Below, piece after piece: positions 1 through 64,000 of a stretch of DNA of 64,000 nt (position 1 is the stretch's first letter; each line of letters starts with the position of its first letter). The stretch spans positions 1,568,001 through 1,632,000 of the forward strand of contig CAWCRS010000007.1 of assembly GCA_963798085.1 (NCBI GenBank), given 5' to 3'. Source of the DNA: an uncultured Gemmatimonadales bacterium (lineage in GTDB: Bacteria; Gemmatimonadota; Gemmatimonadetes; Longimicrobiales; RSA9). A program made the translations under genes and the position numbers. Under the pieces are notes generated by a model. That model saw nothing but the letters and a program-made list of their open reading frames with translations. It did not search any database and was not told where the DNA came from.

Positions 1-2
1 CC

Positions 3-321
3 GACGGTCTCTTCGATGTGTGCGACATTGCCGGTCTGTCTTTGCTGCGCAGTCTGGCCACCGCCGCCCGCGTGATCCGCGGCACGCATACCGGGCTCGC
101 TTGCGTGGACATGCGCCGCGCCCGCACCGTGACCATGACCGTGCCGGCAGACACGCAGCTGTTCTTCCAGCTGGATGGCGAGCTGCGCGAGCCGGCCAGC
201 GCGCGCACACTGCGTCTCGAGATCCGCGCGGGGGCGCTGCCCGTTCTCGCGACGCCCGCACCCGGGGCGGGGCAGACGGGCACATTCTGCGAATCGAGCG
301 GCGGCGCCGCACGCGCCATGA
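3..321 (+). CDS. Diacylglycerol/lipid kinase family protein, C-terminal part (5' truncated by window edge)
   Basis: DGLFDV...QLDGE motifs typical of the YegS/DAGK C-domain. As given it reads through in frame into the next gene. Deleting one T at CATTC (283-287) gives a stop at TGA 319-321 overlapping the ATG at 318. Confidence 0.7.
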
Positions 322-1091
322 GCAACGCCTTTGCCGCCGCCCAAACGCGGTGTTTGGACGCTCCGCTGGCGCCGGGGCGCGCAGCGCCGCGCCGGCGGCA
401 CGCCGTTGTCCGGCTCAGCGCCGGCATGGTGACGGCCGTCCTCGCCTGCAGCACACCGGCCCTCGCCCAGGCGCGCGCAGACTCCGCCCGCGCGGACTCG
501 CTGCAGACGCCCGCGCGCAGGGACACCGCGCAACACAGCCTTTCGCCGCGCGGCGCGATGTTCCGGTCGTTCCTGATACCAGGCTGGGGACAGGGATCGG
601 TGGGGTCCTACAAGCGCGGCGGCGTCTTCTTTGCCATCCAGGGCACGAGCTGGTACATGCTGCTGCGCACCATTGGCCGGCTCAATGACGTCAAGCACAC
701 CGAGGCGAGGCTCGTGGCGGCGGCAGCCGATTCGCTCCAGGCACTGGCCGTGCGCGATAGCGTTTTCGCGATGCGCCTGGCCGACGATTCGCTGCACATT
801 CTGCGCGACGATACGATTGCGGTGTTTCCTGGTGTCGCCACGGCAAGGAAGCTGATCGACGCGCGCAGCCAGCAGCGCCAGGACTGGATAACCTACACGC
901 TCTTCTTCACGCTGATGTCGGGCGTGGACGCCTACGTGAACGCGCACCTGCGGAATTTTCCTACGACGATCCTCTCCGAAGTGCGGCGCGACGGCAGTGT
1001 ATCGTTCAGCGTGAAGCTGGCGCTTCCCCCCTGGCGGCCGCACTCTCCGTCCAGCGCTCCAGCGAGGGTGATCCCGACGCGTCAATGGTGA
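318..1091 (+). CDS. DUF5683-like membrane/secreted protein
   Basis: SPRGAMFRSFLIPGWGQ motif and C-terminal SGVDAYVNAHL; signal-like segment. Start could be 426. Confidence 0.7.
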   Translation: MSNAFAAAQTRCLDAPLAPGRAAPRRRHAVVRLSAGMVTAVLACSTPALAQARADSARADSLQTPARRDTAQHSLSPRGAMFRSFLIPGWGQGSVGSYKRGGVFFAIQGTSWYMLLRTIGRLNDVKHTEARLVAAAADSLQALAVRDSVFAMRLADDSLHILRDDTIAVFPGVATARKLIDARSQQRQDWITYTLFFTLMSGVDAYVNAHLRNFPTTILSEVRRDGSVSFSVKLALPPWRPHSPSSAPARVIPTRQW

Positions 1092-1773
1092 TGTACGTGA
1101 AGTGACTGAGCCAGTCGCCGGCATTCATGTACCACCGGCGAGGCTCCACTTCGACGAGCGCGGGCACGTGCGAATGACCGCAGATCACCCACCCCAGTGA
1201 CAGATCCCTCGCCAGTTGCTCGCGGGACCAGCTCTCGATGAACGCGGCGCGCCCCCGCTGCTCCTCGTCCGGTTCGATCTTCGCTTCTGTGCTCGACACC
1301 GCGTGCGCCAGTTTCTGGCCCAGTTCCGGATGCAGCCAGCGGAACGCAGTGATCGCCGCGCGACTGCGAATGAACGCCTTGAGCATGCGATACTTCAGGT
1401 CGCCCTTGCCGAGCCCGTCACCGTGCGCCACCAGCGCCGGCCGGCCGCCAATCGTCATGCGGAAGGGATCCCAATGGAACGTGGCGCCCACCTCCTCACG
1501 CAGGAAGCGACCGCCCCAGGCGTCGTGATTGCCGCCCGCCAGCGTGACCGGAATGCCGGCATCGACCAGCCGGGAAAGCGCCGCCAGCACGCGATAATGC
1601 CGGCCCGGGATGATGGTGCCGTACTCGAACCAGAAGTCGAAAAGGTCACCCACCAGCAGGAGCGCGCTGCCGCTGCCGCCCACGTGCTCGAGCCAGCCGA
1701 CAAAGGCTCGTTCCGTTTCCGGTGGAACGGCACCCAGATGGATGTCCGACGCAATGTACTCGAAGCGGGGCAT
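1006..1773 (-). CDS. lpxH: UDP-2,3-diacylglucosamine diphosphatase (LpxH-like metallophosphoesterase)
   Basis: SDIHLG, GDLFDFWFEY, GNHD, HGD, GHSH and NAGDW motifs. Confidence 0.85.
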   Translation of the reverse strand: MPRFEYIASDIHLGAVPPETERAFVGWLEHVGGSGSALLLVGDLFDFWFEYGTIIPGRHYRVLAALSRLVDAGIPVTLAGGNHDAWGGRFLREEVGATFHWDPFRMTIGGRPALVAHGDGLGKGDLKYRMLKAFIRSRAAITAFRWLHPELGQKLAHAVSSTEAKIEPDEEQRGRAAFIESWSREQLARDLSLGWVICGHSHVPALVEVEPRRWYMNAGDWLSHFTYITIDASGSPSLERWTESAAARGEAPASR

Positions 1774-1890
1774 CGCGCGAAGCTACGCCGCGGCAGAACA
1801 ATGCCACAAGAGTTGCAGGCGACGACGCTTGGCGGGGTCTCGGCGGCCCGGTTATTGTTAGCCGTGAACTCAACCCGCTGGAGCCGAGCC

Positions 1891-2902
1891 ATGGCTTCCG
1901 TCCAGTCGCCGGAACGCCCCGATACCGTGCAGGCGCCGGCCCCGAACGCACACGGGCCGCGTAATCCCGGTACGCCGCTCGAGCTCGACTGGGTGCGCGA
2001 TGTGCGCGTCAATCGCAGCGCCGTCGAACGCCGCGCCGGCACGAACGGCAAACGTCGCACGGTGAAGAAGGAATGGCAGGTGGCGTGGCTGCTGCGCGCC
2101 ATTACGCTGATCGACCTCACCACGCTTTCCGGCGACGACACCGAAGGCAACGTGCGCCGGCTCTGCGCCAAGGCCAAGCAGCCGGTGCGCGAAGACATTC
2201 TCGAAGGCCTGGGCGCCGCTGCGCTGCCCATTCGCGTGGGTGCCGTTTGCGTGTATCACGCATACGTCGCGCACCGCCGTGCAGGCGCTGCACGGATCCG
2301 GCATCCCCGTCGCCGCCGTTTCCACCGGTTTCCCCGCGGGACTGAATCCGTTCCCCCAGCGCATCGCCGAGATCCGCGCGTCCGTCGAAGCGGGCGCGGA
2401 GGAAATCGATATTGTGATAACACGCGCGCACGTTCTGCGTGGCGACTGGGAATCGCTGTACCACGAAGTGCGCGCGTTCCGTCAGGCCTGCGCGGATGCT
2501 CACATGAAGACCATCCTGGCCACGGGTGAGCTGGGCACATTGCGCAATGTCGCGCGCGCCAGCCTGGTCTGCATGATGGCGGGCGCCGACTTCATCAAGA
2601 CCAGCACGGGCAAGGAATCGGTGAACGCGAACCTGCCCGTGGGCCTGGTCATGGCGAGAATGATCCGTGCGTATCAGGAAGCGACGGGTGCACGCGTAGG
2701 CCTCAAGCCCGCCGGCGGCATCCGCACCGCGAAGCAGGCGCTCGAATGGCTGCTGCTCATGAAGGAAGAGCTGGGCGACGACTGGCTGCGACCGGCGCTC
2801 TTCCGCTTCGGCGCCAGCTCGCTGCTCGGTGACATCGAACGGCAGCTCGAGTTCCATCCGACAGGCCGTTATTCCGCCGCCTGGCGCCACCCGCTGGCCT
2901 GA
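1891..2902 (+). CDS. deoC: Deoxyribose-phosphate aldolase, split by an apparent 1-nt insertion near 2270
   Basis: IDLTTLSGDDT and AVCVY in the first frame; STGFPAG, EIDIVI, GADFIKTSTGK, KPAGGIRT and RFGASSLL in the next frame. Confidence 0.9.
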
Positions 2903-2903
2903 C

Positions 2904-5300
2904 ATGACGCGCGTCGCCGGAATCTTCGAGACCATGGAGTACGGGCCCGCTCCGGAAAGCGCCGCGCCCGTCATCGAATGGCTGGAACGCCAACAGCGTG
3001 TTACCCGCCTCTTCATCGGCGGGCGCTGGCTGGAACCGGCCGACGGGGAGTACTTCGAGACCGTCAATCCGGGCAATGCGCAGCCGCTTGCGCGTGTGGC
3101 GCAGGCCGGTCCGGCGGAAGTCGACGACGCCGTCGCCGCCGCCCGCGCCGCGTTGCCTGCCTGGCAGGCCCTGAACGGACACCAGCGCGCACGCTGGCTG
3201 TACGCCATCGCCCGCCACCTGCAGAAGCACGCCCGCTTCTTCGCTGTTCTGGAATCGCTCGACAACGGCAAGCCCATCCGCGAGTCCCGCGACATCGACA
3301 TCCCGCTGGTGGCACGCCACTTCTACCACCACGCCGGCTGGGCCCAATTGCTGACAGAGGAGTTCGCAGGGTACACCGCCGTCGGGGTCGTCGGCCAGAT
3401 CATTCCCTGGAACTTCCCGCTGCTCATGCTGGCGTGGAAGATCGCGCCTGCGCTCGCGGCCGGTAACACCGTTGTTCTGAAGCCCGCCGAGTTCACGTCG
3501 CTCACTGCGCTGCGCTTCGCCGAACTGTGCCAGGACATCGGCCTGCCCGCCGGCGTGGTCAACGTCATTACCGGCGATGGTCGCGCAGGCGAGCTCCTGG
3601 TGAACCACCCCGATGTCGACAAGATCGCCTTCACCGGCTCCACCGAAGTGGGGCGCATCATTCGCACGGCCACGGCCGGCAGCGGCAAGAGGCTGTCGCT
3701 CGAGCTGGGCGGCAAGTCGCCCTTCATTGTGTACGACGATGCGGACCTGGACAGCGTGGTGGAAGGCGTGGTCGATGCCATCTGGTTCAATCAGGGACAG
3801 GTGTGCTGCGCCGGCTCGCGCATCCTCGCGCAGGAAGGCATCGCCGAACGCCTGACGGCAAAGCTCAAGGCGAGGATGGAACGGCTGCGCATGGGCGACC
3901 CGCTCGACAAGGCAGTCGACATTGGCGCCATCATCGCGCCTGTGCAGCTGCGTCGCATCGAGGAGCTGGTGCGCACAGGAGAAGCCGAAGGCGCCGCCAT
4001 CTGGCAGCCAGCATGGAGTCAGCCGCGCGAAGGTTACTTCTTCCCGCCCACGCTCTGTACCGATGTCTCGCCGGCGGCCACCATCGCGCAGGTCGAGATC
4101 TTCGGACCCGTCGTCGTGCTCATGACGTTCCGCACGCCCGCCGAATCGGTCGAGCTCGCGAACAACACCCGCTACGGCCTGGCCGCCTCACTCTGGACCG
4201 AGAACGTCAACCTCGCACTCGACATTGCGCCGAAGATCAAGGCCGGCACGGTCTGGGTGAACTGCACCAACGTCTTCGATGCGGCCTCCGGCTTCGGCGG
4301 CTATCGCGAGAGCGGGTTCGGCCGCGAGGGCGGCCGCGAAGGCATGTGGGAATACCTGAAGCCGGAGTGGGAAACCAGGACGAACCACCCATCGTCGCCT
4401 GAAATCCAGCAGCCACAACCGGAGCCGACGACGGCGCGCCGAGATGGCGGCAGGGTGCCGCTGGACCGCACGCCCAAACTCTACATTGGCGGAACGCAGC
4501 AGCGCCCGGATCAGGGCTACAGCCGCGCCGTGCACGGCGCGCACGGACAGCATCTCGGCGAAGTGGGTCAGGGCAACCGCAAGGACATCCGTGACGCTGT
4601 GGAAGCAGCGCACGCGGCGAACCGCTGGGCCGCCGCCACGGCGCACAACCGGGCGCAGGTGCTCTACTACATTGCCGAGAATCTGTCCGCGCGGCGCAGT
4701 GATTTCGCCGCGCTGCTGGCGTCCATGTCGGGGAATGCGACGGCTGCAGGCGACGAAGTCGAGGCCGCGATCCGGCGCATCTTCACGTACGCCGCATACG
4801 CCGACAAATGGGACGGCGCCGTGCACCACACGCCCTTCCGCAATGTGACGCTGGCCATGCCCGAGCCGTTGGGTGTGCTCGGCATCATCTGCGCGGACGC
4901 CTGGCCGCTGCTCGGCTTCGTGTCGGCTGTGCTGCCCGCCGTGGCCATGGGTAACACCGTTGTCAGCGTGCCCTCGGAGCGCGCGCCCCTTGCCGCGACC
5001 GAGCTGTACCAGGTGCTGGACACGTCCGATGTGCCGGGCGGTGTAATAAACATCGTCACCGGCGCACGCGCCGAACTGGTATCCGTACTGGCTGCACACG
5101 ACGACGTGGATGGCATTTGGTATTTCGCGGAAGATGCGGGCGGCGCCGCCGCCGTGGAGCGGCTTTCCGCAGGCAACATGAAGCGCACATGGGTCGGCTA
5201 CGCCGGCCGTGACTGGAGCGACGACAGTCAGGCGCAAGGCCACGAATTCCTGCGCCGCGCCACGCAGATCAAGAACATCTGGATTCCGTACGGCGAGTGA
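2904..5300 (+). CDS. Aldehyde dehydrogenase with a second partial ALDH domain (ALDH16-like)
   Basis: PWNFP, FTGSTEVG, LELGGKSP, catalytic GQVCCAG and EIFGPV; second NAD-binding-like domain after a linker; about 798 aa. Confidence 0.9.
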   Translation: MTRVAGIFETMEYGPAPESAAPVIEWLERQQRVTRLFIGGRWLEPADGEYFETVNPGNAQPLARVAQAGPAEVDDAVAAARAALPAWQALNGHQRARWLYAIARHLQKHARFFAVLESLDNGKPIRESRDIDIPLVARHFYHHAGWAQLLTEEFAGYTAVGVVGQIIPWNFPLLMLAWKIAPALAAGNTVVLKPAEFTSLTALRFAELCQDIGLPAGVVNVITGDGRAGELLVNHPDVDKIAFTGSTEVGRIIRTATAGSGKRLSLELGGKSPFIVYDDADLDSVVEGVVDAIWFNQGQVCCAGSRILAQEGIAERLTAKLKARMERLRMGDPLDKAVDIGAIIAPVQLRRIEELVRTGEAEGAAIWQPAWSQPREGYFFPPTLCTDVSPAATIAQVEIFGPVVVLMTFRTPAESVELANNTRYGLAASLWTENVNLALDIAPKIKAGTVWVNCTNVFDAASGFGGYRESGFGREGGREGMWEYLKPEWETRTNHPSSPEIQQPQPEPTTARRDGGRVPLDRTPKLYIGGTQQRPDQGYSRAVHGAHGQHLGEVGQGNRKDIRDAVEAAHAANRWAAATAHNRAQVLYYIAENLSARRSDFAALLASMSGNATAAGDEVEAAIRRIFTYAAYADKWDGAVHHTPFRNVTLAMPEPLGVLGIICADAWPLLGFVSAVLPAVAMGNTVVSVPSERAPLAATELYQVLDTSDVPGGVINIVTGARAELVSVLAAHDDVDGIWYFAEDAGGAAAVERLSAGNMKRTWVGYAGRDWSDDSQAQGHEFLRRATQIKNIWIPYGE

Positions 5301-5716
5301 ACGGTCGCGCGTGTATCTCCGAAGTACGCGTACGGTATGCCGAGACCGACCAGATGGGTGTTGTCTATCATGCGCATTACCTGGTCTGGTGTGAGATCGG
5401 CCGCACGGACTACATCCGCCAGCTGGGACTGCCGTACGCCACTCTCGAGCGCGACGGACTGCGCCTGGCCGTGGCCGAGGCCACGGTGCGCTACGCGGCA
5501 CCCGCCCGGTATGACGATATCGTGCACATTCACACGCGCCTGGAGCGCGTCCAGTCGCGCATTGTAACCTTCGGTTATGAGCTGCTCCGTATGGATCCCG
5601 GCGCGCCCGTGCGCATCGCCACTGCGGCCACCCGCCTGATCGCGCTGGATGCAGGGGGCGGAACGCGCACATTGCCGGAAGCACTCGTGCAGAGGTTCCG
5701 TGAGAAGCTGGCGTAG
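5297..5716 (+). CDS. Acyl-CoA thioesterase (YbgC/FadM family)
   Basis: RVRYAETDQMGVVYHAHYLVWCEIGR motif. Confidence 0.9.
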   Translation: MNGRACISEVRVRYAETDQMGVVYHAHYLVWCEIGRTDYIRQLGLPYATLERDGLRLAVAEATVRYAAPARYDDIVHIHTRLERVQSRIVTFGYELLRMDPGAPVRIATAATRLIALDAGGGTRTLPEALVQRFREKLA

Positions 5717-7814
5717 CCAGCCGGGGTTGTTCCTGCTGCTGGCGGCCGCCTGCGCCGGTTACGCGCCGCCTCCCGCCGTGGCGCCGCCACCGCCGGCACC
5801 CGATAACAGGGTGCTTCGCCCGGCAACCGTCGTGCTCTCGGAGGCCGAGATCCGTGCCGTGGCCGAGCTGATGCAGCTGGAGGACCAGCGTCTGCTGGAT
5901 TCGGCCCGCGTGGCGGAGCTGCTGCACCACTGGAGTCCGGAAGTGCGCCGCCGCGCCGCGCTGACCGCGGGCCGTGTGGGCGATCATCGGGCCACACCAC
6001 TGCTGCGCGAGGCGCTCTCGGATACGTTGCAATCGGTGGCGGTCGAGGCCGCGTTCGCACTGGGCAAACTGGGCGACACCTCCGCCGTCGCCCTCACTGC
6101 CCTCGCCGATGCCCTGCCGCTGCACCCGGATGACTCGGTGGGCGTCGAAATCGTGACGGCGCTCGCCAAACTGGGCACGGGCCGCGCATTCAATCTGCTT
6201 AATGCGGAGTTAGGAGAAGCGCGGTCAGGCGCGACGGCCCGCGTGCTGAACCTGGCCCGCCGGGAGGCGCTGCTGCAGCTCTGGCGCTTCTCCAGCGCGG
6301 GCCAGGTGCTGAATGCGGTGACACCCTGGCTGAGCCATGCCGATGCCGATGTGCGCTGGCGTGCGGCCTACGCCATGGTGCGGGGCGGCATGCCGGGCGC
6401 CGCGCCACACCTTCTGCGCCTCGTGAAGGACGCGAACGCGGACGTGCGCGGGCTCGCGCTGCGCGGGTTGCGACCCACCGCCACGGACTCATCGCTGGTC
6501 CGACCGGAAGCCCGCGCCGCCCTCACCGGAGCGCTGCACGATGCGGAACCGCACGTGCGCATCAACGCGCTGAGCATGCTCGCTGGCTACCGCGACACGG
6601 GTGTTGCGGATTCCGTCGCGAGACTGCTCCACGATGCCGATGCCAATGTGCAGCTGGCTGCTGCGCAGGCACTGGGAACGCTGCGCGAGCCCGGCGCCGC
6701 CTCCGACCTTTCCGCCGTCGCGGCGGATAACGTCCGGAGGTTCGGTGTGCGGGCCGCGGCGCTCACCGCGCTCATGGCTGTCGATGCGCGGGCCGGAACC
6801 GCGGAGGCCCGGCGCTGGGCTTCCAGCACGCGCTGGCTGGCACGGTGGTACGCGGCGCGTACGCTGGGCGCGGGCCGCTGGCCCGAAACACAGGAATCCC
6901 TCGGCGGGCTCGCTACCGATGCCGATGCGCGGGTAGCCCGCGCTGCCCTGGGAGCGGTTCCGCGGGCGGCGGACACCACCGCAGAGGCCTACGCGTTCTA
7001 TCTCCAGGGCCTGCGTGCGCGCGATCCGGGCGTGCGCGCTGCCGCCATCGCGGGTATCGGCCGGCGACACGCGGCGGAGAATCTGCCGGCCCTCATGGAT
7101 GCGTACGACCGGGCACAGCAGGATTCCGTTCCCGATGCGGCCATTGCGGCCGTGGACGCGCTGGCCCAACTGAGTCAGGCAGGCGTGCCGGTAGAGAATG
7201 CGTTCTTCGCCCGCTTCCCGGCGCCGTCGAATCCACAGCTGCGCCGGCGCATCGAAACGCGGTTCCGCCGCAAGCTCCCCGGCGAGAACGCCGAGCCGGA
7301 GCGGCATGGCGCCGCGTGGTACGAGAACATCGTGCGCACACTCGTCGCTCCGGTGCTCGCAGGCCAGCCCGCGCCACGGCTGCGCCTCGTCACCGAGCAG
7401 GGCGAAATAACAGTCGAGCTCGCTGCGGCGGACGCCCCACTCACGGTCGACAACATCATCACACTCGTGGAACGCGGATACTTCGACCCCGGCAATGATC
7501 CTGACTCGCGACGCTGGCACCGCGTGGTGCCCAACTTCGTGCTGCAGGACGGAGATCCACGTGGCGATGGTGGTGGCGGGCCGGGATACGCCATACGCGA
7601 CGAGATCAATCGCCGGCGCTACGAGCGCGGTGTGCTCGGAATGGCGCTTTCCGGACCGGACACGGGCGGCAGCCAGTTCTTCATCACCCACTCGCCGCAA
7701 CCACATCTGGACGGCGGGTATACGATATTCGGCCGGGTGGTGAGCGGCATGGACGTGGCGGATCGGGTCGTGCAGGATGACCGCATTTCCCGCATGGAGA
7801 TCATACGGCCATGA
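5700..7814 (+). CDS. HEAT-repeat lipoprotein with C-terminal cyclophilin-type peptidyl-prolyl isomerase
   Basis: Lipobox LAAAC; repeated D.DVR..AA HEAT units; HRVVPNFVLQDGDP and GGSQFFIT..QPHLDGGYTIFG. Start (GTG 5700) is uncertain. Confidence 0.85.
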   Translation: MRSWRSQPGLFLLLAAACAGYAPPPAVAPPPPAPDNRVLRPATVVLSEAEIRAVAELMQLEDQRLLDSARVAELLHHWSPEVRRRAALTAGRVGDHRATPLLREALSDTLQSVAVEAAFALGKLGDTSAVALTALADALPLHPDDSVGVEIVTALAKLGTGRAFNLLNAELGEARSGATARVLNLARREALLQLWRFSSAGQVLNAVTPWLSHADADVRWRAAYAMVRGGMPGAAPHLLRLVKDANADVRGLALRGLRPTATDSSLVRPEARAALTGALHDAEPHVRINALSMLAGYRDTGVADSVARLLHDADANVQLAAAQALGTLREPGAASDLSAVAADNVRRFGVRAAALTALMAVDARAGTAEARRWASSTRWLARWYAARTLGAGRWPETQESLGGLATDADARVARAALGAVPRAADTTAEAYAFYLQGLRARDPGVRAAAIAGIGRRHAAENLPALMDAYDRAQQDSVPDAAIAAVDALAQLSQAGVPVENAFFARFPAPSNPQLRRRIETRFRRKLPGENAEPERHGAAWYENIVRTLVAPVLAGQPAPRLRLVTEQGEITVELAAADAPLTVDNIITLVERGYFDPGNDPDSRRWHRVVPNFVLQDGDPRGDGGGGPGYAIRDEINRRRYERGVLGMALSGPDTGGSQFFITHSPQPHLDGGYTIFGRVVSGMDVADRVVQDDRISRMEIIRP

Positions 7815-10807
7815 AGCGAGCGGCGTGTTTGCTCGGTTTGTGCGCCGCGCTGTACGGCAGCGCCGCAGCGCAGACCGTGCCCTTCGGCAAGAACAAGATC
7901 CAGTACCAGGACTTCGACTGGCGCATTATCAGCAGCGCCCACGTCGAGGTCTATTACTATCCACAGGAAGAGGCCGTGGCCCGCCGCGCGCTCGCCTATG
8001 CGGAGGAGGACTACGCCTTCCTCGAGCGCAAGTTCCGCCACCACCCGTTCCAGCGTATTCCACTTGTCATCTACTGCTCCGACCAGGATTTCGAGCAGAC
8101 CAATGTGCTGCCCGGCTTTATTCCCGAAGGCGTGCTGGGTTTCACCGAATACCTGAAGCGACGCGTCACGCTGCCGTTCCGCGGCGACTACGAACAGTTC
8201 CGGCACACGCTGCGCCACGAGCTGGTGCACGCATTCCAGCTCTCCAAACTGGGCGAGGCGCAGACGCTCTATCCGCGGCAGCGTGGTGAATCGCCGCAGA
8301 ACATTCACTGGTGGACGGAGGGGCTCGCGGAGTTCTGGTCCAGCGAGCAGGACAGCGAAGATGAGATGTACGTGCGCGATCTGGTGGTGCGTGGCAGGCT
8401 GCCCACCATCCGCCAGTTCGATCGCATGTACACGTTTTTTTCCTATCCACTGGGCGCGGAACTGCACAAATACCTGAGCCAGCGCTTCGGTGAGCAGTAC
8501 ATCGTCCGCATGTACGAGGAGTACCGCCGCTACGATTCGTTCGAGAAGGCGCTCGAAGGCATCCTGGGCGAGGATCTCGACAAGCTGTCGCGGGAGTGGA
8601 AGTACGCGCTCGAGCAGCGCTTCATGCCCGCGTACGCCGAGCGCCCGCCGCTCGATATCGGCAGCCAGCGCGTGGTCTGGAAGGGAGGCGCCAACTTCAA
8701 GCCGGTGATCTGGCGGGAACCGGGATCAGACACCGACTGGCTGTTCTTCCTCTCGCCGCGCGATGGCTACACCGATCTCTACCGCACGCGGCCCGATGCG
8801 GGCGAGCGCGATGTCCAGACCATCGTGAAGGGCGAGCGCTCCGCCGAGTTCGAATCGTTCCACGCCTACGAATCCGGCATCACGATCAGTCATGGCGGCG
8901 TCATCGCATTCGTATCCCGGTTCCTCGATCGCGATGCGCTGCTCCTGTGGAATATCAAGGAGCGCCGGGTCGTGGGACGGTACCAGTGGGATGATCTGGT
9001 CGGGCTGAAATCGCCATCCTGGGATCCCGCGGGGAAACGCGTCGTGTTCGAGGGCCTCTCCACCAGCGGCTTCTCCGATCTCTACACGTACGACTTTTCC
9101 ACGCAGCAGCGCGTCGCCCTGACGCACGACCTCTACCGTGATGAGGATCCCGACTGGTCGCCCGACGGTGCCTCCATTGTGTTCTCGTCCGATCGCACAA
9201 CGACCGGTGCGGTCGGGAACAGCAACCTGATCGTGCTCAATGCACGCAGCGGGGCGCTGCGCTTCCTGACCTACGGGCCCTGGCACGATCGCTCGCCCCG
9301 CTGGGCGCCCGACGGAAACCATGTCGCGTTCACATCCGACCGCGGCGGCACCTTCGACGTCTACGAGGTCAATGCGGCCGGCAACGGCCGGCGCCTCACA
9401 GCCATGACCGGCGGCGCCTTCGATCCCGAATGGACCACCGATCAGAAGAGCATTGTGTACGGCGGCTTCCAGGACGCGTCGTTCGCCATCTACCGCGCCG
9501 ACGTGAAGCCGGACAGCCTGGCGCCGCGCCTCGCGCTCGGTGCCGCGCCCTCGCCGGCCAATGGTAACACGCTGTTGGCGGATGCTGACGCGGCGCAGCA
9601 GGACGGCGAGCCCGTGACCGGCTGGCGCTGGGACCGCGGTGGGCAGGCGGGTGTGGCGGCCAGCACACTGCAGCCCCGCCGCTACACCACGTGGAATCGC
9701 TTCACGCTCGATTTTGCCGCCGCCAATGCGCTCGTGGCCCCCGGACTGGGTGCCGCGCAGGGCGCCCAATTCCTGCTCACCGACCTGCTCGGCGACCACA
9801 TGATCTTCGGTGGCTTCTCCGCCGCGCAGTTCAACGGACTGAGCAACCTGGTCGACAACTTCAGTGGCAACCTGCTGTACCTGAACCTGAAGAACCGGCT
9901 CAATTACGGCGCCGGCCTGTTCCGCTTCAAGGGTCGCTTCCGCAATGTCACGCTTAACCTCTACGACGAGGAGTCCTTCGGCGGCTATTTCCTTGCCAGC
10001 TACCCCTTCTCCCGCTTCCGGCGCGTCGAATTCCAGCTGGGTATGGAGCGCAGCAACCGGGAGGACCTGCACGATGCCTTCGAAGACGGCATCTTCGGAA
10101 CCACGACGCGCATTGACTCGCTCGATCTCACCCGCCGCGGTTTCCTGACAACGAATTACGTGTCGTACGTCAAGGACAACACGCTCTGGCTGCCCACCGG
10201 GCCGGTCAATGGCGAACGCTACAATCTCACACTGGGCCTGATCAGCTGCTTCACGTGCACATCGCCCAGTCCCGTGACCGGCGAGCCGGTGCGGCGCTCC
10301 GCCGTTGGGGAGAGCTTCATCATCACAGGCGATTATCGACGGTATTTCCGGACCTCGCTGCACAGTGCCTACGCCGTGCGCGCGTTCGCATTCTGGAGCG
10401 CAGGCGCGATTCCCGGCCGCACGGTACTGGGTGGCACGAGCATGCTGCGCGGCTACCCGCGCTTTTCGCTGGCGGGTTCGCGGGTCTGGCTGATCAACCA
10501 GGAATGGCGCTTCCCGCTGCTCGAGGATCTGAGCCTCGGTTTCCCCTTCGGCACACTGCGCATGCCGGGCGTGCAGGGCGCGCTTTTCACCGACCTCGGC
10601 ACCAGCTGGCTGGAATCACAGAAAGGAGCGGGTGGGTCCTGGGGCAGCTACGGCGTCGGCTTCCGCTCATCGCTCGGGCCTCCGCTCGTGCTCCGGCTCG
10701 ACGTGGGTCGGCGCTACCGCATCGGTTCAACGCCTCCCGTGATCTTCGGCGGCGGCCACGGCTTCAACGATACCTTCGTCGACTTCTTCTTCGGCTTCAA
10801 CTACTGA
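7811..10807 (+). CDS. Omp85-family outer-membrane protein with N-terminal HExxH peptidase-like domain and PD40/TolB-like propeller
   Basis: Signal peptide; HELVH...TEGLAE; PDWSPDG-type repeats; LRGY and C-terminal aromatic beta-signal FFFGFNY. Confidence 0.8.
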   Translation: MKRAACLLGLCAALYGSAAAQTVPFGKNKIQYQDFDWRIISSAHVEVYYYPQEEAVARRALAYAEEDYAFLERKFRHHPFQRIPLVIYCSDQDFEQTNVLPGFIPEGVLGFTEYLKRRVTLPFRGDYEQFRHTLRHELVHAFQLSKLGEAQTLYPRQRGESPQNIHWWTEGLAEFWSSEQDSEDEMYVRDLVVRGRLPTIRQFDRMYTFFSYPLGAELHKYLSQRFGEQYIVRMYEEYRRYDSFEKALEGILGEDLDKLSREWKYALEQRFMPAYAERPPLDIGSQRVVWKGGANFKPVIWREPGSDTDWLFFLSPRDGYTDLYRTRPDAGERDVQTIVKGERSAEFESFHAYESGITISHGGVIAFVSRFLDRDALLLWNIKERRVVGRYQWDDLVGLKSPSWDPAGKRVVFEGLSTSGFSDLYTYDFSTQQRVALTHDLYRDEDPDWSPDGASIVFSSDRTTTGAVGNSNLIVLNARSGALRFLTYGPWHDRSPRWAPDGNHVAFTSDRGGTFDVYEVNAAGNGRRLTAMTGGAFDPEWTTDQKSIVYGGFQDASFAIYRADVKPDSLAPRLALGAAPSPANGNTLLADADAAQQDGEPVTGWRWDRGGQAGVAASTLQPRRYTTWNRFTLDFAAANALVAPGLGAAQGAQFLLTDLLGDHMIFGGFSAAQFNGLSNLVDNFSGNLLYLNLKNRLNYGAGLFRFKGRFRNVTLNLYDEESFGGYFLASYPFSRFRRVEFQLGMERSNREDLHDAFEDGIFGTTTRIDSLDLTRRGFLTTNYVSYVKDNTLWLPTGPVNGERYNLTLGLISCFTCTSPSPVTGEPVRRSAVGESFIITGDYRRYFRTSLHSAYAVRAFAFWSAGAIPGRTVLGGTSMLRGYPRFSLAGSRVWLINQEWRFPLLEDLSLGFPFGTLRMPGVQGALFTDLGTSWLESQKGAGGSWGSYGVGFRSSLGPPLVLRLDVGRRYRIGSTPPVIFGGGHGFNDTFVDFFFGFNY

Positions 10808-10904
10808 GCCTGAACGCACACGCACTGTCTCGATCAGGAGCCGGATCCGACGGAATCACGAACGGCAAGGACCGCATGGTGCGTGGTACGGGTAGTTTTC
10901 CCCC

Positions 10905-26465: not shown

Positions 26466-28625
26466 GTGACGGGGCTCACCGAGCGCATGGTAGCGTGGCT
26501 GCGCGATGAGGCGACGCATCCGGTGCGCCTTGCCGAGCTCGCCCGCGCACTGCGCGTGCAGCCCTCCGAACGAAAACCTTTCCGCCGCGCGCTTCGCCGC
26601 CTGATCACGGAAGGTGAAGTCTACCGCGTGCACGGCGATCGCTATGCCGTGCCCGGCCGCCTGCGTCTGATCAGCGGACTGCTCCGGGCGACGCGTCGCA
26701 ACTTCGGCATCGTCACGTCAGACGAGACCGGCGAGGAGCTGGTGATTCCGGCGAGCGCGCTCGCTGGTGCCGTGGGCGGCGATCGGGTAGTGGCGCGGGT
26801 GGAAGGCACAGCCCGGCGAGGCCGCACGGAGGGGCGCGTGATCCGCGTGCTCGAGCGCGGCCGCCAGACTGTGGTCGGACGCTTTCAGCCAGGTCGCACG
26901 CGCGGCAGCAGCATTGGTTTCGTCGTACCGGAGATGCCGGCGCTGATCCCACACGTCATCGTGGCTGCCGAGGACGCGGCCGGCGCGGTGGCAGGCGACA
27001 TCGTGCAGGTACGGGTGACCGACTGGGGCGAGGAGGGCCGCGCACCCACCGGCGCGGTGCAGCGTGTACTCGGTGCGTCCGACGCGCCCGGTGTCGATAT
27101 CCTCGCCATCGCGCTCGGTCACGAGCTGCCGATGGAATTCCCGGAACCTGCACTGGAACTGGCACAACGACTGCGCGAGCGCGGCATTCGGCCGCGTGAT
27201 CTGAAGGACCGCGAGGATCTGCGCGCATTGCACGTCGTCACAATCGATCCAGTCAATGCCAGGGATCACGACGACGCACTTTCCGTCGTTCCGCTCGGCG
27301 CCGGGACCTTCGAAGTGGGCGTACATATCGCCAATGTTTCGTACTACGTGCGCACGAATTCGCCGCTGGACAAGGAAGCGCTGCAGCGAGGCACGAGCGT
27401 GTATCTGGTGGACCGCGCGATCCCCATGCTGCCGGAGGCACTGTCATCGGACCTGTGCTCGCTGGTGCCCGATCAGGACCGCCTCACGCTGAGCGTCTTT
27501 CTCACGGTGAACACGGAAGGCCAGGTGCGCTCGATGCGGCTGGCGCAGGGCGTGATCCGCAGTCGCCATCGCCTGACTTACGATACCGTGCAGGCCGTGT
27601 TCGATGGACGGGATCGCATCGATGCCGAAACGGATCCGGTGCTGGAGCAGCTGCGCACGGTCAGCCGGCAGCTGCGGGCGCGGCGCGTCGCGCGCGGCAG
27701 CCTGGATTTCGATCTGCCGGAAGCGCGTGTCTTCCTGGACGAATCCGGCGTGCCTGTGGATGTGCAGCGAGCCGAGCGCTGGGAAAGCCACCGTCTGGTG
27801 GAAGAGCTGATGCTGGCGGCGAACGAGGCGATTGGCGGTCAGGCGACGAAGTCCGGGTACCCGTTCATCTACCGTGTTCACGAAGCGCCGGACGAAAGCC
27901 GGATGTTGCAGTTGACCGTGTATGCGCGCGCGCTCGGCTTCCAGGTGCCATTCCGGGGGCAACCACAACCCGCCCAGCTGCAGCGGCTGCTGGAGCAGAA
28001 GCCCGGCACGCCCGCCGCGCAACTGCTCGCGAGTCTGACGCTGCGCTCCATGAAGCAGGCGCGCTATCATGAGGCGGACGTCGGCCATTTCGGCCTGGCG
28101 ACGCACGACTACACGCATTTCACTTCTCCCATCCGGCGCTATCCGGATCTGCTGGTGCACCGGCTGGTGGCGGCGCATCATCTGGGCAGGGGCAGCGCCG
28201 AGCGCTACGAGGGCGAACGGGTGCGCGCGATTGCGCGCACGTCGAGTGAGCGCGAGCGCGTGGCCGCGGCGGCGGAACGCGACAGCATCGCGCTCAAGAA
28301 GGCGCGCTTCATGGCGGGCCATCTGGGTGCGACGTTCGAGGGCACCGTCAGCGACGTGCGTTCCTTCGGGGTCTTCGTTCGTCTCGATACGTACTTCATC
28401 GAAGGGCTGATCCATGTCAGCTCCCTCGGCGACGATTACTATGTCTGGGTCGAGGAACGCTTCCTGCTGACAGGGGAGCACACTGGACGCCGCTTCCAGG
28501 TGGGCCAGCGGTTGCAGGTGCAGGTGTCGAACGTCGATATGGAAGAGCGACGTATCGACTTCGTGCTCGCCCGAGAGCGCGATGCACTTCGCCGCGGCAG
28601 GCCACGGAGGAAGCGCCGGCAATGA
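26466..28625 (+). CDS. rnr: Ribonuclease R
   Basis: HTH, CSDs, TIDP..ARDHDDA, YTHFTSPIRRYPDL, S1 domain and basic tail. Confidence 0.95.
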   Translation: MTGLTERMVAWLRDEATHPVRLAELARALRVQPSERKPFRRALRRLITEGEVYRVHGDRYAVPGRLRLISGLLRATRRNFGIVTSDETGEELVIPASALAGAVGGDRVVARVEGTARRGRTEGRVIRVLERGRQTVVGRFQPGRTRGSSIGFVVPEMPALIPHVIVAAEDAAGAVAGDIVQVRVTDWGEEGRAPTGAVQRVLGASDAPGVDILAIALGHELPMEFPEPALELAQRLRERGIRPRDLKDREDLRALHVVTIDPVNARDHDDALSVVPLGAGTFEVGVHIANVSYYVRTNSPLDKEALQRGTSVYLVDRAIPMLPEALSSDLCSLVPDQDRLTLSVFLTVNTEGQVRSMRLAQGVIRSRHRLTYDTVQAVFDGRDRIDAETDPVLEQLRTVSRQLRARRVARGSLDFDLPEARVFLDESGVPVDVQRAERWESHRLVEELMLAANEAIGGQATKSGYPFIYRVHEAPDESRMLQLTVYARALGFQVPFRGQPQPAQLQRLLEQKPGTPAAQLLASLTLRSMKQARYHEADVGHFGLATHDYTHFTSPIRRYPDLLVHRLVAAHHLGRGSAERYEGERVRAIARTSSERERVAAAAERDSIALKKARFMAGHLGATFEGTVSDVRSFGVFVRLDTYFIEGLIHVSSLGDDYYVWVEERFLLTGEHTGRRFQVGQRLQVQVSNVDMEERRIDFVLARERDALRRGRPRRKRRQ

Positions 28626-28632
28626 GTGTCGT

Positions 28633-28662
28633 TTGACACTTTCCTCCGGGCGCGGCTACTTT
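28633..28662 (+). promoter_or_regulatory. Sigma70-type promoter upstream of the REC-GGDEF gene
   Basis: TTGACA-18 nt-TACTTT. Confidence 0.5.
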
Positions 28663-28704
28663 TTGCCGCCACCCGGTTCACTGCAACAAGTTGGTCCCGC
28701 TGCC

Positions 28705-29716
28705 ATGGGCGCTCGAAAGGTACTGGTCTACTTCTCTCCGGGAGGCCGTCCCATTCCGCCCGTGCTCCTGGCGTTTGCCCAGCTCCAGGGCCTGGACATG
28801 ATGGCGCTGAACGACCCGGAACAGGTCGAAGCGCTGGTCAACCGGTCCCTGCCCGCCGGCGTCATCCTCGACACCATGAGCGAAGACGCGGCGCTGACGA
28901 TCTGCCGCAAGTTGAAGCGCGACCCGTTCACGGCCATTGTGCCCGTGGCGCTCGTGGCGCAGCCGGGCCGCGAAGATCTGGTGCTGAGCGGCCTGGAGGC
29001 GGGGGCCGACGAAGTGCTCACGGGCGGAATGGTGGAGCGCGAGCAGATTCTGCGGCTGCGCATGGTGCTGCACCGCGCGGACCGCGATGTCAGCGTGCAC
29101 CCCACTACGCGACTGCCCGGGACCATTCAGATCGAGCGCGACATCGCCGAGCGGATGAAGCGCGGCGGCATGTTCGCGGTCTGCTACGCGGACCTCGATC
29201 ATTTCAAGGAATTCAACGACCGGTACGGCTACAACGAAGGGGATCGCGTAATCCGCGTCCTCGCACGCATACTTCGGGATGTGGTGCGCGGTCATTCCCC
29301 GGAAGGATTCGTGGGCCATATCGGAGGCGACGATTTCATTTTCAATGTGCCACTCGAGCGCATGCGCATTCTGCTGCGAAGAGATCATCGAGATCTTCGA
29401 CGAGATCATTCCGTTCCAGTACACGGAAGAAGACCGCCGCGCGGGCTACTTCCTGGGGCGTGATCGTCGCGGCAACATCGTGTGGGTGCCGCTCATGACG
29501 CTGTCCATCGGGGTCGTGACGAACGAGCACCGGCGCTTCGAGCACACCGCCCGTGTGAGCGAGCTGGCCACCGAGATGAAGACGTTCGCCAAGAAGCTTC
29601 CCGGATCCGTGTACGCAGTCGACCGTCGTACCACGACCGGGGGTACATACTACGGCAGGAACATCAGCTCAACCGGCGAACTCGAAGCCTTCGAAGCGAC
29701 CACCGACCTCCCATGA
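28705..29716 (+). CDS. Receiver-like + GGDEF-family protein, frameshifted near 29369
   Basis: REC-like GLEAGADEV; PTTRLPG, ADLDHFKEFNDRYG and HIGGDDF; continues in the next frame (PLMTLSIGVV...EMKTFAK). Confidence 0.8.
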
Positions 29717-30318
29717 ATATCCGTTGTCCGCAATGCCAGACCGTGTTTCGCGTGGACCCGTCGCGGATCCCCCCCGACGGTGCCAAGGCGAAATGCGCGC
29801 GGTGTGGCGCGAAGTTCGTCGTGCGCCCGCCGTCCGCGAACGAAGCGGCCGCCGCGCATGCCGCAGCCCCGCATCCACCACACACGACATCCACGCATGC
29901 GCACGCAGGCGCTCCGGGTTCGCCCGGCCCGATGCGCACATCGCCGTCGGCCTCGCCGGTTGCCCCCGCTGCGACAGCGCCGCCATTGATGGCAGCCAGC
30001 GCCAGCGCAGCACCGGCAGCCGTGGCCGAGCGCGCGACGCGCCCTGTGACAGCCCCGCCAGGCACACCCGGCGCCCGCGATCCCAACGTGCGCGCCGAAC
30101 GGCTGGCGCGCGCCCTGGTCTCCGACATCGTCGCGTATCACCCCGAACGCCGCGACCGCAGCCTCGCCGACGGCACGCTGCGCACCGAGTTCCGCGATGA
30201 GATCATGAAGAGCTGGGACGAATACGTCGCCCAGGTCGGCTCGACCGTGGCCAAGTCCACGCCCTTCTTCCGCGATGCCCTCAACAAGATCCTGGCCAAG
30301 GGGCAGAACGTCTTTTGA
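29713..30318 (+). CDS. MJ0042-type zinc-ribbon protein with Pro/Ala linker and helical C-terminal domain
   Basis: CPQC..FRV......KCARC; C-terminal ARALVSDIVAY. Confidence 0.8.
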   Translation: MNIRCPQCQTVFRVDPSRIPPDGAKAKCARCGAKFVVRPPSANEAAAAHAAAPHPPHTTSTHAHAGAPGSPGPMRTSPSASPVAPAATAPPLMAASASAAPAAVAERATRPVTAPPGTPGARDPNVRAERLARALVSDIVAYHPERRDRSLADGTLRTEFRDEIMKSWDEYVAQVGSTVAKSTPFFRDALNKILAKGQNVF

Positions 30319-30324
30319 CGGACA

Positions 30325-30689
30325 GTTGCCGGGGCTGGGGCTCGGGCTGGTTGCCGAGGAACGGCGTGACGGATTCGGGCGTTGCTGGCGCTGGAGAACG
30401 GATCCGGACTCAACTGGGCTGCTGGCCGGGCGATGACGCACGGAGTCCGCTCCGGGATGGGGATTGCGCACAGAACGCAGCGCCGTGTTAGTGCTGTCCT
30501 GACGCTCAGACCGCCCGCCGCGAGGATGGGGACCCTAACGTTGAGCTAGACGGGAGGCCGCCAGGACACGCCAGCCCGTGAATCGGGATCCGTTCCCGGG
30601 CAACCAGCCCGGGCCCCAGCCCCGCCAACGCCTCGAATCCGTTCCCGCCGTTCCCCAGCAACCAGCCCCAGCCAACCAGCTCCGGCAAC
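30325..30689. repeat. Long imperfect inverted-repeat element (MITE/REPIN-like)
   Basis: Left arm GTTGCCGGGGCTGG...GGAACGGCG...ACGGATTCG-GGCGTTG matches the reverse complement of 30620-30689 over about 70 nt. Confidence 0.8.
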
Positions 30690-30835
30690 GCCTCGCATCG
30701 GTTCTGCGCCGTTTCCCGGCCCAGGTGCACAGGCCGCGCCCCAGCAGCGCAGTTCGAGCCGAAACGTGAACCCCACACACGGGTAGACAGGCGGGGCCGT
30801 CCGATCGGGCGGCGCAGCTCTTCCAGGGAGAGGCA

Positions 30836-31946
30836 ATGGGCACGGAGACGGGGAACGTCCTGCAACCCGAGCGCGAGCGGCTGCATGCGCTCGGAGGCTA
30901 TCTTTGACGTTGCGAACAGGCGAGTTCGCATCGCGGCGCTGGATGCGCGCATGGCGGAGCCCGGGTTCTGGGATGATCCGGCAGGCGCGCGGGATGTGAT
31001 CAGCGAGTCCAAGGCGCTGAAGGCGTGGGTCGAGCCGTGGGATGAGCTGGCAGCGAAGGTGGATGAACTGGAAGAGCTGGCGGCGCTGCTGGAGAGCGAT
31101 CCCGACCCGGACGTGGAAAGCGACTGGCAGAGCGAACTGGAGCGGCTGCGCGACGCCATCGACCGGCTGGAGGTGCGCGCGCTGCTCAGGGGCCCTGACG
31201 ATGCCCGTGACGCGATTCTCACGGTGCACCCGGGCGCCGGCGGCACCGAGTCCCAGGACTGGGCCGAGATGCTGGTGCGCATGTACAGCCGCTGGGCGGA
31301 CCGGCACGGCTTCGAAGTGGAGGTGCTCGACCTGCAGGCGGGTGAAGAAGCGGGCATCAAGAGCGCTTCGTTGGAAATCCGCGGCACCTACGCATTCGGC
31401 TACCTGAAGTCGGAGAAGGGCGTGCACCGCCTGGTGCGCATTTCGCCTTTCGACGCGCAGAAACGGCGGCACACGTCATTTGCCAGCGTGTTCGTCTATC
31501 CGGTGGTCGATGACACCATCGACATCAAGATCGAAGAGAAGGATCTGCGCGTGGACACCTTCCGTGCGTCGGGGGCGGGCGGGCAGCACGTCAACAAGAC
31601 GAGCTCGGCCGTGCGCATAACGCATCTTCCCAGCGGCATCGTGGTGCAGTGCCAGAACGAGCGCAGCCAGTTCCAGAACAAGGCGACGGCGATGAAGATG
31701 CTGCGCGCCGAGCTGTACCAGGCGGAGCGCGACCGGCAGGATGCGGAGCGCCAGAAGCTGGAGGATGAGAAGACGGAGATCGCGTGGGGTAATCAGATCC
31801 GGTCCTATGTGTTCCAGCCGTACACGATGGTGAACGATCATCGCACCGAGTTGAAGATCGCCGATGTACAACGTGTGATGGATGGCGACCTGGATGGGTT
31901 CATTGAGGCGTTTCTGAAACAGCATGCCCACCGCGGCGCGGCGTGA
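30836..31946 (+). CDS. prfB: Peptide chain release factor 2 with programmed +1 frameshift
   Basis: ATG 30836, 23 codons to CTT TGA C (30902-30908) with internal SD GGAGG; SPF and GGQ motifs in the +1 frame. Confidence 0.97.
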
Positions 31947-33475
31947 TGGGGACGAAAATGGAAGAGACGGTCGGCTATGTGCGGCAGGATCGGCTGGAGA
32001 AGCTGGCGGCACTGCGCCGGGCCGGGATCGAGCCGTACGCCTACGCGTTCGACGTAACACACTCCACCGCGGCGGCGCGCGCGGCATTCGAAGCGCAGGC
32101 GGATCCTGCCAGTGCGCCGGAAGCCGGAGCGCGGGTACGTGTGGCGGGCCGGCTTCTGGCTCTGCGCTCGCACGGCAAGACGGTCTTCGCGGACCTGACG
32201 GATCGTGAAGGAAAGATCCAGCTGTACTTCCGCGCAGATATTCTGGGCCAGGAACGTTTCTCGGTGATCGACCTGCTGGACGCGGGGGACTGGCTGGGCA
32301 TCGAGGGCACCCTGTTCCGTACGCGCAGTGGTGAGCTGACGGTGCGCGTCACGCAGCTGGAGCTGCTGGCCAAGTCGGTGCGGCCGCTGCCGCTGGGCAA
32401 GGAGGAAATCGATGCAGCCACCGGCGACCGACGCGTGCACGGTGGTTTCGCCGACACGGAGCAGCGCTATCGCCAGCGCTACGCGGACCTGGCCGTGAAT
32501 CCGGAAGTGCGACGCACGTTCATGGTGCGCTCCCGGATCGTGACCGTGCTGCGTCGCCTGCTCGATGAACGCGGCTATCTGGAAGTGGAGACGCCCGTGC
32601 TGCAGCCGCTCTACGGCGGGGCATCGGCGCGTCCCTTCATCACGCACCACAACGCGCTGGACATGCCGCTCTACCTGCGCATCGCGGACGAGCTGTACCT
32701 CAAGCGTCTCATCGTGGGCGGGCTGGAGCGCGTGTACGAGATCAGCAAGGACTTCCGCAACGAAGGCATCGACCGCACGCACAATCCCGAGTTCACGATG
32801 CTCGAGTTCTACGAAGCATTCGCGGACTACGAAGACATGATGCGGCTGGTGGAACACATGCTCGCGACCGTGGTGCGCGAGGTGACGGGCGGCGCACGCC
32901 TGGAGACGCACGGGCGGGTGCTCGATTTCACGCCGCCATTCGCACGCGTTGGTTATCTGCAGGCGTTGCGCGAAGCGGGTGTGGAAGCGCGTAGCGCGAG
33001 CGATGCCGAACTGAAGCGTGCGGCAGCGAGTGCGGGCGTGGACGATGCGTCGTCGCTCAGCAGGCCCAGACTGCTGGACGAGCTGTTCAAGACACTGGTC
33101 GAACCAAAGCTGGACGGGCCCGTGTTCGTGACGGACTACCCGAAGGAGCTTTCGCCACTGGCCAAACCGAAGCGCGGCGATGGCACGCTGGTGGAACGCT
33201 TCGAACTCTTTGTTACGGGCCGCGAGCTGGCCAACGCGTTCAGCGAGCTGAACGATCCCTTCGATCAGCGCGAACGCTTCGAGGCACAGGCGAGGCTGCG
33301 CCAGGCTGGGGATGATGAGGCGCAGCTGCTCGACGAGGATTATCTGCGCGCACTCGAGTACGGCATGCCGCCGACCGGCGGGGTGGGGATGGGCATCGAC
33401 CGGCTGACGATGCTGATCGCGGACGAGGTTTCCATCCGCGATGTGATTCTGTTCCCCACCATGCGTCCGGAGTGA
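31946..33475 (+). CDS. lysS: Lysine--tRNA ligase (class II)
   Basis: RYRQRYADL, LRIADELYLKRL, FRNEGID..HNPEF and YGMPPTGG.GMGIDRL. Confidence 0.97.
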   Translation: MGTKMEETVGYVRQDRLEKLAALRRAGIEPYAYAFDVTHSTAAARAAFEAQADPASAPEAGARVRVAGRLLALRSHGKTVFADLTDREGKIQLYFRADILGQERFSVIDLLDAGDWLGIEGTLFRTRSGELTVRVTQLELLAKSVRPLPLGKEEIDAATGDRRVHGGFADTEQRYRQRYADLAVNPEVRRTFMVRSRIVTVLRRLLDERGYLEVETPVLQPLYGGASARPFITHHNALDMPLYLRIADELYLKRLIVGGLERVYEISKDFRNEGIDRTHNPEFTMLEFYEAFADYEDMMRLVEHMLATVVREVTGGARLETHGRVLDFTPPFARVGYLQALREAGVEARSASDAELKRAAASAGVDDASSLSRPRLLDELFKTLVEPKLDGPVFVTDYPKELSPLAKPKRGDGTLVERFELFVTGRELANAFSELNDPFDQRERFEAQARLRQAGDDEAQLLDEDYLRALEYGMPPTGGVGMGIDRLTMLIADEVSIRDVILFPTMRPE

Positions 33476-33479
33476 CGCC

Positions 33480-34733
33480 ATGAAACGCCTGGAATGGTAC
33501 ATCGCGCGCCGCTACCTCGCCTCGCGGCGCAAGGGCCGGTTCCTCTCGCTCATCACGCTCATTGCAGTGAGCGGGGTGTGCCTCGGCGTCATGGCATTGA
33601 TCACCGTGATCGGTGTCATGACCGGGCTGCAGCGCGACCTGCAATCGAAGATCCTCGGTTCCAACCCGCACATCTTCCTGTTCGAGAGCGGGCGCGGATT
33701 GAAGGTAGGGGACTGGCATCACGTGGTGGCACGCGTGGCGGCGACGCGTGGTGTGGTGGCGGCAGAACCGTTCGTCATGACGAACGTCGCGATCATCACA
33801 GGTGACCACAGCTACGCGCGCCCGGGACAGCTGTTCGGGCTGGATCCGAAGGTCGCCACGGAACCGCTCACGAAGGTGGAGAAGCAGATCCGCGATGGCG
33901 AGCTGAAGTTCGGACCCACGCAGAGCGGCAAGCCTGGCCTGCTGATGGGCGTGGGACTGGCGCAGACGCTGTCGGTGATGCAGGGCGACAGCGTGGTGGT
34001 GGCCTCATTCGAGAATTTCCGACTCGACCCGCTCACGGGAAATCCGCTCGTCAGCACGCGCTGGTTCGAGATAACCGGCATTTTCACGACGGGCATGTAC
34101 GAGTACGACAACCAGAACGTGTATGTGCCGCTGGCTACGGCGCAGGAGCTGCTGAACCTGCCGCCCGACTCGGTGTCAGGCGTGGCGGTGAACGTGGCGG
34201 ATGCCTGGAAGGCCGATGCCGTGGCCGCGACATTGACCTCCGACCTGGGTCACAGGTACTACGCAGAGACATGGATCGATCTCAACGCATCGCTCTTCTC
34301 CGCGCTGAAGCTGGAGAAGCTCGCGATGGCCGTGATCCTGTTCATGATCGTACTGGTCGCGGCGTTCAACATCGTAAGCACGCTGATCATGGTGGTGACG
34401 GACAAGACACGGGAGATCGGTATCCTGAAGTCGATGGGACTGACTAACAAGGGTGTTTTGCGCGTGTTCATGCTGCAGGGCATGGCCATCGGCCTGATCG
34501 GCACGGCACTGGGCGCGCTGGGTGGGGTGGCGCTGGTGACCGCGCTGGATCGCTTCCACCTCATCCATCTGCCGGGCGACGTCTATTTCGTCGACACGCT
34601 GCCGGTGAAGCTGGACCTGCTCGACTTCGCAATGATCGTCGTCATCAGCGTGGTGATTGCCTTCGTGGCCACGCTGTATCCTGCGCGGCAGGCTTCGCGA
34701 CTGCTGCCGGTGGATGCGATCCGCCATGACTGA
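33480..34733 (+). CDS. lolE: Lipoprotein-releasing ABC transporter permease (LolC/E)
   Basis: IARRYL, LEKLAM..ILFMIVLVAAFNI, K.REIGILKSMG and YPARQAS. Confidence 0.88.
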   Translation: MKRLEWYIARRYLASRRKGRFLSLITLIAVSGVCLGVMALITVIGVMTGLQRDLQSKILGSNPHIFLFESGRGLKVGDWHHVVARVAATRGVVAAEPFVMTNVAIITGDHSYARPGQLFGLDPKVATEPLTKVEKQIRDGELKFGPTQSGKPGLLMGVGLAQTLSVMQGDSVVVASFENFRLDPLTGNPLVSTRWFEITGIFTTGMYEYDNQNVYVPLATAQELLNLPPDSVSGVAVNVADAWKADAVAATLTSDLGHRYYAETWIDLNASLFSALKLEKLAMAVILFMIVLVAAFNIVSTLIMVVTDKTREIGILKSMGLTNKGVLRVFMLQGMAIGLIGTALGALGGVALVTALDRFHLIHLPGDVYFVDTLPVKLDLLDFAMIVVISVVIAFVATLYPARQASRLLPVDAIRHD

Positions 34734-35514
34734 GCGACCCGAGGCGGTGCAGCGGCCCGCGGCCATCCCGGAGGAGCCGGCGGTGATGCCCATCGCAATG
34801 GAGGCGGCTAAAGAGGCGCGCGTCGAACGCCCGATCCTTGAGGGAAAGAACCTGAGCCGGGTCTACATTGAGGAAGATGGCAGTGAACTGACCGTTCTGG
34901 ACGGGGTAGAGGTCGCAGTCGCAAGGGCGGAGGCGGTGGCGATCGTGGGAGCGAGCGGCGCCGGAAAATCCACGCTCCTGCACCTGCTTGGTTGTCTGGA
35001 CCGGCCCACGGCCGGTGAAGTGATCCTCGACGGCCGCCCCGTCTCGGCGCTCAACGACATGGAACTGGCGGCGGTTCGCAACCGCCGCATTGGCTTCGTT
35101 TTCCAGTTCCACCACCTATTGCGTGAATTCAGTGCAATCGAGAATGTCACGATGCCGATGCTGATTGCCGGCATGGAGCCGGGCGAGGCGAGCGAGCGAG
35201 CCGCCGAACTGCTGGGGCAGGTGGGTCTGGCCCCTCGCCTGAAGCACAAACCCAACCAGCTCAGCGGCGGTGAACAGCAGCGCGTGGCCGTGGCGCGCGC
35301 GCTGGCCAACCGTCCAGCCGTGGTGGTGGCCGATGAGCCGAGCGGGAATCTGGACACGCACACGAGCGAACAGTTGCACGATCTGCTCTTCCGCATGCGC
35401 GAGCAGCACGGCGTGGCCCTGCTGGTGGCCACGCACAATCGGGAACTCTCCGATCGAGCGGACCGGATCCTGCTCCTGAAGGAGTCCCGTTTGCAGAGCT
35501 TCTACCCGGCGTAG
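34726..35514 (+). CDS. lolD: Lipoprotein-releasing ABC transporter ATPase
   Basis: [27 protein letters not shown] and ADEPSGNLD. Confidence 0.9.
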
Positions 35515-35520
35515 GGACTG

Positions 35521-36018
35521 ATGCAGTGCGATAACTGCGGGCAGAACGAGGCGATCATTCATCTGACGCACATCGAGGACGACCAGGTCTCGACGAAGCA
35601 CCTGTGCGAGGAGTGTGCGGCGGAAAAGGGCCTGCAGCCAGGCAATGCGAACGCCAATTTCCCGCTGACGGACTTTCTGGCCCAGGTGGGTCGCACGACC
35701 CCGGAGTCGGCCAGCAACTCGCCCTGCCCCTACTGCGGTCTCAAGTTCGAAGAGTTCAAGAAATCCGGCCGTCTCGGGTGTCCGCACTGCTACGTTTCCT
35801 TTGAAGCGCACCTGAAAGGGTTGTTGCGGCGGCTCCACGGCGGCGCTCAGCACACGGGCAAGGTGTACCTGCCGCCGAACCCATCCGACGAGCAGCAGCA
35901 GGAACGACTGGCCGGGCTGCGCCGCAAGCTGAGCAAGGCGGTGGAGCGCGAGGATTTCGAGCGGGCGGCGCAGATCCGCGACATGATCCGCCTGCTGGAA
36001 GGCGCACCGAGTGATTGA
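35521..36018 (+). CDS. mcsA: McsA (CXXC motifs + UVR domain)
   Basis: Four CXXC motifs, GRLGC..CY and EDFERAAQIRD. Confidence 0.9.
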   Translation: MQCDNCGQNEAIIHLTHIEDDQVSTKHLCEECAAEKGLQPGNANANFPLTDFLAQVGRTTPESASNSPCPYCGLKFEEFKKSGRLGCPHCYVSFEAHLKGLLRRLHGGAQHTGKVYLPPNPSDEQQQERLAGLRRKLSKAVEREDFERAAQIRDMIRLLEGAPSD

Positions 36019-37123
36019 CTACACATCGCTTTCCGACTTCGGCCTGAACTGGCTGGAGGCCAGTGGTCCGTACGCGGACGTGGTGCTGTCCACGCGTGTC
36101 CGCCTGGCGCGCAACCTCCAGGGTCACGCATTCAGCTCCCGCATCCGCGAGCCGGAGCGGGAGCAGATCTTCGAGCTGGTGCGGCGGGCGTGCGAGCGCA
36201 CCGACATCAAGGGCGGCATGACGCTCGATCTCTCGGCACTGGCGCCGCTGTCGCGGCGGGTGCTGCTGGAGCGCCACCTGATCTCGCGCGAGCTGTCGGG
36301 CGAGTCCGAGGATGCGCCAGCTCGCGGAGCCGGGCTGGTGGTGGGTCCGCGCGATGCGGTAGGCGTGATGGTGAATGAAGAGGACCACCTGCGGATCCAG
36401 GTGCTGCTCTCGGGGCTGCGGCTGCGCGAAGCGTATCAGACGGTGGACCGGCTGGATGAAGAGCTGGGCAGCCAGCTGCCCTTCGCGTACCACCAGGAGT
36501 TCGGTTTCCTGACCAGCTGTCCGACCAATGCGGGCACTGGACTGCGCGCCTCCATCCTGATCCATCTGCCCGGTCTGGTGCTCACGAAAGAGATCGGACG
36601 CATCCTGCAGGGCATCCAGCAGGTGGGCCTGACGTTCCGCGGACTGTACGGCGAGGGGTCCGAAGTGGTGGGCAACTTCTTCCAGATCTCGAATCAGACG
36701 ACACTGGGAAAGAGCGAAGAGGATCTGGTCGAGCACCTCGAGAAGATCGTGGGGCAGGTGATTCAGTACGAGACGCGCGCGCGCCGGGTGCTGCTGCGCG
36801 ATGCGCCGATGGTGATCGAAGACAAGATCTGGCGAGCGTACGGATTGCTGCGTTACGCACGCTCACTTTCATTCGAAGAAGTGATGAATCTCTTGTCCGG
36901 TGTACGACTGGGAACAAGCCTGAACCTTCTCTCCGGGCTTCGTGTATACACGCTCAACAAGATCATGATTTACGGGCAGAATGCCCATCTCGAGCAGGCG
37001 GCGGGACGGGCGCTCACCGAAGCGGAGCGGGACACGCACCGTGCGGCTTACGTACGGCGCGTTCTCGCAGCAGAAGGGGATGTCGTGGAACCGCCGTTCG
37101 AAGGTGTGGACGACGGGAACTAG
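36011..37123 (+). CDS. mcsB: Protein arginine kinase
   Basis: [31 protein letters not shown] and QISNQ.TLG. Confidence 0.93.
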
Positions 37124-37154
37124 TCATGCGATCCGACATCACCGACGAGGTCTC

Positions 37155-39629
37155 ATGAACTACAATTTCACCGACCGGGTTCGCAAAGTCCTGGCGATGG
37201 CTCGTGAAGAGGCGATTCGCCTGCAACACGACTACGTCGGCACGGAGCACATCCTGCTCGGGCTGATCCGCGAGGGTGAGGGCGTTGCCGCGGCAGTGCT
37301 GACGAACCTCAACGTGGACCTCGAGCAGATACACGAGCGGATCGAGGAGTCGGTTCGCAAGGGGAAAGCAACCATTGCGCTGGGGGAGCTGCCGTACACA
37401 TCGCGGGCCAAGAAGGTGCTCGAGTACGCGATGGCGGAGGCGCGCGAACTGAACCACACGTACGTCGGCACGGAGCATCTGCTGCTGGGACTGCTTCGCG
37501 AAGAGAAGGGAATCGCGGCGCAGGTTCTGAATTCGCTGGGTGTCACGCTGGAGGACGCGCGTGCAGAAACCCTCAAGCTGCTGGGCAGCGACGTGAGCCC
37601 GTCGCAGCCTTCATCGCCGGGTGGCGGCAGTGGCGTGCCGACGCAGAAGGGCGAGAAGAAATCGAAGACGCCTGCGCTGGATCATTTCTGTCGCGACCTG
37701 ACGGAGCTGGCGCGTGAGAACAAGCTCGATCCCACGATCGGGCGCGCCAAGGAAATCGAGCGCGTGATGGAAGTGCTGTCACGGCGCAAGAAGAACAACC
37801 CGGTGCTGATCGGCGAGCCGGGCGTAGGCAAGACGGCGATCGTGGAAGGGCTGGCGCAGATGATCGCGCGCGGCGAAGTGGCCGAAAGCCTGAAGGACAA
37901 TCGCGTGCTTGCGCTGGACATGGCGGCGGTGATCGCGGGCACGAAGTACCGCGGCCAGTTCGAGGAGCGGCTCAAGGCGATCATGAACGAGATCGCCCAG
38001 AACAAGAACATCATCCTGTTCATCGACGAGCTGCACACACTGGTGGGAGCGGGCGCAGCGGAAGGCGCCATTGACGCATCCAACATGCTGAAGCCGGCGC
38101 TGGCGCGCGGCGAACTGCAGTGCGTGGGTGCCTCGACGCTCAACGAGTATCGCAAGTACATCGAGAAGGACGGCGCTCTGGAGCGCCGTTTCCAGCCGAT
38201 CATCGTGGATCCGCCGAGCGTGGATGAGGCGATCGAGATCCTGAAGGGCATTCGCAAGCACTACGAGGAGCACCACAAGATCGTCATTCCGGACGAGACG
38301 CTGGTGCAGGCGGCGAAGCTCTCCGATCGCTACATCACGGACCGCTTCCTGCCCGACAAGGCGATCGACGTGATCGATGAGGCAGGTGCGCGGGCCCGGC
38401 TGGCCACGCAGGTGCCGCCGCCCGAAGTCGCGGATCTGAAGGTGAAGCTGGAGGAAATCGCGTCCAAGAAGGATGCAGCCATCCGCGACCAGAATTTCGA
38501 GCTGGCCGCCGAGCTGCGGGACTCGGAGCGGGAACTGCAGGCGGAGATCCGGCGCAAGCAGGAGGAATGGGAGCAGGAGCGGAAGACACACCGTCCCACG
38601 ATCGAGACCGACGATGTCGGATTCATTGTGAGTCGGTGGACGGGCATCCCGGTCTCCCGCCTGCGTGAGGCGGAGACGGAGCGTCTGGTGCGGATGGAAG
38701 ACGAGCTGCACGGGCGCGTCGTCGGACAGGACGAGGCGATCCGCGCCATCAGTCGAGCCATCCGGCGAGGCCGTGCGGGCCTGAAGGATCCGCACCGGCC
38801 CATCGGCAGCTTCATTTTCAGCGGTCCGACAGGCGTGGGCAAGACCGAGCTGGCGCGCGCACTGGCCGAGTTCCTGTTCGCCGACCGTGACGCCCTGATC
38901 CGCGTGGACATGAGCGAGTACATGGAGAAGTTCTCCGTCTCGCGGCTGATCGGCGCGCCTCCGGGATACGTGGGCTACGAGGACTCGGGCACGCTGACCA
39001 AGGCCATCCGGCGCCGCCCCTACTCAGTGGTACTGCTGGACGAAATCGAGAAGGCGCACCCGGATGTGTTCAACATCCTGCTGCAGGTGCTGGACGAGGG
39101 CCGGCTCACGGACAACTACGGTCGCGTGATCGACTTCAAGAACACGGTCATCATCATGACTTCGAACCTGGGCGCGCGCGACATCACGAAGGGCAAGTCG
39201 CTCGGGTTCCATCCGCGCGATGAGACGTCGGCCTACGAGACGATGCGCGAGCGTGTCAAGGAAGAGATCGAGCGCGCGTTCAATCCGGAGTTCCTGAATC
39301 GCGTGGACGACATCATCGTCTTCCACCCGCTCAGTCGGGACCAGATCGGCGAGATCGTGCACATCATGCTCAAGGAAGTTCGCGACCGGCTCATCGAGGA
39401 GAATCTCAAGATGCAGTTGACGGATGCGGCATTGAACTTCCTCGTGGACCGTGGCTACGACGAGAAATTCGGAGCGCGGCCACTGCGCCGGGCCATCCAG
39501 CGGTTCATCGAGGACCCGCTGTCCGAGAAGATTCTGACAACCGAGTTCCCGGCAGGCGAGGAGATCATCGTGGACGTGGCCGCCGATGGGCAGGCCCTCG
39601 AATTCCGGGTGTTATCCGCGAGGACATGA
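37155..39629 (+). CDS. clpC: ATP-dependent Clp protease ATP-binding subunit ClpC
   Basis: Clp-N repeats, two AAA+ domains ([16 protein letters not shown]), UVR middle domain and LGF loop. Confidence 0.95.
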
Positions 39630-42091
39630 CGCCTCACTCTCTCCCCGGCCGTATTCGCCGGAAGTCACGGGCCGCCGCGTTCAGGGCGGCCCTGACCATT
39701 TTGGCGAGTCCGCTCGCCCTGCGCGCCCAGAACGTCAGCAGTCCGGCACAACAGACTGTTGGCGTGATCGAGATTCAGGGCAATTCGCGCGTTCCGGAAT
39801 CCAGCATTCTCGGCGTGCTATCGATCCGCGCGGGGGATCGCGTCCAGTATCCCGATCTGGCGAAGGCGTACTCCCGCCTGTGGGGCACGGGTCAGTTCGA
39901 TGACGTGCAGCTGCTGGCGGTGAGCGATTCCAACGCCACAGCGGACACGCCCATCACGCTGCGGGTTGTCCTCAAGGAGCGGCCCATCCTGAACGCGGTC
40001 GATTTCCGCGGCCTGGAGAATGTCAAAGGCACGACGATCCGCGACACGGTGGGACTGAAGTCGGGCCAGCCTCTGGATCCGGCGAAGATCACGGCCACGG
40101 AGGCAATGACGCGGAAGCTGCTCGCGAGCAAGGGCTTCTACGCGAAGAAGGTCAGCCACGAGCTGCAGGATGTGCCCGATCATCCGGGCGAGAAGCGGCT
40201 GGTCTTCGATGTCGAGGAAGGCCTGCGCGTAGCCATCGCGGACGTCGAGTTCGAGGGTAACCACGTGTTTACCTCGGACCAGCTGAGCGGCGTGCTGGAC
40301 ACCAAGGCGGAAGGCTTTTTCTGGTTCCGCAGCGGCGTGTTCGATGAAGATCGCTTCCTGCAGGATCTGCGCGATCAGCTGCCTTCCCACTATGCGGAGA
40401 GCGGGTACCTGGATTTCGCGGTTGTGGGCGACACGCTGATCGTGGATCCGGAGACCGGGAAGGCCAGGCTGGTGGTGAAAGTCGAGGAAGGCCCGCAGTA
40501 TCGCCTGGCGAGCTTCGACATCCAGGGCAATCGTCGCTTCTCGACGGACGAGCTGCATCGCTACTTCGACCAGGAGCGCAGCGGACTGCTGGTGAGCCTG
40601 GGCATCGCGAGCAGCGGCGAAAAGCCGGTCGAGGGCAAGACGCCGTTCGATGCGGTGGCGTTTGACAAGGCAACGAGCGATGTGACGCAGCTCTATCGCA
40701 ACCAGGGCTATCTGTACGCGCAGGTGGAGCCGGTCATTGACCGGGTGCCGGCGGACAGTTCCAGCGGGGGCCCATCGGTTCGCGTCGCGTGGCAGATCGA
40801 AGAAGGCGCACCCGCGTTCATCAAGGAAGTGCGCATTGTCGGCAACACCTACACGCACGAGAGCGTGATTCGCGGGGCACTGTCACTGCTGCCGGGCGAC
40901 GTGTACAGCGACGATCGCATCCTGCAGAGCTATCAGCGCATTTCCGCACTCGGCTTTTTCGAGACGCCACTACCCACGCCACAGATCGTGCCGGACGAGC
41001 AGTCCGGCAATGTGACGGTGACGTTCGAAGTGAAGGAAAAGCAGACGGGCTCGGTGAATTTCGGAACCGCGCTGGGCGGAGTGACGGGCGTGTCCGGCTT
41101 TCTGGGCTACGACCAGCCCAATCTGTTCGGGCGGGCGAAGAACGGACACCTGCGCTGGGAATTCGGCAAGTACTCGAACAACTTCGAGGCCGCCTACAGC
41201 GACCCCTCCATCGGCGGGTCCCTGTACAGCGGCTCGCTCTCCCTGTTCAGCTCGCGCGATCGCTTCTTCACGTTCTCGGAAGGCCAGCGCCGGCGCACGG
41301 GTGCGGGGGTGCAGGTGGGATTCCCGTTCTTCTCGGACCCGCTGCGCACGCGTCTCTCTGTGGGGTACTCGCTCTCGCGCACGACCTACGAGAATTTCGA
41401 CACGGAGACGCAGTCCTCGCTCTTCTCGCTGCCGCCGGGCGTGCAGAGCACAGTGACGATCTCGCTGGACCGCTCCACGACGGATCATCCGCTGTTTCCA
41501 ACCGTAGGCACGCGCGCCTCGGTCGCGGCGGCGCTCAACGGCGGGATCCTGCAGGGCGATGGCACTTTCCAGAAGTACACGGTGTCCGGCGACTGGTACG
41601 TACCCGTGGGCCGGCTGGGCGGCAGTGCGCCGGGCTCTCGGCCGATCCGTCTGACCCTGGGACTTTCGGCGGACGCCGGAGCCCTTTTCGGCGATGCCAG
41701 CCGTTTCCCCTTCGACCGCTTCTGGATGGGTGGCGTGCAGTTCGGCCGCCCTCTTCGCGGGTACGACGAAACGACGATCACCCCGAATGGGTATATCAGT
41801 CGAAACGCGCCGGGGATCGCGCTGGACGAGCGGTTTGGCGATGCCTACATGCGCCTGAGCGCGCAGTACGCCATCCGCTTCAATGACAACATATCGGTCG
41901 GGCTCTTCTACGACGCCGGCAACGTCTGGCGGAAGCCCGCCGACATGGATCCAACGCGCCTGCTGCGGGGTGCGGGTATCGGCCTCACGCTGGTAACGCC
42001 GTTCGGCCCGCTCGGCTTGGATTACGCGTATGGATTCGACAAGATTCCGCCCGGATGGCAACTGCACTTCAAGTTCGGGAACTTCTTCTGA
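39626..42091 (+). CDS. bamA: Outer membrane protein assembly factor BamA
   Basis: POTRA repeats, [19 protein letters not shown] and C-terminal Phe. Confidence 0.92.
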
Positions 42092-42116
42092 GCCTGTGAA
42101 GGGAGAACGCGGAGTG

Positions 42117-42662
42117 ATGCGCAAGATCATCGCAGCGAGTATCGTCCTGGCCAGCCTCGGAGGGCTCGCGGCTACCCGGGTACGGGTTCAGGAGAAACCG
42201 ATGAAAATCGCCTATCTGAACTCGGCGAAGATTCTCGAGGGAGCGCCGGGCGCCGATTCCGTCAAGGCCGAGATCGACAAGGAAATGGCGAAGTATCAGG
42301 GGCGAATCCAGAGCCTGCAGGACTCATTGCAGATGATGTACGCGGACTATCAGAAGCAGTCCGTGCTGCTTTCGCCGGCGGAGAAGAAGAAGCGGGAAGA
42401 TGCGATCGAAGCGAGGCGACAGGTGCTGGCGCAGCGCGCGCAGTTCCTGCAGGACGAGGCCAACAACCGGCAGCATGACATGATGGACCCGATCACGAAG
42501 AAGGTGGAGGGCATCATCGAAACGCTGCGCAAGGAAGGCGGCTACTCGATCATCTTCGATGCTGCGTCGCAGGCAATGGTGTCAGCGGACACGACGCTGG
42601 ACCTGACGACCCAGGTGATGACACGGCTCAAGGGCCCGGCTGCGACCGCGGCGAAGAAGTAG
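42117..42662 (+). CDS. skp: OmpH/Skp chaperone
   Basis: KIAYLN, coiled coil, GYSIIFD and DLT; located between bamA and lpxD. Confidence 0.88.
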   Translation: MRKIIAASIVLASLGGLAATRVRVQEKPMKIAYLNSAKILEGAPGADSVKAEIDKEMAKYQGRIQSLQDSLQMMYADYQKQSVLLSPAEKKKREDAIEARRQVLAQRAQFLQDEANNRQHDMMDPITKKVEGIIETLRKEGGYSIIFDAASQAMVSADTTLDLTTQVMTRLKGPAATAAKK

Positions 42663-42694
42663 GCTCAGGGCGAACCCGCGCGGAGCGCGTCTCA

Positions 42695-43717
42695 GTGCGG
42701 GCCTCGGCCATCGCGAGCCTCGTCGAAGGCGAGCTTGAAGGGGGGGCGGATCCCGAAATCGAGGGAGTCGCCCCCCTCGATCGTGCCGGTCCCGCCGAAC
42801 TGTCTTTTCTTGCTCACCCCAGGTACCTGAAATACGTTGCCCCCAGTCGTGCCGGCCTGCTTCTTGTGTCGAGCACACTGGCCGCGAAGTGCGAGGGCGT
42901 CGCGCCGCGCATTGTCGTGCGCGATTCGCATCAGGCGATGCTGCGCGTACTTTCCACGCTGTACCCGGAGCCGCAGGCCGCGCCGGGCATTCATGCGACG
43001 GCAGTGGTAGGTACCGGTGCACGGCTGGGCGACGCGGTCAGCGTCGGCCCGTACGCGGTGATCGGGGCGGGCGTGGTACTGGGTGCGCGCGTTCGCGTCG
43101 GTGCCCATTGCGTCATCGGGGACGGCTGTGTGGTGGGCGACAATGTGATCTTCCATCCGCACGTCACACTCTACGCCAACGTGCAGGTCGGGCCGCGCTG
43201 CATTCTGCACAGCGGCGTACGCGCCGGGGTGGACGGATACGGCTACGCGTTCGTGCAGGGCGCGCATCGCAAGATCCCTCAGGTGGGTCGCTGCGTGATC
43301 GGTGCGGACGTCGAGATCGGGGCTAACACGACGATAGACCGTGGTTCGGTGGGCAGCACGGAGATTGGCGCCGGGGTCAAGATCGACAACCTGGTGCATA
43401 TCGCGCACAACGTGCGCATCGGCGAACACAGCCTGATCATCGCGCAGGTCGGCATTGCGGGCAGCACCACGGTGGGGAAGCAGGTGACGGTGGCGGGTCA
43501 GGCGGGGATTACGGGACACATCACCATTGGTGACGGCGCCACGGTGGCTGCACAGGCCGGCGTGTTCGGCGATATCCCGGCGGGCGGGCGGTACAGCGGG
43601 TATCCGGCGCGCCCGCACAAGGAAGCGCTGCGCGCGCAGGCGGGGCTTGGCAGAGTGCCCGAGCTGCTGCGACGCGTGACCGAACTGGAGAAGTCGCTGA
43701 ACAAGGACGAGGGATAG
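42695..43717 (+). CDS. lpxD: UDP-3-O-(3-hydroxyacyl)glucosamine N-acyltransferase
   Basis: Hexapeptide repeats, DGYGY, EIGANTTIDRG and KIDNLVHIAHN. Confidence 0.95.
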   Translation: MRASAIASLVEGELEGGADPEIEGVAPLDRAGPAELSFLAHPRYLKYVAPSRAGLLLVSSTLAAKCEGVAPRIVVRDSHQAMLRVLSTLYPEPQAAPGIHATAVVGTGARLGDAVSVGPYAVIGAGVVLGARVRVGAHCVIGDGCVVGDNVIFHPHVTLYANVQVGPRCILHSGVRAGVDGYGYAFVQGAHRKIPQVGRCVIGADVEIGANTTIDRGSVGSTEIGAGVKIDNLVHIAHNVRIGEHSLIIAQVGIAGSTTVGKQVTVAGQAGITGHITIGDGATVAAQAGVFGDIPAGGRYSGYPARPHKEALRAQAGLGRVPELLRRVTELEKSLNKDEG

Positions 43718-45003
43718 TGAGCCAACGCCAGCAGACGATCGCCGCTGATGCCAGCATCGAAGGTGTGGGCCTGCACACCGGCGAGGCAGTGCGCGTGCAC
43801 TTCTGCCCGGCTGCCGTGGATGCGGGCCTCCGCTTCCGGCGCGTCGACATCCCGGGCGAGCCTCAGGTAGGTGCGCAGCTGGACAACGTGGCCTCGACCG
43901 ACCGCGGCACAACGCTCTCAGCGGGGGAAGCGCGCGTGCAAACGGTGGAACACCTGCTGGCCGCGGTTTCTGCGCTCGATATCGACAACCTGCTGATCGA
44001 CGTGACAGGCCCTGAAGTGCCCATCCTGGATGGCAGCTTCCGCCCGTTCTTCGACGTTCTGCAGGAAGCGGGCATGCGCGAGCAGGAGCGGGCGGCGCGC
44101 GAGCTGGTGGTGGCCGAACCGGTCACTGCGGCGGCGGCGGGTGGTGCGTCCTACGTGGCGACGCCGGCGAAGGGCTACCGCGTATCCGCCACGATCGAAT
44201 TCGACCATCCGCTCATCCGGCGGCAGTTCGGCTCATTCGACGTGACTGCACAGGATTTCCAGACCGAACTGTCGGAGGCGCGAACATTCGGTTTCCGGCA
44301 GGAGGCGGAAGCGCTGCGCGCGCGCGGGCTGGCGCGCGGCGCCACGCTGGACAATGCCGTGATTCTGGATGAGAACGGCCTGGCATCGGGCGAGCTTCGC
44401 TTCCCCGACGAATTCGTACGCCACAAGATCGGCGACGTGGTCGGTGATCTGGCGCTGCTGGGCCGGCGCGTACGGGCGCACATTGTTGCGGACCGTCCGA
44501 GTCACGCCGGTAACATCGAGTTGGCGAAGCAGCTGGCGGCGCATGCGAACCGCAATGGCGCCGCCGCACCCATCATCAATGCGCAGCGCATCATGCAGCA
44601 CCTGCCGCACCGCTATCCGATGCTGCTCGTGGACCGGATCATCGAGTTCGAGCCGGGCAAGCGCATTGTCGGCATCAAGAACGTGACCATCAACGAACCG
44701 TTCTTCCAGGGGCACTATCCGGGGCATCCGGTCATGCCGGGTGTCCTCATCATCGAAGCAATGGCGCAGGTGGGCGGACTGCTGCTGCTGGACGCGGTCG
44801 AAAACCCGGAAGAGAAGGTCGTCTATTTCATGTCGCTGGACAACGTAAAGTGGCGGCGCCCCATCACACCGGGTGACCAGATCCGGTTCGAGCTGGAAAT
44901 GGTGCAGATGCGCACGCACGTGTGTCGCATGCGCGGGGTGGGACTGGTCGACGGACACGTGGCCGCGGAAGCCGAAATGATGGCGCGGATCGTGGACCGG
45001 TAG
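43717..45003 (+). CDS. lpxC/fabZ: Bifunctional LpxC/FabZ
   Basis: GVGLHTG, TVEHLL and HKIGD..GD, then LPHRYPMLLVD and GHYPG.PVMPGV. Confidence 0.95.
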   Translation: MSQRQQTIAADASIEGVGLHTGEAVRVHFCPAAVDAGLRFRRVDIPGEPQVGAQLDNVASTDRGTTLSAGEARVQTVEHLLAAVSALDIDNLLIDVTGPEVPILDGSFRPFFDVLQEAGMREQERAARELVVAEPVTAAAAGGASYVATPAKGYRVSATIEFDHPLIRRQFGSFDVTAQDFQTELSEARTFGFRQEAEALRARGLARGATLDNAVILDENGLASGELRFPDEFVRHKIGDVVGDLALLGRRVRAHIVADRPSHAGNIELAKQLAAHANRNGAAAPIINAQRIMQHLPHRYPMLLVDRIIEFEPGKRIVGIKNVTINEPFFQGHYPGHPVMPGVLIIEAMAQVGGLLLLDAVENPEEKVVYFMSLDNVKWRRPITPGDQIRFELEMVQMRTHVCRMRGVGLVDGHVAAEAEMMARIVDR

Positions 45004-45011
45004 GAGGCGGG

Positions 45012-45806
45012 ATGGCAGACAGCGGATCGACGATGGTGGAGGTACACGCAACCGCGGTGGTAGACGCGACCGCGGAGCTGGGGCCGGACGTCATCATCGG
45101 TCCCTATTGCGTGATCGGACCCGGTGTAGTGGTAGGCGAGGGGACGCGCCTGGGCGCGCACGTAGTGATCGAGCGCGACACGGTGATCGGCGAAAACTGC
45201 CAGATCCACGCGGGCGCAGTGCTGGGTGGTGATCCGCAGGACCTGAAGTACCGGGGCGAGCCCACGACGCTGGTGGTGGGCGCGCACACCGTGATCCGCG
45301 AATACGTGACGCTGAATCGCGGCACCAGCGCACGCGGCACGACGGAGATCGGCAGTGACTGCCTGATCATGGCGTATGCGCATGTGGCCCATGATTGCGT
45401 GATCGGCAATCACGCAGTGCTGGCGAATGCGGTGAACATGGGCGGGCACGTGACGGTCGAGGACTGGGCGATCGTGGGCGGGCTCACGGCCATCCATCAG
45501 TTCGCCCGAATCGGACGCCATTCGTTCGTGGGGGGAGCCGCAGCCGTGCGCAAGGATGTACCGCCTTTCGTGAAGGCTGCCGGCAATCCGCTGCGACTCT
45601 ACGGTCTCAACTCGGTCGGCCTGCAGCGGCGGGGTTTCCCGGAGAGCGTGCGCCGGGGCCTGCGGCAGGTGTACCGTCTGTTCTTCAAGTCCAATCTCAA
45701 CATCAGTCAGGCGCTGGAGCGGGCGCGGCAGGAAGTGGAGTCCTGTCCGGAGGTCACGCAGTTCCTGGAGTTCGTGGAGAGCAGCGGACGCGGCATCACG
45801 GTCTAG
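45012..45806 (+). CDS. lpxA: Acyl-ACP--UDP-N-acetylglucosamine acyltransferase
   Basis: PQDLKY, IREYVT..RGT, HVAHDC and GLNSVGLQRRGF. Confidence 0.95.
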   Translation: MADSGSTMVEVHATAVVDATAELGPDVIIGPYCVIGPGVVVGEGTRLGAHVVIERDTVIGENCQIHAGAVLGGDPQDLKYRGEPTTLVVGAHTVIREYVTLNRGTSARGTTEIGSDCLIMAYAHVAHDCVIGNHAVLANAVNMGGHVTVEDWAIVGGLTAIHQFARIGRHSFVGGAAAVRKDVPPFVKAAGNPLRLYGLNSVGLQRRGFPESVRRGLRQVYRLFFKSNLNISQALERARQEVESCPEVTQFLEFVESSGRGITV

Positions 45807-45870
45807 CCGGCAGGACGTGACACGGGTCGGGAAGCCGACGGTCGCCCTGACAGCGGGTTAGGGAGAGGCA

Positions 45871-46869
45871 TTGGCAACGGACAGGGTACGCATGGGCGTC
45901 GTGGGCGTTGGGAGCCTGGGTTTTCACCACGCGCGTATCCTGAACGAGCTGGCCGGCGTCGAGCTGGCCGGCGTCTGGGATACGGATGCGCAGCGCCTGG
46001 CGGAAGTGCGGGACCAGCTGGAAGTGCGCGCCGCACGCTCGCTCGAGGATCTGCTGGACCGCAGCGATGCGTGCGTCATTGCGGTGCCCACCGAAGCGCA
46101 CGAAATCGTCACCCTCGCCGCGCTGGCAGCCGGCGCGCACGTGCTGGTGGAAAAGCCGATCGCGCCGACGCTGGATGCGGCCGACCGCATGGTCGCCGCG
46201 GCGAGGCGCGCAGACCGGCTGGTGCAGATCGGTCACGTCGAGCGATTCAATGGCGCGTTGCGCGCCTGCGAATCCTACCTGGAAGCGCCACTCTTTGTCG
46301 AAAGTCACCGACTCGCGCCATTCGGGCCGCGCGGCACGGACGTGGCCGTGGTGCTGGACCTCATGATCCACGATCTGGACCTGGTGCTCAGCCTGATGAA
46401 GCGCGAAGTCACGACGGTCGCGGCAGTGGGTGTGCCCGTGCTGACACACAGCCCCGACATCGCGAATGCGCGGCTGGAATTCGCGGGCGGCGGTGTGGCC
46501 AATCTGACGGCAAGCCGCGTCTCGCTGGAGCGGATGCGCAAGATCCGCTTCTTCCAGCGCTCGGGGTACATCAGCCTGGATCTGGCGGCGGGCACGGGTG
46601 AGTACCTGCGGCTGCGCGGGGGAGCCGTGTTCGAGCCGGGTGTCCCGCTGACGGCCGCGCGACTGGAAGACGTGATCGAGCGCATCTCGCTGCGCAGCGA
46701 TGGGGGAGAGCCGCTGCGCGCGGAGCTGGAAGGGTTCGTGGCCGCGGTAAAAGGGGAGAAGCCGGTTGCCGTCAGCGGCGAGGACGGCAGACGGGCCCTC
46801 GCCGTGGCGCTGGAGATTGTGCGCCGGATCGAGGCGAATGTCGCGCAGCGGGCGCCCCGCGATGCATAG
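45871..46869 (+). CDS. Gfo/Idh/MocA oxidoreductase (GnnA-like position)
   Basis: GVGSLG..H, VEKPIA, GHVERFN, DLMIHDLD and ASRVS. Confidence 0.85.
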   Translation: MATDRVRMGVVGVGSLGFHHARILNELAGVELAGVWDTDAQRLAEVRDQLEVRAARSLEDLLDRSDACVIAVPTEAHEIVTLAALAAGAHVLVEKPIAPTLDAADRMVAAARRADRLVQIGHVERFNGALRACESYLEAPLFVESHRLAPFGPRGTDVAVVLDLMIHDLDLVLSLMKREVTTVAAVGVPVLTHSPDIANARLEFAGGGVANLTASRVSLERMRKIRFFQRSGYISLDLAAGTGEYLRLRGGAVFEPGVPLTAARLEDVIERISLRSDGGEPLRAELEGFVAAVKGEKPVAVSGEDGRRALAVALEIVRRIEANVAQRAPRDA

Positions 46870-46933
46870 GTTCGCCGTCAGCGCGCGCACCACACGAATT
46901 CCCGTCTGAGCGCGCTCTTCCAGGAGCCGACTG

Positions 46934-48073
46934 TTGGGTCCGCGAATCTTCCTGTCGGCAGGCGAGCCTTCAGGCGATCTGCACGGCGCCGCGGTCGCCA
47001 CGGCGCTTCGGCAGCGCTGGCCGGACGCACGGCTTTCCGGCCTCGGTGGCAACCGGATGCGCGACGCCGGGGTGGAGCTGCTGGCGCACGTGGACCAGCT
47101 GGCCGTGATGGGTTTCTCGGAGGTGGCCAGCCGGGCGCCCTACTTCTGGAAGCTGCTGCGGCGAGTACGCCGGGTGGTGCGCAGCGAGCGACCCGACCTG
47201 GTCCTGCCCATCGATTATCCAGGCTTCAATTTCGAGCTGTGCCGCATGGCGAAGAGCGTGGGCTCCCCAGTGCTCTACTACATCGCGCCGCAGGTCTGGG
47301 CATGGCGACGCCGCCGCGCGAAGACGCTCGCAGGCCTTGCGGACCGGCTGGCGGTGATCCTCCCCTTCGAGGAAGAGCTTTTTCGCGCGCACGGCGCACA
47401 CACGACGTTCGTGGGCCATCCGCTTCTGGATGTGGAGCCGGCAGCAAGGCCGCGCGACGATTTCTGCAGCCCACTCGGGCTGGATCCCGGGCGGCCCATT
47501 CTGGCACTGTTTCCGGGTTCGCGCGTGCAGGAAGTCACGCGCCACCTCGAGCTGTTCCTCGATGCGGCCCGCGAAGTGGCACTCGTGGTCCCCGGCGTGC
47601 AGGCGGCGCTGGCGGCAGGCGCGGGTCTGCCGGAAGCCCTGTTTGCGTCGTCGCCTGCACCACGGACAGCCGATGCATGGGAACTGCTGCACCACGCCGA
47701 TGCGGCCATCGTCAAGTCCGGCACGAGCACGCTGCAGGCGGCGCTCACGCGTACACCCATGGTGGTGGCGTACCGCATGAGCGGGCTCTCGTTCGCCCTG
47801 GCGAAGCGTCTGGTGCGCGTGCCGCACGTAGGGCTGGTGAACCTCGTGGCAGGCGACCGCATCGTGCCGGAGCTGATCCAGGACGAGGCCACGGCGGCGG
47901 CGCTGAGCGATGCCATTCTGCCATTCGTCGAGCCGGCACATCCCGCGAGGCAGCAAGCGATCGCGGACCTCGATCGGGTACGCGAACGACTGCACCTGGC
48001 GGGTCCGGGCACGGTAGCCCAACGGGTTGCCGGTCTGGCGGCAGAGCTGCTCGGGACCCATTCGCCGTCATGA
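46934..48073 (+). CDS. lpxB: Lipid-A-disaccharide synthase
   Basis: AGEPSGDLHG, DYPGFN, PQVWAWR, VGHPL and PGSR..EV. Confidence 0.95.
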   Translation: MGPRIFLSAGEPSGDLHGAAVATALRQRWPDARLSGLGGNRMRDAGVELLAHVDQLAVMGFSEVASRAPYFWKLLRRVRRVVRSERPDLVLPIDYPGFNFELCRMAKSVGSPVLYYIAPQVWAWRRRRAKTLAGLADRLAVILPFEEELFRAHGAHTTFVGHPLLDVEPAARPRDDFCSPLGLDPGRPILALFPGSRVQEVTRHLELFLDAAREVALVVPGVQAALAAGAGLPEALFASSPAPRTADAWELLHHADAAIVKSGTSTLQAALTRTPMVVAYRMSGLSFALAKRLVRVPHVGLVNLVAGDRIVPELIQDEATAAALSDAILPFVEPAHPARQQAIADLDRVRERLHLAGPGTVAQRVAGLAAELLGTHSPS

Positions 48074-48723
48074 GCGGCGAAGCATGGCGCACCGCTCTGG
48101 TGGGCACGCTGGGCGGTGGCACGATGAGCGCCATACTTCGAACCGTGCGCTTCACGACAGAAGGCAACGAGCATTACCAGGCCGAGTGGGATTCAGGGAG
48201 ACCCGTGGTGTTCATCCTGTGGCACGGCCGGCTGGTGCCGTTGAGCTGGTACCACCGCAGCTGGAAGCTGGTCACGCTGATCAGTCCGTCGCGCGACGGC
48301 GAGTACATCACACGTGTGGTTTCGCGCTGGGGTTACGACGTGGTGCGCGGATCGAGCAGCCGCGAAGGCGGTGCAGGGTTGCGCGGACTCGTGCGCGCGC
48401 TGCGCGCGGGCCGCTCGATCGCCGTGACACCGGACGGGCCCAAGGGGCCGCGCGAACGCGTCAAGCCGGGCGTGCTCATGGCGGCCCAGCTGAGCGGCCG
48501 CGCGATCCTCCCGGTGGGAGCGGCCGCGAACCGGGCCTGGTGGTTCGAGGGCTGGGACCGGTTCCTCATTCCGCAGCCCTTCTCCCGCATCCACATCGTG
48601 TACGGCGCACCCATCACGGTGCCACGCGGTGCGGGCGAAGCGGAACTGTCCGACTACACGCGTCAGGTGGAAGCCAGCATGGCGGCGATCACGGCGCAGG
48701 CGGAGGCGCATGTCCGCGGGTGA
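48070..48723 (+). CDS. DUF374 lysophospholipid acyltransferase family (LpxJ-like)
   Basis: WHG, SPSRDGE, RGSSSR, TPDGPKGP and WDRF.IP.PF. Confidence 0.85.
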   Translation: MSGEAWRTALVGTLGGGTMSAILRTVRFTTEGNEHYQAEWDSGRPVVFILWHGRLVPLSWYHRSWKLVTLISPSRDGEYITRVVSRWGYDVVRGSSSREGGAGLRGLVRALRAGRSIAVTPDGPKGPRERVKPGVLMAAQLSGRAILPVGAAANRAWWFEGWDRFLIPQPFSRIHIVYGAPITVPRGAGEAELSDYTRQVEASMAAITAQAEAHVRG

Positions 48724-49720
48724 CGCGACCATGCGGCAGCGCGTACAGAGCGCATGGTCCGGAGAGTCGGATTCGCCATGGTGGATGGGTCTGCTGACGC
48801 CGGCAGAAGCTGCGTTCCGGACTGCGGTCGCGATGCGCAGCTTCCTCTACGACAAGGACATGGGCCGCGTCACTTCGAGTGGTGTTCCAACCATCAGCGT
48901 GGGCAATCTGACGGTGGGCGGCACGGGCAAGACGCCCTTTGCGGGTTGGCTCATCGATGAATTGCTACGACGCAACGAGAGGCCGGCTCTGCTGCACGGC
49001 GGTTACGCCACGGATGAGCCGGCGCTGCACCGCGCGTGGCACCCGTCCGTGCCGGTGCTGGCGCAGCGCGACCGTGTGCGCGCGGCGCGACAGGCGGCGG
49101 CCGGCGGCGCCACGGTGCTGGTACTGGATGACGGCTTCCAGCATAGACGACTGAAGCGCGATCTGGATGTGGTCCTGGTAGCGGCCGAGACCTGGCAGGA
49201 ATCGCCACGACTGCTGCCGCGCGGGCCATGGCGGGAGCCGCCGCGCGCACTCGCGAGGGCCGACATCGTGGCAGTGACACGACGGACCGCGAGCCTGGCA
49301 CAGGCGGCGTCGGTGGCGGCGCGCGTCGAGCCTTGGAGCGGCGGGCGGCCGACGGCGGTGGTGCTGCTCGAGGCGCGGCGCTGGCGGCACGCAGGTGAAG
49401 AAACCGGGCCGCCACCGGGCACCGCGTTCGCGGTGGCAGCGATCGCGCAGCCGGGCGCGTTCGCCGCCAATGCGGAGGCCGCGGGCGCGCGCATCGCAGG
49501 CCTGCGCTGGTACCCGGACCATCACGCGTACGACGTGGACGACGCCGGTCGCCTGCTCCAGCAAGCTGGCGGGCGACCCATCATGACGACAGCCAAGGAC
49601 GCCGTGAAGCTGGCCGAGCTGATCCCGCCGGAGCGCCTGTGGGTGCTGGAGCAGGAGGTGCGCGTGGAAGCGGGTAGTGAGGCGCTGCAGGCGGCGCTGG
49701 ACCGAGTGCTGCTCGCGTGA
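48710..49720 (+). CDS. lpxK: Tetraacyldisaccharide 4'-kinase
   Basis: SVGNLTVGGTGKTP, LDDGFQH, LLPRGP.RE, PDHH and TT.KDAVK. Confidence 0.93.
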   Translation: MSAGDATMRQRVQSAWSGESDSPWWMGLLTPAEAAFRTAVAMRSFLYDKDMGRVTSSGVPTISVGNLTVGGTGKTPFAGWLIDELLRRNERPALLHGGYATDEPALHRAWHPSVPVLAQRDRVRAARQAAAGGATVLVLDDGFQHRRLKRDLDVVLVAAETWQESPRLLPRGPWREPPRALARADIVAVTRRTASLAQAASVAARVEPWSGGRPTAVVLLEARRWRHAGEETGPPPGTAFAVAAIAQPGAFAANAEAAGARIAGLRWYPDHHAYDVDDAGRLLQQAGGRPIMTTAKDAVKLAELIPPERLWVLEQEVRVEAGSEALQAALDRVLLA

Positions 49721-51345
49721 AGCAGGTCTCTGCTGACACCGTGGTTATCGGCAGCGGGATTGCCGGGCTGACGTACGCGCTGAAGGCTGCGCGTCTGGGC
49801 AGTGTCGCGATCGTGACCAAGAAACAGCGAGCGGACTCTAACACGAATTACGCGCAGGGCGGCGTAGCGGCAGTGTTCGATCCTGGCGATTCCACGGTCC
49901 TGCACGCGCGCGACACACTGGTCGCAGGGTGCGGCCTCTGCCACTCGCAGGCGGTGCGCGCGCTGGTGCGCGACGGGCCGCAGCGCGTGCGCGAGCTGGC
50001 CGACCTCGGGGTGGCGTTCACGCGTGCCGGCGAGGCGTTCTCGCTGGGCCGGGAAGGTGGACACACGCGCCGGCGCATCGTGCACGCAGGCGACCTGACG
50101 GGCCGCGAGATCGAGCGCGCGCTGCTGCAGGCGCTCTCGGAGCAGCCCGCGGTGGCCATGTACGAGGACCACATGGCCATCGATCTGGTGGTAGGCCACG
50201 AACAGGTTTCCGGGCGACGACGCTGCGCCGGGTTGCTCGCGCTCGACCATCGTCATGGTGAGTTCGTCGCGTTTCAGGCGGCGGTGGTCATGATCGCGTC
50301 GGGCGGGATGGGGCAGGTCTACCTGCACACTACGAACCCGGACATTGCGACAGGGGATGGTGTGGCCATGGCGAAGCGCGCGGGCGCGGCCGTGGCCAAC
50401 CTCGAGTTCGTGCAGTTCCACCCGACCGCGCTGTATCCGGCAGGCGAACGGGCGTTCCTGATCAGCGAAGCCGTGCGCGGCGAGGGCGCGATTCTGCGGC
50501 GCATCGATGGCTCGCCCCTGATGGAGGGCGTGCACCCGCTGGGCTCACTGGCGCCGCGCAATGTGGTGGCGCGCGCCATCGATCTGGAACTCAAGAACTC
50601 GGGCGCGGAATGGGTGCTGCTCGATCTCTCGAGCATAACACGCGATGCCCTGGAGCGGCGCTTCCCCGGCATTGCAGCGGAATGCGAACAGCGCGGTTTT
50701 CGTCTGCCGGCGGATCCTCTGCCGGTCGTGCCCGCCGCGCATTACGCCTGCGGCGGCATCCTTACGGATGCAGCGGGCCGCACATCGATCGCCGGTCTGT
50801 ATGCGACGGGCGAGGCTGCCTGTACTGGCGTGCATGGTGCCAATCGCCTAGCATCCAACTCGTTGCTGGAAGCGGTGGTGTACAGCCATCGGGCGGCGCT
50901 GGAACTGCCCTCGGAGCTGGCGCGCGGTGCGCTGCGGCCGGTGTCCGCGAGTTTCGAAATGCCGGTCACACGCGCGGATGTTGCGGCCCCGCAGAAGGAA
51001 GTCGGCGGCAGTGCGCGCTTTGAGGCGCAGTCGGGCGGACCGCTGCGGGACGCGATCCGGCGGGTGATGTGGGAAGATGCGGGCATTGTGCGCAGCTCGG
51101 CTCGCCTGGCCGAAGCGACGCGGGAAATCGACCGCATCCGCAGCCGCTTCGTCGCCCGTTTCGAAAACGGCTGGCTGGATAGCGATGCAATCGAAGTACG
51201 CAATCTGCTGGACACCGCCGCGCTGATCCTGACGTGTGCGCGGCGCAGGCGGGAGAGTCGCGGGCTGCATCACAACCTGGATCATCCGTACCGGGACAAC
51301 GAGAAGCAGCTGCGCGACACGATCCTGGCCGGTGACGAACGATAA
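49717..51345 (+). CDS. nadB: L-aspartate oxidase
   Basis: GSGIAGL, YAQGG, EGGH, QFHPT, SEAVRGEG, HGANRLASNSL and ESRGLH. Confidence 0.95.
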   Translation: MKQVSADTVVIGSGIAGLTYALKAARLGSVAIVTKKQRADSNTNYAQGGVAAVFDPGDSTVLHARDTLVAGCGLCHSQAVRALVRDGPQRVRELADLGVAFTRAGEAFSLGREGGHTRRRIVHAGDLTGREIERALLQALSEQPAVAMYEDHMAIDLVVGHEQVSGRRRCAGLLALDHRHGEFVAFQAAVVMIASGGMGQVYLHTTNPDIATGDGVAMAKRAGAAVANLEFVQFHPTALYPAGERAFLISEAVRGEGAILRRIDGSPLMEGVHPLGSLAPRNVVARAIDLELKNSGAEWVLLDLSSITRDALERRFPGIAAECEQRGFRLPADPLPVVPAAHYACGGILTDAAGRTSIAGLYATGEAACTGVHGANRLASNSLLEAVVYSHRAALELPSELARGALRPVSASFEMPVTRADVAAPQKEVGGSARFEAQSGGPLRDAIRRVMWEDAGIVRSSARLAEATREIDRIRSRFVARFENGWLDSDAIEVRNLLDTAALILTCARRRRESRGLHHNLDHPYRDNEKQLRDTILAGDER

Positions 51346-51357
51346 CTTCAGGAGACC

Positions 51358-52647
51358 ATGCATACGGTTCACGTGCCGCTCCGCGAGTACGGCCCGGTAC
51401 TCGACGAGAACAATCCGTTCGAGGGCATGATGCAGCGATTCGATCACGCTGCGGAACTTCTCTCCCTCGATCCCGGCCTCTACAAGATCCTGCGCAATCC
51501 CGAGAAACAGATCATTACCACGATCCCGGTCATGATGGACAATGGCGAGGTCGAGGTATTCAAGGGATACCGCGTGCTGTACAACACGTCGCGCGGGCCG
51601 GCCAAGGGCGGCATCCGCTTCGATACCAGTGTCAACCTCGATGAGGTGACGGCGCTGGCCGCGTGGATGACGTGGAAATGCGCAGTGGTCGACATCCCGT
51701 TCGGCGGCGCCAAGGGCGGGGTGGCGTGCGAGCCGCTGCGGCTCTCGAACGCGGAGCTGGAGCGGCTGACACGGCGTTATACCGCGTCCATCCTCGAGAT
51801 CCTGGGCCCCGAGTCCGATGTGCCGGCGCCGGATGTGAACACGAACGAGCAGGTGATGGCCTGGATCATGGACACCTACTCGATGCACAAGCGGCACACG
51901 GTGACGGCGGTGGTGACGGGAAAGCCGATCGCGATCGGCGGCTCGCGGGGCCGGCGGGAGGCGACCGGGCGGGGCGTGATGATCGTGGTGCAGGAAGCCC
52001 TGGGGATGCTGGAGCGGCCGCTGCGCGGCAGTCGCGTGGTGGTACAGGGATTCGGCAACGTGGGCTCGATTGCGGCGCAGCTGCTGGAAGAGCAGGGCAT
52101 GAGGGTGGTGGGCATCAGCGACAAGACAGGCGGGATCTACAACGCGGGCGGCATCCCGGTGCTGGACGCGATCGAATACTGCAGGAAGAACCGCTTCCTG
52201 GAAGGCTTTGCCGCCGGTGATGCGCTGAGCAACGAGCAAATCCTGGAATTGGACACGGACGTGCTGGTGCCGGCGGCACTGGAGAACGTGATCACGCGCA
52301 AGAACGCACCGGACATCAGGGCGAGCGTGATCGTGGAGGGGGCGAACGGCCCGGTGACGGCGCCGGCGGACGCGATCCTCGATGCCAAGGGCATCTTCGT
52401 GGTGCCCGACATCCTGGCCAATGCCGGCGGTGTCACGGTCAGCTACTTCGAGTGGGTGCAGAACCGCGAAGGCTACTACTGGAACGAAAAGACCGTGAAC
52501 GAGCGTTTGCATGAAGTCATGGTCCGCTCCTTCCACGAAGTGGTGCGTTACTCGAAGGAGCACAACGTCAATCTGCGCACCGCGGCGTACATGCTGTCCA
52601 TCGATCGGGTGGCGGCGGTGCACCGCATACGCGGAATCTACGCATAG
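51358..52647 (+). CDS. gdhA: Glu/Leu/Phe/Val dehydrogenase (glutamate dehydrogenase)
   Basis: [30 protein letters not shown] and [12 protein letters not shown]. Confidence 0.9.
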
Positions 52648-52655
52648 GAACCGAC

Positions 52656-53135
52656 GTGAAGCTGGTGGTGATCGCGGTGGGCAAACCGGGCACGCTGCTG
52701 CGTGATGCGATCCGGGAATACGAGACGCGTGCGGCACGCTACTGGCCGCTGGAGTGCGTCGAAGTCAAACAGACGAAGGCGACGAAGGGCGGCGCGCTGG
52801 TCAAGCGGGAAGAATCGGAGCGCGTGCTGGAACGGGTCCCGGCGGGGGCTGAGGTTTTCGCACTGACGCGGACAGGCGATGCCTGGGGCTCGGAGCGGCT
52901 GGCGCGTTACCTGCGCGAACAGGGCAACGGCGGACGCGGTGACGTGGCGTTCCTGATCGGCGGTGCCTACGGGCTCTCCGACGAAGCGTTGCTGCAGGCG
53001 GACCGGCGCATGCGTCTCTCGACGTTCACACTGCCGCACGATGTGGCGAGGCTGGTGCTGGTGGAGCAGCTGTACCGGGCGGGCACGATCGCGCGCGGCG
53101 AGCCGTACCATAAGGGCGGCAAGGGCGACGCGTGA
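52656..53135 (+). CDS. rlmH: 23S rRNA m3-pseudouridine-1915 methyltransferase
   Basis: FLIGGAYG, TLPH..ARLVLVEQLYRA and PYH. Confidence 0.93.
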   Translation: MKLVVIAVGKPGTLLRDAIREYETRAARYWPLECVEVKQTKATKGGALVKREESERVLERVPAGAEVFALTRTGDAWGSERLARYLREQGNGGRGDVAFLIGGAYGLSDEALLQADRRMRLSTFTLPHDVARLVLVEQLYRAGTIARGEPYHKGGKGDA

Positions 53136-54829
53136 GCGTGGTGGTGCAGCCGGCGCGTGACACGCGCACGTCCCGGCATGTGGGCGAGGAGACCGGGCTC
53201 GAGCTGGTGGTGCGCGACCTGAGCGGCACCGGCCTGGTCCGCGACTACCTTGCCGGTGCGCCGCAACTCGCGCGTTTCTACGCGGGCTTTCCGTTCGACC
53301 CTGGCGCATGGCAGCGCAAGGCGGCAGCCGTGCACGCGCGGCTGGACGGCGCAAAGCGCTCGCGCATCGCGGACGCATACCTGCCCTGTACCGAGCGCGC
53401 TCGCGCGCGCCTCTCCCGCGTCCTTGCCGGTGACGGTCTGGCGGTCACCACCGGTCAGCAGACCGGTCTCTTCGGCGGTCCCCTCTACACCATCTACAAG
53501 ATCCTGCGCGCCGTGCGCGCCGCGGAAACGCTCGAAGCGCTGCTCGAACAGCCGGTGGTGGCGGTATTCTGGCTGGCGGGTGACGATCACGACTGGGCGG
53601 AAGTGAATCATGCAGCGGTGGTGGACGGCGGCAGCGAGCTGAAACGCATTGCGCTGGGCGACGACGCGGATGCACCACCCGTCCCGATGTCGGCGCGCGT
53701 GCTGGGTCCGGACATCGAAACCGCTGTGGAAGCGCTCGTCGCCACGCTGCCACCCACGGAATTCGCCGCACCGCTGATCGAACGGGTGCGGAGCGCGTAC
53801 CGGCCGGGCGTCACGATGGCGAGTGCCTTCCGCGAGCTGCTGCTGGGTGTGCTCCGCGAAGTGGACGTGGTGCTGCTGGATCCCGCGCATCCCGCCGTCA
53901 AGCGAGCGGCCTCACCGCTGGTGCTGCGCGAGCTGGAGCAGGCGAGCACGCACGGCGCGCAGCTGGCGGCGCAGTCGGAGCGGCTGGTCGCGGCGGGTTA
54001 TCACGCGCAGGTCACCATCGCGCCGGAAGCCGCCAACGTGTTCCTGTATGACGATCAGGGCCGCGATCGCCTGACGCGTGAGGAGGGCGGCTGGATGCTG
54101 CGTCGTACGAAGCGCCTGCTGAGCGAGGAAGAGGTGCAGTCGCTGGTCGCCTCCGATCCGTCACGATTCTCCCCAAACGTGCTGTTAAGGCCGGTGGTGG
54201 AGAGCGCACTGATCCCGACGGTGGCGTACGTCGGTGGACCTGCCGAAGTGAGCTATTTCGCGCAGATCGGGTGCCTGTTCGAGGCGCATGGTGTGGAGCC
54301 GCCACTGGTGCTGCCACGGCTCAGCCTGACCATTGTGGAAGGGCGCGTGCGCAAGGTGCTGGACAAATTCGGTCTGGAGCCGGCCGACCTGACGCGCCCG
54401 TTCCACGAAGTGGCGACCGGCGTGGTTCACGGCGAGCTGCCGGATACGGTGACGGAGCCGCTGCGGCGGCTGCGCGAAGCGGCGCAGGCCGAATACGAGA
54501 CACTGGCCGAAGGCGCGGCAACCATCGACCCGACACTGCGCAACTGGGTGATCGGCGGCCGCAACACGCTGCTTGGCCAGCTGGACGGTGCGGAGAAGAA
54601 GATGACGTCGCACCTGAAGAAGAAGAGCGAGGTCGAGCTGGAGCAGCTGCGCAAGGCGGCGGTGAACGTGTTCCCCGGGGGCGAACCGCAGGATCGCGTG
54701 CTCAACATCCTGCCGTACCTGGCCCGCTACGGGCCGGGACTGCTGCGCGACCTGGCGGCCGCGGTAGGCGTGCAGCTGGATCGCGCAGTGCCGGGTTGGA
54801 CCGGCGTCGTGTGCGACGACGCGTCGTAG
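53132..54829 (+). CDS. bshC: Bacillithiol biosynthesis cysteine-adding enzyme
   Basis: VTTGQQ.GLFGGPLY, DHDWAEV, FSPNVLLRP, GGPAEVSY and PQDRVLN. Confidence 0.9.
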   Translation: MSVVVQPARDTRTSRHVGEETGLELVVRDLSGTGLVRDYLAGAPQLARFYAGFPFDPGAWQRKAAAVHARLDGAKRSRIADAYLPCTERARARLSRVLAGDGLAVTTGQQTGLFGGPLYTIYKILRAVRAAETLEALLEQPVVAVFWLAGDDHDWAEVNHAAVVDGGSELKRIALGDDADAPPVPMSARVLGPDIETAVEALVATLPPTEFAAPLIERVRSAYRPGVTMASAFRELLLGVLREVDVVLLDPAHPAVKRAASPLVLRELEQASTHGAQLAAQSERLVAAGYHAQVTIAPEAANVFLYDDQGRDRLTREEGGWMLRRTKRLLSEEEVQSLVASDPSRFSPNVLLRPVVESALIPTVAYVGGPAEVSYFAQIGCLFEAHGVEPPLVLPRLSLTIVEGRVRKVLDKFGLEPADLTRPFHEVATGVVHGELPDTVTEPLRRLREAAQAEYETLAEGAATIDPTLRNWVIGGRNTLLGQLDGAEKKMTSHLKKKSEVELEQLRKAAVNVFPGGEPQDRVLNILPYLARYGPGLLRDLAAAVGVQLDRAVPGWTGVVCDDAS

Positions 54830-54984
54830 AGCGGGGAGCGGGGCCGCGGGCGGCAGCGCGGGGTATGGGGTGCGAGACGTGACGGGTAACAACGGAATGT
54901 ACGCTGTACTGGCGATACTGTGGTGGGGGTGATTGGGGAGGTGGCTGGCTTGCCGGTGCACGAGAAACGGGAATAGCTTCGCAT

Positions 54985-55269
54985 ATGGCGCTGATCGGCG
55001 TGCTGATCCTGCTGGGGATCGCGCTGATGATCCCGCTCACGGCGGTGATCCTGGACTCGCAGGTGGGGCGAGCGATTGCGGGTCGCCTGGAAGGTCAGCG
55101 CGAGCAGACGGGAACGCTGCCCGAACGGTTGACCGCGGTGGAAGGCGAAGTCGACCGGCTGAACGAACTGGTGGCACGACTGGAAGAAGAGGCCTCGTTC
55201 CTGCACCGGCTGCTGGACGAGAGGCCGGCTCCCGAAGGTCTGCTGCCGCCCGGTGACCGAGAGCACTGA
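54985..55269 (+). CDS. Small hypothetical membrane-anchored coiled-coil protein
   Basis: N-terminal TM helix, S.VGRAIA.R, heptad coil and EE...FL.RLL. Confidence 0.65.
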   Translation: MALIGVLILLGIALMIPLTAVILDSQVGRAIAGRLEGQREQTGTLPERLTAVEGEVDRLNELVARLEEEASFLHRLLDERPAPEGLLPPGDREH

Positions 55270-56920
55270 GGCCACGGCCAGCGGGACGAAGGAGAACGCG
55301 GCCCGCACGCGCGCCCGCTCGGGACGCTCCGCCCGCCTCGTGGGCGCGGGTATTCTGCTCAGTCGTGTGGCCGGCTTCGTGCGCGAACGCGCACTGGCGC
55401 ACTTCCTCGGAACATCGCTGTTCGCATCCGCATTCCGCTCCGCACTGCGCATTCCCAACATCATCCAGAACCTGCTGGGCGAAGGCACGCTGAGCGCGTC
55501 CTTCATTCCCGTGTACGCGCGACTGCTGGAGCGCGGAGAAGAGGAAGAGGCGGGCCGGCTGGCAGGCGCGGTGTTCGCGCTGCTGCTGGCGATTGCCGGG
55601 CTGTTCGCGATCCTGGGCATCACGCTGGCGGGCGCGATCGTGCACATCACGTCAACGGGATTCCACGGCGAGATCTACGAAGTGAGCGTGCGCTGCACGC
55701 GCATTCTCTTTCCCATGACAGGCATGCTCGTGCTGTCGGCATGGGCGCTGGGCATCCTGAACAGCCATCGGCGCTTCTTCGTGTCGTACTCGGCGCCGGT
55801 ATTGTGGAACGTGGCCATCATCGCGGCCGTGTTCGTGTTCGCAGCGTACTACACGGGCTCGGATCTGGTGGCTGCGGTTTCATGGGGCGCCCTGGCGGGT
55901 GGCGTGCTGCAGTTCCTGGTGCAGCTGCCGTGGGTGGTCAGGCTGGATCCGTTCGTTCGCCTGCACTGGGACGTGGCGTCTGCCAATGTGCGGCAGGTGA
56001 TGCGCAACGCTGGGCCGGTACTGGTGGGCCGCGGCGTGGTGCAGCTGGTTGCCTTCCTCGACCTCTTCCTGGCCTCGTTCCTGTTCCTGGGCGCAGTGGC
56101 CGTGCTGGGTTACGCGCAGACGATCTTCCTGCTGCCCGTGAGCCTGTTCGGCATGTCCGTGGCGGCGGCGGAGCTGCCCGAGATGTCGCGCCACGGCGAT
56201 GAGCGCCGGGAAGCACTGCGCGCGCGCATCGAGGTGGGCATCCAGCGCATTGCCTTCCTGGTAGTGCCCGCCGAGGTCGGGTTCATCCTGCTGGGCGACG
56301 TGGTGGTGGGCGCGCTCTACCAAACAGGACATTTCACGCGCCTGGACACAATGCTGGTGCACCTGGTGCTGGCAGGATACTCCGTAGGCCTGGTGGCGAC
56401 CACGAGCACCCGACTCTACTCGTCCGCCTTCTACGCGCTCAACGACACACGCACGCCGGCGCGCATGGCGATCCTGCGTGTGATCCTGGCGTCCGCGCTG
56501 GGCGCACTCCTGATGCTGGTGCTCGAGCGGTTCGCCGTGACGCAGCCGTACGCCATTGTCCGCAACCTCGGCGACATCGAGCACACGCGACCGCTGGGCG
56601 CCGCGGGCCTGGCCCTGGGCGCCGGCATCAGCGGCTGGGTGGAATGGACGCTGCTGCGCCGGCGCATCCAGCAGCGTGTCGGCGAGCTGAATGCCGGCCG
56701 GCACGCGCTGCCCAGGCTGGCCCTTGCCGCGCTGCTCCCGGCCATCCTGCTGCGCGCCACTCTCGTCTTCACCCCGACACTTCCCCCGCTGTTCACCGCC
56801 GCCATTGTCCTGCCTCTCTTCGGCGCGACGTACCTGCTGCTGGCAGCATGGATGGGCGTCGCCCAGGCTCGTCGCACTCTGCTCCGTCTCACGAACCGCG
56901 GAGAGCGCGGAAGGCACTGA
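55253..56920 (+). CDS. murJ: Lipid II flippase MurJ/MviN
   Basis: SRVAGFVRE, RIPN..QNLLGEGTLSASFIP and FYALNDTRTP. Confidence 0.93.
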   Translation: MTESTEATASGTKENAARTRARSGRSARLVGAGILLSRVAGFVRERALAHFLGTSLFASAFRSALRIPNIIQNLLGEGTLSASFIPVYARLLERGEEEEAGRLAGAVFALLLAIAGLFAILGITLAGAIVHITSTGFHGEIYEVSVRCTRILFPMTGMLVLSAWALGILNSHRRFFVSYSAPVLWNVAIIAAVFVFAAYYTGSDLVAAVSWGALAGGVLQFLVQLPWVVRLDPFVRLHWDVASANVRQVMRNAGPVLVGRGVVQLVAFLDLFLASFLFLGAVAVLGYAQTIFLLPVSLFGMSVAAAELPEMSRHGDERREALRARIEVGIQRIAFLVVPAEVGFILLGDVVVGALYQTGHFTRLDTMLVHLVLAGYSVGLVATTSTRLYSSAFYALNDTRTPARMAILRVILASALGALLMLVLERFAVTQPYAIVRNLGDIEHTRPLGAAGLALGAGISGWVEWTLLRRRIQQRVGELNAGRHALPRLALAALLPAILLRATLVFTPTLPPLFTAAIVLPLFGATYLLLAAWMGVAQARRTLLRLTNRGERGRH

Positions 56921-57133
56921 GCACCGAGGTGGCAGAAAGGATCGGGAGAATATTCAACCACGGAACCAACAGAAACAGGGTGCGCATGACTTGATCCTGC
57001 AGGGCAGGATAACAGCAGATTAACGAATTTCTGACTTGACGGATCCGAGGCGTCGATTCAACGGGGAATGGCCGAACGGATCGGGTTTCGAGGCAACCGC
57101 GACCTCGGGATTCTTCGATAGAGGACACTCCGC

Positions 57134-57336
57134 CTCTCCCCACCCCTGAACGGGTGCCCTTGCCCGCGTCCGACCCCTGAACGCACAGGGCTTTCCCCTC
57201 ACCCGCTGAAACGCCACCAAGGGGGTTCGCCCGCCCGTAATGGCTTGTCAGGTCGCGCCGCTGTTGGGCGAGGGCAAGGGAAAGGGGTCGGACGCGGACG
57301 CGGGCACAGGTTGAGGGGAAGGGATGGGGGGAGGGG
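57134..57336. repeat. Imperfect ~200-nt palindrome with C-rich and G-rich arms in the murJ-uvrC intergenic region
   Basis: CCGCGTCCGACCCCT (57164-57178) is the exact reverse complement of 57283-57297; 57134-57147 pairs with 57320-57333. Confidence 0.7.
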
Positions 57337-57691
57337 AAGCAAGCAGATCGGCCCTGCTCATTCCCCGAACGCCACAGCAGCGCTGCGGCCGACAGAATCC
57401 GGTCAACGCGGCTGCCGGAATGGATTTCAAGAGAAGACCAGACAGAGAGACGACCGGCCGGCAACGAGGCTGGAGAATCGAGCGCCCGGGACGGATCGGT
57501 CGTCGCGGGTCCGGATCGGGATCCCATTGGGTAGAATGGGGTGCGGTCTGCTGGCTCGCGTGCCGGGAGCGGAACGCGCTGTCGCCCGCGCAGGCAATGC
57601 GCATCCTTTGCCGTTCGCGGCGGCCGAGCCCGGACGCCTGCGGTCTCAGCGCGTTCTGCGCCCGCTGCGGTGAAAGGTACACGGGGTACAG

Positions 57692-59530
57692 GTGAGTGTG
57701 ATTGACCTGGAGAGGAAGCTGCGACATCTGCCGGCGCGGCCGGGCGTGTATCTGTTCAAGGACCGCCGGGGCGAGTTCCTCTACATTGGCAAGGCGAACT
57801 CGCTGCGGGCGAGGGTGCGCAGTCATTTCGCGACGGATGGCGCGGGTTCCATCAAGAACCACGAGATGCTGCGGCGGGTTGCGGACATCGACTCGATTGT
57901 GGTGGGCTCGGAGGCGGAGGCTCTGCTGCTGGAGGCGAATCTCATCAAGGCGCACCGGCCGCGCTTCAACATCCGGCTGCGTGACGACAAGAAGTACCCG
58001 TACATCAAGGTGACGCTGGCGGAGCCGTTTCCGCGGGTCTATGTGACGCGACGGCTGGACAATGATGGCAGCCGGTACTTCGGGCCGTACACGGATGTGG
58101 GCGCGATGCGGCACGCGCTGGAGGTCATCAAGCGGGCGTACACGGTGCGCAGCTGCCGCTACGACCTGCCCACGGAGGCGCCGGCGAGGCCGTGTCTGGA
58201 CTACCACATCGGGCGCTGCCAGGCGCCGTGCGTCGGGCTGCAGACCATGGAGTCGTACCGGGCCATGGTGGACGAAGTACTGGATGTGTTAGGCGGCCAC
58301 ACGGACGAGGTGCGAAGCCGCGTCGAGCGGGAAATGCACGAGGCGGCGGGCTCTCTCGACTTCGAGCGCGCGGCCCAGCTGCGCGACGTGATCACCGGCC
58401 TCAATGCGATCGAGCGGCGGCAGCGCGCGCTGGACATGCGCGGCCGCGACATCGACGTGATCGGTGCGGCCCGCGACGGCGACCGGGCCTGCGTCATTCT
58501 GCTGCGCATCCGTGGCGGCAAGCTGCTGGGTCGCGAGCTGGACTTCTTCTCCAACCTGGGCGACGAACCGGATGGTGCGCTGCTGTCGACGGCGGCCATG
58601 CGCCTGTATTTCGGGCGCGGCGAGACGGGCATGGCGGACCTGCCGAGGGAATTGCTGTTTCCGGGTGAGTTCGATGATCGCGAAGCATTCGCGGAGCTGC
58701 TTGTGAAACAGGCGGGACGCGGGATCAATGTGCACGTGCCGCAACGGGGCGAGAAGGTGCAGCTCATCGAACTGGCCAACCAGAACGCGCGCCATCTGCT
58801 GGAAGAGCGTGCCGTGCTGTCGCGCGATGCGACCGGGCGCGCCGACGATACGCTCTACGACCTGCAGGAAGCACTGGACATGAAGGTGGTGCCTCGCCTG
58901 GCGGTGTGCTTCGACATCTCGCACACGCAGGGCGATGAAGTCGTGGGCAGCGCCATCGCGTTCCGCAACGGCGAGCCGGACAAGGGCGAGTATCGCAAGT
59001 TCAGGATCAAGGGCGATTGGGGCAACGACGACTTCGCGTCGATGGAGGAAGTGGTAGGCCGCTACCTGCGGCGGCGCATGACGGAGGGCCAGCCACTGCC
59101 GGAGCTGATCCTGATCGATGGCGGCCGCGGCCAGCTGGCGGCCGCGGTGCGCGCGGCGGATACGTGCGATGCGCGCGACATCGCGTTTGCCAGTCTGGCC
59201 AAGCGCGAAGAGGATGTCTACCTTCCGGGCCGCCCGGAGCCGCTGCGGCTGGCAAGGACGAGCCGCGCGCTCCGGCTGCTGCAGCGCATGCGCGATGAGG
59301 CGCACCGCTTTGCCCACAGCTTCAATCGCAATCGCCGGCAGAAAAAAGCCTTGAGCAGCGAGCTGAACGAGATACCGGGCATCGGGCCGGCAAGACGTCA
59401 GGCACTGCTGGCACGGTTCGGCAGTGTGCGCGCACTGCGCGGCGCGAGCGTCGAGGAGATTGCCGGGCTGCGAGGCTTCTCGACCACGCTCGCCACGCAC
59501 GTCGCCACGCATCTCAAGAAGGGTTCGTGA
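57692..59530 (+). CDS. uvrC: Excinuclease ABC subunit C
   Basis: GIY-YIG (PGVY..YIGKA), UVR domain, FDISH, IDGGRGQ, RDEAHRFA and HhH. Confidence 0.96.
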   Translation: MSVIDLERKLRHLPARPGVYLFKDRRGEFLYIGKANSLRARVRSHFATDGAGSIKNHEMLRRVADIDSIVVGSEAEALLLEANLIKAHRPRFNIRLRDDKKYPYIKVTLAEPFPRVYVTRRLDNDGSRYFGPYTDVGAMRHALEVIKRAYTVRSCRYDLPTEAPARPCLDYHIGRCQAPCVGLQTMESYRAMVDEVLDVLGGHTDEVRSRVEREMHEAAGSLDFERAAQLRDVITGLNAIERRQRALDMRGRDIDVIGAARDGDRACVILLRIRGGKLLGRELDFFSNLGDEPDGALLSTAAMRLYFGRGETGMADLPRELLFPGEFDDREAFAELLVKQAGRGINVHVPQRGEKVQLIELANQNARHLLEERAVLSRDATGRADDTLYDLQEALDMKVVPRLAVCFDISHTQGDEVVGSAIAFRNGEPDKGEYRKFRIKGDWGNDDFASMEEVVGRYLRRRMTEGQPLPELILIDGGRGQLAAAVRAADTCDARDIAFASLAKREEDVYLPGRPEPLRLARTSRALRLLQRMRDEAHRFAHSFNRNRRQKKALSSELNEIPGIGPARRQALLARFGSVRALRGASVEEIAGLRGFSTTLATHVATHLKKGS

Positions 59531-60963
59531 CCCGCACGCGCTTCGCTCCCAGCCCGACGGGGTCCCTGCACATCGGCAATGTGCGCATCGCCGTGCTCAA
59601 CTGGCTGCTGGCCCGCCATGATAACGGCGAGTTTCTGCTGCGCATCGAAGACACCAATGTGGAGCGCAACGTGCCCGGCGCGGAGGCGACGATCTTCCAG
59701 GACCTGCGCTGGCTGGGCCTCGACTGGGATGAGGGTCCGGCGTGGGAAGGACGTCCCGCGGAAAGTCGCTACGGTCCGTTCCGTCAGTCCGAACGCGGCG
59801 CCATCTACCACGATGCCGCGGAGCGGCTGCACGCGGCAGGCCACGCATTCCCCTGCTTCTGCACCGATGCGGAGCTGGAAGCCATGCGCGCTGCCGCGCT
59901 GGCGCGGGTTGAGTCGTTCCGCTACGACGGGCGCTGCGCTCGACTCAGCGCTGCCGAGCGCGCCGCGCGGCAGGCACAGGGACTCAAGCCGGCGCTGCGG
60001 TTCCGCGTGCCCGAGGGCGAGACCGTACTGGTGCGTGACGCCATTCGCGGCGAGATCCGCTTCGCCACGGATGAGGTAAGCGATTTCGTGCTGCTGCGCG
60101 CCGATGGCCGGCCCACCTACAACTTTGCCGTGGTCGTGGACGACATTGCCATGGCGATCACGCACGTGGTGCGGGGATCGGGGCATCTGTCGAATACGCC
60201 GCGGCAGGTGCTGCTGTACCGCGCGTTCGGCGCGCCCGAGCCCGTGTTCGCACACGTGCCCACCGTGCTGGGGCCGGACCGCCAGAAGCTTTCCAAGCGC
60301 CATGGTGCGCAGGCCCTGAGCGATTACCGCGCGCAGGGCTATCATCCGGACGCGCTGGTCAATTACCTGTCGCTGCTGTCGTGGTCGAGCCCGAGTGGCG
60401 ATGAGGTGCTGGAGCGCGACCGGCTGGTGCGCGAGATCTCACTGGAGCGCATGGGCGTCGCCGATGTGGTCTACGACCCGGACAAGCTGCGCTGGCTCTC
60501 GGCCCGCCACATCGAGCGCATGCCGCTGCCGGCGCTGGTGCAGGCGGTGCAGCCCTTCCTGGACGCGCGCAGCCGGCAGATACCCAACGAGCTGTTAGAC
60601 GATGCCGTGGGCGCCGTGCGCAGCCACCTGTCGACGTTCGCCGAGGTCAACGAACACCTGGCGTCCCTCTTCCCGCCGGAAGATGGGGCGCAGGAAATTG
60701 CGCTGGACGACGCCGGGCAGGCCGTGGTGCGGGCGGCGGCCACCGTGCTCGCGGATGTCAGCGCATGGCAGCGGACGCCGCTGGAGGCCGCGCTCAGGAC
60801 GATCGGGGAGCGTGCGGGCGTGCGCGGCCGCGCACTGTACACGCCCCTGCGCCTGGCGCTCACCGGACAGGAACACGGTCCGCCGTTCTGGGCGGTGCTG
60901 GAAGTGCAGGGCAGGGAACCCGTGCTGGAGCGCCTGCGGCAGGCGGCGGCAGGTGGACGATGA
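59527..60963 (+). CDS. gltX: Glutamate--tRNA ligase
   Basis: RFAPSPTG.LHIG, LRIEDT, KLSKRHG and C-terminal anticodon-binding domain. Confidence 0.93.
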   Translation: MTRTRFAPSPTGSLHIGNVRIAVLNWLLARHDNGEFLLRIEDTNVERNVPGAEATIFQDLRWLGLDWDEGPAWEGRPAESRYGPFRQSERGAIYHDAAERLHAAGHAFPCFCTDAELEAMRAAALARVESFRYDGRCARLSAAERAARQAQGLKPALRFRVPEGETVLVRDAIRGEIRFATDEVSDFVLLRADGRPTYNFAVVVDDIAMAITHVVRGSGHLSNTPRQVLLYRAFGAPEPVFAHVPTVLGPDRQKLSKRHGAQALSDYRAQGYHPDALVNYLSLLSWSSPSGDEVLERDRLVREISLERMGVADVVYDPDKLRWLSARHIERMPLPALVQAVQPFLDARSRQIPNELLDDAVGAVRSHLSTFAEVNEHLASLFPPEDGAQEIALDDAGQAVVRAAATVLADVSAWQRTPLEAALRTIGERAGVRGRALYTPLRLALTGQEHGPPFWAVLEVQGREPVLERLRQAAAGGR

Positions 60964-61006
60964 ATCGTCGCCTGCAATCCGTAACCTACAGCACGAACGA
61001 AAACGC

Positions 61007-62167
61007 ATGGGCGCGCTGATCTTCGATCCCTTTGCCGGCATCAGTGGCGACATGATGCTGGGGGCACTCGTGGACCTGGGCCTGCCCGCGGAATGGCTGC
61101 GCGATTTCGTGGCCGCGCTGGGCATCGCTGCGGTGACGGTGGACGTGCAGCGCGTGATGCGCCAGGGCATTGCCTGCACGCAGGTGCGATTCACATTGCC
61201 ACAGGAACACGCGCACCGGCATCTGCGCCACGTACTCGAGATCATTGAGGGCGCACAGGCGGGTCAGGCCGCGAAAGCCAGGGCGGCCGAGGCGTTCCGC
61301 AGACTGGCGGACGCGGAAGCGCGTATTCACGGCACAACACCGGACAAGGTACACTTCCACGAGGTGGGCGCGCTGGATGCGATCCTCGACGTGCTGTGCG
61401 CCATGGCGGGCATCGAGCAGCTCGGTGTAACCGAGTGTTATACGCGGCCGGTGGCGGTGGGAAAGGGCTGGGTCGCGATGGCGCACGGCCGCTTTCCGGT
61501 GCCCGCGCCGGCAACCCTGGAGCTGCTGCGCGGCATGGCGCTGACAGGCCACGAGCTGGAAGGCGAGTGCACCACGCCGACAGGCGCCGCGCTGCTGGCC
61601 GTGCTGAGCGAAGGTCGCACTCCGCCGCCCGGGCTGCGTGTCACGGCGACGGGCTTCGGCGCGGGCAGCCGCGACCCGCAGGACCGGCCCAACTGTCTGC
61701 GGCTCATCGCCTGCGAGTCCTCCTCCGCGAGCGATGCGCTGTACCTGCTGCAGACCGACATTGATGACCTGGCGCCGGAATACGTGCCGCCGGCGCAGGA
61801 AGCGCTGTTCCAGGCGGGCGCGCTGGACGTAACCGTGACGGCGGTTTCCATGAAGAAGGGGCGGCCCGGTGTGCGACTGGAGGCACTGGTGCCGCCGGAT
61901 GCACTGGAACGGGTGCTGACATCGCTGTTCCGCAACACGCCGACACTGGGTGCGCGCTACTGGCCGGTGGTGCGGCCGGCCCTGGCGAGGAGCGAAGACA
62001 GCGTCGAATGGCGGGGCCAGCACATCCGCCGCAAGCGCGTGGAACTGCCAGGCGGCGGCCAGCGTGCCAAGCCGGAATACGAGGACGTGGTGCGTGCCGC
62101 GCAGGCGCTGGGACTCACGCCGCTGGAAGTGCGGATCGCGCTCGAGGCCGAGGGCGCCACGTCCTGA
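61007..62167 (+). CDS. larC: Nickel pincer cofactor biosynthesis protein LarC family
   Basis: GISGDM.LGAL, HFHEVGALD, PVPAPAT, TPTGAA, MKKGRPG and KPEYED. Confidence 0.9.
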   Translation: MGALIFDPFAGISGDMMLGALVDLGLPAEWLRDFVAALGIAAVTVDVQRVMRQGIACTQVRFTLPQEHAHRHLRHVLEIIEGAQAGQAAKARAAEAFRRLADAEARIHGTTPDKVHFHEVGALDAILDVLCAMAGIEQLGVTECYTRPVAVGKGWVAMAHGRFPVPAPATLELLRGMALTGHELEGECTTPTGAALLAVLSEGRTPPPGLRVTATGFGAGSRDPQDRPNCLRLIACESSSASDALYLLQTDIDDLAPEYVPPAQEALFQAGALDVTVTAVSMKKGRPGVRLEALVPPDALERVLTSLFRNTPTLGARYWPVVRPALARSEDSVEWRGQHIRRKRVELPGGGQRAKPEYEDVVRAAQALGLTPLEVRIALEAEGATS

Positions 62168-62283
62168 GCGGCGGACAACGGGCGTCCTCCGCCGGGCACG
62201 TCCGCGTCCCGACCCGCGCCTCGGCAATGGCTGCGCGTCCAGCCTTTCCCGCGTCAATGCACGGCGGGCGTGTCGCCTGCGAC

Positions 62284-62298
62284 TGGCACTGTGCTTGC
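62284..62298 (+). promoter_or_regulatory. Sigma54 (-24/-12) promoter
   Basis: TGGCAC-TGTGC-TTGC, an exact consensus in the intergenic region upstream of the TPR gene. Confidence 0.6.
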
Positions 62299-62421
62299 CA
62301 CCCGGAAGCCGGGGAGCAAGACTCCCGAGGGGCGAGTTTGGGGCCAACCTTCGCCGGGGGTGCGGGGTATACCGGGCCACTCGCCGAGACAACGTGCGCA
62401 AGTCGAATGAGGGGGTCCTTG

Positions 62422-63882
62422 ATGAGACGTGCCTGGGGCATCGTCGCGCTCGCGACGCTCGTGGTTCCGGCCGCGGCACACGCCCAGAAGAAACCGTCGA
62501 ACTCGATGCAGACGCGCAGCGCCGAGATCTACATCGGCCGCCTGAAGGGCGCCGGCACGGACAAGGAGCGCAATGACCTGCTGGACAAGGCGCTCGAAGT
62601 ACTGACGGAGGGAATGACGAAAGACCCTGACAATCCCAAGGTCTGGTTTCTGGCAGGGCAGGTCTATGCACGCAAAGGCGATGCGGCGGGCGCGGATTCG
62701 ACGTTCGACAAGGCGGAGGCGCTGTATCCTGACTACAGGAAGGAAACCCAGCAGGAGCGTCTCGCGCTCTGGGTCCAGAAATACAATCAGGGTGTCAGCG
62801 CGGCGCAGCAGCAGAAGAACAATGAGGCCATCGCGGATTTCGAGGCCGCGGATCAGATCTACGACGGTCGCGCGGAATCGGCGCTGATCATGGGATCGCT
62901 GCTGGCGCAGAAGGGCGATCTCAAGGGTGCCGAGGCGGCGTATCGCAAGGCACTCGCCATCACGGAAGGCCCGGCTGCGCAGAGCGTCGCGCCCAAGGAC
63001 AAGCCGGTCTGGCTGGAGCAGGAGGCATCTTCGGCGCATCGCCTCGCCTCTCTGCTGGAGCAGACCGGCCGCAAGGACGAAGCCCTCGAGATCTACCGCA
63101 GCCTGGTGCAGCACCAGCCGGCCAACGCCAGCGCGAAGGCCGACCTGGCCACTGCTCTGAGCAATGCGGGGAACAAGGATGAGGCGGCAAAGACGTACGA
63201 GCAGCTGTTCGCCAGCGGCGATCTGAGCGACACGCAATGGTTCAATGCGGGCGTGCAGATGTACGGCAGCAGCAACTACGAGATGGCCGCGCGCGCATTC
63301 CGCAAATCGATCGAGAAGAATCCGTATGCGCGTGACGCGCTGTACAACCTGGGCCAGGCGCTCTATGCGCAGGCAGCGGCGCTGGAAGACCAGCGCAAGG
63401 CTGCGCCCGACGCACAGAAGGCCGCGCTGAACGCGAAGATCGAGCCCATCTACAAGGAACTGCTCGACGTAGCCGGCAAGATGCGCGAGCTGGATCCGAA
63501 CTATCGCCCGGCCATCATGATGATGGCACAGTCGCAGCGCAGCCTGAGCGAAACGGCGACGGATGCGGCGGCAGCGAAAGTATGGAGAGACAAGGTCGTC
63601 GCCACGCTGCAGTCGGCTGAGAATGTGCCGTTCGAAATCAGCGCTGTGGAGCTGCAGCCTTCGCAGGGCGGCGCCGTCGTGAACGGCAAGCTCACGAATC
63701 TCAAGGGCACGCCCGGGCAGAATGTGACGCTCGAGTTCACGGTGCTGGGCGAAGGCGGCGCGGCCGTTGCCACTCAGACGGTAACCGTCGCGCTCAAGGA
63801 GGCGGAGACGGCGGTGCCGTTCACGTTCGAGGTGCAAACGGACAAGGCGATTCTGGGCTGGAAATACCGCGTGACGTCTTGA
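62422..63882 (+). CDS. Secreted tetratricopeptide-repeat protein with C-terminal Ig-like (FxLYD-like) domain
   Basis: Signal peptide ending AHA; multiple TPRs (DPDN...W, NPY.RDALYNL); beta-rich C-terminus. Confidence 0.8.
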   Translation: MRRAWGIVALATLVVPAAAHAQKKPSNSMQTRSAEIYIGRLKGAGTDKERNDLLDKALEVLTEGMTKDPDNPKVWFLAGQVYARKGDAAGADSTFDKAEALYPDYRKETQQERLALWVQKYNQGVSAAQQQKNNEAIADFEAADQIYDGRAESALIMGSLLAQKGDLKGAEAAYRKALAITEGPAAQSVAPKDKPVWLEQEASSAHRLASLLEQTGRKDEALEIYRSLVQHQPANASAKADLATALSNAGNKDEAAKTYEQLFASGDLSDTQWFNAGVQMYGSSNYEMAARAFRKSIEKNPYARDALYNLGQALYAQAAALEDQRKAAPDAQKAALNAKIEPIYKELLDVAGKMRELDPNYRPAIMMMAQSQRSLSETATDAAAAKVWRDKVVATLQSAENVPFEISAVELQPSQGGAVVNGKLTNLKGTPGQNVTLEFTVLGEGGAAVATQTVTVALKEAETAVPFTFEVQTDKAILGWKYRVTS

Positions 63883-63930
63883 ACCGGGACGCACGGACGG
63901 GTAGCTTCCGACACACATTGTGGAACGAGA

Positions 63931-63957
63931 TCGGGGCGGCCGCACAGGCTGCCCCGA
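63931..63957 (+). terminator. GC hairpin after the TPR gene (no clear U-tail)
   Basis: TCGGGGCGGCC-GCACA-GGCTGCCCCGA. Confidence 0.35.
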
Positions 63958-64000
63958 GCGTTAGGTGGGTATGGTACGCGTCGCACAGGTAGTGCCCGGC

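What the first reader, a model, noticed from the sequence alone, without database searches (positions are those of the whole stretch)
10208..59656. Window-wide CGATG>CAATG substitutions: footprint of a probable GATG/CATC DNA modification
Seen: conserved positions repeatedly read CAATG where the family consensus needs CGATG. Strong cases are 16S GTAAAC[A]ATG (15738; E. coli G818), 23S CACCTC[A]ATGTCGG (19321; G2502), RNase R HIA[N]V (27333; HIADV), NadB LAPR[N]VV (50560; LAPRD) and GltX RIEDT[N] (59656; RIEDTD). Weaker cases are 27255, 26336 (SAINA vs SA.DA), 44578 and 10208. Both rRNA and essential proteins are hit in one 5-mer context, while many other CGATG sites remain intact. Established: modified bases cause motif-specific G>A / C>T consensus errors in nanopore data. 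Inference: the organism modifies the asymmetric motif GATG/CATC (4mC/5mC, 6mA, or a rarer mark such as 7-deazaguanine or phosphorothioate) using an enzyme encoded outside this window. A real motif-directed deamination process is a less likely alternative.
Basis: partly seen in the sequence, partly recalled or inferred. Interest (0 to 1): 0.75.

Follow-up and report, generated by a model that had tools for sequence, protein, structure and literature searches.

The report
Sequencing errors expose family-wide DNA methylation
The apparent Asp-to-Asn changes in essential genes are almost certainly sequencing errors, not biology, and they likely mark an adenine methylation at GATG that a conserved, unstudied methyltransferase of this bacterial family is predicted to write.

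Summary
The changes are assembly errors. All nine sites read CAATG; relatives or other organisms have G at eight, and 10208 could not be tested. Near-identical contigs of a public run read G/C at 5 of 10 CAATG/CATTG sites covered. The excess follows the arbitrary file orientation: it lies on the written strand in 12 of 12 contigs, whatever the gene direction or GC skew, which mutation cannot explain. At least 2,400 sites (15% of written-strand CGATG) are wrong. Substitutions need the 5' C; +1 insertions (GAATG) widen the motif to GATG or VGATG. The same footprint appears in 10 of 16 long-contig genomes that carry a solitary D12-class adenine methyltransferase resembling the N-terminal half of FokI-type methylases, and in 0 of 19 other genomes. 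C5, N4/type III, DndC and DpdA enzymes are not shared by footprint genomes. A second conserved N6 methyltransferase remains a rival. Mark and enzyme are inferred; no raw signal was available and platforms are unknown. The scan reached the same reading before on other windows of this genome; the orientation test and cross-genome test were run here.

The parts
15737..15741 (+). CAATG in 16S rRNA; A at 15738 is a probable miscalled G
   Evidence: 11 of 11 relatives have G
19320..19324 (+). CAATG in 23S rRNA; A at 19321 is a probable miscalled G
   Evidence: all contigs of X1-X3 counted there read G; the A form occurs in only 10 other genomes of 185,579
20770..20774 (+). CAATG read CGATG in a near-identical contig of run X1
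   Evidence: (A>G at 20771)
21525..21529 (+). CAATG read CGATG in run X1
   Evidence: A>G at 21526
22901..22905 (+). CAATG read CGATG in run X1
   Evidence: A>G at 22902
23543..23547 (+). CAATG read CGATG in run X1
   Evidence: A>G at 23544; two relatives also have G
24945..24950 (+). GGAATG at a +1 frameshift against the ortholog; probable inserted A in GGATG
26335..26339 (+). CAATG, SAINA against SAIDA
   Evidence: one relative
27254..27258 (+). CAATG in RNase R (IDPVNARDH; relatives have D)
27332..27336 (+). CAATG in RNase R, HIANV against HIADV
29366..29371 (+). CATTCT with one T more than the X1 contig (AGATG on the - strand); frameshift in a GGDEF gene
   Evidence: table 4
34866..34870 (-). 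CATTG read CATCG in run X1 (motif on the - strand)
   Evidence: (T>C at 34869)
41008..41012 (+). further probable error site (GNV against GDV in three relatives)
44577..44581 (+). CAATG, PIINA against D in three relatives
50559..50563 (+). CAATG in the NadB-type flavoprotein, LAPRNVV against LAPRD
59655..59659 (+). CAATG in GltX, IEDTN against IEDTD
10207..10211 (+).
   Evidence: present; no ortholog alignment covers it

Best explanation
The CAATG sites are almost certainly consensus errors of a long-read, likely nanopore, assembly, and they likely arise from N6-methyladenine in G(m6A)TG, which a solitary D12-class methyltransferase outside the window (G000:C5:177724-178788) is predicted to write on one strand. 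Inferred steps: reads of the methylated strand miscall the G before the modified A as A after a C, or gain an extra A (GAATG) in other contexts; reads of the other strand are right; the polisher resolves the split mostly in favour of the strand written in the file. About 15% of written-strand CGATG and few opposite-strand sites end up wrong. The enzyme has no nuclease partner, so the mark likely serves housekeeping or regulation rather than restriction. Step odds: artefact 0.97; 6mA on the GATG strand 0.8; this enzyme 0.65-0.7.
For: Near-identical contigs of run X1: 5 of 7 listed substitutions restore CGATG/CATCG, and none of 15 intact CGATG/CATCG sites covered is listed as changed. File orientation: CAATG share 0.397 on + against 0.292 on -, in 12 of 12 contigs and 52 of 56 100-kb bins; odds ratio 1.64 (z 22) after stratifying by gene direction and frame, five control words 0.95-1.09; ortholog changes D>N 48/267 and S>L 8/26 on +, 10/224 and 1/44 on -, background 29/883. 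One repeat copy has five CAATG/CATTG where three other copies are intact. 14 of 56 +1 frameshifts lie at GAATG/CATTC, 1.06 expected. Footprint (z>=3) in 10 of 16 genomes of <=50 contigs carrying the D12 ortholog, 0 of 19 others, and in 0 of 64 fragmented family genomes, 54 of which carry the gene. G046, the only long-contig family genome without the ortholog, is frameshift-rich (5 in 41 kb) but shows no footprint. The enzyme passes PF02086, keeps motif I and DPPY, and is 32% identical to the N-terminal half of a methylase beside a FokI-type nuclease; that half of M.FokI recognises GGATG (PMC3985630). Published R10.4.1 errors share RA/TY, include CRATGTC and CARATG, and lie in reads of the G-bearing strand (PMC11610573; PMC11610603).
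Against: No raw reads or signal: mark, modified base and platform are all inferred; X1's library is not on record, its depth is 2.4-5.3 and it may be the same sample. Six of 16 long-contig carriers show no footprint. Platforms of the 19 negative genomes are unknown, 10 were screened for the ortholog only at E<=1e-70 (G119 shows that this cut can miss it), two carry weak homologs, and kin are not independent. A second N6 methyltransferase (1,122 aa) is also in all footprint genomes; only G046 separates the two. In MhoVII the D12 domain methylates CATC, not GATG (PMC12898733). 32% identity does not fix specificity. No insertion was seen at TGATG (0 of 14), so the motif may be VGATG. I found no paper describing the file-orientation bias; its cause is my inference.
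Confidence: 0.64

Rival explanations
1. The errors are artefacts of 6mA, but the conserved 1,122-aa Eco57I/MmeI-like methyltransferase (G000:C1:262758-266126) writes the mark, alone or on the CATC strand as partner of the D12 enzyme.
For: Eco57I domain over cut-off, with NPPW and motif I. Present in all 9 other footprint genomes at 39-55% identity; only weak partial matches, or none, in three footprint-free genomes of another family. REBASE's supposed CATC enzymes are solitary gamma-class proteins (PMC12898733).
Against: Also present in G046 (48%), which is frameshift-rich but has no footprint. No tie to a GATG-type specificity was found. Published data put the error on the G-bearing strand.
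Confidence: 0.22
2. The errors are artefacts of another mark: 4mC or 5mC on CATCG, a phosphorothioate, 7-deazaguanine, or an unknown chemistry.
For: G000 encodes a Dcm-like C5 enzyme and a type III Mod; CATCG holds a CpG; dnd and dpd systems cause nanopore errors (10.64898/2026.03.20.713089).
Against: PF00145 in 0 of 9 other footprint genomes; PF01555 missing in 6 of 9, among them a one-contig genome; DndC and DpdA in 0 of 5; EcoRI-type enzyme only in G000 of 5. Ssp was not searched.
Confidence: 0.08
3. The basecaller or polisher errs at CGATG for sequence reasons alone, with no modification.
For: The bias follows file orientation, so software shapes it. Eight of the 10 other genomes with the 23S error are not Gemmatimonadales.
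Against: The 23S error is in only 10 of 185,579 genomes; G046 and 18 other genomes lack the footprint; published G>A errors vanish in amplified DNA (PMC11610603).
Confidence: 0.04
4. The changes are real: a motif-directed deamination or hypermutation process converts CGATG to CAATG in the chromosome.
For: No frameshift-free read-level proof exists; X1 could be a sister strain without the process.
Against: A real process cannot know which strand is written in the file (12 of 12 contigs; both signs of GC skew). Catalytic and universally conserved positions are hit. Fragmented assemblies of the family never show it (0 of 64).
Confidence: 0.02

Closest known systems
Modification-induced R/Y consensus errors of R10.4.1 nanopore assemblies (PMC11610573, section 5 and passages; PMC11610603, passages; 10.1101/2024.07.12.603236, passages)
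   Same: G>A/C>T at a short motif with RA/TY core; only some sites wrong; similar words listed (CRATGTC in Citrobacter freundii, CARATG in Acinetobacter junii); errors at a motif with G before 6mA (GAAG6mAC).
   Different: About 15% of sites against about 2% at GAAGAC; +1 insertions at the same core; the bias to the written strand was not described in the passages read; seen across a whole uncultured family.
M.FokI N-terminal domain and FokI-type type IIS methylases (PMC3985630, two passages)
   Same: D12/alpha-class N6-adenine methyltransferase; full-length match to the N-terminal half (32%); target shares GATG.
   Different: Single domain, no second-strand domain, no neighbouring nuclease; the target would be GATG/VGATG rather than GGATG.
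MhoVII of Mycoplasma hominis (PMC12898733, passages, section 2.3, first part of the discussion)
   Same: 6mA at non-palindromic GATG/CATC.
   Different: There GATG is methylated by a beta-class (YhdJ) domain and CATC by the D12 domain, fused and beside a nuclease; here no nuclease, and 6 of 9 other footprint genomes have no beta-class enzyme.
Persistent orphan methyltransferases (Dam, CcrM; CamA as an asymmetric case; recalled, not from a call)
   Same: Kept across a clade among housekeeping genes, no nuclease, motif not depleted.
   Different: A 4-5 base non-palindromic site, probably marked on one strand; no function tested.

Membership tests
Modification-induced nanopore consensus errors | G>A / C>T changes bound to a short motif with RA/TY core | tested here: met
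Modification-induced nanopore consensus errors | Absent from modification-blind data of the same organism | tested here: met
   X1 contigs read G/C at 5 of 10 sites; 0 of 64 fragmented family assemblies show it. Caveat: platforms not on record.
Modification-induced nanopore consensus errors | Only a fraction of motif sites is wrong | tested here: met
   at least 15% of + strand CGATG; 13,802 + strand CGATG remain
Modification-induced nanopore consensus errors | Mismatch in raw reads of one strand only; altered current signal | not testable with these tools
   no raw reads of this assembly were served
D12-class (alpha) N6-adenine methyltransferases, FokI N-terminal type | PF02086 over cut-off with SAM-binding motif I and DPPY | tested here: met
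   94 bits against cut-off 22; D30/F32/G34 and D225-P-P-Y228 present
D12-class (alpha) N6-adenine methyltransferases, FokI N-terminal type | Homology to the N-terminal half of FokI-type methylases | tested here: met
   32% over 336 aa, E 7e-64, to a 644-aa methylase beside a FokI-type nuclease; M.FokI itself was not aligned
D12-class (alpha) N6-adenine methyltransferases, FokI N-terminal type | Methylates the adenine of GATG | not testable with these tools
   only co-occurrence with the footprint
Type IIS restriction-modification (FokI, MhoVII) | Cognate nuclease and second-strand methylase at the locus | tested here: not met
   neighbours in G000 are an acyltransferase, DUF423 and an amidohydrolase; 22 of 25 neighbour ORFs of 14 relatives hit non-nuclease families, 3 hit nothing (1.5 kb each side); GATG not depleted (1.03)
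Persistent orphan methyltransferases | Conserved across a clade without a nuclease | tested here: met
   61 of 72 family genomes
Persistent orphan methyltransferases | Role in replication, repair or transcription | not testable with these tools
   no data
C5 or N4/beta-class/type III methylation | Enzyme present in every footprint genome | tested here: not met
   PF00145 0 of 9; PF01555 3 of 9
Dnd phosphorothioate / Dpd 7-deazaguanine | dndC or dpdA present | tested here: not met
   0 of 5 genomes each
Ssp phosphorothioate | sspBCD present | not tested

The most novel reading that the evidence does not exclude
A family of uncultured Gemmatimonadota keeps a FokI-derived single-domain enzyme as a housekeeping methyltransferase that marks every GATG on one strand only: a permanent, strand-specific epigenetic signal at a 4-base asymmetric site, unlike Dam or CcrM, possibly paired with a second orphan enzyme for CATC. 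The forward-versus-reverse word count used here would also read methylation motifs out of deposited nanopore assemblies without raw data and tie them to enzymes across thousands of genomes.
Probability: 0.45. Interest if true: 0.6.

Novelty: new variant of a known kind. Interest (0 to 1): 0.38.

Why it matters
Practically: at least 2,400 substitutions and many frameshifts in this assembly are false, so 'altered catalytic residue' and 'pseudogene' calls at CAATG, CATTG, GAATG or CATTC in this genome and nine others should be distrusted. Biologically: the errors point to a conserved orphan adenine methyltransferase with a predicted GATG target, a site that PMC12898733 says was first validated in 2026, inside a restriction system. 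One cloning experiment tests it. Methodologically: the dependence on file orientation is a reference-free test that separates such artefacts from real mutation. The artefact class itself is well known, which limits the score.

Tried and rejected
Markov enrichment of CAATG: also in relatives. Unstratified nucleotide comparison with orthologs: swamped by synonymous change; CGATG ranked 14th of 182 G>A contexts. In the codon-normalised scan C[G>A]ATG ranked sixth, behind transversion contexts of a kind also seen in the swapped control, and was absent from the swapped top 15. Longer or bipartite motif: none within 14 bases. Internal rRNA comparison: only one operon. Clustering of errors along contigs: only slightly above control words, no plus/minus anticorrelation beyond controls. 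TCAATG alone as a marker: gave outliers without the enzyme (G019 309/108, G027 718/492, G230 629/515; reverse in G046 121/223) that vanished with CCAATG; repeats such as CRISPR arrays are my untested guess. G228, G020, G134 and G159 (milder TCAATG excess) were not retested. Unstratified scans of 140-530 kb samples: dominated by gene direction. Insertions give no genome-wide strand bias (GAATG 4,822 against CATTC 4,755). Runs X2 and X3 did not cover the organism usefully. The 5mC site CATCGATG (10.1101/2024.07.15.603628, passages) is too long to fit. Premature stops at CAT-CGA were too rare to test in orthologs. No fold or complex job was run.
Full report
Setting. The window is G000:C7:1568001-1632000 in a 6.23-Mb, 12-contig, 90%-complete genome. 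Named homologs of one of its proteins come from Longimicrobiales, so the organism is likely a Gemmatimonadota member of that group. The platform is not given. Long contigs, and 69 frameshifts in 184,135 aligned codons, 56 of them +1, suggest nanopore.

Observation. All nine sites read CAATG. Relatives or other organisms have G at eight; 10208 has no aligned ortholog. Against three relatives, conserved Asp reads Asn at 32 of 236 C-GAT-G codons and 23 of 570 other GAT codons (p 4e-6); with the roles swapped it is 1 of 185. In the larger set (536 alignments) GGATG gives 10/287 and TGATG 1/104, both background, so the substitution needs the 5' C. No longer motif appears within 14 bases.

Artefact test 1, independent data. 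Run X1 holds short, low-depth contigs nearly identical to the window. The ten pieces listed (2,952 bases; the tables are cut, more exist) cover 10 CAATG/CATTG sites. X1 reads G or C at five: 20771, 21526, 22902, 23544, 34869. These are 5 of the 7 listed substitutions; two further differences were counted but not placed by the tool. None of the 15 intact CGATG/CATCG sites covered is listed as changed. The one listed indel is an extra T in CATTCT at 29369. X1's library is not on record and it may be the source sample.

Artefact test 2, file orientation. CAATG makes up 0.397 of CAATG+CGATG on the written strand and 0.292 on the other, while three control words are symmetric. The excess holds in 12 of 12 contigs and 52 of 56 100-kb bins, with either sign of GC skew. 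In genes on the written strand the Asn share at C|xAT|G is 0.389, in genes on the other strand 0.266; the synonymous ATT share at C|ATx|G swaps the other way, 0.289 against 0.399. Stratified by gene direction and frame the odds ratio is 1.64, z 22; controls give 0.95-1.09. Ortholog changes agree: 48/267 D>N and 8/26 S>L on the written strand, 10/224 and 1/44 on the other, background 29/883. Contig orientation is taken to be arbitrary, and no mutational process can track it. The excess sets a floor of about 2,400 false bases, 15% of written-strand CGATG. One repeat copy differs from three others at five motif sites.

Motif. 14 of 56 lie at GAATG/CATTC against 1.06 expected: 7 AGATG, 4 CGATG, 3 GGATG, 0 TGATG. 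The modified word is therefore GATG or VGATG, and the 5' base decides the type of error. Published R10.4.1 ambiguities share RA/TY, include CRATGTC and CARATG, and have the false base in reads of the G-bearing strand (PMC11610573 section 5; PMC11610603 passages). Errors also occur at GAAG6mAC (10.1101/2024.07.12.603236 passages; these did not say which base is miscalled). This points, by inference, to G(m6A)TG.

Across genomes. Whole-genome forward and reverse counts of TCAATG and TCGATG in all 73 family genomes gave positive log odds in 8 of 8 long-contig carriers of the D12 gene (6 with z>=3) and |z|<2.5 in all 64 fragmented genomes, 54 of them carriers. TCAATG also gave outliers without the gene, so I recounted 36 hand-picked genomes with CCAATG/CCGATG. 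The footprint (z>=3) is in 10 of 16 carriers of 50 contigs or fewer, 0 of 19 genomes without a strong match, and not in the fragmented carrier G001. Samples of 100-460 kb of coding sequence stratified by gene direction agree: odds ratios 1.34-4.83 in six carriers, 0.81 in G046. Limits: platforms unknown, kin not independent, set not random, six carriers negative. The exact 23S error occurs in 10 other genomes of 185,579, two of them Gemmatimonadales; these may overlap my handles and are not counted as independent.

Enzyme. G000 encodes a Dcm-like C5 enzyme with Vsr, a type III Mod, a split HsdM, an EcoRI-type enzyme, a 1,122-aa Eco57I-like enzyme and a 354-aa D12 enzyme. C5 enzymes are in 0 of the 9 other footprint genomes, PF01555 enzymes in 3 of 9; DndC and DpdA in 0 of 5 tested, the EcoRI type only in G000. 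HsdM was not searched in relatives; a type I site would be bipartite, which one search did not show. Two candidates are in all ten. The D12 enzyme is in 61 of 72 family genomes. In a phylum sample at E<=1e-70 it was found in two further families at 11/11 and 8/40 (one unpublished genome left out) and in one single-genome family, and not found in families of 98 and 26 genomes; that cut missed G119. It sits among housekeeping genes without a nuclease, has intact motifs, and matches the N-terminal half of FokI-type methylases, the half that in M.FokI recognises GGATG (PMC3985630). The 1,122-aa enzyme is also in G046, which lacks the D12 ortholog (its D12 hit is a different, 293-aa protein), has 5 frameshifts in 41 kb and shows no footprint. 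That single genome tips the balance to D12. Against it, the D12 domain of MhoVII marks CATC (PMC12898733).

Comparison and novelty. The error class is known. It works like the GATG-strand half of a type IIS methylase, but fails membership of type IIS systems: no nuclease, and GATG is not depleted. It fits a persistent orphan methyltransferase with an asymmetric site. Four searches listed no paper on a methylation motif of this group; one hit read in passages (PMC13340088) had none. REBASE and supplements were not seen. Two earlier agents reached the same reading on other windows of this genome; their notes are not independent support.

Verdict. Artefact 0.97; 6mA at GATG 0.8; D12 enzyme about 0.65. 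Interest 0.38: the substitutions are not biology, but they expose a testable, family-wide methylation.

Noticed in passing
G000:C1:262758-266126 (L200:4758-8126): A second conserved N6 methyltransferase (1,122 aa, Eco57I/MmeI-like), found at 39-56% identity in all 11 genomes searched of two families; target unknown; neighbours not examined.
   Followed up: partly
G000:C11 (L070): An 8.6-kb contig of lower GC carrying an HTH-fused Dcm-like C5 methyltransferase followed by Vsr; its end shares 1.6 kb at 98.5% with C8 near the type III locus.
   Followed up: partly
G000:C3:931841-932825 (L072, L073): Type I HsdM matches in two pieces in different open frames; may be another assembly frameshift.
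   Followed up: no
whole genome G000: GAGCTC (0.33), AAATTT (0.39) and AAGCTT (0.44) are the most depleted hexamers. GAGCA/TGCTC appears at 8 of 53 +1 frameshifts against 1.8 expected: possibly a second, weaker error motif.
   Followed up: partly
window 16137 and 15148: 16S positions with A where 12 of 12 and 13 of 13 relatives have G, outside CGATG; real or another error.
   Followed up: no
G019, G027, G230, G046, G257, G118: Strong forward/reverse imbalance of TCAATG but not CCAATG; a repeat family such as a CRISPR array is the likely cause, untested.
   Followed up: partly
L110-L120: The same 23S G>A occurs in Terriglobia, Paenibacillus, Planctomycetota, Actinomycetes, Chloroflexia, Desulfobacterium (two copies), Mycoplasma and Cytophagales records: candidates for GATG-type methylation elsewhere, or true variants.
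   Followed up: no
window 28762-29463: GGDEF gene cut short by the +1 error at 29369; the domain match stops at profile position 89 of 161.
   Followed up: yes
window 14130-19923: Four tRNA genes followed by the only rRNA operon in the assembly.
   Followed up: no
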